Source: a virus (lineage: Duplodnaviria; Caudoviricetes). Taken from it: a stretch of 64,000 nt of DNA. Shown piece after piece: positions 1 through 64,000 of this stretch; position 1 is the first letter of the stretch; each line of letters opens with the position of its first letter. The stretch covers positions 1-64,000 of IMG/VR virus record IMGVR_UViG_3300048598_000163, one strand, 5' to 3'. A program made the position numbers and the translations under genes. Under the pieces are notes generated by a model. It ran no database searches, had not been told where the DNA came from, and worked only from the letters and a program-made list of their open reading frames with translations.

Positions 1-308
1 CGACAACGAAGATACGGCGGCGTCGCTGGGCCACTCCGAAGTATTGAGCGTCAAGCACCCTGTAGGCAAACCCATACCCGAGTTCTCCCAACATATCGAG
101 GAAGGTTTTGAAGTCTGCCCCCCCCCGCTGGATAGAACGCCGGGCACGTTTTCCCAGACAATCCAGGAAGGCTTGTAATAGTCTGCAATAGCTCCATAAA
201 CGAGCATGAGATTTCCACGCGGGTCTTCAAGACCCCGGCGAAGTCCGGCAACGGAGAAAGACTGACAAGGTGTTCCTCCGACCAAAAGGTCAACTGTTCC
301 TGAATCAA
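1..308 (-). CDS. Alternative-frame (beta-type) polypeptide overlapped inside the C5-MTase gene, also broken at the G9 tract
   Basis: ORF 51..308 MIQEQLTFWSEE...GKTCPAFYPAGGG joins ...QTSKPSSICWENSGMGLPTGCLTLNTSEWPSDAAVSSLS if the G run were 10; resembles the alternative-frame beta subunit of M.EcoHK31I-type enzymes (recalled, not searched). Confidence 0.55.
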
Positions 309-486
309 TTCCCCACTCCTTGTATTTTGTCATGTCGCCGAAGTTTTTTACATCCGGAAACCTGTGATTTAATACTGAACACGGAAACGGCTCTATTTCG
401 GAGAATCCAACAGGCTTCCAACCAAGAGGTTTCCATGCAACACTTGCGGCCTCAATGCCTGAACAGACGGACAGATAACGCTTCAT
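1..486 (-). CDS. DNA (cytosine-5) methyltransferase, N-terminal part (runs off window; frameshifted at G9 tract 118-126); missed by ORF track
   Basis: Manual translation from ATG 486: MKRYLSVCSGIEAAS (motif I variant), EIEPF (II), GDM (III), LVGGTPCQSFS (IV, catalytic PC), WENVPGV (VI). Motif VIII LDAQYFGVAQRRRRIFVV lies in the adjacent frame starting at 118. Confidence 0.9.
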   Translation of the reverse strand, partial: MKRYLSVCSGIEAASVAWKPLGWKPVGFSEIEPFPCSVLNHRFPDVKNFGDMTKYKEWGIDSGTVDLLVGGTPCQSFSVAGLRRGLEDPRGNLMLVYGAIADYYKPSWIVWENVPGVLSSGGGQTSKPSSICWENSGMGLPTGCLTLNTSEWPSDAAVSSLS

Positions 487-653
487 TTTCCTTCTGCTCC
501 CCTTTCAAATTCGTTACAGTAATTTCCCCAGCGAGACCACGGGCTTGCCGTCTTGACCGGGCATTCAGATGTTTCCTGCTTCAAGCAGTATTCGCAACAC
601 ATTCCGGTTTCAATCGGATCCGGTGCTCTTCTCGGCTTATCTTCGTCTTTCAT
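483..653 (-). CDS. Small Cys-rich hypothetical protein (56 aa), missed by ORF track
   Basis: MKDEDKPRRAPDPIETGMCCEYCLKQETSECPVKTASPWSRWGNYCNEFERGAEGK; ATGA overlaps with both neighbours (653/650 and 486/483). Confidence 0.7.
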   Translation of the reverse strand: MKDEDKPRRAPDPIETGMCCEYCLKQETSECPVKTASPWSRWGNYCNEFERGAEGK

Positions 654-1030
654 CTTTTCGTTACCGCCTTCCCCGCGCGAAAATGTGCAGCAAGATCATT
701 GAGCAGCTTCCCGACCGTTCCCCGCTCGTCTTCCGTTACCGCCGGCGCCGGAAGCGCGGGGACCGGAGCTCGATAACCGATTGCCAATTTATCGCCACCG
801 ACATGAACTTTCATTTCCTCGTTGTACTCTTCGACGGCTTTCTCTATTACCGCGATGTCCGGCGCAAATCGATACTGGCCGGAATAAGTACGAACGACCC
901 TGTCAAATATCTTGTCAATTTCACCGGGTTCATACCGCCCGAGGTACTCGAGCACCATCGCGCGGCGCAGCGGCATTTCGTACTTGCCGTAATAGCCCTC
1001 GATGTTCTTCACAAACACATCGGCGTTCAT
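650..1030 (-). CDS. Hypothetical replication-module protein (position of helicase loader/inhibitor)
   Basis: 126 aa ORF coupled by ATGA to the initiator gene; position only. Confidence 0.6.
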   Translation of the reverse strand: MNADVFVKNIEGYYGKYEMPLRRAMVLEYLGRYEPGEIDKIFDRVVRTYSGQYRFAPDIAVIEKAVEEYNEEMKVHVGGDKLAIGYRAPVPALPAPAVTEDERGTVGKLLNDLAAHFRAGKAVTKR

Positions 1031-2013
1031 TGCTTCGACGCCCCCAGTGCAGCCATGGCCTCGCCAACGGTATCAGCGTCGAGTTCGGAAACCTTTCCGG
1101 ATTCCTTTTCCAGTTCAAGCTTCAGCCTGGGCCAGATACCTCCTGACGACATCTGCGACGGTATAAACGGCTGGCTCGACCAATAACGGTCGCTGGATGT
1201 AGTCAACCGCCTGAAGACGATGAGCATTTGCCGGACGTAATCGTTTCGTCCTTCAGGGGCGTCCTTTGTGGCGAAAGTGATTATTCGCTTTATCGCCGCC
1301 CCCTCGCGCTTATAGTCCGTGAATTGCCCGGAAACGCCCTCGAACGTCGTCTTGATATCGTTGTAGAGGCTCTTGTCCTCCTCCGACATCTCGCTTTTCT
1401 TTCCTTTTGCGGCCGAACCAACCTGTTTTTCGGGAACCGCCGGAACGGAAGGAGAATCGCCGTCCGAACCAAGCTGGAATTCGCCTTGTTCGCTGGTTTC
1501 ACGCGTGGGGCACGCGTGGTCATCGCGTGGCTCACGCGTGGCTGACGCGTCGCCCTCGCGTTCCTCTGTATCCCTTCTTTCTCCGGGCTCTACCGGTGCA
1601 AGAACCTTGCATCCTTCGTCTCCCGGTCCCGGGAAACGCGACGCGCATTCCTTGTTGTTGACGACCTGGTGATCGTTCCACGTCGGTATGCAGCCGTAAA
1701 CCTTGTTCCCTTGTTCGTACTTCACGATGAAGCCTGCGCGGTTCATTGCGTCCAGCACGTCGGAAAAATCAAGCTGATCGTAAGGAAGAACGTCGAGCTT
1801 CAGCTCGCGCGGCTTCCACCGGAAACGACCTTCGCGATCGCAGGCCGTAAAGAGCCCGGCGAAGGCGGTTCGGATTGGAAATCCTGTTGTTTTTTCGAGC
1901 TCGAAAAGCTCGGCGTGCCGGAATAATTCTGGCTTTACCGTTCTGATTCTGCCCATATCAGCACTTCCCGTCCGAGCGCTCGGATGATGCCATTCGCTTC
2001 TTTTTGTCATCAT
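1027..2013 (-). CDS. Phage replication initiator / replisome organiser (likely start MGRIRTVKPE near 1956)
   Basis: N-terminal MGRIRTVKPELF...DREGRFRW motif typical of phage initiators; internal iteron array in the coding sequence as in lambda O-type genes. Confidence 0.8.
   Translation of the reverse strand: MMTKRSEWHHPSARTGSADMGRIRTVKPELFRHAELFELEKTTGFPIRTAFAGLFTACDREGRFRWKPRELKLDVLPYDQLDFSDVLDAMNRAGFIVKYEQGNKVYGCIPTWNDHQVVNNKECASRFPGPGDEGCKVLAPVEPGERRDTEEREGDASATREPRDDHACPTRETSEQGEFQLGSDGDSPSVPAVPEKQVGSAAKGKKSEMSEEDKSLYNDIKTTFEGVSGQFTDYKREGAAIKRIITFATKDAPEGRNDYVRQMLIVFRRLTTSSDRYWSSQPFIPSQMSSGGIWPRLKLELEKESGKVSELDADTVGEAMAALGASKQ
1501..1562. repeat. Iteron array A: six (A/T)CGCGT(G) units at 11-bp period inside initiator gene (putative ori)
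   Basis: Units start at 1501, 1512, 1523, 1534, 1545, 1556. Confidence 0.85.
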
Positions 2014-2647
2014 GAGACTTGGCTATATTATCTGAAAACGATATCCACCTACAATTTCCCGGACAATAATTTCCATCATTATCAATGCGGTCGATTGTCA
2101 GCGAATCGGAATACCCATTATTCAACGCCCATTCTTTGAATGAAATAAATCCATCCCATTCATCGCAGACCGTTATCCCTCTCCCGCCATAATAACGATA
2201 TTGCGTGGCGTTCCTATTTTGACACCGTGTTTTCATATTACGCCAGATTCGGTAAAGCCGAGTACCTTCATACCCATGTTTAAAATGAGACTCGCTTCGA
2301 ATTTCACTTTGCAAACATCCGCAGCTTTTTGAACTTCCATTTTTAAGCGATGTTCCGATTATGTTTTTCATAGTCCCGCAATCGCATTTACAGTTATAGA
2401 TTGACCGACCTGGCTGTGCAACAAGCGAAACGACTGTCCATCTCCCGAATTTCATTCCGGGTATTATTTCATCGCACTTGCCACAGGAAGTCGTGTGCCC
2501 ACTTCGTAAATTAGAGTCAGACTTTTCTACTTCCTTTCCGCAGTCGCATTGACACGCATGATACCAATGCCGCGCACCACCTTGCCTAACACATAGCCGA
2601 ATAACTACAAGTTGTCCAAATCGGTCGCCAATGCTTGTTTTGCCCAT
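1958..2647 (-). CDS. HNH-type homing endonuclease-like protein with repeated CxCDCG units
   Basis: HGYEGTRLYRIWRNMKTRC...YGGRGITVCDEW...LTIDRIDNDGNYCPGNCRW. Confidence 0.8.
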   Translation of the reverse strand: MGKTSIGDRFGQLVVIRLCVRQGGARHWYHACQCDCGKEVEKSDSNLRSGHTTSCGKCDEIIPGMKFGRWTVVSLVAQPGRSIYNCKCDCGTMKNIIGTSLKNGSSKSCGCLQSEIRSESHFKHGYEGTRLYRIWRNMKTRCQNRNATQYRYYGGRGITVCDEWDGFISFKEWALNNGYSDSLTIDRIDNDGNYCPGNCRWISFSDNIAKSHDDKKKRMASSERSDGKC

Positions 2648-3459
2648 TGCCCCACTCCTGCTTCCAGCGGAAGCTTTTTTGCTAATTCTCTTGCTCTTTC
2701 AACTCGACCTCGTAAATGAGGGTACTTTGCCAAGAAAGCGTCCCAGCCAACGGTATGCTGTAGGCTGTGTTCGCTGGGCGTAAGAGCTATCCAATTCCAT
2801 GATTTCTCAATATCAGCTACATCCGCGCCTCTTGATACTATGTGGGCTCGCGCTATGTCTCCACCCTCGCCGCTGGCTTCCGAAAAGGGATGCTTCTCTC
2901 TCCATTCAGCTTCCGATACAAGGGTTGTCATTTCTTCGTCGCCATAATCAAGAGGATCTTCTTTCAACGTCCCTCTCCACGAAATCCACGCCCAAAGGAC
3001 TTGAGAGACCGTTGCCTGCAGATCCCTTTCAAGGTCACAGACCGTGCAAAGGTGATACATCAGCCCATCGATGAAATGGGCCGCGGACACCGTGTTGGAT
3101 TCCGACAGGTGAACCGCCCGGGTCTTAGTCGGCGATAGCGACGACGGCACCCGGTCGGCATATTCTTCCAGTAAATCAAGGTAGAGATCGTACTTTTCTT
3201 CTTCAGTTGGCTTTCGACCGTTCTGGGATTCGAATATAGCCTCTACCAGTACGAAAATTGATCCGAGTTGCTTAAAAGTCTTCTCGCGCTCCTGTAATTC
3301 AAGAACCGCATTGAGAAAGAGTTCTTTCCCGAGACGTGCTTCTTTGTCATCCTTCTTTTTGAAGAGATCAGCGATAAGGTTCGCTCCCTTCCTGTCGTCG
3401 GATAAAAGTACCGCGCATCCTTTATGCAGTTTTGCTCGTACAGGTAACGCTATTTTCAT
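2605..3459 (-). CDS. Putative HNHc-type nuclease (DUF968-like C-terminus), recombination module
   Basis: C-terminal ARAHIVSRGA...NWIALTPSEHSLQHTVGWDAF. Confidence 0.55.
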   Translation of the reverse strand: MKIALPVRAKLHKGCAVLLSDDRKGANLIADLFKKKDDKEARLGKELFLNAVLELQEREKTFKQLGSIFVLVEAIFESQNGRKPTEEEKYDLYLDLLEEYADRVPSSLSPTKTRAVHLSESNTVSAAHFIDGLMYHLCTVCDLERDLQATVSQVLWAWISWRGTLKEDPLDYGDEEMTTLVSEAEWREKHPFSEASGEGGDIARAHIVSRGADVADIEKSWNWIALTPSEHSLQHTVGWDAFLAKYPHLRGRVERARELAKKLPLEAGVGQWAKQALATDLDNL

Positions 3460-3463
3460 ACCA

Positions 3464-4501
3464 TCACGCCTCGAAGTCCGGGGGAACAGTCCCTGTCATT
3501 CCGAGTTCTTCCGCTTCGTTGATAAGTTCCTGCTGAATCTGTGCATCCGTCTTTTCGGCTTGCACCGGAGCAGTTTTCACAAGAATCGGCTCGGTCGTCT
3601 TTCCTGCTGCAGCTTTGGCAATCTTGTTTACGTTGCCTTCGCCTGTCGGCTCTTCGATTGCTGCAGTAGTTGAGCCTTCGAAGTCGTCTGCAGGAAGTTC
3701 CGGCGAACCATCGGCAGGGGCTACCCCAAAATCGTCCGTCGGTGTCACGTTGATGAGTCCCGCCTCGATTCTTTCTTCACGGCTTACCGCTTCAAGAGCT
3801 TCAACGCTGATCGGGCAGAGCTTGAGCGTTCGTATGGCAACGGTCTTCAGGGCCATGGCGTCAAAGTTCTTTACCCAGATATTGTCCTTGTCAGTGGCGT
3901 CATAACCCTTTGAGAACGTATTGCGATGCTTCTCGATGTCCTTCTTTGACATGACGCCGAACTGCGCGCCTCCGTTGTCGAGTTCGACGAGGCAGTAAAA
4001 TGCGATAGGGTCTCCGCGCTCCTCGCGAATGTTGATCTTGTGGGTGAGCTTCCGGCCCATTCCAAGCTCAACCTCGAAGATGTCGTGCTCATAAACGACT
4101 TCGCACGAAATCGTCTTGATCGTGTTCGACCGCCTTGCGAGGACGATAAGGCCTTTGTAGCCGAGCTGAAAATGACACGTCATTTCCTTCGACCACTTCC
4201 CGTCGCGGTTCACGCTTTCGTTGTACGGTATCAGCCAGGCTTGCCCGAGTAGCGGACCGACCTCCATTCCGTACCGGGCTGCCATGAGCAACGAGGAGGA
4301 AATAGAGGGTTTTGAACACGACATCAATTTCGCATTGTTCATGATTTCCATTGCCGCCGCGGCAATGAATCGGTCAATGTTGATGGTATTCGCCGGAAGA
4401 GCCTGGACGAATGATCCTTTATTCTCGTTCAGCCAATCCTTCAAGGTGCGCGGTTTTTTCGCGACTTCTTTCGTAGATGCGTCTGATCCATCAGTTTTCA
4501 T
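3464..4501 (-). CDS. recT: RecT-family ssDNA annealing protein
   Basis: SLLMAARYGMEV...QAWLIPY...FQLGYKGLIVLARRS...MALKTVAIRTLKLCPIS. Confidence 0.92.
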   Translation of the reverse strand: MKTDGSDASTKEVAKKPRTLKDWLNENKGSFVQALPANTINIDRFIAAAAMEIMNNAKLMSCSKPSISSSLLMAARYGMEVGPLLGQAWLIPYNESVNRDGKWSKEMTCHFQLGYKGLIVLARRSNTIKTISCEVVYEHDIFEVELGMGRKLTHKINIREERGDPIAFYCLVELDNGGAQFGVMSKKDIEKHRNTFSKGYDATDKDNIWVKNFDAMALKTVAIRTLKLCPISVEALEAVSREERIEAGLINVTPTDDFGVAPADGSPELPADDFEGSTTAAIEEPTGEGNVNKIAKAAAGKTTEPILVKTAPVQAEKTDAQIQQELINEAEELGMTGTVPPDFEA

Positions 4502-5058
4502 GCTTTTACTCCCAATACATGAAGTTTCATGGCAAGCTCGCGCGTTGCCAAAATATCAGCGTCGGCGGCATGGGCGTTGTCCAGGGGCACGCCGAGCGCC
4601 TTGCACATGGTTCCCAGCTTTTTGTCCGTCGTGCGGGGAAGCTTACCCTCTTTCGATCCGCGCTTCACCAGCTCGAGAACGTCGATGAACTGGCCGGTAA
4701 AATAGTTCTCGACCTGATCGCCATTCCGGGCCATGAGCTCGATGATGAAGCCATAGTCGAACGGGCAGTTGTAGCCCGCAAAGACCATCTTTGCGGCACC
4801 ATTCTCGGAATTCCGGGCGAGGACTTCTTGGATCCTCGGGAAGATTTCGGTCTCGGGCGGATACGCCCGGATTTCCTCCTCGGTCTTCCCGTGCGCGACC
4901 TTGCTTCCTTCATCGTACTCGCAACTTTCCGGATTGAGGTGAAACACCCGGCGATCGCGGACAACCTTGTCTCGAACGATGATGATGGCAAACTCATGCA
5001 CGCCGTGAACCTTCGGATTCAGGCCCGTGGTCTCCGTATCTACCCATGCTACATTCAT
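4498..5058 (-). CDS. DEDDh 3'-5' exonuclease (DnaQ-like)
   Basis: VDTETTG (ExoI), GYNCPFDYGF (ExoII), HAADAD (ExoIII). Confidence 0.9.
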   Translation of the reverse strand: MNVAWVDTETTGLNPKVHGVHEFAIIIVRDKVVRDRRVFHLNPESCEYDEGSKVAHGKTEEEIRAYPPETEIFPRIQEVLARNSENGAAKMVFAGYNCPFDYGFIIELMARNGDQVENYFTGQFIDVLELVKRGSKEGKLPRTTDKKLGTMCKALGVPLDNAHAADADILATRELAMKLHVLGVKA

Positions 5059-6317
5059 TTGGTGACCACCTCGCCTTCCTTGACGTAGATGATTCCATCT
5101 TCCAGGTCATCGGGTATCTTTCCGACCTTCAGAAGAATCACGAGGTACCCGGCTTTCTCGGCCCAGTCGGACATGGTTTTCTGTGTCTCTTCGTCAAGGC
5201 TCTCCGCGTTATCCACGACGAGAATCTTGAGCTCCGAGGCGAATACGGAACCGATCGAGAAAAACACGCGGACGGTCTCGGCGGTCGACCAGTTGGAAAC
5301 CTTGTTTGACTCGGTTATCCCGCGCAGCGCGCCGCAGTGGACAAGCTGATTGTCTTCGGTGATCTCGAGCCCCTTCACGCCAAGCTTCATGCCGGCCAGA
5401 ACCTTTTTTCGTTCGTCCCGTAAGGTTTCGATCTCGGCAGTAAGATTCTGGTACTGCGTTTCGTACCCCTGCTTTTCCTTCAGCTTCTTCTCGTAGGCGT
5501 CGTAGGCGTCGGCCTTGCGCTCCGTTTCGTAGAAGTCTGAGATAGCCTTTTCGACCGCTTTGACATCCTCGGCGGTATAGGATGGGCGTTTTTCCAGCAG
5601 GGCGCAGGTATCGATGATCTTCTGGTTGACGTTGAACACGAAGGTTTCCATGTCGGCCACGTTCTTGAACTCGCAGGCCTTCCGGATTTCGTCGGAAATA
5701 TTCCGGAACGTCTCCGCGAAAGCGGCCAAGGCGGCATCGATCGCGGCCTTCTTTTCCTTGAGAGCGTCGATAGAGGGCGCGTGCTCGACCTTTTCGACGG
5801 GAACCAGCTCGCCGATCCGTTTGACATCGCGGCCGACTTCGGTACGCGTCTGCTCTTTCTGCTTGATTCGCGCTTCGATTTCGGTGATTTTCGCGGTAAT
5901 GCCATACCGATCCTTGAGGATATTGATGACCTTCTCGTCGGTCATGTCCTTCATTTCCCACGGGGTCTCAAGACCGGACCGAATGGAGTTGAGGAATTCC
6001 CGCACGCCGCCGGTCACCTTGGTGTAGCGATCGCCGTCGGCACGGTAAACATCCTGCTTCACCGTCTCGCCGATCATGGTCCTTATTTTCAGGCCATCGT
6101 CGGTATAGGCAATGATTTCAGCCGTTTCTTCGCCCTCGGTTATCATTCCCGGGGTGAACGCTTTCGGTCCATTAAGGGTCAGCGAAATTGATTGCGCGAT
6201 CGTCGTCTTGCCGGATCCGTTTTTACCCTGGATAACCTGTGCGCCGGGACCGTAAAATTCAATATCCGCCTGCTTTACCTTTCGGACATTGCGTATTTCA
6301 AGCCGTTTCAACAGCAT
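5055..6317 (-). CDS. SMC/SbcC-like coiled-coil ATPase
   Basis: Walker A GKNGSGKTT, long coiled coil, C-terminal Walker B LVVDNAE. Confidence 0.85.
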   Translation of the reverse strand: MLLKRLEIRNVRKVKQADIEFYGPGAQVIQGKNGSGKTTIAQSISLTLNGPKAFTPGMITEGEETAEIIAYTDDGLKIRTMIGETVKQDVYRADGDRYTKVTGGVREFLNSIRSGLETPWEMKDMTDEKVINILKDRYGITAKITEIEARIKQKEQTRTEVGRDVKRIGELVPVEKVEHAPSIDALKEKKAAIDAALAAFAETFRNISDEIRKACEFKNVADMETFVFNVNQKIIDTCALLEKRPSYTAEDVKAVEKAISDFYETERKADAYDAYEKKLKEKQGYETQYQNLTAEIETLRDERKKVLAGMKLGVKGLEITEDNQLVHCGALRGITESNKVSNWSTAETVRVFFSIGSVFASELKILVVDNAESLDEETQKTMSDWAEKAGYLVILLKVGKIPDDLEDGIIYVKEGEVVTK

Positions 6318-6484
6318 ACTTCTACCATCCTTTCAGCATCTTCCGCTGTCATTGAATCAAGCTTTTCTCGGAGCTTTTCGGCCTTGGTAAACCAGACCTC
6401 CCTAAACTCGCCCTTTGCCCTGCAACCGGCCAAAACAAGCGATCCGTGCGCTCCTTTGGTCACCTCGTATAATGTTTTCTTCAT
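6308..6484 (-). CDS. Small hypothetical protein (58 aa, MKKTLYEV...)
   Basis: ATG at 6484 overlaps the YqaJ stop (ATGA); 3' part of track ORF 6308..6607. Confidence 0.6.
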   Translation of the reverse strand: MKKTLYEVTKGAHGSLVLAGCRAKGEFREVWFTKAEKLREKLDSMTAEDAERMVEVCC

Positions 6485-7488
6485 TTTGCTGCCTTCGGGG
6501 GAGAAACCACGAACCGTCCGGACTCGCCCTCTTTCGAGTATTTGTCGTATAGCCCGTCCTTCTTGAGGAGGTCTCCGTCCACGCGGCGCTGTGCGAAGCG
6601 GGACCACGAAATGGTGTAGGAACCGGCAACGGCCGTCAGCTTCCCGATGCTATGGGCGCCGGCGACCTTGCTCGTAATCGCGAGCTTGAGGGCGATGTCC
6701 GCCTTTTCCTTCTCTTCCTTCGCGGCCTTTTCTCGTGCGCTTGCATCGCTTCGGATCTTGCACAGTTCGAGTTCAGCATCCGTAAGGACGATTACTCCGT
6801 CTGACGGGGAATACATACCTGTTACGAGCTCCTCCTCGTTTTCGATACCGATCGGCGCAGGCGTGACGTTCTTGAGAACGTAGTTCTCCCAGAAGTCGCC
6901 TTCCGCGGCGATGAGGCGCGCGATAAACTCGTCATTCCGGGGAATGTAATAGTGATGAACGTCGTCGCTCATGATCTCGTACACCGAAAGAATGAACCAC
7001 GGCAGCCCCGTGACGGCCATGTAATGCTGCACCTGGCAGTAGTAGTCGTCCGGTACTTCGTCGGCTGCGAACCCATCACCGGTTTTCGATGTCTTGATTT
7101 CATGTCCGCCGAATCCCTGCACGGTCACGCCGTTGATCACAACCGGCGAAGTTGCGATAAAAAAACCGTCGATGTTTGCCGACATGAAAGTATGCACCTT
7201 GGAAACAAACATGTACTTGCTCTGCTCGATCGTTACGCCAAGCTCGCGAACCGTGAAGTCCCGGACTACCGGCTCAAGAAGCTTTCCGCGACGAGCTGCG
7301 TTTTTCTCGACATAAGGTACAACTCCTTTCTTGTCAAAAAAGACGGTCATCGGGGAGCCGTATTTACTCGATCCGAATATCTTCCCTGCGTCGGAGCCAC
7401 CAACATAGGACCGGCGGGTGTTCCGCCAATCTTCGTCGGACATGTTCGAAATATCGATAAGGTCAACGTCATTGATCTGGTCTATCAT
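6481..7488 (-). CDS. YqaJ-like viral recombinase/exonuclease (RecE partner of RecT)
   Basis: W...RRSYVGGSDAG, ANIDG, HEIKT, YYCQVQHYMAVTG. Confidence 0.92.
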   Translation of the reverse strand: MIDQINDVDLIDISNMSDEDWRNTRRSYVGGSDAGKIFGSSKYGSPMTVFFDKKGVVPYVEKNAARRGKLLEPVVRDFTVRELGVTIEQSKYMFVSKVHTFMSANIDGFFIATSPVVINGVTVQGFGGHEIKTSKTGDGFAADEVPDDYYCQVQHYMAVTGLPWFILSVYEIMSDDVHHYYIPRNDEFIARLIAAEGDFWENYVLKNVTPAPIGIENEEELVTGMYSPSDGVIVLTDAELELCKIRSDASAREKAAKEEKEKADIALKLAITSKVAGAHSIGKLTAVAGSYTISWSRFAQRRVDGDLLKKDGLYDKYSKEGESGRFVVSPPKAAK

Positions 7489-7551
7489 GCTATCCTCTTG
7501 TTTTTACGCAATTCGGCTGTTATTATTTGAATTGCAGATTTTCGTTTCCTT

Positions 7552-7593
7552 GAGGGCCCGGTACACACCACATGACCGGGCTCTCTCTTTTTT
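7552..7593 (+). terminator. Intrinsic terminator-like hairpin oriented for + strand (antisense to local genes)
   Basis: GAGGGCCCGGT (7552-7562) / ACCGGGCTCTC (7575-7585) followed by TCTTTTTT. Confidence 0.55.
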
Positions 7594-8333
7594 CAGGCAA
7601 GAACCAGAAGGTCGGGCAACCTCGCAAGGAGGAATTCCTCGATTCTGTTCGCGGCCTCGTTCCTCCAACGCCCGCCATCCGCTTCGAAAAGCGCGATCGT
7701 GGGAACATCATCCGAATTCAGGCGTATGCGGAACAGGAATTCGCTCTCAACCTGATCGATGTCCCGGAAGGTGCGATACGGCGCCAGCTTGACGATCGGT
7801 TTCGGCGATTTGACATCCTTGAACGTTCCGGACGCGCCACGGGCAACCGCAACCGCCTGCGTGATGCCGTCATCGTTCAGTTCGATCGAAGTTCCGCCGG
7901 AGACCTTCTTGACCATCTGAAGAATCTCTTCGAAGTCGTCGCCGCTCTGGGGCTGGAAGCCAGAACGGAACTTGATGATAAATTCCTCCTGGCTCATGAA
8001 CTTCTCGAAGGGGAAGGCTTCGAGTTCGGGATCGAGAATGACCTCAACCGGGGTTTCCCTCTTTCTGTTATCCCCGATAAGATGAGAGACGAGGCGAACC
8101 TTTTCGACACCGAAAACCTGCACGAAGTATTTCTTGATTTCCAGCTCGTCGATATTCTTCGAGATGTAGTCCGCCAAGCTCTTCAGCGTGTACCCCGTGA
8201 AGGTATCGGCCATGGGATTGAAAATCACCGGCTTCAGATCCTTCGTAGACCAGTCCCGTCCGCCAGACTGGATGAGGTTCGCTTTCTCTACCAGCGATTC
8301 GATTTTATCGATCGCTTCCTTGCTCATATCCAT
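7593..8333 (-). CDS. Conserved uncharacterised phage protein
   Basis: 246 aa with KLAPYRTFRDIDQVESEFLFR and ALFEADGGRW motifs seen in phage early modules. Confidence 0.7.
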   Translation of the reverse strand: MDMSKEAIDKIESLVEKANLIQSGGRDWSTKDLKPVIFNPMADTFTGYTLKSLADYISKNIDELEIKKYFVQVFGVEKVRLVSHLIGDNRKRETPVEVILDPELEAFPFEKFMSQEEFIIKFRSGFQPQSGDDFEEILQMVKKVSGGTSIELNDDGITQAVAVARGASGTFKDVKSPKPIVKLAPYRTFRDIDQVESEFLFRIRLNSDDVPTIALFEADGGRWRNEAANRIEEFLLARLPDLLVLA

Positions 8334-8345
8334 CGATTGCTCCTT

Positions 8346-8723
8346 TTACTTTGCAGCCGCTTGAGGCGCCGTTACGATGTGAAGACCTTCACGGCCGGCA
8401 GATTCTGCAAGCTCATTGATCCCGGGAAGTTCCGGGCCGGGCTGATCCTCGAAGGCGGAAATCTTTCCTGTTCCGCTTTCTTTCTCGAAGAACATGAACG
8501 ACTCGCAGGGCTTGATGTTCGCGAGCGATGCGGACACCGAAAGCTTGGTCTCGGCGACCTTCCGGGTCTTGTCCGGCTTTATCGCGAGTTCGATCTTGAT
8601 CTTGCGGACCTGATCGGGCTTCGTGTTGATATCGGCGATGTTGTCCAGAACCTTACGGAGCTGGTCATCGAAGAGCTCAACCACGGCACCGTTCTGCAGT
8701 TCTGCCAAAGATACCTGTTTCAT
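8346..8723 (-). CDS. Conserved uncharacterised phage protein (usual partner of 7593..8333)
   Basis: GAVVELFDDQLRKVLDNIADINT...RKIKIELAIKPD. Confidence 0.7.
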   Translation of the reverse strand: MKQVSLAELQNGAVVELFDDQLRKVLDNIADINTKPDQVRKIKIELAIKPDKTRKVAETKLSVSASLANIKPCESFMFFEKESGTGKISAFEDQPGPELPGINELAESAGREGLHIVTAPQAAAK

Positions 8724-8739
8724 CTTTTCTCCTTTTCGT

Positions 8740-8949
8740 TTATTTGCTGGTCACAGGACCAGTTGTCACCTGTTGCGAGCTGTTGTTTGCCAACAACTCG
8801 TCAAGTTGCGCGTTATCAATGAGCAGCCCGATCACCCATGATCTTGAGCCGCCCGTCTGCCGGGCTACCTCGTCAACTTTCGCCAGACGATCGTTCGTAA
8901 AGAAAATCGACCGGCTGACCCCGGTACCGTCGGCATCCTGTCTGATCAT
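8740..8949 (-). CDS. Small ribbon-helix-helix-like DNA-binding protein
   Basis: SRSIFF strand then LAKVDEVARQTGGSRSWVIGLLI helix pair. Confidence 0.55.
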   Translation of the reverse strand: MIRQDADGTGVSRSIFFTNDRLAKVDEVARQTGGSRSWVIGLLIDNAQLDELLANNSSQQVTTGPVTSK

Positions 8950-9281
8950 ACGGCCTCCTCGATCCCGAGGAATTTCTTCCGTTCGTCAGGATCCATAGAG
9001 AACCATCGAGCCTTGTGCTCTTCCATGGGCACGCCGTTCCATCTCTGGTATGTCTCGATGTACCATTTCTTCGGCCTTGAGCCCTCGTCGGCCTTGCCGA
9101 ACATCGGCATCCGCCACGGTTCCGCGCGGAGCTTATTCAGCCCAACGCCTTGAGCCTGTGCGACATCCTGCATGGTCACGTACTTCTTTGCGTTGAGCAG
9201 CTCGAGAATCCGGGCGTTTTGTGTTTTGATCGTGGTCAATTCTTCCAAGAGAGCTTGCGGGTTAAACAGAACAGCTTCCAT
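8946..9281 (-). CDS. Putative DNA-binding / excisionase-like protein
   Basis: KYVTMQDVAQAQGVGLNKLR HTH-like segment; early operon position. Confidence 0.45.
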   Translation of the reverse strand: MEAVLFNPQALLEELTTIKTQNARILELLNAKKYVTMQDVAQAQGVGLNKLRAEPWRMPMFGKADEGSRPKKWYIETYQRWNGVPMEEHKARWFSMDPDERKKFLGIEEAV

Positions 9282-9292
9282 ATTCTTTATCC

Positions 9293-10084
9293 TTACTGGG
9301 CGATCGCCATTGCCGGCACCGCTTTTGTTTTGATTGTTTTTCTGATGTAGTCGAGGCCGCGCTGATACACGAGCGTGGTCAGGTTAATGCGACGTTCGCC
9401 ATCGGGTGCAGTCCAGGCATTTTCTACGACGCGGAAATACCCGCGGTCCTGATAGGCCCGATACGGCAGATTGTTTTCGTCGAGAATCTTCTCGTCACGA
9501 AGAAGCTGGAATATCTTGTTCCGCCCCCATCCGGCTATATTGAGCGTGGCGGCTACCTCGCGCATCGAGATCGCGGACCGGGAGGAGGCTACCTGGTCAA
9601 AGAACTCGGCCTTCGGAAGCAGCTCGGCGATCCGGCTGGACTGACGCGTGATAAGCTCGTTCGCCTGCTGCAATGCCCGAGCAAAAACAAGTTCGGGTGT
9701 ATTCCATGCCTGTTCGATCTTGATAAGGTACTGACGAACTTCGCGGCCCTTTTCGTTGTTCTCGACCATTGCGAGTTCTTTGGCCATGGGGACGGTCAGA
9801 AAGTAATCAATGCGGTTTTGGCCTCCGTGCATCTCGCTCACCAGATTTGGCGAGCGAGTTTCGTAATCCACGCCTTCGCAAAACCCATACTTTTCGATCC
9901 GATCTTTGATCCAGTTCGAAAAGTCGCGGCCGACCCCGAGGCCAACATGAAGATCGCGTGCATTAACAACTTGCTGTCCGTTGTTTTCGCACACCGTTAG
10001 TAAGTCATTCATCCCATCGCCCTCCCGTATAAGTATTTGTGCTGAAAGAAAGTCCCTCCGGGCGTACTCTGTAAGTACCACCAA
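9293..10084 (-). CDS. Phage antirepressor (AntA/AntB N-terminus + KilAC C-terminus); likely start MNDLL near 10012
   Basis: VNARDLHVGLGVGRDFSNWIKDRIEKYGF and PKAEFFD...GRNKIFQLLRDEKIL...PY...GYF. Confidence 0.88.
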   Translation of the reverse strand: MVVLTEYARRDFLSAQILIREGDGMNDLLTVCENNGQQVVNARDLHVGLGVGRDFSNWIKDRIEKYGFCEGVDYETRSPNLVSEMHGGQNRIDYFLTVPMAKELAMVENNEKGREVRQYLIKIEQAWNTPELVFARALQQANELITRQSSRIAELLPKAEFFDQVASSRSAISMREVAATLNIAGWGRNKIFQLLRDEKILDENNLPYRAYQDRGYFRVVENAWTAPDGERRINLTTLVYQRGLDYIRKTIKTKAVPAMAIAQ

Positions 10085-10109
10085 ACTTTTCCACCAGGAG
10101 GAACAGAAA

Positions 10110-10283
10110 TTGAAAGATCCGAGACCGAACGACGCCTACCCAAAATGCCCAGAATGTGGCAAACAAAACTTCTTTGACATTCGAAAGTTCAACCCGTATA
10201 AACCGGAAGAAAACAAGATCAAATGCGTAGCGTGCGATCATATTTTCTTACTCTCCGACGCCCTGCCCAATTCCGTGCCCTGA
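10110..10283 (+). CDS. 57-aa zinc-ribbon protein (TTG start), antisense to the early operon
   Basis: RBS GGAGG at 10097-10101; CPECG...CVACDH. Confidence 0.6.
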   Translation: MKDPRPNDAYPKCPECGKQNFFDIRKFNPYKPEENKIKCVACDHIFLLSDALPNSVP

Positions 10284-10603
10284 TTCTCCTCGGTATTGGC
10301 GCCATACACAAAAGACCAGTCGGTTATTTTTTGTTTATGCGGCGCCACATACAGAGTGATTGCATATATTCCTTCCACCGATGTTTCTCGGCTTTGTGTC
10401 AGAAGGACGTTCAATCCATAAAGCAACTCAAAATAGTCCTCGACCCTCTCATCTGCGGCATATAGTGGGTTCCCGGTTTTGTTGTCGATTACGCTTTCCG
10501 GGGCGCCGATACATTCGAGTTTGTGGGCAACAACACACGGATTGAAGACGCGCCCAAATTTCTTGAACGCATACGCAATCCTTCGGGTTAATGGGATTTT
10601 CAT
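10238..10603 (-). CDS. Hypothetical protein
   Basis: 121 aa ORF coupled (ATGA) to 10600..10857. Confidence 0.55.
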   Translation of the reverse strand: MKIPLTRRIAYAFKKFGRVFNPCVVAHKLECIGAPESVIDNKTGNPLYAADERVEDYFELLYGLNVLLTQSRETSVEGIYAITLYVAPHKQKITDWSFVYGANTEENQGTELGRASESKKI

Positions 10604-10836
10604 TTACGCGCCTCACATCCAGCACCTGCGAAGGCAGCCGCGTCGATCTGTGTTTTTCCGGATTCGACATCCTTCAGGAATTTCTGGCGGCGCTCATATT
10701 CCGCGTACCCTATTTCTAGCAATACGGCAAGCTGATCCTTAAAAGATCTCCGTTCCACCGCGGCGACCTTCTCGACAATGGCTTTTGACTTATTCGTTAT
10801 CCGTATAGTTGTTTCAGAACCTTTTGTTTGTTTCAT
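10600..10836 (-). CDS. Ribbon-helix-helix (Arc/Mnt-like) regulator, first gene of early operon (likely start ATG 10836)
   Basis: TTIRITNKSKAIVEKVAAVERRSFKDQLAVLLEIGY fits the strand-helix-helix pattern. Confidence 0.6.
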   Translation of the reverse strand: MKQTKGSETTIRITNKSKAIVEKVAAVERRSFKDQLAVLLEIGYAEYERRQKFLKDVESGKTQIDAAAFAGAGCEARK

Positions 10837-10842
10837 GGTTTT

Positions 10843-10877
10843 ATTATTATGCCACATTCGTGGCTTGTCAAGCCACG
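10843..10877 (-). promoter_or_regulatory. Leftward sigma70-like promoter overlapped by two palindromic operators
   Basis: TTGACA at 10871-10866, AATAAT 17 nt downstream; GCCAC-ATTC-GTGGC (10851-10864) and CGTGGCTT-GTC-AAGCCACG (10859-10877). Confidence 0.65.
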
Positions 10878-10949
10878 TTTGTATCTTTTATATAAAAATA
10901 CTTAAAGTTCTGCGGCTTTTGTCGATACAATTAATGTCGGGAGTACAAA

Positions 10950-11201
10950 TTGGGCACAAAACAGATAACAACAAAATCAGAAATTCAGAGAGTCCGTATA
11001 ACACCAGAACTTCGTGAGAAATGCCGAAACGCCAGGATGTCTGGATCCTGGGCAGATAGAGCGGAATCAGATTTTTTGGCTTATTTGATTAACTTGGGTA
11101 TTGTTCGTTATGAGAAATCGATTCTCCCCATTGAGCGCGGGGATGATCTTGAGGAATCGCAGGAAAAAAGAACACCCGAGGGCAAGAGCCGCGTCGGGTG
11201 A
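10950..11201 (+). CDS. Divergent ribbon-helix-helix-like regulator (putative repressor)
   Basis: TTG start with GGGAG RBS; QRVRITPELREKC...DFLAYLINLGIVRYE aligns by eye to 10600..10836. Confidence 0.55.
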   Translation: MGTKQITTKSEIQRVRITPELREKCRNARMSGSWADRAESDFLAYLINLGIVRYEKSILPIERGDDLEESQEKRTPEGKSRVG

Positions 11202-11303
11202 TTTACTTTGATTTTAATAAGGGTAAGTATCTGTAAATGAACGATAATTCAAGGCCGATTAAGCAAATTAGGAACACCATAAAGGCAAGATCATTTCACG
11301 ATT

Positions 11304-11831
11304 CTATTTACAGGTATACATAACAACAAATTTATCACTCATTTTTTTTAAAACAGCCGCTACGTTATCGCTAACTATATATTTTGCTCCCATGCTGTTC
11401 CATGCAACAGGTTCGCCGTATTTTTTTTCAAGGTTCAACCCGGTAATCATATAACGCTCTTGATCTGGAAAAATCATTCCGACAGTAAACAAACCAGCAT
11501 CATTAAACCAGAATGTAACTTCTCCTATACCGATGGATCCATCACCATTCATCCAGAGGGCTTGGTTTATATAATTAATTATGAATACACCATCACCAAC
11601 ATTTGCTTTCTCTGCCAAATCTGACTCACCAAGGATGGCAATTACTTCTTCAGGAGACGAGCCCCATTTGCATCCGCGCAAGCCTTCGGACGCAGGCATA
11701 ACTTCTTGAGCATATACGCCTAATACAGATAGCGCGACCAAGATCACAAGAAATATTTTTTTAGTACGGAGATTAATCATTCTTTCAAAATAGTCCTGTG
11801 AGATCAGGTTGTCAAGAGTTTTTATCATCAC
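11304..11831 (-). CDS. AT-rich exported hypothetical protein (moron-like)
   Basis: Signal peptide KKIFLVILVALSVLGVYA; LRGCKWGSSPEEV motif; visibly lower GC than flanks. Confidence 0.6.
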   Translation of the reverse strand: MMIKTLDNLISQDYFERMINLRTKKIFLVILVALSVLGVYAQEVMPASEGLRGCKWGSSPEEVIAILGESDLAEKANVGDGVFIINYINQALWMNGDGSIGIGEVTFWFNDAGLFTVGMIFPDQERYMITGLNLEKKYGEPVAWNSMGAKYIVSDNVAAVLKKMSDKFVVMYTCK

Positions 11832-11983
11832 TCAATATCTTTGTTATTCTGGAATGGCGAAAGCCGTTCCGCCGGAGGCGTCTTTCCGAAAAAATGCCGG
11901 AAAGTGAAAAATCGCATCAGTTACGAAGTAACTGTACTTCCAGTTCCTCTTCCAGTTCCAGTTCCATCTAAGCATCCCCACCT

Positions 11984-12044
11984 ACGCGTGGCGACGCGTG
12001 AGGCACGCGTGGCTCACGTGATGGTCACGCGTGCCTCACGCGTG
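11984..12044. repeat. Iteron array B: six ACGCGTG-like units, 10-11 bp period
   Basis: Units at 11984, 11994, 12005, 12016 (degenerate), 12027, 12038. Confidence 0.85.
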
Positions 12045-12260
12045 AAGTTTTGTCTGGTTTTGTATACATGGTTCTACCATTTCTATTCTATATAGTTGTG
12101 CTATGCGCGTTTTGATGGCATACTTAGGTTATTGCTTGATTTTTGCTGTTTTTGGGATTCGCTCGTCCGTCGCTCGAAAGTGAGAAATGAACCATTTTTG
12201 AAGTGCCTGAAAAGCTGCTCTGAAAACGGTCGTTTTTGAAGAGAAAAAGGCATGCCGTTT

Positions 12261-12343
12261 ACGCGTGGCGACGCGTTGACCACGCGTGCATTACGCGTGA
12301 GCCACGCGTGACTATCGCGTGCTTAACGCGTGGCGCACGCGTG
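12261..12343. repeat. Iteron array C: eight (A/T)CGCGT(G) units, 10-11 bp period
   Basis: Units at 12261, 12271, 12282, 12293, 12304, 12315, 12326, 12337. Confidence 0.88.
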
Positions 12344-12549
12344 AAATAGCCCGGTTGATGAAATGGTACACGTTTCGTTAACGCTATTAGTGCCGGTATT
12401 ACTCCAATATCTCCATTCATTAACCCCGTCGATGTTTTATAGTTTGACACAATGCCTTTCGTACCATATATTTCTATATAGAATAACGTTATATGACGTT
12501 ATATCAATTTTTAATGGGCGAATTCCAACCCGTTCCCGGCAGATGGTTT

Positions 12550-12691
12550 CGGGCTGTAATTGCTTACAGCGTATAGAATTACAGCCCGTTTCCTTTTTTC
12601 GGTTAATGATTCTGGTTAATGAAACGAAATCCTTGTGCCATATAGACAAGAGATTTTACCGATTTCGTTAACCGATTCTTCCAGGTTAATG
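12550..12691. repeat. Cluster of inverted and direct repeats upstream of the recombinase (attP/res-site or terminator candidate)
   Basis: CGGGCTGTAATT 12550-12561 / AATTACAGCCCG 12577-12588; GGTTAATG at 12601, 12614, 12684; AACGAAATC 12623 / GATTTCGTT 12661. Confidence 0.55.
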
Positions 12692-12713
12692 GTTCCGCTC
12701 GAAAGGAGCAGGT

Positions 12714-13844
12714 ATGCCAAGACAAAAAAAAACGATTCGGTGCGCGCTTAGGAAGGAATACGGTCGCTACCAAATTTGCTACGCCTGGAATCCGGGAAAC
12801 TGGATCCTCACCCCTTACGACACCCCCGAAGAAGCGGTGCTCTGGGCGAAGGAACGCGAACAACTTTACAAGACCACAGGAAAATCCGACATCCCTACGT
12901 TCGGTTCCATCGCAGATGGTTTTTACGACAAGGGAAGTTATTTCCGGCTGATGAAAGAAAAGAAAAACAAAGTCTATCTTGAAGACTATTACATGAAAAG
13001 AAGCGGTCTTCTCAAGAACCATATTCTCCCAACATTCCGTAATTTCTATGTGACCGAAATAACTCCCTATCAGATTGACGAATGGTCTGTAACTTTGAAA
13101 CTAGCTGCCGATACTAAAAATAAGTGCATGGAAGTTTTCAAAGAGATTCTTCAGTCGGCCGTAAGCAAGGGGTGCTTGAAGACGAATCCCATGAACGAAG
13201 TCGAGCGGTTCGGCGATGATTCTACCCAGCGGGAACCATTCACCGTAGAAGAGCTGAATAAACTTTTCCCTGCCGATACTGCAGAAGCCGTGGCAATCTG
13301 GGGATCGACGCTTTATCTCGCATGGGGTCTGGTTCTGCGCGACACTGGATGCCGCCCGTCCGAGGCCCTGGCATGGGCTCCGTCTGACTACAACACGACC
13401 TGGGGAGGATTTCCAATCGTTAAACGCATCCGCGGGTATAGCGCGAAAATATACCCGGGGACGAAGGGTGGCCGCCGGCAATACCGTGCAGCCATTTTAT
13501 CGGTAGTCGGTAAACGGATAATGACAGAAGTCCTTGAGACTTGCGAAACCGAGCGGATATTCCCATGGCGCGTTGATCAGGCCAACGGATTCTTTCGCCT
13601 TGCTTTGGCGCGCGCGAAGATCCCCGAACGCGGGCCTTTGGGAACTATTCGGACGCAGTATTGCCTACGGCACACGGCAGTAACACAGACCATCGACATC
13701 GACAGAGAACTTGCCGCCGAGATATATGGTCATCGAACGCTTAAAAACCAACAGCGATACGATCACCCGAACGAAGAGGAATTGTTCAAACGTGTTTCAG
13801 GATCAAACGAATTACTGAAAAAGCGGTTTGATACAGAAAAATAG
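12714..13844 (+). CDS. Tyrosine recombinase / integrase
   Basis: Catalytic pattern TGCRPSEAL (R), TKGG (K), YCLRHT (H-x-x-R with His replaced by Tyr), IYGH, QQRYDH (Y); RBS GAAAGGAG. Confidence 0.9.
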   Translation: MPRQKKTIRCALRKEYGRYQICYAWNPGNWILTPYDTPEEAVLWAKEREQLYKTTGKSDIPTFGSIADGFYDKGSYFRLMKEKKNKVYLEDYYMKRSGLLKNHILPTFRNFYVTEITPYQIDEWSVTLKLAADTKNKCMEVFKEILQSAVSKGCLKTNPMNEVERFGDDSTQREPFTVEELNKLFPADTAEAVAIWGSTLYLAWGLVLRDTGCRPSEALAWAPSDYNTTWGGFPIVKRIRGYSAKIYPGTKGGRRQYRAAILSVVGKRIMTEVLETCETERIFPWRVDQANGFFRLALARAKIPERGPLGTIRTQYCLRHTAVTQTIDIDRELAAEIYGHRTLKNQQRYDHPNEEELFKRVSGSNELLKKRFDTEK

Positions 13845-13849
13845 GAGCG

Positions 13850-14620
13850 ATGATGAAGAAACAGGAAGCGATCAAGAACGAATTCGACACAGGTTTCCAG
13901 ATCGACAAGTACAAGATTGGATCCATAAAGGAATTGGTGAATATTGACGCTTCCGGCGACGCCCTTGCCGCTTTTAAGTCGAAGGACCTGCCAAGTATAG
14001 AGACGGCCATCGAAGGACTCGCAAAACACGCACGATCGGCAATTCTTTTAATCGGTATCGGCTGCGTCATCATAGACCGAGAATCACTGTATGAGGCGGC
14101 CGGGTACCGTTCCTATCTTGAATACGCATCGCACCTTTTTGAAAAAATGGGGCTTCCTCCTCAAACATTGAGCGACGCCAAGATTATCGCAGAGACATAT
14201 ATTGACCGGTTTTCAGAACTGAAGAAGGCAGGTTTTAAGATTGAGGGTAACGCCCATAAATTGCGATACGTGAAAATCGCCATTGAGAACCATCCGAAGA
14301 AACAGGATGAAGTATTCGAGCGAGTCACAACGAACACATTGCGCGAATTCGTCGTATGGGCTAAATCCCGGGGCAGGAAGGCACCCGAATACAATCCGAC
14401 AGTAAAAGTAACGGCAACTCGCATTTCGATCGACGGAAAGAACATTTTGAATTTCGACGAGGATCTTTCTGCCAAAGAAAAAGAAAACATTGCCGGATAC
14501 CTGTCTGCTGTTTACAAAATCAGGGAATCCGGCAATGAACCGTTTATTCTCGACACCTACGATGCCGGCGAGCAACGGGCAATTCTAAACTTCCAGAAAA
14601 AGTACCGGGCCACTAAATAG
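13850..14620 (+). CDS. Hypothetical protein co-transcribed with recombinase; possible partition/replication accessory
   Basis: LYEAAGYRSYLEYASHLFEKMGLPPQTLSDAKII recalls the Y-x-x-x-GYxSFxxY-HTH of spirochaete plasmid partition-associated proteins (by eye). Confidence 0.45.
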   Translation: MMKKQEAIKNEFDTGFQIDKYKIGSIKELVNIDASGDALAAFKSKDLPSIETAIEGLAKHARSAILLIGIGCVIIDRESLYEAAGYRSYLEYASHLFEKMGLPPQTLSDAKIIAETYIDRFSELKKAGFKIEGNAHKLRYVKIAIENHPKKQDEVFERVTTNTLREFVVWAKSRGRKAPEYNPTVKVTATRISIDGKNILNFDEDLSAKEKENIAGYLSAVYKIRESGNEPFILDTYDAGEQRAILNFQKKYRATK

Positions 14621-15305
14621 GGTCGTCTCTCTCGTCGTCCCACTTTCCAGCAAATTCCTCGAGTTCAGTCTCGTTGTAGCATCCGCGCTTATGGTCCATG
14701 ATCGAAAAGAGCTTGGTTCTCTCACCAATCTGGATCATGTCGCCCGGCGTCTTGAAGAACGGCGGAAGCATCGTAACAAGATCACTTCCGTAGCGAACCC
14801 AATACAGATGATTCTTGGGTATGTATCTCTCAACGGATTCCTTATAGGCCTTGTTGCCTACCTTTGGCGCCTCAAGCATACCAACGAACACGTTTTTGGG
14901 AGGCACGGAGAAATTCCGAACAATGTCCAGGGCGATTATGCTTGCTTCTCCGCCGCCCTTTGAGCGGCCCGCTACAACCAAACCAATCGAGAGAGCCCTG
15001 GCAAGAACTTCATTGCCCTTTATTATCGCGAAAAACTCTTCCCGGTAACGCTCCCACTCGGTTATATAACCCTTGTGGATCCGAACCATTGAATCGATTT
15101 TCGCATAGGAAGGCTTTGCTCGAATTTGGAAGAAATCAAGGTTTATGGGCCAGTCAGGGCCGTTGAGACCGCCGCTCGGAGCAAGGTTTACCGAAAGCAT
15201 CCCGAGATAGGTACCAAACCGAGCGTCAATAGTTTTTTCAAACGAATGAGCCTCGATCACGGTAACATGCCGATCGAAGGCAACGTCGTACACGTATTCA
15301 AGCAT
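14613..15305 (-). CDS. Class-3 lipase-like alpha/beta hydrolase, last gene of lysis cassette
   Basis: Nucleophile elbow VAGRSKGG (GxSxG), RYGSDLVTMLPP (Asp), C-terminal DHK (His); RBS TAAGGAG. Confidence 0.8.
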   Translation of the reverse strand: MLEYVYDVAFDRHVTVIEAHSFEKTIDARFGTYLGMLSVNLAPSGGLNGPDWPINLDFFQIRAKPSYAKIDSMVRIHKGYITEWERYREEFFAIIKGNEVLARALSIGLVVAGRSKGGGEASIIALDIVRNFSVPPKNVFVGMLEAPKVGNKAYKESVERYIPKNHLYWVRYGSDLVTMLPPFFKTPGDMIQIGERTKLFSIMDHKRGCYNETELEEFAGKWDDERDDPI

Positions 15306-15314
15306 AAAGACTCC

Positions 15315-15800
15315 TTACGGCAATATTTTCCTGAAAACGTACGTCAGGAACAGCAGGACCAATAGAGCCGCAATGACAATCAAGCAGATTATTATCTTGA
15401 TAAGCCTGCTGGCTGATTCGTCACGGAACTTGTCCCGATCCGCTGTCATGTCCTTGAGCAGCGTCAAGGTATCGTTGTAATTCGTCCTGGCTTTCTCGTA
15501 TGAGGACTTCGCACTGTCCAATGAGGTCTTGGATAGTTGTAAATCCTTCTCCGAGCTTGCCAACTTCGACTGCCAGCTCTGCCGTTCGGTCTTTCTCTCG
15601 CTCTCCTGCTGCGTCAATTTCTCCTGCAAGCTCTTTTCCCGTTCCGCTTGCTGAATCGATATATCCTTCGCCTGTCCCAAGAGAACTATCACCCGCGTCA
15701 AATTGCCCTGAACCGTCGACAAGGACGGTTGGGGCTGTTCGGCATGAAGTGACAAGGATAAGAGCAAGAAGAGCGAAAACAAGGCCTGTTTTGCGCGCAT
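15315..15800 (-). CDS. Coiled-coil periplasmic protein with N-terminal signal peptide and C-terminal TM (spanin-like)
   Basis: MRAKQALFSLFLLLSLSLHA signal; heptad-rich middle; LIKIIICLIVIAALLVLLFLTYVF-RK anchor. Confidence 0.6.
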   Translation of the reverse strand: MRAKQALFSLFLLLSLSLHAEQPQPSLSTVQGNLTRVIVLLGQAKDISIQQAEREKSLQEKLTQQESERKTERQSWQSKLASSEKDLQLSKTSLDSAKSSYEKARTNYNDTLTLLKDMTADRDKFRDESASRLIKIIICLIVIAALLVLLFLTYVFRKILP

Positions 15801-15810
15801 ACGGCATCAT
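15421..15810 (-). CDS. Lipoprotein (o-spanin-like) overlapping 15315..15800 in another frame
   Basis: RKTGLVFALLALILVTS-C lipobox; ATGA-coupled to upstream gene; Gly/Ser linker then helical C-terminus. Confidence 0.6.
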   Translation of the reverse strand: MMPYARKTGLVFALLALILVTSCRTAPTVLVDGSGQFDAGDSSLGTGEGYIDSASGTGKELAGEIDAAGEREKDRTAELAVEVGKLGEGFTTIQDLIGQCEVLIRESQDELQRYLDAAQGHDSGSGQVP

Positions 15811-16259
15811 TTTACGCCGGACCCATCCGGCGCCTCCGAGGGATCGGTGTTGGCATCAGAAATACTGCCGGCGGGTACCTCGATCGGCTCTGCCAGGCGT
15901 GCGAGAATGCTCGTGTCAACTTCTCCCGACCCTACAGCCTTGTCGACCAGGTGAAATACGAGCCGGACGATGACGTTGTACCCGAAGATCTCGATAAAGG
16001 GCAAAATCGATGCGAACGTGAACAGTATGGCGTTGAGGGTGCTACCAAAAATCTCGCTGTTCGGCGACATTCCCAGGCAGACGGCGATTCCCAAAGAAAA
16101 CACGAGCGAAAGGAAGGGCCAAGCTACAGTCGATTTTTTTCCGGTTCCGGCCCGCGCGCTCGCGATAGCGTCCCTTACCGACTTAACCCACTCAATCCAG
16201 CCAATTACGTCAAACGACGCAATAACCAAAAGAGCCACCCACAGAAGCAATGAAATCAT
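15807..16259 (-). CDS. Holin-like membrane protein
   Basis: Three hydrophobic segments plus acidic tail; lies between endolysin and spanin-like genes. Confidence 0.55.
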   Translation of the reverse strand: MISLLLWVALLVIASFDVIGWIEWVKSVRDAIASARAGTGKKSTVAWPFLSLVFSLGIAVCLGMSPNSEIFGSTLNAILFTFASILPFIEIFGYNVIVRLVFHLVDKAVGSGEVDTSILARLAEPIEVPAGSISDANTDPSEAPDGSGVK

Positions 16260-16269
16260 ATTTGTCCTC

Positions 16270-16929
16270 CTAGACTATGAAATGAACCCATTTTCTATTC
16301 TGTCCGGGTTCCTTGACGATCTTGAGAAAGTCGTTATACGGCACGATTACATCGTTTCCACGGGTATCGATATACCCGGTACGATAATCCCCATAGGGAT
16401 CATTAACGATGAGCGAGATTATCCGGGATGAATCCACTTGCGATGAGTCTTTTATGTTTTGGATATCATCTTGAGCGGTTTGAAATCCGCACACGCAGAC
16501 GATATGGCCGATTGTTTTTTCAACGCCGCCGGCGCGATACGGCCACTGCCCGGATACAACACACGCCTTCTTCTCTTTGATAGAAAAAACGATTTCCTGA
16601 ATCCTTGCCGTCCAGGTGAAGCGATTCACCTCTTTTTTCATCCAGCGATTGGTGCCAAACGCTCTGACGGGGGCAAGCTCGTTCGCCGGAATGTTTTTCC
16701 CGAATTCCGTCGGGTACATTTTCTTGTAATATTCCATGACTTCGGGATTTGTTCTAATGAATTCCGTGAGCACGTCTTCCGGCTGTCGGCCGCCGCAATC
16801 AGGCAATTCATACCCTGAATAAAGCAACGCCATTACCATCGATGTGGGACCGCAGGTTCCGTTTGGATCGATTCGGTTGTTCCTCTGGGTGAAATAATCC
16901 TTTCCTTGAGACAAATTAACCGTAACCAT
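16270..16929 (-). CDS. Peptidase C39-like protein, putative endolysin
   Basis: Papain-like triad TCGPTS (Cys), GHIVCVCG (His), VNDPYG (Asp). Confidence 0.78.
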   Translation of the reverse strand: MVTVNLSQGKDYFTQRNNRIDPNGTCGPTSMVMALLYSGYELPDCGGRQPEDVLTEFIRTNPEVMEYYKKMYPTEFGKNIPANELAPVRAFGTNRWMKKEVNRFTWTARIQEIVFSIKEKKACVVSGQWPYRAGGVEKTIGHIVCVCGFQTAQDDIQNIKDSSQVDSSRIISLIVNDPYGDYRTGYIDTRGNDVIVPYNDFLKIVKEPGQNRKWVHFIV

Positions 16930-16942
16930 ATGAATCCTCCCT

Positions 16943-17695
16943 CTAAATAGCTTCTTTCATCAGTTTGTCAAAGTTATCTCGGAGGGCTTTGACTTGGATC
17001 GCCGTCGCTACTGATATCTCCCTGGCATTCCAGAACATTTTCGATACCGATGTTTTAAACTCATCCATGATCCGCTGATTCTCGTCGTAAATCATTTCAC
17101 GACAGACCACATGGCCGCGGTATCCATCGTTGAGAAAGTTGGTAATCGTCTGGATTATTTCAATGGTTTTCGTCTGTTCATACTGCTGGAAGTCTTTTTC
17201 TGTTCTTGTGGCATAATGATTGTCCTCGAATGAGGCCTCAATAAGTTCTTTGCAATTATCTATCGCATCCTTCAAGGCTCGTACATATTCGCAATAGTCA
17301 GGATGATCTACCAGGCCGTTCTTTTCGCCGGAATCTAGCTTATCGCGAAGTACTCGAAGAAAAACGCTCTGTGCTCGTCCGCGAAGTCGTAAAGCCTCGG
17401 ACTTCACAAAAATCATCTGGTCTTTAAGCACGCGCTTCTCGAGCGTGTGCACCTGATCGAGCATTTCAGCTTGTTTCGTAAGTAGTATCACGATGTCCTT
17501 CCCATCAAGCGGCAATTTTTCTGATTTCTTCTTCCGTGAACCCTTAAAGGAAAAACCGTTTCGCGAGAGTTCTGCAACACCGAACTTCCGCAGCAGCCAC
17601 AGGGTTCCGGCAATAAGACCAAGAAGTCCAACAATACACGCGAAAAACAGCGCGATTATCTCCGGAACGGATAATGTTTTAAGCCACTCTGTCAT
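16943..17695 (-). CDS. Hypothetical membrane-anchored protein heading the lysis cassette
   Basis: N-terminal TM IIALFFACIVGLLGLIAGTLWLL then helical soluble domain. Confidence 0.6.
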   Translation of the reverse strand: MTEWLKTLSVPEIIALFFACIVGLLGLIAGTLWLLRKFGVAELSRNGFSFKGSRKKKSEKLPLDGKDIVILLTKQAEMLDQVHTLEKRVLKDQMIFVKSEALRLRGRAQSVFLRVLRDKLDSGEKNGLVDHPDYCEYVRALKDAIDNCKELIEASFEDNHYATRTEKDFQQYEQTKTIEIIQTITNFLNDGYRGHVVCREMIYDENQRIMDEFKTSVSKMFWNAREISVATAIQVKALRDNFDKLMKEAI

Positions 17696-17753
17696 TCATC
17701 AACTCCTTAAAACGTCATTATTCTTATTGCTGTTTTTTTCTAATTCAGAAAAT

Positions 17754-17794
17754 AAAAAAGGGCCGACACAGCGTCATTCGACGTGCATCGGCCC
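17754..17794 (-). terminator. Intrinsic terminator downstream of DGR RT
   Basis: GGGCCGA...TCGGCCC stem followed by TTTTTTATTTT on minus strand. Confidence 0.75.
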
Positions 17795-17847
17795 GACTCT
17801 TCAACTCGGCACCAATAGGTATATCAATTATTTCATACAGTTTATTA

Positions 17848-18867
17848 TCAATGCTGTGTTTTCGTCAACTCATTCCGCTTCTTCACGCTTACCTGAAGGC
17901 TATTAAGAAGAACTTTTTCGACAAGTTCGTGGCAGGCCGTTCCTTTGGCATGTCCAACCCATGATCCAATAGACCGAAGATACCGCTCGTCGGGGATCTT
18001 CCCCCTTTTCCATGCCCTGTATTTATTATTCATGCGGCCGATACTCTGCTTCTTTATCAACCTGTTATGCAGGAAAATACGAAATCCAACGAATTCGATC
18101 CCATCAGAAGTTTTTCCTATTCTGGTTTTATCGTTCAGACGAAGAGCGAGCTTTTTCTCAAGAAACTCCTCAATTACTGATTGAGTTACCCGTAGCTTTT
18201 CTTTTGAAGTATCGAGAATGATTACGTCGTCCATATACCGAATGTAATATTTTGTGCGTAGCTTAACCTTCATATAAAAATCGAGCTCGTTCAGGTACAC
18301 ATTGGCAAAAAGCTGCGAAAGCAAGTTTCCTATAGGCACCCCGGAACCTACAGCACTGTCAAGAACCATATCGAGTATCCATAACACGTCCGGATCATCA
18401 ATATAGGTTCGTACAATTTCCTTTAAGGTGGGAATATTAATCGACTGAAAGTATTTTTTAACGTCGCACTTTAGATATCTTTGCGTGCCAGCTTTACCCA
18501 TAAAGAATGAAAGGCGATTCGCTGCTTTTAAACTACCTTGCCCTGTTCGGCAGGCAAATGAATCATAAAGCATTTTCTTCTCGGATACGGGCTCAATCAC
18601 ACGGCAAATTGCGTGTTGCACTACCCTGTCACGAAACGGAAGAGCCGAGATAAGCCTCTCTTTAGGCTCGTAGACTTTAAACTGTCTGTATGGGCTCACT
18701 TTGTATGTTTTCCACACAAGCTCGTTTTGCAGCTGTATCAGATTATCTTCCAGGTTGTATGTAAAGTTCAGCACCTGTCCGCGGTAACGCTTTTGTCTCC
18801 TGGCAAGTAAATAAGCCTGATACAGGTTCTCGTAATCATAAATGCGCTCAAACAAGTTGACTGACAT
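17848..18867 (-). CDS. DGR reverse transcriptase
   Basis: PKERLISALPFRDRVVQHA, GVPIGNLLSQLFANVYL (DGR-type SQ motif), YIRYMDD; adjacent TR and avd. Confidence 0.97.
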   Translation of the reverse strand: MSVNLFERIYDYENLYQAYLLARRQKRYRGQVLNFTYNLEDNLIQLQNELVWKTYKVSPYRQFKVYEPKERLISALPFRDRVVQHAICRVIEPVSEKKMLYDSFACRTGQGSLKAANRLSFFMGKAGTQRYLKCDVKKYFQSINIPTLKEIVRTYIDDPDVLWILDMVLDSAVGSGVPIGNLLSQLFANVYLNELDFYMKVKLRTKYYIRYMDDVIILDTSKEKLRVTQSVIEEFLEKKLALRLNDKTRIGKTSDGIEFVGFRIFLHNRLIKKQSIGRMNNKYRAWKRGKIPDERYLRSIGSWVGHAKGTACHELVEKVLLNSLQVSVKKRNELTKTQH

Positions 18868-19103
18868 AGGTAAAACCTTTAAAGATGCAGCTAAAGATGA
18901 AGAAACAAGGTTGAAAAAAGCGGAGACCCCGTAGGGACTCCGCCAGCATAGTTCCCCCGGCTTTACGGGGTTGGGGCCTAATCTGACGTATCAATGTGCG
19001 TTTCCGCATATCACCCCGTTTCCGGGTTGCCCGCGAAGCCGAAGCCCCTCGGGCCGTCACTGCGTACCGGACCGTAATCCTGCACGACTTACTTTTCCAT
19101 CAT
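18868..19103 (-). ncRNA. DGR RNA spacer (TR 3' flank) with GC-rich hairpins
   Basis: GCGGAG 18920-25 / CTCCGC 18938-43 with inner CCC/GGG; CCCCG 18955-59 / CGGGG 18966-70. Confidence 0.5.
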
Positions 19104-19214
19104 CGTCACAGGCCAGGCGGCACCCGATGTTCGTGTTCACGTTCCAGGGATAGTTGTTCAAGTTAACAGTACGGGCACCATAGTGCGCGCCCTCGTTCCA
19201 GTTGCCGCCCGCAA
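19104..19214 (-). repeat. DGR template repeat (TR), 111 bp
   Basis: Identical to 19674..19784 except 9 positions, all TR adenines on the coding strand; eight AAC codons. Confidence 0.97.
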
Positions 19215-19217
19215 ACA

Positions 19218-19613
19218 TTAGGCTCCCTTTATTAAGCCGCCTATAAGGCGACCGATCTCGGCCACGCTCCTCGCAGCTGTCTCATAGCTCCGTGGCGCGA
19301 GATATTTACGCGTTCGTGCGTGTCGCAAGAAGAATCGCATCATCTCGAGCTGCACGTCAACCTCATACCACCCAGTTTTTTTGGCGTAAGACTTCTGGGT
19401 CTTAATTATCGTTTTCAGCATCTCGTAACAAAGATTCTTCATTTGCGACACAAGAGAAAGCCGTTCGGTTTTCGGGAACCTGTCGAGTATCGGTAAAAGC
19501 CAATTTGCAAAGTCTTCCACCTTCTGAAAAAGTTTCAGCGACTCCACCCCATATCTAGCAGTTCCAGTTGTATTTTTAGGCGCAGACTCAATGTTTCCCT
19601 CGACAGATTCCAC
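19218..19613 (-). CDS. avd: DGR accessory variability determinant
   Basis: 131 aa basic four-helix protein (FPKTERLSLVSQMKN...EIGRLIGGLIK) directly upstream of TR. Confidence 0.92.
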   Translation of the reverse strand: MESVEGNIESAPKNTTGTARYGVESLKLFQKVEDFANWLLPILDRFPKTERLSLVSQMKNLCYEMLKTIIKTQKSYAKKTGWYEVDVQLEMMRFFLRHARTRKYLAPRSYETAARSVAEIGRLIGGLIKGA

Positions 19614-19660
19614 AGATCACCTCTTCGTAAAAACAGTTATTCAGTTTCCAGTCGCACAGG

Positions 19661-19675
19661 CGCGCTTACAGCGCG
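19661..19675 (-). promoter_or_regulatory. DGR target-recognition hairpin immediately 3' of VR
   Basis: Minus strand CGCGCT-GTA-AGCGCG (6-bp stem, 3-nt loop) overlapping the target stop codon. Confidence 0.6.
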
Positions 19676-20850
19676 TCACAGGCCAGGCGGCACCCGACGC
19701 TCGTGCTCACGACCCAGGGAAAGTGGGTCAAGTAAACAGTACGGGCACCATAGTGCGCGCCCTCGTTCCAGTTGCCGCCCGCAATGAACGCAGTAAGTCC
19801 GACATTATTCGGAGCATAGATATCGCCCATTCCTGCTCCGGGAACATCCTGCCATGCCCACGAGGTACTATCCTGTCTGATGCAGTAATCCGCCTGCCAC
19901 TCGTACACGTTACCAACGGCGTCGCAGATGTTTTTCGCCGAAACCGCATACGGTTTAACCGAACCACCTTCGACGTATACGCCAGAGGCATTGAGCGAGC
20001 AACCGGTCGGGTATCGGCCCGTGTTCGTGGTCTTGGTCCATCCATAATTGTCAGCGGCGTCCTCACCTTCAGGGTTACCGTAGGCGGCCTGAAGCCATTC
20101 GGCGAATCGCGGCAAACGCTTTCCAGAACGCATCGCAAGCTCATTGAAGTTGTACTGATTGCAGCCTTCCGTTCCCGTTACCGGAGTTCCGCCGAATTTG
20201 CTTTGGAGCTTGCCACCGGCTACATGTAGACCGCTCGTAGCCGACTGGAATGAAATAGCCTCGGCAGCACTCGAGAGGTAAATATCGATCCAGAAATTGG
20301 TATCGATTTTAACCATTCCTTCCGGTGAGCATATTGGGCGATTCTTGAGATCCCATACGCTGTTTTGAAGGATACCAATGGCGGTATACGTCTTCCAGGC
20401 GGTCCCGAAGAGAGTGCCGTTGTTGTCTACCGGGACGTAGTTGGAATTAACGCGCCGGATCATTCCATAGTGGAATCCACCCACCTTCCTGGAATTATCG
20501 GCGGTATATCCTGCGGGATAGGTCGAATTGAGCGAAATCTTGAAAACTCCATCCGCTCCATCGTCGCACAGGTAGACGTAATAATCGCTTCCGAACACAA
20601 ACGCAGTGCCCGTATCAAGAGAGGATACGGACAGAACGATGTCGGCGTCCTTCACCTGATAAGGCTTGTACGTCCCTCCGGAATTGAGGAGGAACATAGA
20701 ATCCTTCTTCACCTTAACCGTGTTCGTCGTGAAAAGAAACGGGTCAACCTTCTCCATGATCGAGGCATCAGGAGCCTTGAAATCTGCCATCCTGAATACG
20801 CTGGCCGCGCTATTGTCGTCAACGTCATTCTTGATTCTGTATAGTGCCAT
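19666..20850 (-). CDS. DGR target protein, putative receptor-binding adhesin with C-type lectin (FGE/Mtd-like) fold
   Basis: GKRLPRFAEW, DAVGNVYEW, GGNW...GCR motifs; VR at C-terminus; follows tail-fibre gene. Confidence 0.9.
   Translation of the reverse strand: MALYRIKNDVDDNSAASVFRMADFKAPDASIMEKVDPFLFTTNTVKVKKDSMFLLNSGGTYKPYQVKDADIVLSVSSLDTGTAFVFGSDYYVYLCDDGADGVFKISLNSTYPAGYTADNSRKVGGFHYGMIRRVNSNYVPVDNNGTLFGTAWKTYTAIGILQNSVWDLKNRPICSPEGMVKIDTNFWIDIYLSSAAEAISFQSATSGLHVAGGKLQSKFGGTPVTGTEGCNQYNFNELAMRSGKRLPRFAEWLQAAYGNPEGEDAADNYGWTKTTNTGRYPTGCSLNASGVYVEGGSVKPYAVSAKNICDAVGNVYEWQADYCIRQDSTSWAWQDVPGAGMGDIYAPNNVGLTAFIAGGNWNEGAHYGARTVYLTHFPWVVSTSVGCRLACDAL
19674..19784 (-). repeat. DGR variable repeat (VR) at 3' end of target gene
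   Basis: Encodes AGGNWNEGAHYGARTVYLTHFPWVVSTSVGCRLACD versus TR AGGNWNEGAHYGARTVNLNNYPWNVNTNIGCRLACD. Confidence 0.97.
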
Positions 20851-20853
20851 CTG

Positions 20854-21135
20854 TCATACCCCCAATTTCGTAAGCATGGTTTCGACATCCGCATCAGACA
20901 GGCCGGAAAGAGCGAACGCGGACGACGGATCCTCTTCAGATTCAAAGTCATCCGTAGTCTGCTCTTCCGCTTTCTTTTTCTTTGCGGAACCTTTTAGCAC
21001 GAGACGAGTTTTCGTCCCCTGCAAAGCACGAAGACGCTCGGCGAATTCAACCTTCCCGTCCCCAGTGTCCCGGACATAGGCAAAGGCATGAAGCCAGTCG
21101 TCGCGGGTCTGAAGGTTCTGCGGAATTCCTTTCAT
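20854..21135 (-). CDS. Small tail-fibre-associated protein
   Basis: 93 aa ORF between fibre and DGR target. Confidence 0.55.
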   Translation of the reverse strand: MKGIPQNLQTRDDWLHAFAYVRDTGDGKVEFAERLRALQGTKTRLVLKGSAKKKKAEEQTTDDFESEEDPSSAFALSGLSDADVETMLTKLGV

Positions 21136-21149
21136 TGTATTACTTCCTC

Positions 21150-22637
21150 CTAGTTGGTGAAATACGCTTTTATCGCAATGCTTTCATTCGCACCCAACAG
21201 GGACGAACCAAGCAATCCAGAACCTAATTTTTGAGCCGGTACACCTTCTTTAATGGTGCCGTTTTTGAATATGTACGTGTGTACGATTATCGAGTCAGAC
21301 AGTACTTCAACCGAAGTGTTGGCAATTTCCGCGTGAGTTCCATAAAGCTGAAGGAGGAGCGCGTAGTAGACGCCTTCTGCAAGCTCGCTAATCCCAAGGT
21401 CTGAAAAGTAGAATCTTTTTGGTGACGCCGAAACGGTGAGGCTTTTTACAATCATTGAGAATTGGGTAATAATACCAAGCTGCTCCTTTGTTACCTCGTG
21501 CGGATTTTCTTTATCAGCGACATGGGCGGCGAGCGCGGTTGCTACTGACTGAACCATCGCTTTCGTAGCAATAGACGCGTCGGAATCAGCCGCAAAGTTA
21601 CTCGGAACTGTAATATGAATCTCATTTTCCGCGTACTCTATGTTAAATACGGTTTTTCCGCAAATCTTGATGTACCCGGTACCGTCAGCATTAGCACCAA
21701 TGCAAATCGGATTTACCAGGACACCTTCAGCAAAAGACGCCGATGACTCTACATCTCCAACAAAACCGACTTTGTTGGTTCCTGTTTTGAAAAAGGCAGC
21801 GAGAGTGTTTATTGCGGCCGCGATCTTCGCTACGGATGAAAAAACCGTTGTACTTCCGGGTACGTTTTCCGACCCGAGGGTAAAATCTGAACCAACAGGT
21901 ACAACACGACCGGAAAGCTGCGCGTCCCCTGTTCCTATATCGATATTTGCCGCCTTGATGACCTTTTCCTTGTGCGATCCATCGGTATTGTGCTGCGCAC
22001 GAACAAGCGCACGATTATCCGATAACAGACCGACGCTAAATGTCCTTGCCTTTTCGTTGGTCCATTCGGCGTTCTCGGCGCCGGGAAGGTCCGCTGTAAC
22101 CGGACGTATGTTCGATTGCTGAACATAGGTTGATTCAGCCGGAATAAGCACTTCTGCCAGCTTTATATACCCGGCGTCGGTTGTCGGAGCTTGCGATGAT
22201 CCTGCCACGCCCTGCTTAACCGAATACGAAACAATGAGCCGTTTTTTTGTTTTAACGTTCACGTATGTCTTAACGTCTGTGCTCGGATCATTAAACGCTC
22301 TCTGCTGCTCGTCGTATTCTTCGTACATGCCTTTTATTTGCAGCAGATCAATGCGATCCTGCGCGCCGGCAGCGACAAATGGTATCGGTCCGATTTTTTC
22401 CGTGTCAGCGACGCATAATTCGGCATCGCTCGAATATCCGGTAATTGGTCCGATATAAACATTCATCGACTCAACAGGGTCGGCAGTAACCGCACCCCCT
22501 ATTATGAAGTCGGTATTACGCTCGACTATCAAATTCAAAAGAAGCGAAACGTTGTCAACAAGGCTATCGAACCCGTGCGTTACATCGGTTGCCTTTACAA
22601 TTTCGTTTTCCTGGACAACTGCAGTTTCAATTTTCAT
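21150..22637 (-). CDS. Tail fibre / baseplate fibre-anchor protein
   Basis: APTTDAGYIKLAEVLIPA motif and HVADKENPHEVTKEQLG fibre motif; follows baseplate genes. Confidence 0.7.
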   Translation of the reverse strand: MKIETAVVQENEIVKATDVTHGFDSLVDNVSLLLNLIVERNTDFIIGGAVTADPVESMNVYIGPITGYSSDAELCVADTEKIGPIPFVAAGAQDRIDLLQIKGMYEEYDEQQRAFNDPSTDVKTYVNVKTKKRLIVSYSVKQGVAGSSQAPTTDAGYIKLAEVLIPAESTYVQQSNIRPVTADLPGAENAEWTNEKARTFSVGLLSDNRALVRAQHNTDGSHKEKVIKAANIDIGTGDAQLSGRVVPVGSDFTLGSENVPGSTTVFSSVAKIAAAINTLAAFFKTGTNKVGFVGDVESSASFAEGVLVNPICIGANADGTGYIKICGKTVFNIEYAENEIHITVPSNFAADSDASIATKAMVQSVATALAAHVADKENPHEVTKEQLGIITQFSMIVKSLTVSASPKRFYFSDLGISELAEGVYYALLLQLYGTHAEIANTSVEVLSDSIIVHTYIFKNGTIKEGVPAQKLGSGLLGSSLLGANESIAIKAYFTN

Positions 22638-22646
22638 ATCCGCTCC

Positions 22647-23693
22647 TTATTCTCCATAATCCCGCTCGGCGAATTCAAGGTACGCCTTAATCCCGAATGG
22701 CTTTATCAAATCCAATATGTCCTGATAAATATCTCTTGCGAATCCTGCGGAAACGCCAGTAAAGAAAACCTGATCGAAATAACCTGCCTTGCTATAGTCA
22801 GGAACTTTAATCGGATCTGGGTCCGTTGTTCCGCCTGCAAGATGCATCACATCTCCAACAACCTCGCCTGAAAAGTTCACTACCACGGTGAATGTTCCAT
22901 AGGCGAATTTCTCTACAAAACTCGCGTGATCAACATACCCCGATGATCCGGAAACACCGCAGAATTTCACATTAAGGCTCGATGCTGTCTTTTTGATAAT
23001 AAACAACTGCTGGTCTGCCCAATCAGTGGTGCTAAACACATTTACGAATTCAGCGAGTTGCCATTCCATGGTAGAAGCATTCCAATACATACCGGCGTCG
23101 TCTGTTATTCTTAAACTACATGCGCCCTTCAGAAAGAAATGAAGAGAAAACGTGCCTGCTGCCACGGCTATGTTCTGCTGACACGTTCCGGCGCCCGCGA
23201 GATAAAGACCTTTCGCCTTTGAAAATCGCGCTACCGGAGCAAGGGTACATCCGTCGAGCGTCCAGCCTGTTTCGCCTTCAAAGTCAGAATCAAGCATCAT
23301 ATTCGCCGCGGTCGCCCCGGTGTTTTCTATCACGTAAATCGCAGCAGTTGGAAAATACTTCTCGAAAACATGCTTGATGTTCCATGGTGTACCGAACACC
23401 AGATCGCCGGCGCGTGCGGTAATCGCCTTGAACCGATTAACAAGAGCGGTATCGGTTTCCTCAAAATAACGCTCCATCCCGATAAAGAAATCTACCGTCT
23501 TATCAAGCATCTCGCCGGTATGATTATTTACGTTGTCATTTTGCGTATACGAATCGACATATTCTATAAGATCGTCGAATTCATTCGCGAGCGCGCCATC
23601 GCCTTCGTCATCGGAGACGATTGCCGCTACTGTTGGATCCGTAAGATTCAGACCGCCGGGAAGGTTTTTCAGAAGTTCAGAGCCCTGACCCAT
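22647..23693 (-). CDS. Baseplate wedge protein (gpI-like position)
   Basis: After baseplate J; C-terminal LDLIKPFGIKAY motif. Confidence 0.6.
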   Translation of the reverse strand: MGQGSELLKNLPGGLNLTDPTVAAIVSDDEGDGALANEFDDLIEYVDSYTQNDNVNNHTGEMLDKTVDFFIGMERYFEETDTALVNRFKAITARAGDLVFGTPWNIKHVFEKYFPTAAIYVIENTGATAANMMLDSDFEGETGWTLDGCTLAPVARFSKAKGLYLAGAGTCQQNIAVAAGTFSLHFFLKGACSLRITDDAGMYWNASTMEWQLAEFVNVFSTTDWADQQLFIIKKTASSLNVKFCGVSGSSGYVDHASFVEKFAYGTFTVVVNFSGEVVGDVMHLAGGTTDPDPIKVPDYSKAGYFDQVFFTGVSAGFARDIYQDILDLIKPFGIKAYLEFAERDYGE

Positions 23694-24769
23694 TAAATTG
23701 CCTCCACGATGATCATTGCGCTGCCGAAGCGAGCGATTTGATTATCACCGATGGCGATATTGTCGGACGGACTGGTTATTTTCACATCCTTTATATATGA
23801 GATTCTTCTTAACGCCAGTATGATCGTCGTGAGAACTACATCGTCCCCGATTAGAAGCCCATTTATATAGGTTTTGATCGCGTCCTCCGCGTCATATTTT
23901 GCGACTGATTCATCCGTTCTGTAGGTGCTAATCGTAACGGCGATATTTACAGGTACTATCGTCGGGGCAAGAACACGGATGTTCACCCCTGGAGCTCGCC
24001 GTCCCGTACTGGCCGCGGTCCCGAGGCCGTTAATCAGCGTCTTTACTTCTGCAATTACGACATCTGTTGCATTTCCAGTGCCATCGTCTACATACAGCGT
24101 TCCGCTGTAAATATTATCGATAGGCGGAAAATGTTCGACCGGCGAGCAGGACCGTACTGATTCAAGACCAAGTACGGCAGATTTCAGGCCGTAAAGGTTG
24201 GTCCCCTGAAGGCCCTTGATATATTCCTGGAATCGTTCAAGACGATCAGATTCCTTTTCTTCGTTGGCGCCACCCGTTGTTTTTGCAGCATTCGTTACCG
24301 AGACTACATCGCTGGTGAGTACGGAATCGATAGTGCTTATTGCTCCAATGGAGACGTTATAGTCGGTTCCTACGAGAGCAGCAACGACCGAAACAGAATC
24401 GGAGCTAAGTTCCCCTGCCGCTATCGTTCCGACAGAGGTTGTTATGAATTTCAGCTCCCCCGCCAGAATAATCGTACCGACAGGGATTTTCGTTGCATAC
24501 GAATACGTCTTCGTTCGAGAGAAAACAACGGTTCCGGTAGCTTTAACCCCGTTTTTTTTCACAAAATCAAATACCGAGTACGGCAAGCCTTTAAGATAAG
24601 AATCATACCCGACGCGACATCGTATGTAGGTTAGCGCGAGTTGCCGCGCGACGGCCTCGGTAAACGATGCTACGACTGATCCATCATTGAAGTCTGTGAG
24701 CCGGTTCTGCTTTGCAATGATTGTGTTCTTCATCGAATTGTATAGTTCGTCGAAAGTCTTCGTTTCCAT
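23693..24769 (-). CDS. Baseplate J-like protein
   Basis: TDFNDGSV, ATGTVVF, GGANEEKESDRLERF, YSGTLYVDDGTG. Confidence 0.9.
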   Translation of the reverse strand: METKTFDELYNSMKNTIIAKQNRLTDFNDGSVVASFTEAVARQLALTYIRCRVGYDSYLKGLPYSVFDFVKKNGVKATGTVVFSRTKTYSYATKIPVGTIILAGELKFITTSVGTIAAGELSSDSVSVVAALVGTDYNVSIGAISTIDSVLTSDVVSVTNAAKTTGGANEEKESDRLERFQEYIKGLQGTNLYGLKSAVLGLESVRSCSPVEHFPPIDNIYSGTLYVDDGTGNATDVVIAEVKTLINGLGTAASTGRRAPGVNIRVLAPTIVPVNIAVTISTYRTDESVAKYDAEDAIKTYINGLLIGDDVVLTTIILALRRISYIKDVKITSPSDNIAIGDNQIARFGSAMIIVEAI

Positions 24770-24770
24770 T

Positions 24771-26507
24771 TCACACTCTCCCTTTCGCGGTGTTCACGTT
24801 CCCGTTAATGTCCGTATAATCGATTTCCACATAAAGGTTATCTCCGGAACCAGAGAACCTGATATCTTCTACACCAGACACGCGCGGATCTGCCGATACA
24901 GTCATTTCTATCGACGAGATAAGGTACGAAACGCCAGCAACCGGATCTGCTACGGTATTCTTTATACCGTATGTGCTCAATCTTATCCTGGCGTCAACGC
25001 TTTCACGCAACCTCATAAGAATTGCCTGCGAAAGATTATCAGCTCCGTCAACAAGAAGGAAGTCTCCCGTTTGTGAGATTTCAATATTTCCATCTTGGTC
25101 TAGTGCTACGTCTTTTCCGTAATTATCTGCATCCTCTTTAAGCGCATAGATAAGGTTGTTCTGCACGGCTTCTGTTTGATCAAATACAGGCACAAAAATC
25201 GTTTCGCCTGGCTCAAGATCGTCAATCGATGCCACCCCGTTATACGTGGCAATATCTGCAGCCTTGTCGGCCGATCCAAGATATTTTGCCGCCACTGATT
25301 CAAACGTTGTTTCGCTCGTCACCGTAACGGGTGTATCTCCATAAACGGTCGAAACGCGACTGCACAAGAATCTGCCATTTGCATTGACAACGGGGTCGCT
25401 GTCCTTATCGGAGTCGCCGCTTCCGATCGTTATATCGGGCACACCGGACTTCCCTCCCGCGGCCACTGTTCCTGCGTCATCTTCAGCTTGACCGGCTATG
25501 CTGTTTATAGTGTCCTGGAACTCTTGAGCATTGCAATCATACTGTTCAAGAATATCTTCAGGTATTTCGTAGTTCTCTTCCGAACCTATTCGGCGACATT
25601 GAGTTGAGACATTCTCGACCGATTTGAATAGCGCCAGGGTCGAATTCTGAAAATCTAGTCCCGTCTCGAGCCCGTAAGTAACGAACCCCATCGTCACGTC
25701 GTCGTAAAGGCCAAAAGCCTCCGCAGTTATGTTGTTCATCGACTCCGCGGCATTGTTCACAAATCCATTTATTCCGTCAGTGAATGCGGACAGCGTGTCC
25801 TTGGCGCCCTGTACAAAAGAACGGGCGTCAGCGATCGCGTTTGAAACATCCTCCATCCACGACAGCGCATTGTTGAGTTTCTCCATGGCGCTATCGATCT
25901 TGTTTATCAGCTCCTCGAAATCAATGTTGAACCATTTCGGGTATTTACCTTTCTTTGGATCCTTTGGATCGACTCCCGTAAATTCAATAGTATACCGGAA
26001 AGTAAATGGCCTATCGCTCGCCCTCCGTATCTTGAAATCTCCGAGGAAAACCTGCCAGTAATTTCTAGTCGCCCGTTTCGTGGCTGTGGTACCACCAACA
26101 CGTTCGATTTTCGAAAGATCGTAAAGCATCACCTTTTTTTGAAGATTATCGACTCCTGTTTTATACTTCAGAAGGAGATCACGCAGGTAGAATATCTCAT
26201 CCTCTCCCGACATCCATTTATCGCTCTTCCCGGGACGGTATATTTTTTTCAGTGAGTTATTCACCGTTGATCCAGATAAGCTTATTCTTACGGCGTCGGC
26301 TCCATAATCATCGACATGAAGACCACCGAACGTCTTTGTTTCGCTTTTTCTTTGTGAGTAAGTAAAGTCTTCTGATTCAGGCGGAAGAGAAAAGGTGAAT
26401 GCCTCTTCGACGCTTACCCCGTCCTTGCCGAGAAATTCGAGGAGGTAGGCTTTTTTCCAGAGATTCGTTTTCAGGTACGTTTTATTGGTAGCCACAGACG
26501 TTCTCAT
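24771..26507 (-). CDS. Multi-domain baseplate protein: tube-initiator-like N-terminus + LysM + gp25/gpW-like C-terminus (likely start ATG 26507)
   Basis: LysM-like TFESVAAKYLGSADKAADIATYNG...LEPGETIFVP; C-terminal GDFLLVDGADNLSQAILMRL...YG. Confidence 0.65.
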   Translation of the reverse strand: MRTSVATNKTYLKTNLWKKAYLLEFLGKDGVSVEEAFTFSLPPESEDFTYSQRKSETKTFGGLHVDDYGADAVRISLSGSTVNNSLKKIYRPGKSDKWMSGEDEIFYLRDLLLKYKTGVDNLQKKVMLYDLSKIERVGGTTATKRATRNYWQVFLGDFKIRRASDRPFTFRYTIEFTGVDPKDPKKGKYPKWFNIDFEELINKIDSAMEKLNNALSWMEDVSNAIADARSFVQGAKDTLSAFTDGINGFVNNAAESMNNITAEAFGLYDDVTMGFVTYGLETGLDFQNSTLALFKSVENVSTQCRRIGSEENYEIPEDILEQYDCNAQEFQDTINSIAGQAEDDAGTVAAGGKSGVPDITIGSGDSDKDSDPVVNANGRFLCSRVSTVYGDTPVTVTSETTFESVAAKYLGSADKAADIATYNGVASIDDLEPGETIFVPVFDQTEAVQNNLIYALKEDADNYGKDVALDQDGNIEISQTGDFLLVDGADNLSQAILMRLRESVDARIRLSTYGIKNTVADPVAGVSYLISSIEMTVSADPRVSGVEDIRFSGSGDNLYVEIDYTDINGNVNTAKGRV

Positions 26508-26515
26508 TTTCACCC

Positions 26516-26746
26516 CTATCCTGTAATTGTCACTGTTCCTGTCTCCGATGTAGCTCCGGGACCGGCGGGTGTAGAGCATTTTATCCCAGCAGCCACCAGG
26601 CCATCGGCCTGCTTTACTTCATCTATAAAATCCTGGGCGATCCCTTCCCAGAGCTCTTTTACCGCCGCTTTCGCCTCATCAGAAGCGTTGCTTGCCGTCA
26701 GCCTTGCGGCTATCTTGTCACCCAGTCTTGTGTTTGACATTGCCAT
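26516..26746 (-). CDS. Small hypothetical baseplate-region protein
   Basis: MAMSNTRLG... fills gap between spike and LysM genes. Confidence 0.5.
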   Translation of the reverse strand: MAMSNTRLGDKIAARLTASNASDEAKAAVKELWEGIAQDFIDEVKQADGLVAAGIKCSTPAGPGATSETGTVTITG

Positions 26747-26750
26747 AGCG

Positions 26751-27617
26751 TTACGTTCCTTTTGCCTGCGGTCCACTATGCGGCGCGCCCGTAAACGGGC
26801 AGACTACAATCGCGCATAGTGGTCCGGATCCAGTCGGCGGTACATTTCCCTTCATGGAAAAGTCACCGCCATTGATTTCAACATTTCCTGTCACGGTAGT
26901 TTTCGTTGCCTTCACGTTTGCATTTCCAGATACCTCAATCGAGGCGTCACCGGAAACTTTCACGTCAGACTTCGGTACGTTTATTGATATTTCACCGTCC
27001 TTAATCGTAATTACAGTGTCGAAACAGGTGATTTTCATGTCCTTGCCAGAAACCGCATCTATTTTCGTTTCATCGAACAGAGATAAGTGCAGTTCAGGAT
27101 CGGAAGGCTCATAATCAAGAAGAAAGCTTGTTTTTTCATCCGGTGAAACCACCTTGGCTGTACCGTTATCATGATTATACTCGGTTTTCCAATTACCTGG
27201 AAGAACGCGCTGCCTGACCGGATCTTTCTTTTCTTTCTCGGAATCATCCTTTGCCATGAAAGCGTCTACGTGCGGTGTTTCGTAAATAGAAAAACCAGAG
27301 CATAAAACGAATGCACTATCGATTGTACCTGACGGCATCATTATGAAAACTCGAGAATCTTCAGGGGGTAGATTGCGCTCGCCAGAAACATATTTTTGTC
27401 CTTCAGTGTTAACTTTCACCCATTCTTTGCTTGATACCGGTACCGATCCGACGAAGATGCCGGTGTCGAGGTATACATCAACTGAATTTGATGTTGAGTT
27501 AACGGCCTGAACAACACCCCAACATCCATACCTATTGGTCATCGGGCTGCTGGAGCAAGCATTACGTCCAGTAGGTAATCGCTTTCCGACGGGCTTTACG
27601 TTTATTGTCACATTCAT
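26751..27617 (-). CDS. Baseplate central spike (gpV/gp45-like)
   Basis: OB-fold-like N-terminus, beta-helix repeats (VKVSGDASIEVSGNANVKA), Cys/His tip CPFTGAPH. Confidence 0.75.
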   Translation of the reverse strand: MNVTINVKPVGKRLPTGRNACSSSPMTNRYGCWGVVQAVNSTSNSVDVYLDTGIFVGSVPVSSKEWVKVNTEGQKYVSGERNLPPEDSRVFIMMPSGTIDSAFVLCSGFSIYETPHVDAFMAKDDSEKEKKDPVRQRVLPGNWKTEYNHDNGTAKVVSPDEKTSFLLDYEPSDPELHLSLFDETKIDAVSGKDMKITCFDTVITIKDGEISINVPKSDVKVSGDASIEVSGNANVKATKTTVTGNVEINGGDFSMKGNVPPTGSGPLCAIVVCPFTGAPHSGPQAKGT

Positions 27618-29047
27618 ACGCTCTTCACCCCTTCAAGCTCGATAAGCGTTTTTCCAGCATTATCAATTTCCCCAATAAACACACCACTTTTTGAGTATTT
27701 CGCCCCACGATTAACAGTACAGACGATAGTCGGTGTTCCTCCGTATGCCCAGCTGTGATCCGTGGACTTGATATAAAACTGCCCCCCGATAAAACCAAGC
27801 CGCTCGCCCGCTCGAGGATTTTTTTCCGGCTTCATAAAATCGGTGGTTAATGTAATTGAGCCGGCGTGCATCTTGTCGATATTCCCATACCATTCTTTCA
27901 TTCGAAGGTTTAATGCTGAAAATGCTTTAAGGATATCGTTATTACGTGTTGAATCGGTTCCAACACGTGCATAACCACGGAAGTTAACCTCGAGCGGCCT
28001 ATACCCGTAAACGGCAAGTTTTTCCGAATCAATACAGACGGTTTGGTCTCCTGATTTACTTAACTGCGAAAGCGTGACATAGGCTTCCTGTGAAAGCACC
28101 GATCCCTCAAGGTACGAATAATATGCGGTATAAACCTCTTCGTCGCTTAACTCGAGATCAAAAGAGGTGAGTTTAACCGGATCGACTTCTGTAATATGCA
28201 GTCCGGTCCATTTCGCTGAAAAACTTATATCATTCAACGTAAGGTCGTCACTATCGAAAGGCGACTCACGGGCAACAATTCTACAATTTCCCGCCTTATC
28301 AACCCTTGAGAATAGTTCATATACGGGCGGAGGAAGAAGCGATTGCCAGATTCCTGTTATGATGTTTACTCCCTGTTGGTAGAATGCACTCGCGATCGGA
28401 TAAGCGAAGTCAGCATCACCATCGGAGGTCTCAAGGAAATCTTCTCCTATAAAGTTTTTAACGATTTCTACAACCTTAGTGTTCCCAAGTGCAACCTCGC
28501 CATTAAGACCGCTTATTGTCATTGCTACATAATCTTCCCAAGTTTTCTGAATAAAGCTTTTCGGGTTTAAGGTCATGCCGGATAATTTCTGCGTAAGGTT
28601 TGTATTCGCGGCGTCAGCATCTTTGACGCTCATTATTCGTATGTTCATGGCAATCTGAAACCTGGTAAAAAGTCCTGCTATGGATTCACCAGAAAAGGAA
28701 GTCGTGTTCCGGACCCCCTTATCAGTTAGATTCTTCCCGACACGTTTTTTGTGTATAACTCCTACGAATGAGGGAGTTCTGTCTGAACCTTCATAAATTT
28801 TCACAACAAACATATTTCGAATTCTATCGTAGGCGGTATAGCCAGAACCGTCAGGATCTTCTTGTATTGTAAAATTAAAACTGCCTTCGATTGAGGATGT
28901 TGCTTCACTGAATGAATAAGAAATCAGACCGTTACAGATTCCCGGAGAGACATTTTCCTTTGGTGCCAAAACGACTACCGGAGATTCTGGTTTTTTATAG
29001 CTGAAAATCTCAATTTTTGGATTCGGGGCTTGCCATTCATATTCCAT
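27614..29047 (-). CDS. Baseplate hub protein
   Basis: Position after tape measure; C-terminal FYIKSTDHSWAYG...TVNRG. Confidence 0.65.
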   Translation of the reverse strand: MEYEWQAPNPKIEIFSYKKPESPVVVLAPKENVSPGICNGLISYSFSEATSSIEGSFNFTIQEDPDGSGYTAYDRIRNMFVVKIYEGSDRTPSFVGVIHKKRVGKNLTDKGVRNTTSFSGESIAGLFTRFQIAMNIRIMSVKDADAANTNLTQKLSGMTLNPKSFIQKTWEDYVAMTISGLNGEVALGNTKVVEIVKNFIGEDFLETSDGDADFAYPIASAFYQQGVNIITGIWQSLLPPPVYELFSRVDKAGNCRIVARESPFDSDDLTLNDISFSAKWTGLHITEVDPVKLTSFDLELSDEEVYTAYYSYLEGSVLSQEAYVTLSQLSKSGDQTVCIDSEKLAVYGYRPLEVNFRGYARVGTDSTRNNDILKAFSALNLRMKEWYGNIDKMHAGSITLTTDFMKPEKNPRAGERLGFIGGQFYIKSTDHSWAYGGTPTIVCTVNRGAKYSKSGVFIGEIDNAGKTLIELEGVKSV

Positions 29048-31497
29048 TATGCGCTCCCGTAAGCATCGACTACCAAGCCTCTATCGAATCTGGCCGCAAG
29101 GCCGTCCATTGACGCTACAAGCCGCCTGATTAAATCGGGAGTTAGCCCGTCGTCGTCCCCAGACGATGCTGCCCTTGATGACTCGGAATTCTGCGATGCC
29201 TTAGCGAATGTAGAGTTCTGCGCTGTATTCCAATCACTGGTAAAACTCGAATCGGCCGTATTTGCGCCAAGCTGAAAGGCTTTAGGATCGGATATCTGGA
29301 ACGAAACCTTATTGTATGCCTTCATCGCCTTGTCGAGTGCATCTAGGATATATTTATCCGCTTCGGAATCTCCTGGTTTTCTATTGTTATAGGCATTAGA
29401 TATAGCACTAAATCCATCACTATTGATGAATGATTTGAGACCTTCCTCGGTTGAAAATCTGTCATGGAGGCTTTTAACCATTTTTGATTCAATAGAATCG
29501 TCTCCAAGCGACGAGGGATTGTCGATTTTCTTATTCATATCTTCGAGAAGTTTTTTTGTTTGCCAATTTGTTTTATCGCTGCCAATAAGACTATCGACAG
29601 TATTGTTTATGGACGAAAGCGGCATTCCTCCCACCTTTGGAATACCGTTTGTGATAAGATTGTTCATAGCTTTTACAAATTCTTCATACGTGGATACATT
29701 GAGTGCATTGCTATTGTTTAACTGATCGCGCTCTGCAGGCGTACGTTCAGAAAGCCATTTGGCTAATGGCTCCATGGTTTTATATTCCTTGGTGTTCTTT
29801 TCTGAATCCAATCCCTTATCAATGAATCCAGCTACCTTTTTCCCCAGAGGATTCCATTCTGCGCCGGTATACATTCCATTAACAATATCAATACCCTTTC
29901 CGTACTGGCCGCCGATAAGGAAGTTCCGAATATCCTGTACAGATTTATCAATACCGCTAAACACCTCAAGTTTCATGTCCATGAATTTACTTCCAATTCG
30001 CGCCATGTTTGTTGAGATATTTTCCGTAGCAACCATAAGTCGGCTCTCATTTGAGACATACTTGGGATTTTCTTTAAGTTCGGCTATTTTTTTCGTGTAT
30101 TTATCGCTCTTAAAGTCTTCGTCTGTTGCAGTCCCTAGCATGTCGTAAACCTGGGCAGCTCCGGTATAATTCAGTCCGAACATTTGTCTATACCGCTCTA
30201 TTTGACCGGTGCGATTATCCCTGCCCTCGATGCCTTGTACTAAGTTTCTTTGCTCTTTCAATAGTTCAGGGCTTAATCCGGATTCCATCAGCATCATCGT
30301 ATCGACGTAATCATTACCACGGGAAGAGCCGTATTTCTGGCGCCAGTCATCAACTTCGTTTTTGTCGCTATCTCCGCGGAGTGTGGTTCCCGATATTTTT
30401 GATGCAGCGCGAAATGTAAGAATGTCTGTTACAGAGGCGAGGCTTGTTGCGTTCGCTATGGAGTTTGACATCTGGCTATATCGCTGCGCGCCCTGTTCGC
30501 CCTTCCAGAGCTCATTGCCACCTGATAATTTCGATAAAAAAGAGAGATCGGAAGCTATTTCGTTGGCACCCTTAACGAACCCCTTACTGATTCCTTCCTG
30601 GAATATTCTTTCTACCGAAGTAAGAAATTCCTCAAACTGGCCCTTCTGAAGACCAGAAGCGAATGTTCCTCCGTACGCGGTTTCCAAGGAATCTTTCCCG
30701 CCGCCGTAACGCTGCATTGTTCCTTCGAACCTGGTTAGGTTTCCGCTACTGGCATTCGTAGCGCGCTGAAATCCGAGTATCTTTGCTTCTGATTCATAAA
30801 CCCCGTTTTCTTTTGTCCCGCCGTATCTGGTGAGATCCATAACGGTTTGCATACCCTCTTCGGCAGAATATCCAAACTTATTGGCGCCTTCTGCTGCTCT
30901 ATCGAAAGCCGCCCTTAGATTTTTAGTGTTTTCTTCTACGCTTCCGGAGGTTTTCCCCAGCATTGCGTTCATCTGCATGGCCGGTTGCATTACCTTTTCC
31001 CACTGCTGGGAAAGGGCATTCGCTCCAGCGGCAAGCCCGCCAACGACAAGTCCGCCAATTCCTACGGCTCCGAGCGCGCCTGCCATTTTATCAAGACCAG
31101 ATCCTTCTTCAGCTTTCTCGCCAAAGAATCTTCCTGCATTCCTTGAAAGATTACCGGCTCCCTGTAAACCACCAATGGCGGTGCCGGCAAAATCCCCTCG
31201 GCCCATTGTATTTATGATGCCCGGGGCCTGATTTACTGTTGATACGAGCCCATTTGCAAGGGCGGCGTTTTGCCGCCCTTGCTGGGCCTGTTGAGCATGA
31301 TCGGAATTTGCAATTCCTCCGGAAGCCGAGCGCAGGTCTTTCAGACCGCCGGCAAGAGAGGAAACAGTCCCCCAATCACCGGCTTCTTCGGCCTTTTTCA
31401 TGGCGTCGGCCATTCCGAGGAAAGCGTCTTTCGTGGTGTTTGCTACAGATGCAACTTGACTTGCGTCAAGGGTCATCTTTATGCCGACATTCGTCAT
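29047..31497 (-). CDS. Tape measure protein
   Basis: 816 aa Ala/Gly-rich helical protein with hydrophobic segment, downstream of tail chaperones. Confidence 0.75.
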   Translation of the reverse strand: MTNVGIKMTLDASQVASVANTTKDAFLGMADAMKKAEEAGDWGTVSSLAGGLKDLRSASGGIANSDHAQQAQQGRQNAALANGLVSTVNQAPGIINTMGRGDFAGTAIGGLQGAGNLSRNAGRFFGEKAEEGSGLDKMAGALGAVGIGGLVVGGLAAGANALSQQWEKVMQPAMQMNAMLGKTSGSVEENTKNLRAAFDRAAEGANKFGYSAEEGMQTVMDLTRYGGTKENGVYESEAKILGFQRATNASSGNLTRFEGTMQRYGGGKDSLETAYGGTFASGLQKGQFEEFLTSVERIFQEGISKGFVKGANEIASDLSFLSKLSGGNELWKGEQGAQRYSQMSNSIANATSLASVTDILTFRAASKISGTTLRGDSDKNEVDDWRQKYGSSRGNDYVDTMMLMESGLSPELLKEQRNLVQGIEGRDNRTGQIERYRQMFGLNYTGAAQVYDMLGTATDEDFKSDKYTKKIAELKENPKYVSNESRLMVATENISTNMARIGSKFMDMKLEVFSGIDKSVQDIRNFLIGGQYGKGIDIVNGMYTGAEWNPLGKKVAGFIDKGLDSEKNTKEYKTMEPLAKWLSERTPAERDQLNNSNALNVSTYEEFVKAMNNLITNGIPKVGGMPLSSINNTVDSLIGSDKTNWQTKKLLEDMNKKIDNPSSLGDDSIESKMVKSLHDRFSTEEGLKSFINSDGFSAISNAYNNRKPGDSEADKYILDALDKAMKAYNKVSFQISDPKAFQLGANTADSSFTSDWNTAQNSTFAKASQNSESSRAASSGDDDGLTPDLIRRLVASMDGLAARFDRGLVVDAYGSA

Positions 31498-31799
31498 CTG
31501 CTCAACATCCTCTGTATTTCATCTTCTTTATAGCCGAGATCACGTAACTCTTCTTCGTCTACGTCGACCGACTGTTTCGACTGCCTGAAGGCATCTCTCA
31601 ATTCCTCGTTTGTATAGGTCATTGCATACTCGTACAGAACATCAAGCTGCCAATCAGTCAGATCAATGTTCTTCCATTCCCTCGGTGATACCGTCAAATA
31701 ATCCATTGCCCACAGCAGCTTTATCGTTTTCGCCGGTAGGTACTGGTGCAGTTTTTGGTTTCGAGGCCTTTCCAATGATTTTCTGCATTTCAGTGCGAA
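31494..31799 (-). CDS. Tail assembly chaperone downstream (T) frame, probably expressed by frameshift
   Basis: Open frame overlapping the chaperone 3' end; KLLWAMDYLTVSP...DLTDWQLDVLY. Confidence 0.6.
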   Translation of the reverse strand, partial: FALKCRKSLERPRNQKLHQYLPAKTIKLLWAMDYLTVSPREWKNIDLTDWQLDVLYEYAMTYTNEELRDAFRQSKQSVDVDEEELRDLGYKEDEIQRMLSR

Positions 31800-32193
31800 A
31801 AGCCGATGCCTTCTGATAGAGTTCATCATTAAACTCTTCGTCCGGCACCTCCTGGAATGAGAAATTCGGGTTTGCTTTCTTGGCCGCTTCGAACCAAGCC
31901 GGCCCGGAAACAACAATAACATCAAGGGTAGAGCAAACCATGTTCACTCTGTCAGGAAAAGCATCGAAGGCAACAGCGGAGAGGCCGTTACGATGGTATG
32001 CCATGAGCTTCCCAATCGTGATGACATCCCGCTGCTTCGGATACTTGATGACGAATTCGCCCCGGCTTGTGGCCACCTTGGTGGTGACATCTTTTCCCAT
32101 TACGAGCCGACTGAAAACGTCCTCGCGTTCTCCTTCGGTAAGCTGCTCTACTTCATTCGCGCGGTCTACCTTGTCTACGATGCTGTATTCCAT
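31663..32193 (-). CDS. Tail assembly chaperone (G)
   Basis: Between tube and tape measure; STLDVIVVSGPAWF motif. Confidence 0.75.
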   Translation of the reverse strand: MEYSIVDKVDRANEVEQLTEGEREDVFSRLVMGKDVTTKVATSRGEFVIKYPKQRDVITIGKLMAYHRNGLSAVAFDAFPDRVNMVCSTLDVIVVSGPAWFEAAKKANPNFSFQEVPDEEFNDELYQKASAFRTEMQKIIGKASKPKTAPVPTGENDKAAVGNGLFDGITEGMEEH

Positions 32194-32205
32194 ACTTTAC
32201 CCCTC

Positions 32206-32691
32206 TTAGTTTTTGGAAAGTGCCCTGAACTGAACGTTTCCGCGGACATAGGTGTTTCCGTCTACCTGCTTGCCGTCGGAAGTTACGATTGCGCCGCTGA
32301 ACGAATCAAGTATAACCCCGTCCTTCTTGTTGTAGAAGTCCATGTACTCGATTTTCTGGACCGCACCGGCATCCATAATCTTGGCTCTGGTGGGAAGAAT
32401 ATCCATGAGGCATATTTTTCCGCCGTCGCCGTACTGCTGTTCGCCGTCAAGCAGCTTTTTTGCAGGAATGAACTGTCCGATGTTTATCGTGCAGTTGTAC
32501 CCCTGCGGATCGATTGAAATAGGCCCGAGGTTTCCAAGGCACACAGCATCCTGTACCTGAAAGTCCTCGTTTGCCTGATAGCTCGTCACGAACGCGACGA
32601 CTTCAGCGTCTGATGCAGAGGTTCCAACGCGCACATGGCAATTGAAACCCGTTGCAATGACGCTTCCGGAAATGTTAGGTAAACCAGCCAT
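32206..32691 (-). CDS. Tail tube protein
   Basis: 161 aa directly after sheath. Confidence 0.75.
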   Translation of the reverse strand: MAGLPNISGSVIATGFNCHVRVGTSASDAEVVAFVTSYQANEDFQVQDAVCLGNLGPISIDPQGYNCTINIGQFIPAKKLLDGEQQYGDGGKICLMDILPTRAKIMDAGAVQKIEYMDFYNKKDGVILDSFSGAIVTSDGKQVDGNTYVRGNVQFRALSKN

Positions 32692-32705
32692 CTACTGTTC
32701 CTCCC

Positions 32706-34424
32706 TTATACCGACACCGTGGTGGATTCGCCGTAAACATAGTTGTTCGCGGTGATGAAGAAGAAGTTCTGCGGAGCCGTAAGGTAACGCGAGAACGTGA
32801 TGTACTTTTTATCACCTTTTACGGTGATCTTGAGCCCCCAATAGAACTCGCCGGAGTCGTTCGACTGGACGAGGCCCATTCCGGCCCATTCTGCGACGGC
32901 CTGCTTGAAGGTTTCTTCCTCTTCGCCGCCCTTGGAAATCGAAGGCTTTCCGACTCCCTGGCTGTAACGCTGGCGAAGGTCGCGGTTCATGTACAGGTCT
33001 TCGCGAACCATCGACCGCTCTACATCCTGCAGGGTTGACCCCTGGTAGGTGGTCATCGCACGAATGACCGCAAGGCGGTTGTCGTCCGTGGTTCCACCGC
33101 ACAGAACGCCGGCCTTTATGAGCTTCTCTTTCTCGCTGGTACGAAGATTCTTGTAGAACGAAAGAACCTTGACGGTTTTCCAGGTAAGAGGCTCGTTGAC
33201 CGATACGCATGATTCCAGGCCGAGAAGCTTGCAAGCGAAATAGCTCGCCGCGAGTGTTTCGGTATCGCCAGTAATCGGGTTGCTGGCAATGATTGCCGGA
33301 TAGCAGTACGAGATGTACTTTGACCCGAACGTCTTCGCTTTCGTAATCGCCTCGTCAACGCTTTCTCCGATCGGTCCACCGAGTAACGCGGTGCGCTCCT
33401 TGCGGTTCGTAACATTGCTCATGGAAATGCAGTGATTTCCAATAAGTGCAGTAACGGCAACGTCGGTGGAAGGGGTCGAAACGATCTGGACATCCTCGGT
33501 TTCGAGTGCCTGGAGCGCGTCGTTCCATTCAGAGACGGTATAAGCACCAACCGTTCCGCCTTCGAAATACACATACCCGGTGTCGTTGTCAGGAATCAGT
33601 CGTTCCGCTCCGTTCACAAGGGCGACAGACCCTACGTAGGGGTTGTTCTCGAGAGCCTGGATGAGAGCGTACAGATTGCTTCTGAACGTGGCGGCGGCCG
33701 ACAGGCTGATACCGGACGCGGCGTCAAGATCAGCCGTAAGCGCATTCGGCGTATTGTCCTGAAGAATTGCGACATAGGACGGATTGTCGTTGAACCGTGC
33801 AACGAGCTCCTCGACCGTCTCCACGTCTGCGAAATTTACGGTTATGCCGTCATCAGCCCCGGTTACCGCGACGGTAATTCCGGTAGCGGTAATGGCAGCC
33901 GTAGCGGCAGACCCGGCGCCGGTATACTGCAGAGTGAACGAATCGAGACCGATATTATCGGTTACGGTTTCGTCTCCCTTGTAGTTGGCGATCACCTTTT
34001 TCGTGTAGGTGTTCGTTCCGCTCAAGATTTTCACTTTGAGCTGGTTCGTGTGCACCCCGTAATCCCACGCCTTGATTGCGAGAATTCCGGCCGTTCCGTT
34101 CTTGAGCGTGCGCCCCGCTTGAGTGCCGGGATTTACACGCATGGCAAGAATCTTCTGCGGGGTATAATCGCCACCGGGCGTGAACGCATGAGATACAGCC
34201 TCAAGCAATTCGCCGCTCACGAGCGCATCTTTGGCCTCGGCTATCGTCGCAAACTCAAGAAGCGTCTGCGGCTTTCCTCCGGTCGATTTCCCGAGGATCA
34301 CGCCGTTTCCGGCGGAAACACCGCCTGACCCTCCTCCAACGGAATTACTCCTGGAATACGAACCAGGAATATAATGTTCCGATCTCTGCCCGGCAGATTC
34401 AAATATCGCAGGACCAACACCCAT
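32706..34424 (-). CDS. Tail sheath protein
   Basis: HYIPGSYSR N-terminus, WNDALQALE, HCISMS...ERTALLG, EKLIKAGV motifs. Confidence 0.92.
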   Translation of the reverse strand: MGVGPAIFESAGQRSEHYIPGSYSRSNSVGGGSGGVSAGNGVILGKSTGGKPQTLLEFATIAEAKDALVSGELLEAVSHAFTPGGDYTPQKILAMRVNPGTQAGRTLKNGTAGILAIKAWDYGVHTNQLKVKILSGTNTYTKKVIANYKGDETVTDNIGLDSFTLQYTGAGSAATAAITATGITVAVTGADDGITVNFADVETVEELVARFNDNPSYVAILQDNTPNALTADLDAASGISLSAAATFRSNLYALIQALENNPYVGSVALVNGAERLIPDNDTGYVYFEGGTVGAYTVSEWNDALQALETEDVQIVSTPSTDVAVTALIGNHCISMSNVTNRKERTALLGGPIGESVDEAITKAKTFGSKYISYCYPAIIASNPITGDTETLAASYFACKLLGLESCVSVNEPLTWKTVKVLSFYKNLRTSEKEKLIKAGVLCGGTTDDNRLAVIRAMTTYQGSTLQDVERSMVREDLYMNRDLRQRYSQGVGKPSISKGGEEEETFKQAVAEWAGMGLVQSNDSGEFYWGLKITVKGDKKYITFSRYLTAPQNFFFITANNYVYGESTTVSV

Positions 34425-34434
34425 AGGAACCTCC

Positions 34435-34623
34435 TTATTTCACCTTGCGCTCAAGAAGAGTTTTGACTGTTAAAAGCCACTCCTCTTCCGTCATCGTTTT
34501 CTTTGCATAGAGCGTCCGTACAAGATCGCCTATACCCTCTTTCTGCGGATGGATTTCGAGGAACTGATTAACCCCCATCACCCGCGCTGCCGTTGTTTCG
34601 GTTTCAGTCGATGCCTTTGACAT
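34435..34623 (-). CDS. Small hypothetical protein
   Basis: 62 aa ORF in tail operon. Confidence 0.55.
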   Translation of the reverse strand: MSKASTETETTAARVMGVNQFLEIHPQKEGIGDLVRTLYAKKTMTEEEWLLTVKTLLERKVK

Positions 34624-35329
34624 GATTGGTTACCTCCGTAATGATGTCGTTAGATATCTCAACTATCTCGGTATCGATGATTGACTGTTCGATGAAATAA
34701 TCTCCATCGAAAGAAATCTGCGCGCCGGACAGCTTTACCCCAAAATCAAGATTGTAATTATTACTTCTCTGACCCTTAATGGATTCATCGAACACGGTTA
34801 ATCCATTGGCCTGATAAAGATCGTCCATTGCCGCTCGCATACCGGTTGCAACAAAGAGCCGAGTCATCTCATAGAGCTCGTTTTTTAACTGAATATTGTC
34901 TGCCCATATTTCGATTGAAATACGATCGGACCTGCGGACAGTATTGCATATTCCATATAGAAAATCACGGCCGGATATAGCTTTTTTGAGGTTTTCAACG
35001 ACCTGGGCACTGACCATGTATCCAGCGCCTATCAGTAAATCGAAATCGGAAACATCAAGAGAAATAGATTGGCACTCGGTCAGCTCGATGAGTTTACTCG
35101 GTTTTGTGTCAACCTCTGTCGTTACAATAATCGCAGGAAACAACCCTTCGGTATTCAGTGCCGATCCGGATGCTTGCTGAAGTAAAAGCCGTGCAAAAGG
35201 ATGCTCGTTCGTAATATTTACGCTGTAATTCTTATACAGGTCAGCAATACCCATTGAGTCGTAATACTTTTTCAGGGCTTTAACGAATTTCTGTTCAAGT
35301 ATGAGCCCCCGGTTTAAGTAAAAAATCAT
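34604..35329 (-). CDS. Tail terminator/completion-like protein
   Basis: Position before sheath; HPFARL...FPAIIVT. Confidence 0.55.
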   Translation of the reverse strand: MIFYLNRGLILEQKFVKALKKYYDSMGIADLYKNYSVNITNEHPFARLLLQQASGSALNTEGLFPAIIVTTEVDTKPSKLIELTECQSISLDVSDFDLLIGAGYMVSAQVVENLKKAISGRDFLYGICNTVRRSDRISIEIWADNIQLKNELYEMTRLFVATGMRAAMDDLYQANGLTVFDESIKGQRSNNYNLDFGVKLSGAQISFDGDYFIEQSIIDTEIVEISNDIITEVTNHVKGID

Positions 35330-36162
35330 ATTCCGAAATCCTCCCGGGTGCCGCGTTCAAGCATCGCGGCTACCGCTTCATTCGTTTGAGATACGACTCC
35401 GGCGGTAACATGGCGAGCCGGTGTTGCGGGTTTAATCCAGCTGTCCGCGGGAGAATCAGCAGAGATCACTCGAAAGGTAAAGTATCCTCCCTTGTTTGAC
35501 ATTTTTACCATTCCCTCGGCGTCGCCAAATTCATTTCCCGTAACGCTATCTAGCCTGTCTCCCCACTTGTATTCACGCCTTTGTATGCCATCTCCCCAAA
35601 AGTTATCTTCAAGATGAGTCTCTTTCTTAACAACAGAAGCGGAAAAATCCTTATTCTTGACGATCTGAAAAACAGACTCCGGCATTATATTTCTGAATGA
35701 CCCTGAATTTGGGGTCCCCCATCGGAATGGAATTATCAAATACGGGACATACTTATATCCACCGCCCTTCAGCTTCTTTTTTGCTACCCTTCCTTTTTCC
35801 CCGTATGGATGCGTTAGCTTCATGTCGACCTGCGGTGTTCCATTTTCCATCCAATCAGCTATCTCGGAATCACTTGCGATCTCATAATCAAAAGGTCCTA
35901 TTTTCTTTATCTTGATGCTGCTGGCATATTTTCCTGACGGAGACTTCATTGGTGTTACACCTGGAAGAGATCCTCCCATTGCGTATCCCTGCCAAGTTTT
36001 CTTCACCAATCCGGCTGCTCTTTCCATCTCTGCAGCCGTCGACGGCATCCCGTCGGCCATTTCTGATAAAGTTCCAACCAGGCGCTGCAGGACATCATTA
36101 TCGAGGGTTATCTGCATCTTAGTCATTCTGATTGATCCTCCTACCTTCCTTGAAAGCAGCAA
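35326..36162 (-). CDS. Neck / tail-completion protein
   Basis: MENGTPQVDMK, YLIIPFRW, YFTFRVISADSPADSWI resemble SPO1-like neck proteins. Confidence 0.6.
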   Translation of the reverse strand: MLLSRKVGGSIRMTKMQITLDNDVLQRLVGTLSEMADGMPSTAAEMERAAGLVKKTWQGYAMGGSLPGVTPMKSPSGKYASSIKIKKIGPFDYEIASDSEIADWMENGTPQVDMKLTHPYGEKGRVAKKKLKGGGYKYVPYLIIPFRWGTPNSGSFRNIMPESVFQIVKNKDFSASVVKKETHLEDNFWGDGIQRREYKWGDRLDSVTGNEFGDAEGMVKMSNKGGYFTFRVISADSPADSWIKPATPARHVTAGVVSQTNEAVAAMLERGTREDFGI

Positions 36163-37267
36163 AGAGTTTCAGAACAGCACGCCTTGGCATCCGCTGATCC
36201 TCGCTGGTTCGAAGGCTCGGCAGATTTTTTATTATCGTGTATGTAGGCAATGCCTTGTAGAGAATCGAATAGGCTGTTTCAGCCGCCGGCGGATTCGTGA
36301 TCCATACAACCTTATTTGTCCCGGCAAGAATAAAATCGATTTCGGGATAATACTCCTTTACCGTAGTAAATATGCGCTCTATCGATTCGACGAAAAAGGC
36401 ACTGATGGTATCTTCCGCCCCTTCTTTTCTGATCAGAACCTCTTTTGCAAGAGTGCTTCCTGACAGGACGGTAATTACGTCTCCCTCTCCTATGTCGCAG
36501 CAGTAAGGAGCCGTTAAGACAGCATCGCCACCCGCCGTTTCGATCATCTTTGATTCAACGTCGTTAAAGCCCTGGGAAAGAATTACAAATTTATTCGGCT
36601 CTAACCATTTCACGTCGGTTGCCTTCAGGGATCCTTTTTGAACAATTTCAGCACCGGTTAACGAATCTGTCAGCCTAAGCCGAACCATATCCATTCGATA
36701 TTCAAGAACCTCGAATTCCTTTTCGTCGTCCTTCACCGTGCATGACAGAATATCGCCCGGAGCAGTATATACGACGGATTGGATCGTAGAGGATTCAGAA
36801 CGGCACCCTGGTACCCGAAAGAAACCGCCTCCCAAGGAAACGAGCGCAACGGAATCGATCTTATTTTCCCTGGAATACGATGTTTCGACGGCAACATAAT
36901 CGTCCGCCCCGGTCGCCTTTTCTCCGAATTTGAGATACCTCCCGTATTTCGTGAAAGGTATTGAAACCCCGTTGTAATAAACAGCTTTAACGTCTCCATC
37001 CGAGCGCTCGGATAGAACAACTGCACCGTCTTTGTCCACGGGTAGCGTGTTTATTCTTCGTTCTTCCTTTTGGTGGCTGTAAATAATCCCAGTTCCGCCA
37101 CAAAGAGGGCATCGAATATCAGGTTGATTCCCGTCGCCGGTTACACACGAGCATTTCATTGACGTTCTCCATCGGACATATTGCCCATGGCGTTCAATCA
37201 GCGCTTCATAGTTTTCCTTTCCGAGCTTGAGTTTTACGGGTGAATCAAAACCGAGGCCGTATGTCAT
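36119..37267 (-). CDS. Head closure / neck protein
   Basis: LIERHGQYVRW...KCSC...CPLCGGTGIIY. Confidence 0.65.
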   Translation of the reverse strand: MTYGLGFDSPVKLKLGKENYEALIERHGQYVRWRTSMKCSCVTGDGNQPDIRCPLCGGTGIIYSHQKEERRINTLPVDKDGAVVLSERSDGDVKAVYYNGVSIPFTKYGRYLKFGEKATGADDYVAVETSYSRENKIDSVALVSLGGGFFRVPGCRSESSTIQSVVYTAPGDILSCTVKDDEKEFEVLEYRMDMVRLRLTDSLTGAEIVQKGSLKATDVKWLEPNKFVILSQGFNDVESKMIETAGGDAVLTAPYCCDIGEGDVITVLSGSTLAKEVLIRKEGAEDTISAFFVESIERIFTTVKEYYPEIDFILAGTNKVVWITNPPAAETAYSILYKALPTYTIIKNLPSLRTSEDQRMPRRAVLKLFAAFKEGRRINQND

Positions 37268-37875
37268 ACCGCGATCTCCTCGTGCAGGAAAGGTCTTGCT
37301 TCGTTCCCGATTCTTACAACCGGGAAGCCCCTCTTTGAAAAACCTTCAACGACTCCGATCTTTTTTCCGACGCTCACCGAAACTCCTTTCTTGAGCTTGA
37401 GCATGGCGTTTTTCCGGGTGCTGATAGATGAAACAAGGCGATCTGTTTTCTCGTTGTACTCTTTCTGCAAATCGCTTGCCTGTTCTGGCTTATCGGCCAT
37501 AAGTTTGAGGTACCATGCTGTTTGAAAATCAGCTTCGATGTCCTTGTCCCGCGTGTCACGGTCGAATTTATAGTTCTGGTATTTCGTTTCAATGCGCTGC
37601 GCAAGCGCCGGATCATACATCGCGAATTTGGATACCAGCGGCTTGATCTGATAATCTACCGAACCCCGGTCAAGGTGATCGAAATACCCACGGTTATCAC
37701 TCCGCTGTTTCATATCGTCGTTGGAAAATAAATCAACCTGCCCTTTGTTTTTGCCACTGTTTCGATCTTCCGGGGATACCCAATAAGTCATCTCGCGCCC
37801 ATCGGCGCGAACCTTTTTTTCAGGTATGAGTTTCCCATAGTCTTTCGCTTTCAGAAGAAGTACTGGCGCGTTCAT
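37264..37875 (-). CDS. Hypothetical protein carrying the shared head-cargo N-terminal module
   Basis: LLKA...KKVRADGREMTYWVSP...QVDLF. Confidence 0.65.
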   Translation of the reverse strand: MNAPVLLLKAKDYGKLIPEKKVRADGREMTYWVSPEDRNSGKNKGQVDLFSNDDMKQRSDNRGYFDHLDRGSVDYQIKPLVSKFAMYDPALAQRIETKYQNYKFDRDTRDKDIEADFQTAWYLKLMADKPEQASDLQKEYNEKTDRLVSSISTRKNAMLKLKKGVSVSVGKKIGVVEGFSKRGFPVVRIGNEARPFLHEEIAV

Positions 37876-38777
37876 GAGGCACGCTCCATGAACTCTTTAT
37901 CCGTCATGGTACCTTTATGGAGGTTGCACGACGGGCAGCTTATCGCGAGGTTATTCTTTTCGTTTTTCCCGCCACGGATAAGAGGAATCTTGTGCTCAAG
38001 GTGGTATTTTTCTTGAATTGGGTCTTTGCAGTAAACGCATGTGAGGGCGCCGTACAGCACAATATTCTCGCTCTCGACTTCCTGTACTACTTTTGAAGAG
38101 AGTCTACCGGCGTTTCGTTCGAGAACACGCCTGTTGGCACTTTTCTGTTTGGTGTGACGCCTACCCTTTTCGGTTTTATACCAGTTTTTTACGAGCTGGG
38201 AGTGATGCTCCTTATGCCTCTCAACCCAGTCTTTTTGTCCGGCTTTTACTTTTTCCGGATTCTGTATAGCCCAACCAGAACGATATCCGTCATATCGTTT
38301 TTTGGTTTCGGGGTCACTCATATATTTCGCCCATCTTTTTTTATAGATATCAGGATCTGCGGTGTATTCTCTCTTACGTTTTTCGTTTCTACATTTAACG
38401 CAATTTTCAGTATATCCATCGAGTGTTTGTTTACTTTTATAGAAATTGCAAATTGGTAAAACCTGTTTGCAGGAACAGCACCTTTTCTCCGTTATTTCAG
38501 GCTTTTCCATTTGCTTTACAGTATGAATATACTCTTTGTGCCTAATACTCGCGCAAGAACGGCAGACGGTGTTTCTTCCATCTTTATTGGCAATATTCTT
38601 GGTGAATTCCTCGATAGGCTTTTCAACACCACATTTCCCGCAAACCTTACTCGCGGGAACGTCTTTCTTTATCTTGAGACAGTCCTTGCACGGCTGACGT
38701 ATTCCGCATCTGTTGCGCGAGTCAGAGAAAAATGCAAACTTTTCTTTTTCAGCTCCACAGCACGTACACACTGCCAT
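37872..38777 (-). CDS. HNH endonuclease with tandem CxxC zinc-finger repeats
   Basis: CVYC...HLEHKIPLIRGGKNEKNNLAISCPSCNLHKG; three KxCxxC...KDG...CxxC repeats. Confidence 0.88.
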   Translation of the reverse strand: MAVCTCCGAEKEKFAFFSDSRNRCGIRQPCKDCLKIKKDVPASKVCGKCGVEKPIEEFTKNIANKDGRNTVCRSCASIRHKEYIHTVKQMEKPEITEKRCCSCKQVLPICNFYKSKQTLDGYTENCVKCRNEKRKREYTADPDIYKKRWAKYMSDPETKKRYDGYRSGWAIQNPEKVKAGQKDWVERHKEHHSQLVKNWYKTEKGRRHTKQKSANRRVLERNAGRLSSKVVQEVESENIVLYGALTCVYCKDPIQEKYHLEHKIPLIRGGKNEKNNLAISCPSCNLHKGTMTDKEFMERAS

Positions 38778-39898
38778 CAGATACTTCCTATGGTTATGTT
38801 TCCGAACTTACTTCTATTCTCTTTGAGATAGGTCTGTATATCTTCCAGATATACTTTAATTCTTGCACCATACATTGCCGACGTCGCGCTTTGTGTGGAG
38901 CTAAATGATTCCGATACCCCGTCCAACGACAACGAACTTGAAGAGAATCCCGAAAGCAGTCCGTCGCCGATTATGTTCAGGAGCTTGCAGGCGGCCGCCT
39001 TCCCGATAATATCCCGGAGGTCCGCGGGAACCATTCCGGAATTCTCGTATCCAGCTGTATAGTCAATTTTGTACCCATGAGGATAGTCGCCATTGCGGTA
39101 GCTCACGCCAACCGCCATCGCGGCCGGAATGATGCGGATTTCTCCCGTGGCTCCGGCCCTCGGGAAAAAGCTGATAACGCCCTTTCGATGGTCGATTCTT
39201 GCCCACGATTCAAGGTCGATAATTTTCTGATCTGCCATTCCGTACAGTATGAAACTTTCGATCGATAAAATCGGCCGCTTCCGGAGCACAATACGCCCGG
39301 CGCGCTGCCATTTGTCATGGCGATACGTGTACGGGTCTTCTGCTTCGTCGTAATCGACCCCTATCTTCCCTTCTTTCGGCTGGCACTTTATTACGGTTTT
39401 TGTGATCGTTATTTTCAGAGCCCGGGCGATCTCGCTGACCGCGGACTGTATTTTCGCTTTTATTTGAGCATCGGAGAAGGTGTCTCCATTCGATGCTTTG
39501 AAATCGATACCCCAAAGATAGGTATACCGAAGATCGTCGGGGGTAAGGATATCTCCGAACCCGCCATCGGGGGCAGCATAATTGCCAAAAGTCCACCCGG
39601 TTTTCTCGGTGCCAATTCTTGACCAGTCGGAATAGGCATAATCAGAAAGAATGGTCGTCATTATTGCGTAGCGGTACTGGTAAATTCCTGCTTCAAGATC
39701 ATAGTCCGTAAACCTCACCGAAGGGACCAGCATTGCCGTTCCGCCATCGGTAAAAGACGTGCCGTCCCAGATCAGCCAATTTCCGCTCTCGCGCTTGCGT
39801 TCTATGCGGAATCCGACAAAGCCGGTAGTCCCGGCGGCGGATTCGATAGTGAGAAGAATATCAGTATTGATTGAGACGGCACTTATTTTCATGGTCAA
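38777..39898 (-). CDS. Head-tail adaptor protein
   Basis: YTAGYEN...VPADLRDIIGK...SLDGVSESFSSTQSA. Confidence 0.7.
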   Translation of the reverse strand: MTMKISAVSINTDILLTIESAAGTTGFVGFRIERKRESGNWLIWDGTSFTDGGTAMLVPSVRFTDYDLEAGIYQYRYAIMTTILSDYAYSDWSRIGTEKTGWTFGNYAAPDGGFGDILTPDDLRYTYLWGIDFKASNGDTFSDAQIKAKIQSAVSEIARALKITITKTVIKCQPKEGKIGVDYDEAEDPYTYRHDKWQRAGRIVLRKRPILSIESFILYGMADQKIIDLESWARIDHRKGVISFFPRAGATGEIRIIPAAMAVGVSYRNGDYPHGYKIDYTAGYENSGMVPADLRDIIGKAAACKLLNIIGDGLLSGFSSSSLSLDGVSESFSSTQSATSAMYGARIKVYLEDIQTYLKENRSKFGNITIGSI

Positions 39899-40296
39899 AC
39901 CTTCTCGTATCCGGGCACTTTCAGGAGCTGCTCGAGATCATCGGAGTCGGGTGTTGCAAGGCCGTCCGCGTCGAATTCAACGGGCTTCCCTGTGACAGCA
40001 TAGACCGATTTCCCAGCCATTGCCACGTTGCGCACCTGTCCTGTTTTCTCGGATCCTTCGCCCTTGTTCTGAACAGTAGTGTCAGAAGATGCCTTCTGGG
40101 CATTGGCGGTTTCGACAGGTTCCGTCGTAGGGATATCGCCGACAGAGACCTTCTCGGCGGATTCACTGGCCGGCGGATTCTCATCAAGCTCGGAGGTATC
40201 CTCGGTAGATTCACTGGCCGCCGGCTGACTCTCGTCAGGTCTTGCGGTATCGACGGGTTCGGTTGTTTCAGCGTCAGTTTTTTTTGCTTTTGCCAT
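39895..40296 (-). CDS. Acidic hypothetical protein
   Basis: 133 aa ORF in head operon. Confidence 0.6.
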   Translation of the reverse strand: MAKAKKTDAETTEPVDTARPDESQPAASESTEDTSELDENPPASESAEKVSVGDIPTTEPVETANAQKASSDTTVQNKGEGSEKTGQVRNVAMAGKSVYAVTGKPVEFDADGLATPDSDDLEQLLKVPGYEKV

Positions 40297-40311
40297 TTAC
40301 GTGCTCCTTGA

Positions 40312-40497
40312 TCAGAGGGGGTCGACGTTGGCCGAAGTGACTACGTTTGTAGTATCGGCCACCGTATGAGTTCCAGCACAATGAGCATTGTGATCTGCCT
40401 TCAATTCATTAATCAGCGTAAATGCTGCCGCAAGCTGATCTGCAAGTTTCTTAAGCGCCGGGCAGGCGCCTTTCAAATCGTCTTTCTTCATGGGCAT
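40312..40497 (-). CDS. Small hypothetical virion protein
   Basis: 61 aa ORF with GGAAGAGG RBS after capsid gene. Confidence 0.55.
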   Translation of the reverse strand: MPMKKDDLKGACPALKKLADQLAAAFTLINELKADHNAHCAGTHTVADTTNVVTSANVDPL

Positions 40498-40511
40498 ACA
40501 ACCTCTTCCAT

Positions 40512-40543
40512 AAAAGGAATACCCCCGGCCTTTCGGCCAGGGG
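40512..40543 (-). terminator. Intrinsic terminator after major capsid gene
   Basis: CCCCTGGCC-GAAA-GGCCGGGGG then TATTCCTTTT. Confidence 0.7.
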
Positions 40544-40551
40544 CAAGCGGA

Positions 40552-41967
40552 TTAGTTCAAGAACCCGTCGTTGGTGTATCCGATGTTCTTGACAACACCG
40601 TGATACCACGGGACCTTGACGTCCGGAGTACCGAAGAGAACGATCAGGAACGGGGTTACCGCGGCCCTGGTCGGGTACAGATCGAACTTCATCAGAGGAA
40701 GGAACTGGTCGAACTGCGCACTCGGCTCGATTGCATCGTGCGAGAGGTACAGAATCGAACCGGTACCAGGAAGATCGTCCTGCTGATCAAGGTGAGTCTT
40801 GGTTGCGGCAGATCCGATACCAATACGAACCATCTCGCGCATATCGGTTCCGGATCCATCCTTCTTCGATCGGGTGATGATGTATCCGGACCCCTTTATT
40901 GTGCCGGGAGTGATCACGATCTTCACTTCCTGTCCGGCCGCTACGGCAACGGATGCGGCAGCAGCTCCCTCGGAAATACCGTATGCGTTTATCGCGTGGA
41001 CGGCGTAAAAGTACGTTCCGGCTTCTGCGGTAACGAATCCAGGGCCACCGCCGGCAGTAAGGGTCTGTGCGGTAAGAGCAAAGGTAGGCGCAGAGGGGCG
41101 TTTATTCGCATCACCGCTCGCGGAAATCTTTCCTTTGACGTGGAACATCTTGTCGGGTCCGGCTTCTTTACCAGCAATCTTGATGTCGCCGGAGAAGGTA
41201 GTCGGGTACTCGAGAACCACGCGGCCGCCCTTGGTGTCATTTTCTCCAAATCGAAGGCGATCCCTGGCGAGTTTCTGGAAGTCGGACGCGATAACGGACG
41301 GCATAAACGCATGAGAGAGGCTTCCGCCGTTGTCAAACACCATCTGCGCGATGTTGTTGATGGATTCCTCGCCAGCCGCGTCGCTCATCTTCGCGCCACG
41401 AAGGTCTACGAGGTTGCGACGCGATGCGTTTGACACAACCTGCTTGAGCACGCTGTCAAACTGCTGCGGTACGACCTCGCTGTCGGCCTGGAACATACCG
41501 AACTCAAGTCCTTTGAGAACGGTGAGGGTTCCTGCCAGCTTTTCAGACGCCATCGCGTCTTCGAGGGTTTTTGCCACCTGCATCTGCAGCGTTACCTCGC
41601 GGTAGGTCTGCATGAACTTCATGGGCTTGGTTACGCGCTCGATCGCCTGATCGGTGTCCCCGGCCTCACCGCCCTCGTCGGCGAAGATATTCATGTGCTC
41701 GCCGGCGTCGTTACGACGGGTGTACTCATGAACGGTCGAGCCGACTTTCTGGGTTTTGAGGAGATTGGTCAGCTTGAAGTCTTCCTGCTTCGCGGCCATA
41801 GCATTGACCATGCTCATCTCGATATCCTCGGGCATGAGCGCACGGCCACCGGTAAACTGCGAGGAATCGGTTCCGGATCCAGCGGAGAGGGCTTTCTGGA
41901 GCTCTCCTTCGCTTACGGTTCCGAATACCGTGTCGCCAGCCCTTGTCGGGTTAAGGAAATCACTCAT
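40552..41967 (-). CDS. Major capsid protein (SPO1/Twort-like)
   Basis: LQKALSAGSGTDSSQFTGGRAL, VGSTVHEY, GTLTVLKGLEFGMFQADS, FDSVLKQV, LMKFDL motifs. Confidence 0.9.
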   Translation of the reverse strand: MSDFLNPTRAGDTVFGTVSEGELQKALSAGSGTDSSQFTGGRALMPEDIEMSMVNAMAAKQEDFKLTNLLKTQKVGSTVHEYTRRNDAGEHMNIFADEGGEAGDTDQAIERVTKPMKFMQTYREVTLQMQVAKTLEDAMASEKLAGTLTVLKGLEFGMFQADSEVVPQQFDSVLKQVVSNASRRNLVDLRGAKMSDAAGEESINNIAQMVFDNGGSLSHAFMPSVIASDFQKLARDRLRFGENDTKGGRVVLEYPTTFSGDIKIAGKEAGPDKMFHVKGKISASGDANKRPSAPTFALTAQTLTAGGGPGFVTAEAGTYFYAVHAINAYGISEGAAAASVAVAAGQEVKIVITPGTIKGSGYIITRSKKDGSGTDMREMVRIGIGSAATKTHLDQQDDLPGTGSILYLSHDAIEPSAQFDQFLPLMKFDLYPTRAAVTPFLIVLFGTPDVKVPWYHGVVKNIGYTNDGFLN

Positions 41968-41985
41968 TGGTGTCTCCCTCCTTTT

Positions 41986-43422
41986 TTATTTGAGCAGCTG
42001 AATCTGTTCAGCTGACAGCGGGAGCGACTTGTTGAGGCGTTCTTCGATAGCGCCCGCCTGCACAAGGTCCATTTTTCCGGATGCGATAAGCTCCTGGGAT
42101 TTCTTCAGGACTTCGGAACGGGTCATAACGACATCCTTGTCCTTGTCCTTGAAGCGAATCTGGGAATTCACGATGGCCTGACGCGGAGCGGGGGTGTCAC
42201 CGATGGACTTCACCATCTGGGCGGTCGCCAAGATTGCACCGCCCATGCTTTTCTGCAGAGAAACCATGCCGTTGACCTGCCGCTCGATCGCGGCCATTCT
42301 GTTGGAAATGCTCTTGGTGAGAGTGTCGAGGAACGGGGCGACATCGAGGAAATCCCCGGCGTTTTCGCGTACATCGTCATAAAGGGACTTTTCGAGGGTT
42401 TTATCCTTCGATTTGTCTTTCTTTCCGGCGGGCTCACCCTCGCCGTTTTCGTCTTCCACGCCTTCGCCTTCGTCATTTTCGCCGGCACCGGTTTCGGGGT
42501 CTGCGGAAAGACTCTGTTCGGGCGGGAAGTCGTTCATTCCTTCGCGGGCGGCTTCTTTGGGTTTCGCCTTAAGTGACTTTTCGAGAGACGCGGTCGTCTC
42601 GTCAAAAGCCTTCAACAGATTTGCGTCCATTGATACTTCCTCCTTCATCTTGTCTTTGTTTGCTATGATATTCCGCAGAATGTTGTCCGCCTCTTCAGGC
42701 GAACACCCGCGGTTTTTCAAGAATTGTTTTATGTCGTCCTCGTCCTTGAAGTCTTTATAGGCCATACCCATCACGACGGCGTATTGATCGGGCTTTCGGT
42801 CATGTTCGACATCCTGCAGAATCATGGCACGGCCGCCGGTCATAGCCGACGAATCGGTACCAAGGCCGGCCTGCAACGACTTCACGAAGGCGGCACCGGA
42901 CAGCGCAACCGGGTCAAGGGTTTGGTTTACCGGCTTGAAGGTAATAGCGATCTCGTCCCAGAGAACGGCCACGACGGCTTCGATCATCTTTCCGAGCTTC
43001 TGGCTGTAGGTTTTTTCCACTTGCGGCATTTTACCGCCAACGGATATATGAAGCGTTTTTGCGCCGGCTTTCAGTTTCTTGATGATTTCCTGGGCTGACT
43101 CAACGGTTGAATAAAGCTTTCCTTTGACGAAAGTTCGATTTCCTTTGGTTCGCACTTCGAGCGGTTCCCCGATGATGTATTTCTCGGGATTCCAGTGCGG
43201 GTCAAGCGGATCAGGCTTGAGGTGCTTGTGGTCGTATGACACAACCCCGTTCGCGAGGAAGTAGTCTTTCGATGCAATGAGCGCTTCCTGCAGAACTACC
43301 TGGCCATCAAAGTCAAGATTCTCATTGGACGCTTCTGCCTCGAAGATGACATTCCCGCTTTCATCGGTTTCGATCGATTTTGACAATCGGAGTTCAAGGT
43401 ATATACGATCCTGATTTACCAT
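41986..43422 (-). CDS. Prohead protease with C-terminal scaffold domain
   Basis: FEAEASNENLDFDGQVV, VSYDHKH (His), LHISVGG (Ser), AITFKPVN; acidic linker and coiled C-terminus. Confidence 0.85.
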   Translation of the reverse strand: MVNQDRIYLELRLSKSIETDESGNVIFEAEASNENLDFDGQVVLQEALIASKDYFLANGVVSYDHKHLKPDPLDPHWNPEKYIIGEPLEVRTKGNRTFVKGKLYSTVESAQEIIKKLKAGAKTLHISVGGKMPQVEKTYSQKLGKMIEAVVAVLWDEIAITFKPVNQTLDPVALSGAAFVKSLQAGLGTDSSAMTGGRAMILQDVEHDRKPDQYAVVMGMAYKDFKDEDDIKQFLKNRGCSPEEADNILRNIIANKDKMKEEVSMDANLLKAFDETTASLEKSLKAKPKEAAREGMNDFPPEQSLSADPETGAGENDEGEGVEDENGEGEPAGKKDKSKDKTLEKSLYDDVRENAGDFLDVAPFLDTLTKSISNRMAAIERQVNGMVSLQKSMGGAILATAQMVKSIGDTPAPRQAIVNSQIRFKDKDKDVVMTRSEVLKKSQELIASGKMDLVQAGAIEERLNKSLPLSAEQIQLLK

Positions 43423-43440
43423 TTCGCCCTCATTCGCGGA

Positions 43441-43480
43441 AAATAAAAAAAGGCCGCACGCCCCGAAGGGAATGCGGCCT
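43441..43480 (-). terminator. Intrinsic terminator ~20 nt upstream of protease start
   Basis: AGGCCGCA...TGCGGCCT stem then TTTTTTATTT on minus strand. Confidence 0.78.
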
Positions 43481-43528
43481 TATTCTTCAATAAGCACCAC
43501 TTAAATGGTTTGGTATGAATGTTACAGT

Positions 43529-43558
43529 ATTCTACATACGGATTTGGATTCCTGTCAA
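43529..43558 (-). promoter_or_regulatory. Near-consensus sigma70 promoter
   Basis: TTGACA (43558-43553), 18 nt, TAGAAT (43534-43529). Confidence 0.6.
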
Positions 43559-43779
43559 CCGCCCGCGGCCTTTTTACCGCGTTGCAAGGCCATATACGCG
43601 GCTCTCGCGGCTTCATCGCCGCCCGCGGCCCGCCGCCGAAGGATTTCGATACGCGCTTGCGTACCCGTGAACGCGTGGCGCTTTCCGAAGGCTATTTCCT
43701 GATTCTTCTTTTGCGCTTCGTTCCGGCGAAGATTCACTCGGGCCATAAGGCTATATATTTCATCACGCTTGTCGTTCAT
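43555..43779 (-). CDS. Small basic hypothetical protein
   Basis: 74 aa, ATGA-coupled to helicase gene. Confidence 0.55.
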   Translation of the reverse strand: MNDKRDEIYSLMARVNLRRNEAQKKNQEIAFGKRHAFTGTQARIEILRRRAAGGDEAARAAYMALQRGKKAAGG

Positions 43780-46700
43780 GCTGCGCTCCTTGCCGGTTCG
43801 TTTTCATTTCCATTGTTATACCTTTCTTGGCGCGCATTCGCAATATGCGACGCAAGGCCGGTATCGTCAAGAACTCCCGGATCTTCTTCGAAAATGCTGC
43901 CAAGGGCTTTCTTCCGTTGAATACGATCCCATTTCGTTGCCTCGTGCTCTGTATCAGAAACAATGTCGTGATAATCGATTTCCGAATGAGCCTGACCCAT
44001 ACGGTCTATTCTTCCCTCGCGCTGGGTCTTCACCCATGCTGTTTGCGGAAGATCGAAATTCATGAGGTACCCGGCGTTCTGCAGATTAAGGCCTGTCGCG
44101 CCGGCATCCGAGCACAGAATAACGTCGTATATTCGTTCTGCCGGATTCGGTGGATTGAATCCCACCTTCACTTTTTCTTTGTCCTGCCCGGTCATGGCTC
44201 CTTGGATTATTCCTACGCGCATACCCTTCGCCTCCATGGCCGCTCGAAGATTATCGACGGTCTGGATATTATGCGCAAAGATAACACCGGGCTTCAGGTC
44301 ACCAACCTTGCTTGCTGTCTTCTCGTTCGGCGATTCATATCTCTTTGTGTCAATGATATCCATAGTCCGCTTTATTTTCGCGTTGTCGTGCCAATCGAAC
44401 TGATTTACCACTCGATTCAGGGCTTCTTCTTTGATGGTACCAACAGACTCTTGCAGGTTTTTTGCTATTCCTTCGTATTCGTCCTCGGATTTTCCCTTGA
44501 ATGAATTCGGTGAAAGATACTGCATTGCTTCGATATCAACCGACCCGGCCCGGGACGCTTTACTGGCACGCCGAAACATTTCCCCTACCTTGTCGTAGGC
44601 TTCCTTCTGCCGCCCTTCAAGTGAAATCATCTCTTTGTGAAAGTTTTTCTTCACGCCGGTAACCGTAGGGCTCGCGTAATTATACCGATTAATGAGCCTC
44701 TGAAGAGACCGACGGTTGAATTGGGTATCAACGCCGTAACGCTTCATGAACTCATTACGATCCGTGAAGCGATCAGGTGCTACCTTGTGCAGCATATCGA
44801 ACGCCTCCGATGCGTCATTTTTCACCGGGGTTGCCGTCTGGGCCATGTAATATTCGCAATTCTGGTTAAGGGCATCCATGACGTTCGATAGCGTGGTATC
44901 AGGCTTGCCTTCCCGATTTGTTATGTAATGGGCCTCGTCCGTTGTCATCATGTCGAATTTAACGCCTTCTTTGGCAAGCGTGTCTCCAAGCATCTTCTTT
45001 CGTTCCGGCTCCGTAAGGCCGTTGAAATGTTCTTTCATGGCTTCAGCGTCCATACTGTTGTTTTTAGCCATAAGGTAAATCATATCGTCTCGAAGGGACT
45101 GATGCGTGAATATACACATATCGTTATTCCCGTCTTTCATTGCCTGGATACGATGATCGCGGTCCAGGGTGGGATCTGACTTGATCTGGTATTTTCCGGG
45201 AACGCAGAAAGTGTTTACTTCATTGCCGAACTGCGAAAGAACTACCGACGGTACCGCGAACACCGCACGTTTTGCCTTCCCTTGCGCCTTGAGGTCCGTG
45301 AAGGCCCCAATCGATATGATCGTCTTGCCTTTCCCGGTTCCAAAGGTGAGGTTCATGCGCTTTGATGCTTCGAGCATTTTGATAGATCGCTCACGAGTTC
45401 CGGCCGCGGTCATGGTGTTGACCTTGAATTTCTGCCCACGAAGCTGGTTTCTTGAAAGTTGCGGTATCATACTCGCGAGCTGCCCTTGGGCACGCTTTCC
45501 CAAGGAAACTATTTCAGTACCGTCATTCTGTTTGAGATCAGCAGGGTCGGAAAACATATCGACCTGTTTTGCCTCCTCGGCCTTTTTCTGCGATTCATAT
45601 TCCTTAAATTTGTCTTTCCACGATCCCGAGGAGAATCGTCCATTATTGCGATTTGCCAGGGAGCCGCCGGCCTCCCCCATCTCGCGCTTAAACCGGTCAG
45701 TATACGAATCACGAACATCCTTATGGAGCATCCCGAGTACATGATCGTCTGCGTTCCTGATTTTTTCGGTTCGTGTTTGCGGCTTCTTTCCGGTAAGTTT
45801 CGTGTAGTGCTTTAGGAATCGCTCGGTATAGTCTCCCTTTATCCGGTCGATTACCGCCTCTTGTGCGTGAGAAACGTCACCGTGCATCCGCACGTACTCG
45901 CCCCACGGGCTTTTTTCTTGTCGAGTCTCGCCGGCTGCATACTGATCAGCTGTATACCCGGCCATGTTCTTCAGGAAATGATCCCGCATTTGCGACTTAA
46001 ACATCTCGTCAAGCTTTCCGGGCAATGCCGCTTCGAGCTTTGCAACCTCTTTTTCGGCGTCTTTCGCATCGGTCACGAGCGAAGGGTCTCGGAGGCTGTC
46101 GATCTCGTCAAACAGTTCCGCCGCACCGTCTACGTTCGCCCTGTATGTTGAATAATCGCCGGGCACAACGCGCGCGAGCTTCGGAATGTCCTTTTCTCCA
46201 AACATATCCTCTGTCGAGTAGTTCTGAATCAGATCAGCTTTGATATTTTCGTACGCGGCGTCCTCTGACCCTCCGTTTTGGCCCTTGACGTATTTCTGCC
46301 ATGCCGCGGCGCGAGATATCCCTTTTTCACCAGTTGAGAGTCCCTGGCTGGCCGTGTCTGCCGCCATGCTTCCTGCGTATATGTTCTTTTCCCAATATCG
46401 CCGTAGGTCTGTCTGTTCAGCGGGCGAGAGGTCTCCGATGTCCTTGAATGCGAAGCAACCTTCCGGAAGCTCTCCGAGCGCGCGGTGAGCCGCCTCCTCG
46501 GTGCGCTTGATCGACAGGGCGTCATCGCCAAGCGATTGGTTATCAATGCCGCCCTCGGGCATTGACGTATCCGGACCCGGATCCTGATAGTCGGGAGCAT
46601 TCCGGTCAACGAGCCCGGCCGGCATCCACCCGGGCTCGTCGCGGAGGCCCGCCTTGATCGCGTCGATCTCATTTTCGAGACGGATTTCCTCGGCGTCGAC

Positions 46701-48740
46701 CGGGTGGATCATCTTGTCCATGCCGGTAATCGTGGCAACCTTCTGCCCGTTCCCGAGCACCTGAATATCATAATCGCCCTTGTCCAGCCCGAGCGCGCGC
46801 ATACGGATTATCGCTTCCTCGTTCGATATGTCGCCCATGCTCACCTCGAGGCTTTCCGGGTCTTTCGTCCCTTTCAGCTCGAGCACCATGGCGGCGGAAG
46901 ATTCAAGGCTTCCGAGAGTCTGTCCGAGAATCCTATTCGCTTCATCAAGATACCCCAGGCGATCGCTGTTGAGCTCTGCCAGCACGGCAATATCATCAGG
47001 TTTAGCCTCAATTTCTGCCTTCAGCCCCTCGGCTTTCGCTATCAGGTCCTTTGCGCTATTGATCGCGTCGGAGGCCAAGGTTTCATTCATAGCTTCGTGA
47101 TATTTCTCCATCCCCGCGGCAAAATCGGCATAATCCTCCGGGGATAGGCTCCGTCGGGCGGTCATGGCAAGCAGTTTCGCACTGGCGCCGACGCCCAGGA
47201 TATCAACCGTATCGCGGTCAAGACCCTCATTTTTGAGAGCGGACAGCGCTATCGAGTTGAATCCGGCGTAGTTTCCGTTCGCGATCCACTTCTCTACTCC
47301 GCCGGGATTCTTGTCGATCGCGTCGAGAAGCGAAGAATGGATCGCCGCCTGCCGTTCGGTTTTTACCCGTTCGCCCTCGTCGGCAAGATCCTTGTCGAGC
47401 AATTCAGTATAGTCGAGCTTCACCCCGTTGCCGTAGGTAAGGTCCTCAACCGACGCCTCGGCTTCGTCCGCCGTCCCGTCAAGGTTGATTTGCTTTTCCT
47501 TTCCAGAATCATCCCCATCAAGCTCGTTCAGTTTCGCCTTGAGTTCGAGATACTTCTTGAGGATTTCAGCCTGCTCGTCTATCTCAGTTATCGGCCTTGT
47601 AGGGAGGTCTTCTTTGGTATAGTTGTCGTTCTTGATCTGGTTTATGAACTTGTTCGACTCAATCCCGCCCTTTATCATGTTCGCAAGCCCGGGGTTGTCC
47701 TGGGAGATTTCCTTTATCCTTTTATCGAAAAGCTCTGCCTTTTCGTTCGCAAGCGTCTCGGGGTCAAGGCTTCCTTTTTTCTCGGCGCTTTCCCTATACC
47801 CGGTCACGAATCCTTTTCCTTTCGATCCGTTCTCTGTACGGATAAGACCGTCGGCCTGGACCTTTTCGCCTATGGCCGCCTCTACCTGCTCGCGCACATC
47901 CCTGTCGGCTATCAATCCACGCTGGATTTGCTTGACGGTCTCTTTTGCGGCCGTCAGGACATTTCCGCGCTGACTCTTCAAGGCTCGGTCTCGTGCCTTG
48001 ATGGTTGCATCGAGCTCACGCTCAATTATTTTGGTCTCGGCGCCGTCGTCTGTATCTTCAAGCTTCGCGCGTAATTTCTGTATTTCGTCGTCAAAGTCCT
48101 CGCCGATGTTCGCCGGCTCCCAGTGGAATTTGGACGCCATGAAGTCGTTGAATTCGTCGATCGCCTGCGCGCGCTGCGCTTTCTTTTCACTTTCAGCGGC
48201 CACGGCCGCTTGCTTCTGTGCCTTTTGGTCTGCTTTCACCTGGGTGCGCTGCTCTTTCGTCATGGCGGCCATTTCCTGCTGCTTGCGGAGTTTTTCTTCA
48301 GCCTGCTTGACCTTTTTCTCCTCCCGACGCTGGTCCTGAACCTTCTGGTATTCGTCTTTGCTTTTGATCTTGTTGAGTTTTAGCCCGTTCAGCTTACCTC
48401 CCGCGCCGGCGATGACGTGTGCCGTTCCTTTATCCCCTCCCTCCTGGATGAGAAGGGGGGTTCCTTCTGCGCTAGGACCATTCGGGTGAACGGTTATCCA
48501 ACGAGAGCCAGACGGCAGCGCTGCGGCCTTCTTTGCCTTCGGCGTGGCGGGCATGTTCGGAGATTCCGATTTCTGCAAGCGAATATACTCGTTCGCCAGG
48601 CGCAACGACTTTTGCATTGCAAGCGTTTCACGGATCGAAAGCTCGGTATACTCTCCCGGCTCGACGTTCAGCACGCCGGTGCTCTTGAGCAATTCCAGGT
48701 CTCTGTCGGTGTAAATATAGCCTTCGATTCTTGAAAACAT
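43776..48740 (-). CDS. Giant SF2 (SNF2-like) helicase-domain protein, putative head cargo (likely start ATG 48740)
   Basis: FGTGKGKT Walker A, TTDEAH, QTATPVKN, SDAGATGLNLQ, QREGRIDRMGQ; RBS AAGGAGG. Confidence 0.85.
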   Translation of the reverse strand: MFSRIEGYIYTDRDLELLKSTGVLNVEPGEYTELSIRETLAMQKSLRLANEYIRLQKSESPNMPATPKAKKAAALPSGSRWITVHPNGPSAEGTPLLIQEGGDKGTAHVIAGAGGKLNGLKLNKIKSKDEYQKVQDQRREEKKVKQAEEKLRKQQEMAAMTKEQRTQVKADQKAQKQAAVAAESEKKAQRAQAIDEFNDFMASKFHWEPANIGEDFDDEIQKLRAKLEDTDDGAETKIIERELDATIKARDRALKSQRGNVLTAAKETVKQIQRGLIADRDVREQVEAAIGEKVQADGLIRTENGSKGKGFVTGYRESAEKKGSLDPETLANEKAELFDKRIKEISQDNPGLANMIKGGIESNKFINQIKNDNYTKEDLPTRPITEIDEQAEILKKYLELKAKLNELDGDDSGKEKQINLDGTADEAEASVEDLTYGNGVKLDYTELLDKDLADEGERVKTERQAAIHSSLLDAIDKNPGGVEKWIANGNYAGFNSIALSALKNEGLDRDTVDILGVGASAKLLAMTARRSLSPEDYADFAAGMEKYHEAMNETLASDAINSAKDLIAKAEGLKAEIEAKPDDIAVLAELNSDRLGYLDEANRILGQTLGSLESSAAMVLELKGTKDPESLEVSMGDISNEEAIIRMRALGLDKGDYDIQVLGNGQKVATITGMDKMIHPVDAEEIRLENEIDAIKAGLRDEPGWMPAGLVDRNAPDYQDPGPDTSMPEGGIDNQSLGDDALSIKRTEEAAHRALGELPEGCFAFKDIGDLSPAEQTDLRRYWEKNIYAGSMAADTASQGLSTGEKGISRAAAWQKYVKGQNGGSEDAAYENIKADLIQNYSTEDMFGEKDIPKLARVVPGDYSTYRANVDGAAELFDEIDSLRDPSLVTDAKDAEKEVAKLEAALPGKLDEMFKSQMRDHFLKNMAGYTADQYAAGETRQEKSPWGEYVRMHGDVSHAQEAVIDRIKGDYTERFLKHYTKLTGKKPQTRTEKIRNADDHVLGMLHKDVRDSYTDRFKREMGEAGGSLANRNNGRFSSGSWKDKFKEYESQKKAEEAKQVDMFSDPADLKQNDGTEIVSLGKRAQGQLASMIPQLSRNQLRGQKFKVNTMTAAGTRERSIKMLEASKRMNLTFGTGKGKTIISIGAFTDLKAQGKAKRAVFAVPSVVLSQFGNEVNTFCVPGKYQIKSDPTLDRDHRIQAMKDGNNDMCIFTHQSLRDDMIYLMAKNNSMDAEAMKEHFNGLTEPERKKMLGDTLAKEGVKFDMMTTDEAHYITNREGKPDTTLSNVMDALNQNCEYYMAQTATPVKNDASEAFDMLHKVAPDRFTDRNEFMKRYGVDTQFNRRSLQRLINRYNYASPTVTGVKKNFHKEMISLEGRQKEAYDKVGEMFRRASKASRAGSVDIEAMQYLSPNSFKGKSEDEYEGIAKNLQESVGTIKEEALNRVVNQFDWHDNAKIKRTMDIIDTKRYESPNEKTASKVGDLKPGVIFAHNIQTVDNLRAAMEAKGMRVGIIQGAMTGQDKEKVKVGFNPPNPAERIYDVILCSDAGATGLNLQNAGYLMNFDLPQTAWVKTQREGRIDRMGQAHSEIDYHDIVSDTEHEATKWDRIQRKKALGSIFEEDPGVLDDTGLASHIANARQERYNNGNENEPARSAA

Positions 48741-48784
48741 GGCAAAGCCTCCTTGCGGCATTATTTATTGACTATTATTTGACG

Positions 48785-49336
48785 ATGAGTTATTTTTGGG
48801 TTATGGGAAGAAAAAGCACAGGCGGACACGTAAGATTTCTTGGTGGAAAAACTCAATATCGAATTATCCGTGTTAATGGCAAACAATGTCTTGAGCATCG
48901 TGTAGTTATGGAAGGAATTCTGGGTAGAAAACTTGCTCCTTCTGAAATCGTACATCATAAGGATGGAAACGGGCTTAACAACAGTCCGGATAACCTTGAG
49001 CTTTTTGCTTCGCAGGGAATACACCGAATAGAACATTCTGGTCCGTTTCACTGGAATCTTGACGAGGCTATAAAAATGCGCGGAGAAGGCGCAACGATCA
49101 GGGCTGTTGCCAAACATTTTTGCGTTACCGAATCGGCTATAAACAAGGCGCTGAAACGACGCGGTTATTCTACCAATACTCCCCGAAAACTTAGATTTGA
49201 TAGAGCCTTTGCGATAAACGCTTTTCACCAAGATTTGCCGGTATCCCATATAGCGAAGCTTCTTGGCGTAGCAGCACCAAGTATTAAAAAAGCTCTGGAA
49301 AAAACGGGAGACATTACTCCTAAACATTCGTCTTGA
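48785..49336 (+). CDS. HNH endonuclease with two C-terminal HTH repeats, inverted in the late operon (start 48785 or 48803)
   Basis: EHRVVMEGILGR...IVHHKDGNGLNNSPDNLELF; TIRAVAKHFCVTESAI and VSHIAKLLGVAAPSI. Confidence 0.85.
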   Translation: MSYFWVMGRKSTGGHVRFLGGKTQYRIIRVNGKQCLEHRVVMEGILGRKLAPSEIVHHKDGNGLNNSPDNLELFASQGIHRIEHSGPFHWNLDEAIKMRGEGATIRAVAKHFCVTESAINKALKRRGYSTNTPRKLRFDRAFAINAFHQDLPVSHIAKLLGVAAPSIKKALEKTGDITPKHSS

Positions 49337-50504
49337 TCCCCACAACAAGCCTTTTCCCGTAATTTTTCTTCTGGAAGGCGGTCTGTTTGAACTTGTCTAT
49401 ATCCGTTTCGTTCATTGACCCGAAGAATCCTTTCTTATCGTACTGTTTCAAATAAAGCTCCTTTGCCTCTTCGGGTGAGTTAAATCCTAACATTACCTTC
49501 TGTTCATCGAATGTCCCCGTGGCAGGGTCATTTTGATTGATGATAAACACCCGTGTTGAGCTCTTGTCCGGTCCAATATACACATCAACATGATCACCAT
49601 CTACGCCGACAGAGTTTCTAACATACCCATAATCGGCGTGCATATTGGTCGCCCATTTATGGCCGTCCTTGTCGACTCCCCGCCTGGTGCTGCCCTTCTT
49701 GTTTTCTATCGAGACTTGCATACCCTGGAATTTCATCCGCCCCTGCAGCTTCCAGCCGGAAAAAGTAAGCGACTTCGATATAACCGGAGTTTTCGGGTCG
49801 AACGCCCCGTTGTTTCCTGTTGCCGATTTGATCTGCTGTGGTTCAAAAGCGATGTATTCTTTTATATTTGTGCCTTCATAGCTTACTAATCCATCAAATC
49901 CTTGATCTTTATTCATTATCATTTTTGTTTCTGATAAGAAAAATGAATCTTCTATCGTTACCTTCTTGGGTTTTCTGATATTTATGAATACGCTAACCAC
50001 ATGAGGTGTCCCTGTTCGACCATAAGCTACATGTTTCGGAGCTTTTGCATATTTCAGTGCTTCTTTTCTATTTGTTGTAAAGTAAAAACCAGAATATCCA
50101 TTCTTTCCCTGATTACTGAACTTGTCAAATTCTACCGGCGTCCCGTGAAACACCATCATAGGTTCCCCGTTTTCATCGACTACTTTTGATGCGTTTTCCG
50201 GATCGTTTTCCCAGTCGCCAAACCACTCCTTAAATGCCCGGGTGCGGCATTGATGCCATTGAGCCGGGGAAAGATTCGACGGCTTGCCATTGGGCGCAAG
50301 GAGGACCCCCTGGGGCAGCGCTATGCCGAGTTTTCCTTGTCGGCTGTCGTCGCCGGCCGGCCCCGCCGCTTGCGCGCGGTTCGCCCCGGGCCGTACCCAT
50401 ACCGCCATATTGAACGATTGGCCGTTGCGGGTTACATGACGCGTTTCCCGGACGAGTCCGGCCGACCGCTGCGCCTTTTCGAGCTGGATTATCATGTTCA
50501 CCAT
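49320..50504 (-). CDS. Polyvalent protein: ADP-ribosyltransferase-like domain + inorganic pyrophosphatase-like domain
   Basis: RTRAFKEWFGDW...VVDENGEPMMVFHGT...GFYFT...ALKYA (ART-PolyVal-like); ISIENKKGSTR-type...DYGYV...DGDHVDVYIG...DEQKVMLGF (InPase-like). Confidence 0.75.
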   Translation of the reverse strand: MVNMIIQLEKAQRSAGLVRETRHVTRNGQSFNMAVWVRPGANRAQAAGPAGDDSRQGKLGIALPQGVLLAPNGKPSNLSPAQWHQCRTRAFKEWFGDWENDPENASKVVDENGEPMMVFHGTPVEFDKFSNQGKNGYSGFYFTTNRKEALKYAKAPKHVAYGRTGTPHVVSVFINIRKPKKVTIEDSFFLSETKMIMNKDQGFDGLVSYEGTNIKEYIAFEPQQIKSATGNNGAFDPKTPVISKSLTFSGWKLQGRMKFQGMQVSIENKKGSTRRGVDKDGHKWATNMHADYGYVRNSVGVDGDHVDVYIGPDKSSTRVFIINQNDPATGTFDEQKVMLGFNSPEEAKELYLKQYDKKGFFGSMNETDIDKFKQTAFQKKNYGKRLVVGIKTNV

Positions 50505-52162
50505 TGCACCGCCTTCAGCATTTCGTCGTTTTCCTGGAAAAATCGGTCAATGAGCGGCTGAACCTTTTCGGCAAACACTGCTTGACGAGGATGATTGCCG
50601 GCGCTGTTCCATTCCTTCTGGTACTCTTCTACCGTATCGGTCTTCGTCGCGAAATACTGCTCAAGAGCCCGCGCAAAGCACTCGCACGTCCTGTTCTGGT
50701 AGTCGCTCTTCTGTGGCCGATCCATGTTTTCACGGAATGACCGGGCAATGCTTCCAGGCAAGGACGCCCAATCATCGGAGGCATAGGTATGCCGATCGCC
50801 GATCGAGCCGAGGTAGTTATCCATGAAATGAGCCCATTCATGGGCAAGCGTGAAGCCAAAACCCTTGTCGCCGTATTTCGCCGTAACGCCTATCGCGTGA
50901 TAGTACGGAAAATAAATACCGCTTGCGTTCCGCGCGTGCTGCAGGACCTTCCCGGAATGGCTTATTTTCAGGCCGAATTTCCGGGCCATGCTCGACCGGT
51001 TCCCATAAATATCATAGAGCGTGTCGAGCGCTTCCTTGATCTGGTTCACTTCCGGTACAGATATTGGATCGCCATTCTGCCGTTTAACCAACACGCCGTA
51101 TTCATCGAATAGGTCTTTTCGGGTTCCCTTGTCGCCGTAGGCGGTAGACCGGCCCTTCCCATGCGTTGATATATCCTCTTCCATCTGGATGTTCAGGTCT
51201 GCCAGCTTTTGTTTCATATCAGCAATCGCATCCCTTACAGGGATCCAGCTCGCCCCTTTCGAAAATCGCTCACTTGAGGCGTTCAGGACGGCGTGCGTGG
51301 CTTTATTTTCCGACAACATGCGGATTGACGGCTTCCGGACGCGGCGCCCGGGGTTTCTTTCAACCAGATCGTCATAGGCTTTCTGTGCTCTCGCCTTCGC
51401 ACGCTTCATATAATAATCCTGCATGACTGCAAGCAAGTCGGCATTTACCCGATACGAATCACCGACTCTGGCAAGCACGATGTAGTCGTTCTCTTTTACC
51501 TTCAGAGCCTCTATCCGGTTTCCCGCGGAGGAGAACGATTCGTCTGACAGGCGCGGCATCCATTCAGGCCTTTCTCTCTCCATTATTCCTTTTGCGGGAA
51601 TGAGTCCGATCTTCAGCGGAACAACGTCGCGATAGTCCATGTAGGCATGGCCGCTCTCTTTGAGATAGGCGGGTTTGAATTCGTATTTCTCCGGTGGCGC
51701 CTCGACCATATCAGCGCCGAAAATAGCCGCCTGTGCCGCCGGTCTGGTTTCTGCGGTAACTCCGTTTATTATGTCGGCTATTTTTTCGGGCTTGGTCTCC
51801 GGAAGAATCATGGTGATCTGTTCGGGTGCCACGGTATTCATCATCTGCCCGGAAAGAATCTTGTATTCCCCGCGCATGAAGTATCTCACCTCGCCCGATA
51901 GCTCGACGCCGTGCTTGTCCTTGTATTGAACACGCGTCCCGTTCCCTACGTTCTCGAGAACCTTCTCGCGCCAATCGTGTTCCGCCTCGGCGAAAAGATC
52001 GAATTGGACATCGCTGACCGGATCTTCGGTTTTAGCCTGTACGGGAAGTACCCATACAGTGGTCTGATATGCCTTTCCGTCTCGCGTTACTGTAATGAGT
52101 TTTGGCACAAGCCGTGGGTTTTTTCGCTGTGCTTTCTCAAGCACCGGCAGGATAAAGTACAT
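50498..52162 (-). CDS. Polyvalent protein with zincin metallopeptidase / LPD1-like C-terminus
   Basis: FTLAHEWAHFMD (HExxH) followed by ECFARALEQY. Confidence 0.7.
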   Translation of the reverse strand: MYFILPVLEKAQRKNPRLVPKLITVTRDGKAYQTTVWVLPVQAKTEDPVSDVQFDLFAEAEHDWREKVLENVGNGTRVQYKDKHGVELSGEVRYFMRGEYKILSGQMMNTVAPEQITMILPETKPEKIADIINGVTAETRPAAQAAIFGADMVEAPPEKYEFKPAYLKESGHAYMDYRDVVPLKIGLIPAKGIMERERPEWMPRLSDESFSSAGNRIEALKVKENDYIVLARVGDSYRVNADLLAVMQDYYMKRAKARAQKAYDDLVERNPGRRVRKPSIRMLSENKATHAVLNASSERFSKGASWIPVRDAIADMKQKLADLNIQMEEDISTHGKGRSTAYGDKGTRKDLFDEYGVLVKRQNGDPISVPEVNQIKEALDTLYDIYGNRSSMARKFGLKISHSGKVLQHARNASGIYFPYYHAIGVTAKYGDKGFGFTLAHEWAHFMDNYLGSIGDRHTYASDDWASLPGSIARSFRENMDRPQKSDYQNRTCECFARALEQYFATKTDTVEEYQKEWNSAGNHPRQAVFAEKVQPLIDRFFQENDEMLKAVQW

Positions 52163-52243
52163 GGCACCGCCTTTATCTGATTGGATTTTTGGCTTTTGAA
52201 TTGTTGGTATTATACACCTCGGCGCGCTGATGCGCTACCGGGC

Positions 52244-52270
52244 AATAAAAAAGGGCCCCGACGGGCCCTT
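52244..52270 (-). terminator. Intrinsic terminator
   Basis: AAGGGCCC-GTCG-GGGCCCTT then TTTTATT. Confidence 0.78.
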
Positions 52271-52274
52271 GTGG

Positions 52275-52451
52275 TTACTTGGTTTCTTCCTGCTGATCAG
52301 GTTTCTTGGTCTTTGATCCTTCAGAGGTCTTTTTCTCCTGCGCCTTATCGTACAGATCATTAAAAAAGGCCTGTTCATCTTTAGGAAGATTCTCAAACCG
52401 GTTGTCGGTATCAGCGCAGTCATAATCGGGGTCTACCTTCAGAATATCCAT
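52275..52451 (-). CDS. Small 58-aa protein downstream of zeta-like gene (missed by ORF track)
   Basis: MDILKVDPDYDCADTDNRFENLPKDEQAFFNDLYDKAQEKKTSEGSKTKKPDQQEETK; AGGAG RBS. Confidence 0.6.
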   Translation of the reverse strand: MDILKVDPDYDCADTDNRFENLPKDEQAFFNDLYDKAQEKKTSEGSKTKKPDQQEETK

Positions 52452-52492
52452 ATCACGCTCCTATTAGAATATATATCCATACGTTCGCTTTA

Positions 52493-54391
52493 TCAAGTGT
52501 TGTATTCGGAAATAAGTTTCGGCTCTTCACCTTTGGCAACATTATTATCCCTGAAACTCCATGCGTCCGCGTGCTTTTTTACAGCCTCGAACGTCGCCTC
52601 GTTTCCAATATTTTCCAGAACGACCTTTACCGGAACGTACCGCTTCGTTTTTCCCATGAAACGAGATATTGCGCGCTTCGCCGCTTCCTGGCGCGGTAGG
52701 TGCATATAGTGGGCTTCGATCCTATACCCTGACTTTTTGAACCGTTCCACTTTCTTCAACGCAGACGCTTCAGTCTTCATGGTTGCATCCAGAACAACAT
52801 TAAGCCCCTTGTTGAGCGCAAATGAAAGGATTTTCTCCAGGATGTCGCTCGACTCCTCGTGCACCTGGGAAGCATTGAATCCCTCATATTCTGGAAGCAT
52901 TGCCTTTATCTCATCAGCATCGAGTACGATCGCTTTCTCTGGATCGTATACCTTTCCCTTGAACCATGATTTTCCAGACCCGCCGCGACCGCCAAGCATG
53001 GTGAAGGTTGGGCGTTTACCCTCTTCCGGTTTAGCGGAAGCGATACGCTCTGGGGAAAGTATTTCGCTGAATATTTTCTGATGGATTTTCTTTCTTTCGT
53101 CGTCGTATATAGCGTCTGACCCCTCCCCTGTAATGCGGTGCGTGGCAATGGTTTGCTCGAGTCGTTTCAATCGTACCTGCGTTACTTCAATCGCCTTCTT
53201 TATCTCGCCAGCATCGTCACCGAAACTACCGATAATACTTTCCGGCGTGGCATCCGGTTCGTCCCACTCCTTTTTCCATTCGTCCGCGTTGAACTTCTCG
53301 GGTTCGATAAAGTCTTTCCCGTCTCCCTGCTGCTCGTCGGTATCGGCACCGCCCGGGCGCTTTCCGCCGCCGGACGCCCCCGCTTCAAGCCGTTTCGCGC
53401 CGTCGGCGCCCCTGAATCCGGTAATATCCTTCCAAGGGACCGGGAATTTATCGCCGGCGGCGTCCTTTACGACTACCCCGTCGTCACATCCGTCGTCAAT
53501 GACAGTTCCCATCATCGATTTGCCTCGGAAGGAGAAGGCTACCTGGTCGCCGTTCTGTATATTGTGCATACCGTAACCGGCCGCCGCGCCCCGCGTGTCT
53601 TCCGGGTCTTTTGTGCCTGCTCCCGGCATTGATCCGCCGGCCTCGTCTGGCCGAACCCATTTATTCTGCTTGAAAGTGCGCCCGCCGCGGTTAACATCTA
53701 CCTGTTTACGGACAAGACGGCCGGTGTTGAGAGACTTTTGCATGGAATCCGTAATCCCAATACCGAGTGCTTTCCCCTGGACCGATTTCGATATCCCGAG
53801 GGCAAGCTTAACCTGTTTCATGTCGGTTTTTTTCTGAAGGTCTACGTTCTCGAATACAGACACAATGCGCAGCTTACCGTCACGCATACCCACTCCGACA
53901 TTGAGCGACTGTTGCCAGTCGCCTCCTACCGCGAAATAAACTACGTCCTTTCCGAGCCTGATGATATCGCAATTCTCAAGATCGACCCCTTTCGGGAATC
54001 CATCAAGGGCCTTCAGCTTATAGCCGTTTCTTCCGGAGTACAGCCGGCCTTCATTGTCGCCAAATACTTTTTTGAACGCATCGTAGAATTTCTGGTCGAT
54101 GTCGGCCGGGACCGATTTACGCAGGCCGAGCTTTTTCACCTCGGCGCGCGCGGCCGGTTCATCAATAAGCCCGGCGTGATTCAGTTTTTCGTAGTATTTT
54201 GGGTCTTCCTGAAGGTGGTCTCGGGCGATATGCGCCGCAACGTCCACGTCTTTGGTATGCTCCATTTCCACCTTGATCCCGACGGAAAGCTCTTCCGGAT
54301 ATCGCCGCTCAATGAGCTTGTCCAACCGGGTTTTTCCGCGTTTCAATCCGTTATCATCGGAATCGACGCTCTTCCACATTCGTAATTCCAT
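52493..54391 (-). CDS. Multidomain protein with C-terminal zeta-toxin-like P-loop kinase
   Basis: GGRGGSGKS Walker A, VLDADEIK, LNVVLDATM, AISRF; N-terminal GIKVEMEHT...IARDHL.EDPKYYEKL domain. Confidence 0.8.
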   Translation of the reverse strand: MELRMWKSVDSDDNGLKRGKTRLDKLIERRYPEELSVGIKVEMEHTKDVDVAAHIARDHLQEDPKYYEKLNHAGLIDEPAARAEVKKLGLRKSVPADIDQKFYDAFKKVFGDNEGRLYSGRNGYKLKALDGFPKGVDLENCDIIRLGKDVVYFAVGGDWQQSLNVGVGMRDGKLRIVSVFENVDLQKKTDMKQVKLALGISKSVQGKALGIGITDSMQKSLNTGRLVRKQVDVNRGGRTFKQNKWVRPDEAGGSMPGAGTKDPEDTRGAAAGYGMHNIQNGDQVAFSFRGKSMMGTVIDDGCDDGVVVKDAAGDKFPVPWKDITGFRGADGAKRLEAGASGGGKRPGGADTDEQQGDGKDFIEPEKFNADEWKKEWDEPDATPESIIGSFGDDAGEIKKAIEVTQVRLKRLEQTIATHRITGEGSDAIYDDERKKIHQKIFSEILSPERIASAKPEEGKRPTFTMLGGRGGSGKSWFKGKVYDPEKAIVLDADEIKAMLPEYEGFNASQVHEESSDILEKILSFALNKGLNVVLDATMKTEASALKKVERFKKSGYRIEAHYMHLPRQEAAKRAISRFMGKTKRYVPVKVVLENIGNEATFEAVKKHADAWSFRDNNVAKGEEPKLISEYNT

Positions 54392-54405
54392 ACGCCCTCC
54401 CTTTT

Positions 54406-54792
54406 TTACATACCCGCGTTCTCGTCGAACAGGGTGTAGTCGTGATCAACTCCATCGTTATCGGTCCATTCGTGGTCGCTCGTGTGCGTCATCTGCCCCG
54501 AATGGTAATACGCCCCGGCAAGAACGGAGCGGAAAAGATCACCATGCCAGGCATTTTCCCTCATCCACTCGTCGAAGTATGAACCCGCGAACCAGTCGCC
54601 GGGCTTTGCCGCGTATTTCTGAAGGGCTTCTTTCACAGCCCACCAGTAAACACCGAAGGTTTTATACAGGATAGGGTTGTCGCGGAGCAGCGGAGCGACA
54701 GCTTCGGCGTATTTACTCAAATAGGCCTCGCCGCCTTCGGTTTCGAGATTTTCCACAAGGCCGTCGACAAATTCGTTATCGTAGTATCCCAT
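54406..54792 (-). CDS. Acidic hypothetical protein upstream of zeta-like gene
   Basis: 128 aa ORF overlapping the end of the DarB-like gene. Confidence 0.65.
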   Translation of the reverse strand: MGYYDNEFVDGLVENLETEGGEAYLSKYAEAVAPLLRDNPILYKTFGVYWWAVKEALQKYAAKPGDWFAGSYFDEWMRENAWHGDLFRSVLAGAYYHSGQMTHTSDHEWTDNDGVDHDYTLFDENAGM

Positions 54793-57700
54793 ATTTCACG
54801 CTCCTATTGACCATTATACCTATCTTCGGCACGCGGAAGCCATCGTATATGGATTTTTCCATCTTTTTCTTGCGATAAACCAACTCGTGGCTTCCGTGGG
54901 GGCCTACAGGTTCATGTTCAACCTCATAATCTGGATTATCCTCGATCTTGTGTTTCAGATCATATTCAGATAGCGATTCTCCCGTAGCCTTGTTTACTTC
55001 CCCAAGGATGGTCGATATCACCTTCCAGCTATTCGAGGCGTGAGCATCAACAACGCCAGACCCCTTCCAGGCACGGTATTCCTTCCGGCTGAAGTCCTGT
55101 ATATGCCGAGTGGCGCCAGAATCGATATTCACGGGATCCTCGTCCTTGTGCCCGTACAGGTACGGCATCTTGTCCTTTTTCGCCATGGCCTCGTCGATTT
55201 CCTTGCGCTGCGCGGGATCGTATGGATTCAGGACCACCGTCTCCTTGGATATTCCGTTACCGTATGAGTTCTTTGCCTCGATCTTTACCGATCCATCAGG
55301 TTCCTTTACGAAATACGTTCCGGTGGCGGCCGCCTCGATGTACTTGCGATAATTATCCCGCTTAAAGTCACCGTCTTGCGCGACGAAGGAATCGGGCTTG
55401 TAGATCGCTGCCTGCTTCTCGATATCTGATGCAGTGGGCTTCTTCAGGTACGTCATGCCCTGCGTTCCGGTAGGAAAGTCTTTCCCTACGGTCCACTCGA
55501 GCATCTTCTCCTTGTGTGAATAATGATTCTCGAAGGAGTGGATAATCTCGAACGCGATTTCATTATTCTTGTGGTTTATCGCCCTGATCTTATACACGCC
55601 AAACCGATTACAGAACACGTCGCCGGGCTGGTATACCTTCCGGTTCACCTTATCGTATATGAAGTCGGGATTTTTCGCGGAGATAATGTCGAGGTTCTTG
55701 AATTCCGGATTCGCCCGAAGGGATTCTTCGATGTTCTGGATCTTCCGGACACGATTCTGGTACTGGATCGTACCCTTGTCACCAGAATAACTCTTCACGG
55801 CACCGCGCATCATGCTCAACGAAGCAAGAAGGTCGTGGACCTTGTTCTGATTCGTCTCCTTGATTGCCCCTTCCTTCTTCCGGTTCATCTCCGCGCGACG
55901 CTCGTTTGCCTTATCCTTGTCGCCCCATTCCTCGGTAAGCGCGAGCATGAGCTCGTCCGGATCGACATAGGAATCATCGTTCGGGTTTACGAACACGTTC
56001 GACTTGGTTTTCAGCAGCTGGTCGATCCAATTTGCCTTGCCCTGGACAAGCCCGACGCTGTAATTGTCGATCGTCCCGGCCGACATATACGTGTGCAAGG
56101 CTACCTGTCCCTGGGCATTTCCTTGTCGGTCGATACGGCCGTTTCTCTGGATGAAGTCCGACGGCCGGTAGGGGATGTCGAAATGGTGCAGCGCGGCGCT
56201 GTTCTTCTGCAGGTTGACGCCTTCGCCCATGGTCTGCGTCGTTCCGACAATAACCTTGTATTTCCCCTTGTTGTAGCCATCTATGGCCGCGGAGACCTCC
56301 CGGCCAACCGCCTCGTCCGACTTCTTTCCGCCGGCCTTGGTGACACCGTTCACCACGATAATGTCGGATTCCTTGAAGCCTTGGGCAATCAGCGACTTCT
56401 TGATCTTGTCGTGGAGATTGAAGGTCCCGTCGCCGGATACAACGCGATCGCAGAAAATCACCTGTCCGCCGCCGGTGGCGTTGTAGCTGTCGGCCGCGTT
56501 CCTGACGAGGGTTTCCAGCTTTTCGTTACGCCAGCCTTTGAACCGGACGGGATCGTACAGTTCGAGATCAAGGGAGGCCGTTCGCATCCGGGAATAGAAG
56601 GTCAGGTAGTTTTGGTGACTTTCCGCCCTGTCTTCCTTGCTCATGTTCTTGAACTTTTCCAGTTCCTCGGACAGGCTCTTCAGCTCGGCCGTCTGATCCG
56701 CCTGCATGGGTATCACGTTCGGGTGATTGTCGGCTTTCGGTTTCTTCAGGCCGATCTTTGTCGGGTCGTTCTGAAGGTCGGTATACTTAAAAAACATATC
56801 CTGAAGGGTTCGGAGGTTCTTGAAGCCCTTGAGGACGTTACCTTCCTTTACCGATCCCGTAGACCAGTCGCACTTCTGCTCAACGCGTATATCCGCGAAG
56901 TTCTTGATAAACCCGTCGATATTCTTGATGCCCAGCTTCGTGAGCTCCTCGGGGGCTACGTGCATGAGCATATTGTAATATTCAAGCGGCGAATTCGTGA
57001 GCGGCGTCGCCGTAAGGAAAAACACGTTCTTCCCGTCGTGGTTCCGCCTGATATACTCGTTTTTCTTGAACAGCGACATTGCGCGCTCTGACCGGCGCCC
57101 GTCGTTCAGGCCGGTTTCCCGGGAGAGTGACGAGGTGAACAGGTTCTTGTTCCGGTGTGCCTCATCCACGAAAATCGCGTCGACGCCCAGATCCTCGAAG
57201 TTGATGGTCTGGTTCGTCTTCCCGTTCTCGAGTTTCTTTTTCGCGCTTTCCTTTGCCGTTTCGTTCTTGCGCGCGGACTTCCCGGCGGTCTTTTCCATGG
57301 TCTGTTCCGCGACGATCGAGCTGGTTATCGCCTCATCGTTCTCGGGGCGCAGCTGGATTTCCGATGCCGATGTTTCAGGTAGAATGATAACGTCATAGTC
57401 GCCATTGGCTAGATCCTGGTACATTTTGTACCGCTTCACCTGATTGCCGTATCCTTCGGTTTCCGGGTCCATGGCGCCGACTTTCAGCCCGGGCATGGCC
57501 TTCCCGATGTACTTTACCCAATCCTTGACCTTATTGTTCGGCACTTGTAGCATCGGCCGCTTGATAAGCCCTTCCTGTCGAAGGAGGGCCATGAGCGCGA
57601 TACCGGCATACGTCTTTCCGAATCCGGTACCAAGGGCAGAGATACCCTTTCCGTTACGATAAAGGTGATGAATCGTCTGCCATTGCCACGGCTGAATGAC

Positions 57701-60700
57701 AATATCCGGGTTCCATCCGTCTATCTTGATGGAATAGGTTTTCGTCGGCGCGCCGATCTCGCCGTTGAACATTTTGTTGTACAGGGTTTCAAGCTGCGCG
57801 CGAACGTCCGGCGTGGTCGCCACCCAATTTTTGAAGCTGTCATCGGCGCGCTGGTTGTACGCTGCGGTATCAATGCGCTGCGAGCGCTGTTTCTGCGAAT
57901 TCAGGTAGTAGACGGTCTCGTCGGCCTCTTCGTGCCAGTCCCCGTTCTCTCCGTCCCGGATGCCCCATTTCCCTTCTTCATTGCGACAGAAGAACTTTTC
58001 CGGGGTCTTATAACGATAGAATCCGTTCCCACCAGTTCCCGGCCCGAATACATACCCGCGGCCGAGCCCATCATCGTCCTTTACCCACTTATCGATGATT
58101 TCTTCGGGAATCCATGAGGATTGTGGCATATAATCGGCATCCTCAATCGGCACCCAGCCGGCGGCTTTTTCAAGCTCCGCGATACCGTGCTTCCATTTCG
58201 CGACCTCATCGTCCCATTGATGCCCACTCCGGGCACTAATCGCCTCCTGGAGCGCGTCGATTTTCTCCCATGCGTTGCCCGCTATAAAGTCCTCTCGAAG
58301 CTGGTAAACTCCTTCCGTGGTAAGGAATACGTCCAGGTTCGCTTTCATCTCCGCGAGGAGATCATCGATCCCGTTTGGAAAATACTGCGTTAATGATTCA
58401 GGCGTCGCGTCGATATGGTTGCGGCCGAGGGTCATCAGGGCGGTTATCGCCGGGTTGTGACCGTCCACAATGTCGATTTCCTTGTGGTAGATGTTCTGCA
58501 TGGTGAGAACGTTATCGTCGATCTTCACGAGGCCTTCATAGACGCCCGCCAACGAGCGATTGGCGTTCAGGACGCGCTTTATATCCTTGTCGTCGTCAGG
58601 CGCGCTTCCGTAGGATTCCGTATAGAGCTGGATGAGCTCGCGGGTATTCGCCTGCAGATCGTCAACCGGTTCACCGTTTTGCATGGCGTCGCGTATCTGC
58701 TTCACCTTTGCGGCTATCGCTTTTACCTTCTCAACCTTTTCGGCGGCCTCTTCGTTCGACCCTATGACGCGCTCCCATCGATGGTTCGTGTTGAGCCGAT
58801 ACAGTTTCCCGTAGATGCTCTTGGTCATTCCGGGCGTCAGAGACTTTGCGGCAACCGCCTCAGCCTCTTCAGGGGTAAGAAGCGCGGTATCCTTCGATTC
58901 CTTCTTCGGCGCGGCGTCGGTCGTCATCGATCGCAACGTCTCGAGCTGCTGGATGCCGGCATCGGGTTCCGGGGTGAAGGTCGAAACCGCGTCGTCCATT
59001 CCCGAAAGGGTAAGATCCCCTGAAATAACGTCGCGGCCCCAGTTGCCGGCCCCTTCCTGCTTCTCGCCGAGGATATGCGCGGGCTTCGCGTCGTAATAGG
59101 ATCCTTCGACCCAGCCTTCATTCCAGAATCCCGCTGCCTTCAGCCCGTCTTCATCGAGCTGTGCAAGCCTGTTCGCCACTTCGTCGGGGTATTTCCGGAA
59201 GAATAGAATATCAGGCTGCACCTGTGTCTGGGTATGCTTGAACGATTTGTCCGGCAGGCGGACGGCGCCCATGAACTGCCCTTTCTTGAGCATATCGGCG
59301 CGCCAGTCGCGGTTTCCCTTCGCGTCCATGACCCCAGGATGCACGATCATGCCCATGGTTCCGCCCGCATTGAGCTTGTCCATGGACCGTGAGAGGAAAT
59401 ACCGGTCAAGGCTCTTTTCCTCGGGCATATCCATGAACGACGTGGCTATGGTGCGATCGCCAAACGGGGCGTTTCCGACTACATGATCGAATTTGCGGTC
59501 GTTCGTAAGATTGAATTGCTCGAAGCTTCCGGTGGCGATGTCCGCCTCTCCCTGGAGAATAGAAGCGGCGGCGGCCGTGCGCGTATCGAGTTCAACGCCC
59601 TGCAACGACATATCGGAAGGCGCAACGTCAAAGAATACGCCGGTACCGCACGACGGCTCAAGGGCAGCCCCTCCGAGCTTGATAGGGGCAACCTTGGCGA
59701 GCATCTGCCAGGTCATCTTTGCTACAGGCGGAGAGGTATAGAAGTCATAGAGCACGCCGCGTTCATCGTCGGCCTGAATACCGCCGAATCCCGAGTATTT
59801 CCGGATTTTCTCCCGGTCTTCATCGGTCAGCTCATTGCGCGGCTTCAGGAGTAGGCCGGCAACTTCCTTGTTGAGCTCCGCGCGGGCCTTTGGATTAAGT
59901 CCTTTCCCGCTCGCCGCCCATGACCCGTAATCACGGAAAGGCGTATCGACAATCGACCGGCCGAGATCATGAATACCATCGACCGATTCGATAGAGCTCG
60001 ATACCTCTTCCTTCCCGTTCCAGGTGAGCCCGGTCTCGAAAACCAATTCATCCTTGAGCTTGAAATGCCAGGCATTCGCCATATCAGGAACACCGTCGGT
60101 TATCGGGACGGCCTCAATAACGCCGTCCTGGCTGTTCAATTCCATCCAGTGGTCGCCGTTCGCATCGGCTACGATTGTTCTCGGGTGCCGATTTTCGCCA
60201 TCAGTGTCGTATATCCGGTCCTGTTTCTTCGGCGTGTTGTATGCGGCCGGTTGCAGCTCTTTTGCCACCTCGCGGTCGATCGGGTCAGGCTTTCGGTCTT
60301 CCCCGAGTCGTTCATGGATGAGCTTCTCCATCATCGACTCTGTTCCGGCCTTTCCGTTTTCATGCGCCTCGTCCCGGGCGTCCATGATTTCGGTCATGGT
60401 GCTGTTTGCGTTTATCATGGCGGCCTTGGGCGGCTTGTACCCGGCTTTCCTTCCAGCGAATTCGATCGTGTCTGGCATGGTCGGCTTGAAGAGGTCTCCA
60501 ACATTGTATGGCGTCGCCTCGGTCACTTTCGTGAGCTCAAACACTCCCTTTCCCGCGTAGATTCCGCGCCACGGCCCCGCGATACCCTCGTCGCCCGCGT
60601 ATATCCCGCCTACCACGTATTCGGTCAGATTCTGCTTTTTGCCTGTATTGGGCACAGAAACTATCCCGAGTTTTGGTGCAGACACTTGCCCTGTATGGGC

Positions 60701-61003
60701 GTTGACGGGCACCTGCCCGGGTGTTTCATTAACTTGGTTTACGTTATTGGTTTTCAGGCCCATTTTCGGGGCCTTTTTGACCGGTTCAGCGGCCACGGCC
60801 GGCGCGGAATCGTCCCCGAAAAGATCGAATTGAGCCGATGTTACCGCCCCTGCTTTCGCCTCATTGGGAAGAACCCACGCCTTTTTCTGAAAGGTAGTCC
60901 CGTCCTTGTTCGTAACGGTAATCATTTTCATGACAAGCTTCGGGCTGCGGGACTTCTCAAGGACCTGCCGTACAGGAAGAAAGAATCTGGTAAACGCGTT
61001 CAT
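54776..61003 (-). CDS. DarB-like N6-adenine methyltransferase + SF2 helicase fusion (2075 aa)
   Basis: FYTSPPVA, ALEPSCGTGVF (motif I), VVGNAPFG (motif IV variant), LGTGFGKT, FVDEAH, LTATPLTNS, TMGEGVNLQ, QRNGRIDRQGN. Confidence 0.9.
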   Translation of the reverse strand: MNAFTRFFLPVRQVLEKSRSPKLVMKMITVTNKDGTTFQKKAWVLPNEAKAGAVTSAQFDLFGDDSAPAVAAEPVKKAPKMGLKTNNVNQVNETPGQVPVNAHTGQVSAPKLGIVSVPNTGKKQNLTEYVVGGIYAGDEGIAGPWRGIYAGKGVFELTKVTEATPYNVGDLFKPTMPDTIEFAGRKAGYKPPKAAMINANSTMTEIMDARDEAHENGKAGTESMMEKLIHERLGEDRKPDPIDREVAKELQPAAYNTPKKQDRIYDTDGENRHPRTIVADANGDHWMELNSQDGVIEAVPITDGVPDMANAWHFKLKDELVFETGLTWNGKEEVSSSIESVDGIHDLGRSIVDTPFRDYGSWAASGKGLNPKARAELNKEVAGLLLKPRNELTDEDREKIRKYSGFGGIQADDERGVLYDFYTSPPVAKMTWQMLAKVAPIKLGGAALEPSCGTGVFFDVAPSDMSLQGVELDTRTAAAASILQGEADIATGSFEQFNLTNDRKFDHVVGNAPFGDRTIATSFMDMPEEKSLDRYFLSRSMDKLNAGGTMGMIVHPGVMDAKGNRDWRADMLKKGQFMGAVRLPDKSFKHTQTQVQPDILFFRKYPDEVANRLAQLDEDGLKAAGFWNEGWVEGSYYDAKPAHILGEKQEGAGNWGRDVISGDLTLSGMDDAVSTFTPEPDAGIQQLETLRSMTTDAAPKKESKDTALLTPEEAEAVAAKSLTPGMTKSIYGKLYRLNTNHRWERVIGSNEEAAEKVEKVKAIAAKVKQIRDAMQNGEPVDDLQANTRELIQLYTESYGSAPDDDKDIKRVLNANRSLAGVYEGLVKIDDNVLTMQNIYHKEIDIVDGHNPAITALMTLGRNHIDATPESLTQYFPNGIDDLLAEMKANLDVFLTTEGVYQLREDFIAGNAWEKIDALQEAISARSGHQWDDEVAKWKHGIAELEKAAGWVPIEDADYMPQSSWIPEEIIDKWVKDDDGLGRGYVFGPGTGGNGFYRYKTPEKFFCRNEEGKWGIRDGENGDWHEEADETVYYLNSQKQRSQRIDTAAYNQRADDSFKNWVATTPDVRAQLETLYNKMFNGEIGAPTKTYSIKIDGWNPDIVIQPWQWQTIHHLYRNGKGISALGTGFGKTYAGIALMALLRQEGLIKRPMLQVPNNKVKDWVKYIGKAMPGLKVGAMDPETEGYGNQVKRYKMYQDLANGDYDVIILPETSASEIQLRPENDEAITSSIVAEQTMEKTAGKSARKNETAKESAKKKLENGKTNQTINFEDLGVDAIFVDEAHRNKNLFTSSLSRETGLNDGRRSERAMSLFKKNEYIRRNHDGKNVFFLTATPLTNSPLEYYNMLMHVAPEELTKLGIKNIDGFIKNFADIRVEQKCDWSTGSVKEGNVLKGFKNLRTLQDMFFKYTDLQNDPTKIGLKKPKADNHPNVIPMQADQTAELKSLSEELEKFKNMSKEDRAESHQNYLTFYSRMRTASLDLELYDPVRFKGWRNEKLETLVRNAADSYNATGGGQVIFCDRVVSGDGTFNLHDKIKKSLIAQGFKESDIIVVNGVTKAGGKKSDEAVGREVSAAIDGYNKGKYKVIVGTTQTMGEGVNLQKNSAALHHFDIPYRPSDFIQRNGRIDRQGNAQGQVALHTYMSAGTIDNYSVGLVQGKANWIDQLLKTKSNVFVNPNDDSYVDPDELMLALTEEWGDKDKANERRAEMNRKKEGAIKETNQNKVHDLLASLSMMRGAVKSYSGDKGTIQYQNRVRKIQNIEESLRANPEFKNLDIISAKNPDFIYDKVNRKVYQPGDVFCNRFGVYKIRAINHKNNEIAFEIIHSFENHYSHKEKMLEWTVGKDFPTGTQGMTYLKKPTASDIEKQAAIYKPDSFVAQDGDFKRDNYRKYIEAAATGTYFVKEPDGSVKIEAKNSYGNGISKETVVLNPYDPAQRKEIDEAMAKKDKMPYLYGHKDEDPVNIDSGATRHIQDFSRKEYRAWKGSGVVDAHASNSWKVISTILGEVNKATGESLSEYDLKHKIEDNPDYEVEHEPVGPHGSHELVYRKKKMEKSIYDGFRVPKIGIMVNRSVKYGILR

Positions 61004-62289
61004 TTAGATACCTCCACGTTGTAAATCTCATTGATGCGGTCAAGATAGCCGGGCGTTGAGTCGTTCAACTTGCGCGTGCCCTTGGACCGGAATTCCGCTT
61101 CCGCCTGCTTGCAGGCCTTCGCCCACGCTTCCTCGCGATCCTTCATCTTGGCAAGCGCGGCGTTCACGGCGTCGTCTTTTTTCCCGGGCGGCAGCCATTT
61201 CGTCCATATACCGCGGCAATACGGGTGCTGGCTTCCCGCCGCTACCCATTCCTCTGACGCTTTCATGCCTACGCGGCTCTTTCCTTCCCATATCGCTATT
61301 TTCGCGTAAGGGTCGTCTATCTTCTCGTCGTCGAGCGGCACGTCAGACCAGCGAGCCACAAGCCCGTTGATCTTTTTGCAGTGCGCGCAGGTCACGCCGT
61401 CGATTATTTCCATTCTCTGAAAGTAAAGCGGGGCCCCGTCCGGGGTGATCGAGCGCTCCGACACCATCATGGCGTTATTCATTGCGTCATTGGTCTCGGT
61501 TTCTACTATCCGCTTCCAGTCACGATTCAGGTCACCGAATTTGTCGAACAGATCCTGCGCTATCTCGCCTTTCGTTTTCCGTTCTTTGATTCCGTTCAGG
61601 AAAACCTTCTTGATGGCCCCCCTGGTTTCATCGGTCACCTTCGTGATGTGTTCCGCGCACAATTCCTGGGCTACGGCCATTCGGTCCATTTCTTCGTCGG
61701 CAACCTTGAAGAGCTTCCGGTAGTTTTCCTCGCCCGAGAACTCGCCGGCCTTCCATTTCTGGTATTCAAGCTCTTCGTACCGGGCCTGCCGGACGGCATC
61801 CCATGTGTTGTACTTGAGCATCCGGTCGAGAACCTTTCCGAGAGCCGAAGAATCGAGAACGATCCGGTCACTGGCATTGGCGACCTTCCGGTTCAAGAAA
61901 TCCTCAACGGCCTTTATGAAGTCCTTCCACTGTTTCCGCGTGATTGGCTTACCGGTTTCAGGCGCATAGAGAATTTTCCCTTTATAGATGAGCGGATCGG
62001 AGCCGCGCGCCTTGCTGAATGTCGTCACCCTTGGGAGGTCGAACGTATTGCAGCACGTATTGTAGATGAGGTCGAGCAGCCCCGCATAGAAATAGATCCA
62101 CTGATTCACGAGGTCTTCGTATGCCTGGAAAGGAAACTTCTCGCCGTTCTCCTTGTCGGGGTCTTTGCGGCGCAGGGTAACAGGCAGATCGAGCGCTTTC
62201 GCGAGTGCATCGGAAGCAGCAAGAAACTTCTCTTTCCTGTTCGCTTCCGTGATTGCTGTCACCGTTATCTTTATATCCTTCATTACCAC
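61000..62289 (-). CDS. MuF / SPP1 gp7-like head morphogenesis protein
   Basis: RDWKRIVETET...TCAHC...HPYCRG; follows portal. Confidence 0.8.
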   Translation of the reverse strand: MVMKDIKITVTAITEANRKEKFLAASDALAKALDLPVTLRRKDPDKENGEKFPFQAYEDLVNQWIYFYAGLLDLIYNTCCNTFDLPRVTTFSKARGSDPLIYKGKILYAPETGKPITRKQWKDFIKAVEDFLNRKVANASDRIVLDSSALGKVLDRMLKYNTWDAVRQARYEELEYQKWKAGEFSGEENYRKLFKVADEEMDRMAVAQELCAEHITKVTDETRGAIKKVFLNGIKERKTKGEIAQDLFDKFGDLNRDWKRIVETETNDAMNNAMMVSERSITPDGAPLYFQRMEIIDGVTCAHCKKINGLVARWSDVPLDDEKIDDPYAKIAIWEGKSRVGMKASEEWVAAGSQHPYCRGIWTKWLPPGKKDDAVNAALAKMKDREEAWAKACKQAEAEFRSKGTRKLNDSTPGYLDRINEIYNVEVSK

Positions 62290-62290
62290 G

Positions 62291-63247
62291 TTACCGCCCC
62301 AGCTTCAGATTCCGAATAAAAAGGCCGATTGATTTTTTCAGCGGCTTTTTGTCTGAAAATGCCTCCATCTTTGCAACGAGGGCTTTGGTCTTTTCAGGAT
62401 CGTCGGTATTGACCATGAACTCCCACTTATCGCATCCCGGCTTCTTCACTTCGAGCGAAACGCCATTCGCGCGCCAAAGGGGCTCATGCCCTCCGTTTAA
62501 CGCGTGCTCATCGCGTGAGCCACGCGTGCCCTTCGCGTGAAATACTTCATCTATCGCATTGGCAACGGCGTACGTGTCAGGGTACTTACCGCCGTGCAGC
62601 TTGTGGTTTTTCATCATGGAGAACGCTTCACGTACTTCATACAAGGCGCTCGTGGTGTCTATTGCTCTTTTCTCAATCGCGCTTGCCAGGTCGTATGTCG
62701 TTTTGAACAGGTCCCCGTGATAGGTGAAGTTCCGGACTTCGTTCAGGGCTGAATATGCGTCCTTGAGGATTTCCGGCCCTTTGATACGACCGCGCGGGTC
62801 TCCGGGTGATTTACCGTCGCCGCCCGTGCTGGCCGCCGGTTCATCACTATTCTCGAAAATGTTCTTGTCCCGACCGCCCTGAACGCTCGCCGCTATCTGC
62901 GCGGCCGTGGGCAATTCCTTTCCCGCCTGCGTCCCCCATTCAACCGTACCGTTTTCATCCTCGAGATATACAAAACCGTCACGCAGCTTGACCGAGAGGT
63001 CTTTGCCGTCGAGCGTTATCTTGTCGCCGTTCTTTACCGGCCGAGAGGCGACTTGTTTTGCTCCAACCTCTTCCATATCGAAAAGAGACCCTTGCGGAGT
63101 CCCTTCAGTCTTTTTCTCTTCAGGATCGACCCAGAAGGTCATCTGGAACGCCTTTCCGCCACGGGTAACGGTTCTCTTTACCGGAACCAATCGGCCGCCC
63201 TTTTGAGACTTTTCCAACACGTCGCTCTTGATCTGAACTACCAGCAT
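62291..63247 (-). CDS. Hypothetical protein carrying the shared head-cargo module (likely start MLVVQ at 63247)
   Basis: VLEKSQKGGRLVPVKRTVTRGGKAFQMTFWVDP; GGGAGG RBS. Confidence 0.7.
   Translation of the reverse strand: MLVVQIKSDVLEKSQKGGRLVPVKRTVTRGGKAFQMTFWVDPEEKKTEGTPQGSLFDMEEVGAKQVASRPVKNGDKITLDGKDLSVKLRDGFVYLEDENGTVEWGTQAGKELPTAAQIAASVQGGRDKNIFENSDEPAASTGGDGKSPGDPRGRIKGPEILKDAYSALNEVRNFTYHGDLFKTTYDLASAIEKRAIDTTSALYEVREAFSMMKNHKLHGGKYPDTYAVANAIDEVFHAKGTRGSRDEHALNGGHEPLWRANGVSLEVKKPGCDKWEFMVNTDDPEKTKALVAKMEAFSDKKPLKKSIGLFIRNLKLGR
62500..62539. repeat. Iteron array D: four (A/T)CGCGTG units at 11-bp period inside a late gene
   Basis: Units at 62500, 62511, 62522, 62533. Confidence 0.7.
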
Positions 63248-63266
63248 ATTCCCTCCCGTGACACTT

Positions 63267-63998
63267 TTAGACGATGATTTCGATCGTTTCATTAACCGAT
63301 CCCGGCGTTATGGACTTGTGCATCCCGTCTTTGATGCCTCGCCCTGCTTTCTTGTTGTCGCTAGAATCGCCGTCGTTATTGGCCTCTCCGTCGTTTTCGC
63401 TTCCAAAGGCGTCGAATATCGAGCGCCCGGATTTCTGCCCAGTTCCGGCATTGGGCTCTTTTTCGCCCGCGCCGCCCCCGTTGTCATCCCCTCCGGTAAT
63501 CATGCTCCGGTACCGTGAGAACGGATCCTTTCCGGCCGCTGCACCGTCGCCGGTATCACCACCCTGGTCATCGCCTGCCGCCCCGGGCGCCGCCGGAGCT
63601 CCCCCAGCTTGCCCACCAGCGGCAGCATCACCACCGCCCTGCTGCGAGCTCTGGAAGAGCTGAACCGCATAGGGGTTGAGCGGGATCATGGACCACGGCT
63701 GCTTGAACGGCTTCAATCCGGATTCTACGCGAATCTCGTCGATGGTCTTGAATGTGCGGAGTTCCGCCTCGCGGGTGTTATTCTTTACGCCCGGATCATC
63801 GCGCTCATATCCCATGAATTCGAAGTCGAAGCGAGGATCGAGCTTATCAAGAATCTTCTGGTAGTGGCTTTCGAGGAACGAAAGGGAGGTAGCGAGTCCG
63901 CGCGCCTTCGAAGCGTCGATCTTCGGTCCTACGTTGTCACCGAGAACTGAACCGCTCTTGCTCGTCTTTATTCCCAGCTCTTCAAGGTCAACGCCAAA
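63267..63998 (-). CDS. Portal protein, C-terminal part (gene starts beyond window)
   Basis: Frame open to edge: FGVDLEELGIK...SKARGLATSLSFLE...FDFEFMG...KTIDEIRVESGLKP. Confidence 0.8.
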   Translation of the reverse strand, partial: FGVDLEELGIKTSKSGSVLGDNVGPKIDASKARGLATSLSFLESHYQKILDKLDPRFDFEFMGYERDDPGVKNNTREAELRTFKTIDEIRVESGLKPFKQPWSMIPLNPYAVQLFQSSQQGGGDAAAGGQAGGAPAAPGAAGDDQGGDTGDGAAAGKDPFSRYRSMITGGDDNGGGAGEKEPNAGTGQKSGRSIFDAFGSENDGEANNDGDSSDNKKAGRGIKDGMHKSITPGSVNETIEIIV

Positions 63999-64000
63999 GA

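Follow-up and report, generated by a model that had tools for sequence, protein, structure and literature searches.

A homopolymeric run of guanines in the genome of a tailed phage lies where two genes are read from the same DNA in different frames, one encoding a C5 cytosine methyltransferase and the other a protein nested within it, so that a single slip would co-switch both genes and generate reciprocal chimeras. Its position in dual-coding DNA sets the tract apart from its kin, the phase-variable methylases of bacteria and the contingency loci of phages, and two features are specific to the present finding: two alleles occur in one record, and the tract is combined with the nested gene. 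We put the probability at roughly 60% that the G9/G10 run is a hypermutable contingency (phase-variation) tract co-switching the two overlapping genes. A sequence-only reading of this DNA had offered three explanations (a phase-variable switch, a -1 slippery site or a homopolymer sequencing error), and the switch has emerged as the best supported of them by way of the relatives of this phage, in which tract lengths run from 8 to 14, three phases occur within near-identical lineages and the downstream sequence is under selection.

Results

The tract and the ends of the record

The stretch of DNA analysed here (the window, 64 kb) comprises bases 1-64000 of a 78,511-base virus record (78.5 kb). 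The ends of this record repeat each other, C1:1-154 being the same as C1:78357-78511 except in the tract (154/155 nt). The sole difference between the two copies is the tract length: the contig start, as seen in the window, has G9 and the other end has G10. Although the record is entered as linear in IMG/VR, the genome, of ~78,357 bp, must be either circular or assembled with terminal redundancy. Because the record ends overlap, the methylase gene spans the assembly junction, and the repaired G10 allele sits in the same record. It is the arbitrary start of the contig that cuts the methylase gene. The contig ends were joined by script and the alleles then translated; the features of the locus are collected in Table 1.

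Table 1. Features of the overlapping genes and of the poly-G tract. Plain numbers are window positions; C1 numbers are positions in the full record
Feature	Position	Strand	Remarks
5' part of the C5 cytosine methyltransferase gene; motifs I, IV (PCQ) and VI (ENV) before the tract	1..486	-	ATG 486
Methylase stop, across the contig junction	C1:77554-77556 (L002:698-700)		G10 product 429 aa
N-terminal half of the nested +1-frame gene	127..308	-	TTG start 308-306; family homology full length
Shine-Dalgarno-like AAGGAG, 7 nt upstream of the nested TTG	316..321	-	sequence read
Poly-G tract, G9 (C9 on the + strand)	118..126	-	sequence read
Dual-coded stretch after the tract: methyltransferase motifs VII-VIII / nested conserved C-terminal domain	1..117	-	
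Stop ending the nested frame after 85 codons in the G9 allele	51..53	-	
Nested gene stop	C1:78186-78188 (L002:1330-1332)		
Duplicate tract copy, G10	C1:78474-78483 (L002:1618-1627)		far contig end

The tract encodes Gly-Gly-Gly in both of the overlapping frames. It is the only G/C homopolymer of at least 7 in the 64-kb window, in which G/C runs of 6 number three. The whole 78.5-kb genome holds just one other G/C run of at least 7, a G8 in the gene for a Dam-type adenine methyltransferase (PF05869, E 1e-12), and it follows that both of the long G/C tracts of this genome fall within DNA methylase genes, which together occupy ~2.4% of it. The G8 (G000:C1:69621-69628; L329:5621-5628, minus strand) is situated near the 3' end of the Dam-family N6-adenine methyltransferase gene. 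At G7 the encoded protein would end at a TAA directly after the tract, and at G9 it would be fused to a downstream ORF of 70 aa. A scan of metagenome contigs with 25-mers specific to this phage returned no match.

One methylase gene, three reading outcomes

Pfam and NCBIfam models match both halves of the methylase. The frame opened by ATG 486 is a C5 methyltransferase (PF00145, E 8e-26), with motif I at residue 8, PCQ at residue 73 and ENV at residue 112, and motif VIII (QRRRR) is found one frame on, in window 2-124 (PF00145, E 9e-11). The sequence-only reading had placed motifs I-VI in the ATG 486 frame up to nine G at 126-118 and motif VIII in the next frame, and both placements are confirmed by these matches. 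With ten G, motifs I, IV, VI, VIII, IX and X follow one another at residues 8, 73, 112, 154, 366 and 406 of 429 aa. Possession of this ordered series in one chain, with PCQ as motif IV, ENV as motif VI and QxRxR as motif VIII, makes the product a member of the C5 methyltransferases (PF00145 / TIGR00675). No near kin of the phage itself turned up, the closest methylase being 61% identical, and all of the length polymorphism in relatives described below belongs to other lineages.

Translation of the alleles gives a different pair of products for each phase of the tract. The G10 allele yields an intact 429-aa enzyme from ATG 486 and an intact nested protein of 159 aa from TTG 308. In the G9 allele, ATG 486 leads into a 218-aa chimera, in which methylase residues 1-123 are joined to the nested C-terminal domain, while TTG 308 gives an 85-aa stump that stops at 53-51. 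The G11 allele encodes a 145-aa stump from ATG 486 and, from TTG 308, a chimera of 370 aa made of the nested N-terminal part and the methylase C-terminal part. The lengths at which both genes are in frame are G10 and also G7 or G13. The earlier proposals that an overlapping ORF (308..51, TTG start) shifts frame at the same run, that G10 or G7 repairs both frames and that G9 produces a methylase-N/nested-C chimera all agree with these computed translations, and the G10 copy exists at the far contig end. The locus accordingly has the form of a contingency locus: a simple-sequence tract of mutable length inside an ORF, whose frame is lost or restored as that length changes. Only motifs I-VI are read from ATG 486 when the run is G9. 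Because motifs VIII-X and the target-recognition region are absent from the 218-aa chimera, it is presumably inactive as a methylase.

The sequencing runs listed for the window were four from wastewater, one from sediment and another from wastewater, all represented by contigs; the contig of a 93%-identical relative leaves the window at base 482 and does not cover the tract. Contigs from the four wastewater runs are ~93% identical to the window from base 1200 down to 482, after which divergence is complete. Base 482 is just beside the start codon of the methylase at 486. Because the match to the wastewater relatives stops so near the start codon, the methylase gene resembles an exchangeable module whose start is a mosaic junction.

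The nested frame

On comparative evidence, the nested frame is a real gene. The 159-aa protein that it encodes with G10 has 1,661 homologues of ~150-160 aa, which lack any Pfam domain; identity reaches 78% in the top match (E 8e-39), and the homologues align across all 159 aa, the part before the tract included. The part of the +1 ORF after the tract matches phrog_16143 (E 8e-6). Members of the family are recognized as +1 ORFs of ~150-160 aa lying over motifs IV-VIII and ending in a C-terminal block NSGMG ... TLNTSEW ... GILRRAEKRGK.LP, and the nested frame of this phage has these properties. Nested matches lie under methylase genes, one base off, in phages of Caulobacter, Roseobacter, Mycobacterium, Enterobacter and Ruminococcus. 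Among six phage records checked, the match is to the +1 frame of an annotated methylase CDS in five; in the sixth, FP_Toutatis, it is in frame with a CDS of 202 aa, which is itself a tract-shifted chimera. An open +1 ORF with a match to the family HMM (E 1e-33 or better) is present in 80 of 80 viral loci, on the contigs fetched by the C-part of the methylase at 36-61% identity. The suggestion that the methylase gene is dual-coded is upheld by these 1,661 homologues and by the open +1 ORF in every one of the 80 loci.

Two other origins of the signal were considered and rejected. Chance occurrence of the ORF starting at 308 is ruled out by its full-length homology. A match in the alternative frame could also be an echo of methylase conservation, which is ruled out by the third frame, with its 4-11 stops across the nested span, and by the synonymous divergence of the methylase frame, which in one pair of relatives drops ten-fold, from 0.42 outside the overlap to 0.043 within it. 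Our literature searches found no published description of the nested gene, which is weak evidence of absence. In Mycobacterium phage Dove (L005), annotation divides the methylase into CDSs of 249 and 117 aa on either side of an in-frame stop, with a G8 just upstream, and the nested ORF is present in the +1 frame.

Modelled alone, the nested protein gives a mean pLDDT of 60 and a pTM of 0.31, and only a C-terminal pair of helices is predicted with confidence. When the methylase of a related phage (L009) was modelled with the nested family as partner, the complex scored 0.82, against 0.32 for the best control. The mark for this score is reached by 58 of 80 solved complexes and by 2 of 110 mismatched pairs, counts that are rough because our own alignments were used. 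At least 64% of the contacts are common to the complex-model runs, in which the pLDDT of the partner is at least 66. The predicted interface involves methylase residues ~116-190 together with the region of motif IX, and is therefore placed largely in the segment encoded by the shared DNA. The complex model supports a putative binding of this related methylase to the nested protein.

Poly-G at the same site in relatives

With a search pattern of WENVPG followed by 11-15 nt and then G8 or longer, tracts were detected in 53 viral contigs, 63 metagenome contigs and 1 MAG among the genomes of 185,579 species. Deduplication left ~83 distinct sequences from several lineages, of which 60 are in frame, 17 out of frame and 6 undecidable. 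A tally of tract lengths in homologous phages had been put forward as a check on the sequence-only reading; once run, it revealed pure poly-G of G8-G14 at this site, with all three phases represented within near-identical lineages. One large, mainly freshwater cluster (at least 97% flank identity) mixes G8, G9 and G10, and another, delimited at the same identity, comprises G10 (L100), G11 (L138) and G12 (L171). An off-frame G8 allele with identical flanks recurs in IMG/VR contigs of three metagenome ids (L104, L121 and L141), and it has a -1 state like that of the G9 in the window. Run lengths were also compared between contigs at least 96% identical; most of the comparison contigs are metagenome assemblies, which are prone to errors in long G runs. 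The length differs in 53 of 157 comparisons for G/C runs of 9-10, but in none of 28 for G/C runs of 7-8 and none of 40 for A/T runs of 7. Taken at the level of the assembled sequences, length polymorphism between near-identical genomes is clear in the relatives; in the phage itself, the candidate polymorphism is the G9 and G10 at the two contig ends.

Tract length also varies in the Faecalibacterium phages FP_Toutatis (L008, MG711466; G9) and Lelie (L207, PP479942; G14), which are isolates, and in MT836117 (L208; G11), a metagenome scaffold from a fecal virome. These lengths belong to a second tract inside the same overlap; over 1.4 kb, the three differ only by this second tract and by one SNP, and none of the three is at an in-frame length (G10 or G13). 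The pieces of the gene are annotated in these records as separate methylase or hypothetical genes.

Poly-G is a minority trait in the methylase family. The homologous codons in 80 relatives encode SSNGGRDF (AAC GGA GGA CGG) and contain no run longer than 6, and among 120 arbitrarily sampled family members, runs at the tract site never exceed 5. G/C tracts of at least 8 are modestly enriched in the methylase gene relative to flanking DNA (3.8 vs 1.15 per 100 kb, p 0.027). Many tract-bearing relatives have two to six poly-G tracts in the methylase gene, while this phage has one. In L184, L178, L090, L103, L155, L158 and L179, there are two to six poly-G/poly-C tracts of 7-12, the lengths of which differ between relatives, and the extra tracts recur at distances of ~290 and 430-465 nt beyond the first. 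The nested frame of L090 and L103 continues into the C-terminal half of the methylase, giving the layout of a split enzyme.

Off-state products are also present in the protein databases. In at least eight clusters, the methylase N part passes into the nested C domain precisely at SSGGG, and among the 120 top-scoring longer proteins listed, 23 have the nested protein fused to the methylase C half. In several database proteins of 300-540 aa (P0124, P0133, P0141, P0160, P0164 and others), the complete nested protein is followed in frame by the target-recognition region and motifs IX-X of the methylase. These fusions suggest a split methylase in some lineages, with the nested protein forming the N-terminal portion of a beta-like subunit.

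Selection downstream of off tracts

Two relatives in which the tract is out of frame, L100 and L138, were compared over the part of the gene that encodes methylase only. Their divergence (pS 0.42, pN 0.041) corresponds to a pN/pS of 0.10, which indicates that the methylase downstream of an off tract is kept by selection. In the relatives, therefore, purifying selection persists despite off-frame alleles.

Discussion

A probable contingency tract acting on two genes

In the mechanism that we favour, slipped-strand mispairing during phage DNA replication would alter the run by one base, probably in a reversible manner, and this one-base change would switch the methylase and the nested gene simultaneously. 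At G10 (also G7 and G13), the phage would make the full methylase and the full nested protein. At G9, it would make the methylase-N/nested-C chimera and the nested stump, with both functions presumably off, and at G11 a methylase stump and the nested-N/methylase-C chimera. The resulting population would contain methylating and non-methylating phage genomes together, a possible bet-hedge for a phage that may meet either classical or methylation-dependent restriction in its hosts. The presence of both G9 and G10 in one contig is consistent with two alleles. Both proteins can tolerate poly-G because glycine is encoded in every frame and falls in loops of both.

A more elaborate possibility is that the tract acts as a three-position switch, re-partitioning two physically interacting proteins into three product sets (both intact; methylase-N with partner-C; partner-N with methylase-C), with the chimeras serving as functional isoforms. 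Stable fusions of 300-540 aa between the nested protein and the methylase C half, in many assemblies, count in its favour, as do the up to six poly-G tracts per gene in relatives, which would permit combinatorial frame paths. We nonetheless regard functional isoforms as doubtful. If they were real, each population would derive several methylation or regulatory states from one stretch of DNA.

Other explanations of the two tract lengths

The G9 copy could instead be a homopolymer error, or an error bubble left unresolved by the assembler, in a phage whose tract is fixed at G10 and whose two genes are intact. The G10 copy on the same contig does give two intact genes, and the discrepancy lies 30-126 nt from the contig ends, where assemblies are weakest. 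Of the 77 decidable tract-bearing relatives, moreover, 60 are in frame, and the cluster of L116, L148, L152 and L200, which has SSGGGADF like this phage, is uniformly G10 and in frame wherever this can be judged. A contig that carries both lengths, however, needs both of them in the read graph. In other lineages, the same off-frame lengths turn up in independent assemblies, and isolate genomes differ in tract length; for these reasons, variation in length is a real biological property of the gene family. An error in the G9 copy of this phage is the less likely, though still plausible, explanation. Degeneration of the locus, with G9 as an inactivating mutation on the way to the loss of the methylase and the nested gene, is scarcely credible. 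A few tract-bearing relatives (L103 and L142) do have further frameshifts in the same gene, but, the tract aside, nothing interrupts either frame of this phage before its normal end, an intact G10 allele is present in the same record and the pN/pS downstream of off tracts in relatives is 0.10.

The -1 slippery site proposed by the sequence-only reading is not supported. Programmed recoding on G9 would supply all of the products from one allele, either because ribosomes shift by -1 at G GGG GGG or because slippage during transcription inserts an extra G. Nine G formally contain a slippery heptamer, and recoding would also explain why off-frame relatives retain an intact downstream methylase under purifying selection and why the Toutatis-type genomes are out of frame in three cases out of three. 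Programmed -1 frameshifting combines such a heptamer with a stimulatory structure and a conserved off-frame arrangement, but the RNA downstream of the tract has no stable structure (z +0.52), and recoding is not a conserved requirement, since 60 of the 77 tract-bearing relatives that could be judged are in frame and a tract is missing from most of the family. Near-identical genomes, furthermore, differ in length at the DNA level. Programmed frameshifting or transcriptional slippage is thus unlikely to be required here, and as an account of the G9 allele recoding is quite improbable, although RNA polymerase may slip on the run.

Comparison with known systems

Phasevarions are built on Type III mod genes, and poly-G tracts occur in methylase genes of Helicobacter and Campylobacter. 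The present locus is like these phase-variable methyltransferases in that the tract lies inside the ORF and creates ON/OFF alleles, with lengths that vary between otherwise identical genomes. It is unlike them in that the enzyme is an orphan phage C5 methyltransferase in a replication module, not a host restriction-modification or regulatory enzyme, and its likely effect would be protection or exposure of phage DNA and not regulation of host genes.

Contingency loci have been demonstrated in phages for T2 agt and T4 rIIA (Gomez, Barrick and Waters, bioRxiv 10.1101/2025.10.21.683753). The same preprint cites two cases of poly-G, one in receptor-binding genes of Fletchervirus (Campylobacter phage) and one in a methylase gene of Bordetella phage BPP-1. 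In the BPP-1 sequence record, a run of 8 lies within the methylase gene bpm, which encodes an unrelated adenine methylase and has no match to the nested family. As in the established loci, where slippage reversibly frameshifts the gene and leads to mixed progeny, a homopolymer is found here inside a phage ORF. Unlike the T2, T4 and BPP-1 loci, the tract lies in DNA read in two frames, so that one slip alters two proteins and gives reciprocal chimeras, and its switching is predicted from sequence.

The nested architecture has a precedent in M.EcoHK31I, in which a beta chain is encoded inside the alpha gene in another frame; alpha is without motif IX, which beta supplies (PMC2836561). The sequence-only reading had drawn this analogy, and it holds for the architecture, since the second polypeptide lies wholly within the methyltransferase gene in another frame. 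Association of two chains is likewise supported here, by the structure model. The division of motif IX is where the analogy breaks down: the main chain of the phage enzyme has its own motif IX (RRLTPREC, residue 366) and motif X, and the nested protein has only a loosely IX-like helix. A further parallel is Helicobacter canadensis, in which C-terminal sequences are switched by homopolymers (PMC2823697). A change in tract length there reportedly swaps, as here, the C-terminal part for the product of another frame and does not merely truncate the protein; the difference is that the alternative C-terminus here is a conserved domain of a separate, widespread protein and not an otherwise unused frame.

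Conclusions

Phage contingency loci have been reported only recently, and the present locus extends them to a case in which an enzyme and the overlapping partner with which it probably interacts would be controlled together by a single slip. It also explains an annotation artefact, in that many odd methylase fragments and chimeras in public databases are off-states of such tracts and not separate genes. The nested gene has been missed by annotation though it is present across phages of Caulobacter, Roseobacter, Enterobacter, Mycobacterium and gut Firmicutes hosts, and the natural G9, G10 and G11 alleles offer ready-made single-, double- and fusion-knockouts with which to study it. If switching is real, phage populations would hedge between methylated and unmethylated progeny, presumably to their selective benefit, with a bearing on host range and on the opposing pressures of restriction and methylation-dependent defence.

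Follow-up and report, generated by a model that had tools for sequence, protein, structure and literature searches.

A module that probably marks phage anti-host enzymes for capsid packing, head-protease trimming and injection alongside the DNA

In bacteriophage T4, the capsid targeting sequence (CTS) loads cargo into the head, and the head protease gp21 cuts after I/LxE (PMC12991175, citing Mullaney & Black 1996). In phage P1, experiments have identified residues 1–30 of DarB as a capsid targeting signal, and the Dar proteins have no common N-terminal consensus (PMC9024508); the DarB N-terminus sends DarB, and a reporter, into the capsid. For the polyvalent proteins described by Iyer, Burroughs, Anand, de Souza and Aravind (2017; PMC5512222), the authors propose autoprocessing by a zincin-like metallopeptidase. 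Outside T4, P1 and the giant phages, little is known about the capsid loading and processing of polyvalent proteins or of other anti-defence enzymes that phages inject. Capsid targeting as such is already known from T4 and P1; the tag reported here is undescribed.

The DNA analysed (the window) comprises 64,000 nucleotides, positions 1 to 64,000 of IMG/VR record IMGVR_UViG_3300048598_000163, and belongs to the 78.5-kb genome of an uncultured, temperate, myovirus-like phage. All features located below are on the minus strand. A preliminary description had listed six peptides as copies of one module in proteins with entirely different downstream domains, and all six were confirmed at their coordinates. 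An HMM of all six, searched against a six-frame translation of the entire 78.5-kb genome, found exactly six copies (55–77 bits; best non-copy match, 4.6 bits). Leave-one-out HMMs recovered five of them (E 2e-16 to 5e-7). The copy in g203 reached an E of just 0.26, yet it was the top non-member match, and we count it as a divergent member because an HMM built without g203 matched orthologous proteins of two related phages, at E 7.6e-6 and 1.7e-4. Beyond the module, the six proteins had no similarity detectable by blastp (E > 0.3), and their downstream domains indeed differed: ART-PolyVal with InPase, Zeta toxin, N6-MTase with SNF2 helicase, phrog_22901 and two unknowns.

Five of the six copies in the window lie within the first 30 residues of their proteins. 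Copy 1 (63113..63238; leave-one-out E 1.9e-16) covers residues 19–60 of g333 with leader, LEK↓S (the arrow marks the predicted cut), hairpin and WVDP. Copy 2 (60857..60982; E 5e-7) covers residues 8–49 at the N-terminus of a DarB-like methylase-helicase of 2075 aa, which carries N6_Mtase, Eco57I, SNF2-rel_dom and Helicase_C domains and is 27% identical to P1 darB (tblastn, E 3e-27). Copy 3 (53639..53755; E 1.7e-8) is internal, at residues 213–251 of g632, between a DUF5661 region and a Zeta-toxin kinase. Residues 1–43 of g554 form copy 4 (52034..52162; E 4e-13), and residues 1–42 of g394, upstream of ART-PolyVal and InPase, form copy 5 (50379..50504; E 1.9e-10). The divergent copy 6 (37762..37875; E 0.26, with the orthologue matches given above) comprises residues 1–38 of g203, the gene of which is found among neck genes, downstream of that for the capsid protein.

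This arrangement resembles that of P1, in which a DarB-like N6-methylase and SNF2-type helicase of ~2000 aa is likewise followed by an Ulx-like gene and lies with head genes; here the Ulx-like antirestriction gene (54406..54792; phrog_1629, E 1e-13) comes directly after the DarB-like gene. Unlike the Dar proteins, all cargo in this phage has one common tag. The whole P1 record gave no module match, the N-terminus of P1 DarB is unlike the module, and the P1 capsid protein is cut after Glu120, in contrast to the Lys motif found here. The repertoire also matches that described in PMC5512222 (ART-PolyVal, InPase, Zeta-like kinase, MuF, LPD1 and the methylase-helicase dyad), as do the placing beside virion genes and the predicted delivery with DNA. 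In contrast to the scheme set out there, units here are joined or headed by a module with a head-protease-type site, and most units in this genome are separate genes. No metallopeptidase domain was detected in these units, and a term search of PMC5512222 did not find a junction tag.

Among 1.84 billion protein cluster representatives, the module matched 261 clusters at E <= 1e-3, mostly at N-termini; the portable unit that had been proposed is thus real. Pfam and NCBIfam hold no model for the module. Of the 150 best-matching proteins, 103 have a copy that begins no further in than residue 30, and 35 hold two or three copies. The module is also found at unit junctions of polyvalent proteins with InPase, ART, Zeta or MuF domains, and its partners are the phage-type polyvalent set (InPase, DUF5661, Zeta, MuF_C, ART-PolyVal, LPD1, RelA_SpoT, SAM lyase and others). 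The hairpin persists at internal positions and in MuF-module-effector fusions, where one would expect no need for a loading address.

All eight readable family contexts (the window's genome, six related contigs and Bacillus phage YungSlug) are phage head modules, which bears out the suggested link to head genes; the divergent contexts L035 and L036 are portal-MuF-cargo-helicase head modules as well. A divergent copy in YungSlug, gp74, belongs to phrog_1917, annotated as 'virion structural protein', and its Enterococcus phage homologues carry the same annotation. Five related phages with capsid proteins 69–79% identical have four to seven copies each. They fuse or split the same units differently, into proteins of 1247–1695 aa where units are fused, and the module always stands at the start of a unit, as at the Zeta unit of the relative G003. 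Such shuffling, fusing and splitting exactly at the module would also be expected of a mere conserved recombination joint or linker, inherited with gene cassettes and without a function of its own. We regard this as highly improbable, because a passive DNA joint would not hold K, G, W and P invariant, or preserve the predicted structure, in the proteins of 261 clusters with as little as 25–50% identity.

The module is ~40 residues long and has four parts: a hydrophobic leader of ~10–13 residues, an invariant h-x-K↓A/S motif with whose Lys the leader ends, a basic two-stranded β-hairpin (LVPKKVTVTR-GG-KTFQTTVWVxP) and, in many copies, Q-x-D/S-L-F some 10 residues past the hairpin. Among 192 copies, the Lys is kept in every aligned copy, P3 is hydrophobic in 96–100%, and P1' is Ala in 71–73% and Ser in about 20%. 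In stand-alone genes, the Lys is mostly at residue 10–13. In 31 of 64 internal copies a second h-x-K-[SA] lies just upstream (background 11%), and the Lys-to-Lys distance of these double sites peaks at 10–11 residues, which is the leader length of stand-alone genes. The hairpin is the best-conserved part (G28 97%, L17 93%, P39 90%, W36 82%), and its core has a mean net charge of +5.2. The hairpin suggested from the letters was likewise predicted by AF2 for copy 4: the g554 model has an isolated β-hairpin (strands at residues 19–27 and 30–38, pLDDT ~88) with disordered flanks. In YungSlug, an 869-aa PARP-like protein begins with the hairpin and has neither leader nor Lys site, and in Thermus phage Lalka8 about 85 residues separate the leader from the hairpin. 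The elements can thus occur apart from each other, and the hairpin may have a different role.

The head genes of the window carry the same Lys motif. The major capsid protein (40552..41967) is of the SPO1/Herelleviridae type (PDB 9VEL, chain named Gp6.1, E 5e-25), and its predicted maturation site, LQK↓A (K25↓A26; 41890..41901), is conserved in position in relatives, reading LQKA in G000, G002 and G003 and LLKA in G004 and G005. The same position is taken by DLNK↓A in YungSlug and, in an A511-like capsid protein, by EDALK↓S (residues 23/24). SPO1/A511-type capsid proteins are reportedly trimmed after the Lys in K-S, with which the A511-like site is consistent. The head protease is fused to the scaffold in a 478-aa protein (41986..43422; phrog_1028 and phrog_15087) with the protease domain at residues 1–181; FVK↓S (42877..42888) lies at the protease/scaffold boundary and is followed by a near copy of the mature N-arm of the capsid protein. 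For an AF2 model of residues 1–182, of moderate confidence (mean pLDDT 66, five sequences), T4 gp21 (5JBL) was the sole significant Foldseek match (E 1e-4, TM 0.54–0.58), which suggests a gp21/assemblin-like fold.

The protease-scaffold protein contains 10 h-x-K-[SA] motifs against 2.1 expected (~five-fold, p <= 0.003). The head block as a whole has 43 against 22 expected, and the remainder of the genome has 44 against 43. The scaffolds of Bordetella phage PHB04, Lalka8 and YungSlug have the same h-x-K-S/A/G pattern, and in Lalka8 the leader of the DarB-like protein, LLAK↓A, matches LLAKA in the phage's own scaffold. Among cargo proteins, g632 has six motifs against 2.2 expected (p 0.017), and the other proteins were not significant; the motif is short and its enrichment inside cargo proteins is modest. 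The individual sites named in the preliminary description were all found: the capsid protein has LQKA, the protease-scaffold protein has FVKS and LEKS, and MEKS occurs near the C-terminus of the DarB-like protein and LKKS near that of g333. Its reading of the module as a capsid tag with a protease site stands in part. The idea of a protease site fits with the presence of the motif at the likely site of capsid maturation and with its enrichment in the scaffold. The predicted cut is at the N-terminal edge of the hairpin, and only the ~10-residue leader would be removed. In this the first reading needs correcting: unlike the T4 CTS, the hairpin is not a tag that the protease takes off.

The conservation of the hairpin could also mean that the hairpin itself is an uncut capsid address, docking by β-augmentation or by charge on scaffold, MuF, portal or the inner capsid surface, with L-x-K-A/S as part of the docking surface instead of a cleavage site. 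An isolated hairpin without a domain of its own is typical of elements that fold on a partner, and h-x-K-S-h motifs also stand at the very C-terminus of scaffolds and of several cargo proteins. Analogous basic hairpins occur in Leptospira phage LE1 and in PHB04: there, DarB-like and other head-block proteins have at their extreme N-terminus a hydrophobic leader ending in h-x-K↓G/A, followed by a basic hairpin-like stretch with a Gly turn (LE1, NVKYYKRE.KAKGGYRYWY; PHB04, V.GYTR.DGT.V.PYYR), and the capsid protein has h-x-K↓S/A. These tags are non-homologous to the module. Their hairpin sequences differ from it, and its HMM matched none of the LE1 proteins tested and, above noise, none of the PHB04 cargo N-termini. 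We consider uncut docking doubtful, as cleavage better explains the double sites spaced by 10–11 residues and the fact that scaffolds of four lineages are five-fold enriched in the motif. The motif also occupies the place at which the capsid protein of the related A511 type is reportedly trimmed.

Cleavage of a cargo tag is thus the reading that we prefer. We infer packaging, cleavage and the role of each tag element from the sequence family, the position of its members, motif statistics and the protease fold model. Anti-host enzymes that carry the tag are probably packed into the capsid, trimmed by the head protease and injected together with the DNA. We assign a probability of roughly 60% to the module being a composite cargo tag of a phage lineage with SPO1-type capsids and a T4 gp21-like head protease. 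Late in infection, tagged proteins such as the DarB-like methylase-helicase, the ART and pyrophosphatase protein and the Zeta-type kinase would enter the procapsid with the scaffold. The head protease would then cut after the Lys, as it would in the capsid protein and at many points of the scaffold, and the leader would be lost. In fused polyvalent relatives, the same cuts would separate the units, with a spacer of ~10 residues excised between two cuts. The hairpin would remain on the mature unit, probably holding it on an acidic partner or on packaged DNA until ejection.

Judged by sequence, the tag is a functional analogue of the T4 CTS and not a member of it, because the conserved residue is Lys, followed by Ala/Ser, and not L/I-x-E. 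As in the CTS of IPI-III and Alt, which gp21 removes, an N-terminal leader of ~10 residues is common to unrelated proteins, in T4 all internal to the head. It ends in a motif, in T4 the cleavage motif of the head protease and here a predicted one, that also occurs in capsid protein and scaffold. The cargo includes an ADP-ribosyltransferase in both, and the protease here has a gp21-like fold model. In contrast to T4, the residue before the predicted cut is Lys instead of Glu and there is no sequence similarity to the CTS; past the predicted cut comes a conserved basic β-hairpin, in many copies with QxDLF, which the cargo would retain; and the tag is also found between the units of polyvalent proteins. 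Because it is defined by sequence and stands at the head of every effector unit, separate or fused, the tag offers a concrete and testable rule, by which the head protease and not an embedded metallopeptidase would cut the units apart. A profile search with the module gives a handle on virion-delivered effectors in metagenomes, and foreign proteins might be loaded into SPO1-type capsids with the tag as a candidate portable address.

The retained hairpin and a look-alike of a clamp-binding motif hint at a further step after injection. Q-x-[DSE]-L-F occurs at 4–17 residues past 25 of 182 copies, compared with 2 of 1781 background windows, and follows 19 of 31 copies in close relatives. In the window, QGSLF lies 10 residues past copy 1 (63080..63094), QFDLF follows copies 2 (60818..60832) and 4 (51992..52006), and QVDLF follows copy 6 (37726..37740). 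All four match the bacterial clamp-binding consensus, which Dalrymple et al. reportedly gave in 2001 as QL[SD]LF, and in the single copy modelled the motif is in a low-pLDDT region. In another order it persists as K↓AQLALFD in PHB04 and K↓AEQPALF in Lalka8; since the hosts of these phages are distant from each other, this persistence speaks more for a partner universal among hosts than for a phage partner that co-evolves. Hairpin and motif might therefore form an address used after injection, the hairpin binding nucleic acid and QxDLF docking on the host β sliding clamp. Injected effectors would then go to the DNA or the replisome, the Lys site would only free units, and loading would fall to the leader, MuF or other means. 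The hairpin is strongly basic and kept internally and after MuF, and the phage seems to be without replisome genes of its own among those scanned. On balance we think this unlikely: the copies in g394 and g632, two of the six here, are without the motif; five residues can be used by many partners; no reason is known why a DarB-type antirestriction enzyme should need the clamp; and a near-exclusive position at N-termini and junctions, together with a conserved Lys site, would be expected of a morphogenetic tag. We also hold a dual address to be unlikely: leader and Lys site would load and free the effector, and within seconds of the start of infection the retained hairpin with QxDLF would carry it to the host's sliding clamp or DNA. 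If true, it would amount to a common docking code for phage-injected anti-defence enzymes, from Thermus phages to spirochaete phages.

The window also encodes a MuF/SPP1 gp7-like minor head protein (61000..62289). A 1661-aa SNF2 helicase without the hairpin module has three h-x-K-S motifs followed by RWITVHPNG in its N-terminal 66 residues (48564..48761); all relatives have the first two sites as h-x-K-S/T, and the third has A/S/G or is shifted. [quoted passage not shown]

The module is a unit of about 40 residues: a hydrophobic leader, the motif h-x-K↓A/S (h, hydrophobic; ↓, predicted cut after Lys) and a basic β-hairpin, often followed by QxDLF. The preliminary description had reported six such peptides in the window, and all six were found in the places claimed. 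An HMM built from the six copies and run against a six-frame translation of the whole genome detected only these six, at 55-77 bits, with the next match at 4.6 bits. Leave-one-out HMMs recovered five of the copies (E 2e-16 to 5e-7), scores that rule out a chance repeat; the copy in g203 reached just E 0.26. We accepted g203 as a divergent member on the strength of its orthologues, which a model built without g203 picked up in two relatives (E 7.6e-6 and 1.7e-4). The carriers are unrelated, as had been proposed, with no similarity beyond the module (blastp E > 0.3). Their downstream domains also differ: domain searches identified ART-PolyVal and InPase in g394, DUF5661 and a Zeta toxin in g632 (where the copy is internal) and an N6-methylase with an SNF2 helicase in the DarB-like protein, and g554 matched phrog_22901. 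No recognisable domain besides the module was found in g333 and g203. The shared module is real.

We searched 1.84 billion representative proteins with the six-copy profile and obtained 261 proteins at E ≤ 1e-3, 35 of them at E ≤ 1e-10. The best 150 of the 261 hold 192 copies; among these 150 proteins, a copy starts within residues 1-30 in 103, and 35 contain the module two or three times. The consensus reads [LIM]-E-K-[AS]-x4-[KGR]-L-V-P-K-K-V-T-V-T-R-x-G-K-T-F-Q-x-T-V-W-V-x-P. Across the aligned copies the Lys was found in 100% and a hydrophobic P3 in 96-100%, and P1', the residue after the Lys, is Ala in 71-73% and Ser in ~20%. The leader before the Lys is moderately hydrophobic, and in stand-alone genes the Lys mostly falls at residue 10-13. 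AlphaFold2 modelled residues 1-71 of g554 (44-row alignment) as one β-hairpin with strands 19-27 and 30-38 (pLDDT ~88), the remainder being disordered; the mean net charge of the hairpin core is +5.2. Neither Pfam, searched with the module alone (E ≤ 10), nor NCBIfam, searched with the carrier proteins (E ≤ 0.1), returned a family for the module, and PHROGs gave only partial matches within the larger families 1917, 25452 and 27103. A sequence profile search of the PDB returned only insignificant β-hairpins (ribosomal protein uS5 and a designed protein; E 0.6-1), which we did not count as evidence. The ESM Atlas gave no usable feature match, and structure matches over 40-50 residues were uninformative. 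We conclude that the module represents a previously undescribed sequence family. A secretion signal or lipoprotein box, considered from sequence alone, was rejected: the leader is short, a basic hairpin comes next, and the genes lie within the head module.

The virus record is a single contig of 78,511 bp with a gene content of the temperate myovirus type: an integrase-like gene with an N-terminal SAM-like domain (12714-13844), RecT (3464-4501), a YqaJ exonuclease (6481-7488), terminase, portal, a MuF-like protein, a fused protease-scaffold, an SPO1-type major capsid protein and a putative tail sheath gene, named from its position alone. Given the integrase-like gene, RecT and the YqaJ exonuclease, a temperate lifestyle is probable. 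Read along the minus strand, the genes are TerL, portal, g333, MuF-like protein, DarB-like protein (2075 aa), Ulx-like protein, g632, g554 and g394, followed by a 1661-aa SNF2 helicase, the protease-scaffold, the capsid protein, neck genes including g203, and tail genes.

Five IMG/VR contigs, with capsid proteins 69-79% identical, carry 4-7 module copies each, and the effector units common to them occur in differing combinations. Fusion proteins of G001 (1281 aa) and G002 (1695 aa) combine the DUF5661 region with an extra unit and with the units of g554 and InPase; in G004 (1500 aa) and G005 (1247 aa) a single protein carries three modules; in G003 the Zeta unit is a gene of its own with the module at its start. 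The module marks the start of the unit in every fused or split case among these contigs. Of the six copies in L035, a contig more distantly related, one immediately follows a MuF domain, and L036, from a spirochaete MAG, shows the same arrangement as the window. All eight readable contexts of the family (the window's genome, related contigs including L035 and L036, and Bacillus phage YungSlug) were head modules. The partner domains in 60 database proteins form a phage-type polyvalent-protein repertoire: InPase (17), DUF5661 (11), Zeta, MuF_C and ART-PolyVal (4 each), as well as LPD1, RelA_SpoT, ParB, NUDIX, RadC, SAM lyase, HipA-like kinase and others. The g554 subfamily was found in only six IMG/VR contigs and, in the genome collection, in one spirochaete MAG; in the phylum of that MAG, the module was present in just one of 301 sampled genomes. 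A tblastn search of 72,556 plasmids with a 71-residue module query, a search of low sensitivity, gave no match, and a related-locus search with P0098 and P0084 returned no relatives.

Each of the five capsid proteins in the comparison has LQK↓A or LLK↓A at residues 23-26, with ALSAGSGTDS..TGGRA next. At the protease/scaffold boundary, AFVK↓S precedes SLQAGLGTDSSAMTGGRA (42800-42888, minus strand), a near copy of the ALSAGSGTDSSQFTGGRA that follows ELQK↓A in the capsid protein (41810-41901, minus strand), and the pair is kept in every relative with both genes. The K-S/A motifs earlier assigned to the mature capsid N-terminus and to the scaffold are present in this form, the cleavage itself being predicted. 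In the protease-scaffold we counted 10 instances of the pattern [LIMVF]-x-K-[SA] versus 2.1 expected from shuffles (p ≤ 0.003); the head block has 43 versus 22 expected, and the rest of the genome 44 versus 43. Bordetella phage PHB04, Thermus phage Lalka8 and YungSlug share the capsid type, and the residue after h-x-K in their scaffolds and proteases is mostly S, A or G; at the equivalent place their capsid proteins carry ELQK↓A, AFVK↓A and DLNK↓A, respectively. Lalka8 has K↓A throughout, and the leader of its DarB-like protein ends in LLAK↓A, a pentapeptide identical to one in its scaffold. In an A511-like Listeria phage the capsid protein carries EDALK↓S at residues 23/24, in keeping with the removal of 23 residues from the A511 capsid protein.

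A second h-x-K-[SA] was found 4-34 residues upstream of 31 of the 64 internal module copies, against a background of 11%. At these junctions the commonest spacing from Lys to Lys is 10-11 residues (for example LKK↓S-IRLVIPVLEK↓A), and the spacer therefore matches the N-terminal leader of stand-alone genes in length and character. We modelled the protease domain (residues 1-182) with moderate quality (mean pLDDT 66), and the only significant structural neighbours were three chains of T4 gp21 (5JBL; E 1e-4, TM 0.54-0.58). Conserved Lys sites are also located near both ends of the portal, near the C-terminus of g333 and ~25 residues before the C-terminus of the DarB-like protein. Several independent lines thus agree on h-x-K-[SA] as the predicted site of the head protease, an assignment that we regard as probable.

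Two further observations concern these motifs. K↓S/A is conserved 13-25 residues before the C-termini of the DarB-like protein (54776-54870), g333 (62291-62340) and the portal (63267-63310). The tails that follow it in the DarB-like protein, g333 and their homologues are basic-hydrophobic (e.g. SIGLFIRNLKLGR, PRLGIMRKEG, GKKLIVR), those of the portal are acidic, and in fused relatives the peptide equivalent to the C-terminal tail is the spacer before the next module. The 1661-aa SNF2 helicase is without a hairpin module; its ~65 N-terminal residues (48564-48761, minus strand) are conserved, with three h-x-K-S motifs and then RWITVHPNG, and the PHB04 helicase has ILFLK↓AS directly before the identical motif. 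Possibly this region represents another type of cargo propeptide.

We propose, with a probability of roughly 0.6, that a capsid lineage uses the module to tag its cargo, in a way similar to the T4 internal-protein system and with a Lys-specific cut. During procapsid assembly, tagged proteins would be incorporated; a gp21-like protease would degrade the scaffold, trim the capsid protein and take the ~10-residue leader off each cargo. In fused polyvalent forms, cuts on either side of each spacer would free the units, and the basic hairpin would stay at the new N-terminus. That the tagged proteins are virion cargo is likely. The divergent module copy in YungSlug gp74 lies in phrog_1917, a 'virion structural protein' family, and Enterococcus phage homologues are annotated likewise, which supports virion status at the level of annotation. 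The capsid-cargo reading, which was derived from sequence comparison, appears well supported but is unproven.

This kind of system is already known from T4 and P1; the module family is new. The T4 capsid targeting sequence is cut after I/LxE, according to the passage of PMC12991175 that cites Mullaney & Black 1996. Together with gp21 it is functionally nearest to the module system, although the module is no member by sequence or cleavage specificity. In P1, the first 30 residues of DarB suffice for loading a reporter, and the authors noted no consensus among Dar N-termini (PMC9024508). The pair of DarB-like and Ulx-like proteins makes the window's locus a relative of P1 Dar; the P1 DarB signal was rejected as a homologue of the module for want of similarity. 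The window's effector domains fall within the theme of the polyvalent proteins for which Iyer et al. 2017 propose metallopeptidase autoprocessing, and term searches of that article found no junction tag. In Leptospira phage LE1, the DarB-like protein and gp26 (12528-12680, 28000-28150) share an N-terminal IILNF[IL]KG.KGS.G.NVKYYKRE.KAKGGYRYWY, and the capsid protein has NFMK↓S. The tags of LE1 and PHB04 are analogous to the module and non-homologous, the LE1 sequence being unrelated. Given these analogous tags, a leader, a Lys site and a basic hairpin seem to be general in the capsid lineage, and the module sequence family seems to be one branch of this architecture.

The hairpin had been described both as the loading address and as part of a tag removed by the protease. 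These roles are incompatible because the predicted cut precedes the hairpin. We consider it possible, if rather doubtful, that the hairpin and not the leader is the loading address. The elements of the module are separable: a PARP-like protein of YungSlug, encoded just upstream of the portal gene, has the hairpin at its start and no leader, and in Lalka8 ~85 low-complexity residues lie between leader and hairpin. The hairpin also persists behind MuF and at internal junctions, positions at which a loading address seems superfluous, suggesting a role for the hairpin in each freed unit. It might hold the unit on DNA or on an acidic partner, help it to leave with the DNA, or act once inside the host.

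Q-x-[DSE]-L-F, followed by acidic residues, was found ~10 residues past the hairpin in 25 of 182 copies versus 2 of 1781 control windows, and after 19 of 31 copies in close relatives. Four of the six window modules are followed by Q-x-D/S-L-F (37726-37740, 51992-52006, 60818-60832 and 63080-63094). QxDLF corresponds to QL[SD]LF, the bacterial β-clamp-binding consensus, and a putative β-clamp docking motif, as a rival or an addition to the cargo tag, is a reading we hold to be unlikely. A universal host partner would explain the recurrence of the motif in PHB04 and Lalka8, where QxxLF stands directly after the Lys site of the leader (K↓AQLALFD and K↓AEQPALF), an order different from that of the QxDLF found here.

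Among the related IMG/VR contigs, one carries a provirus classification, and a close relative sits in a MAG labelled Spirochaetes. Between g373 and g203, which directly adjoin each other in the relatives G001, G002, G003 and G005, the window has a gene for a 301-aa Cys-rich HNH / endonuclease VII-like protein (37872-38777, minus strand) that looks like a mobile homing-type endonuclease insertion. A reverse transcriptase gene (RVT_1, E 1e-19; 17848-18867, minus strand) adjoins unannotated genes that are tail/fibre-like by position and is a candidate diversity-generating retroelement.
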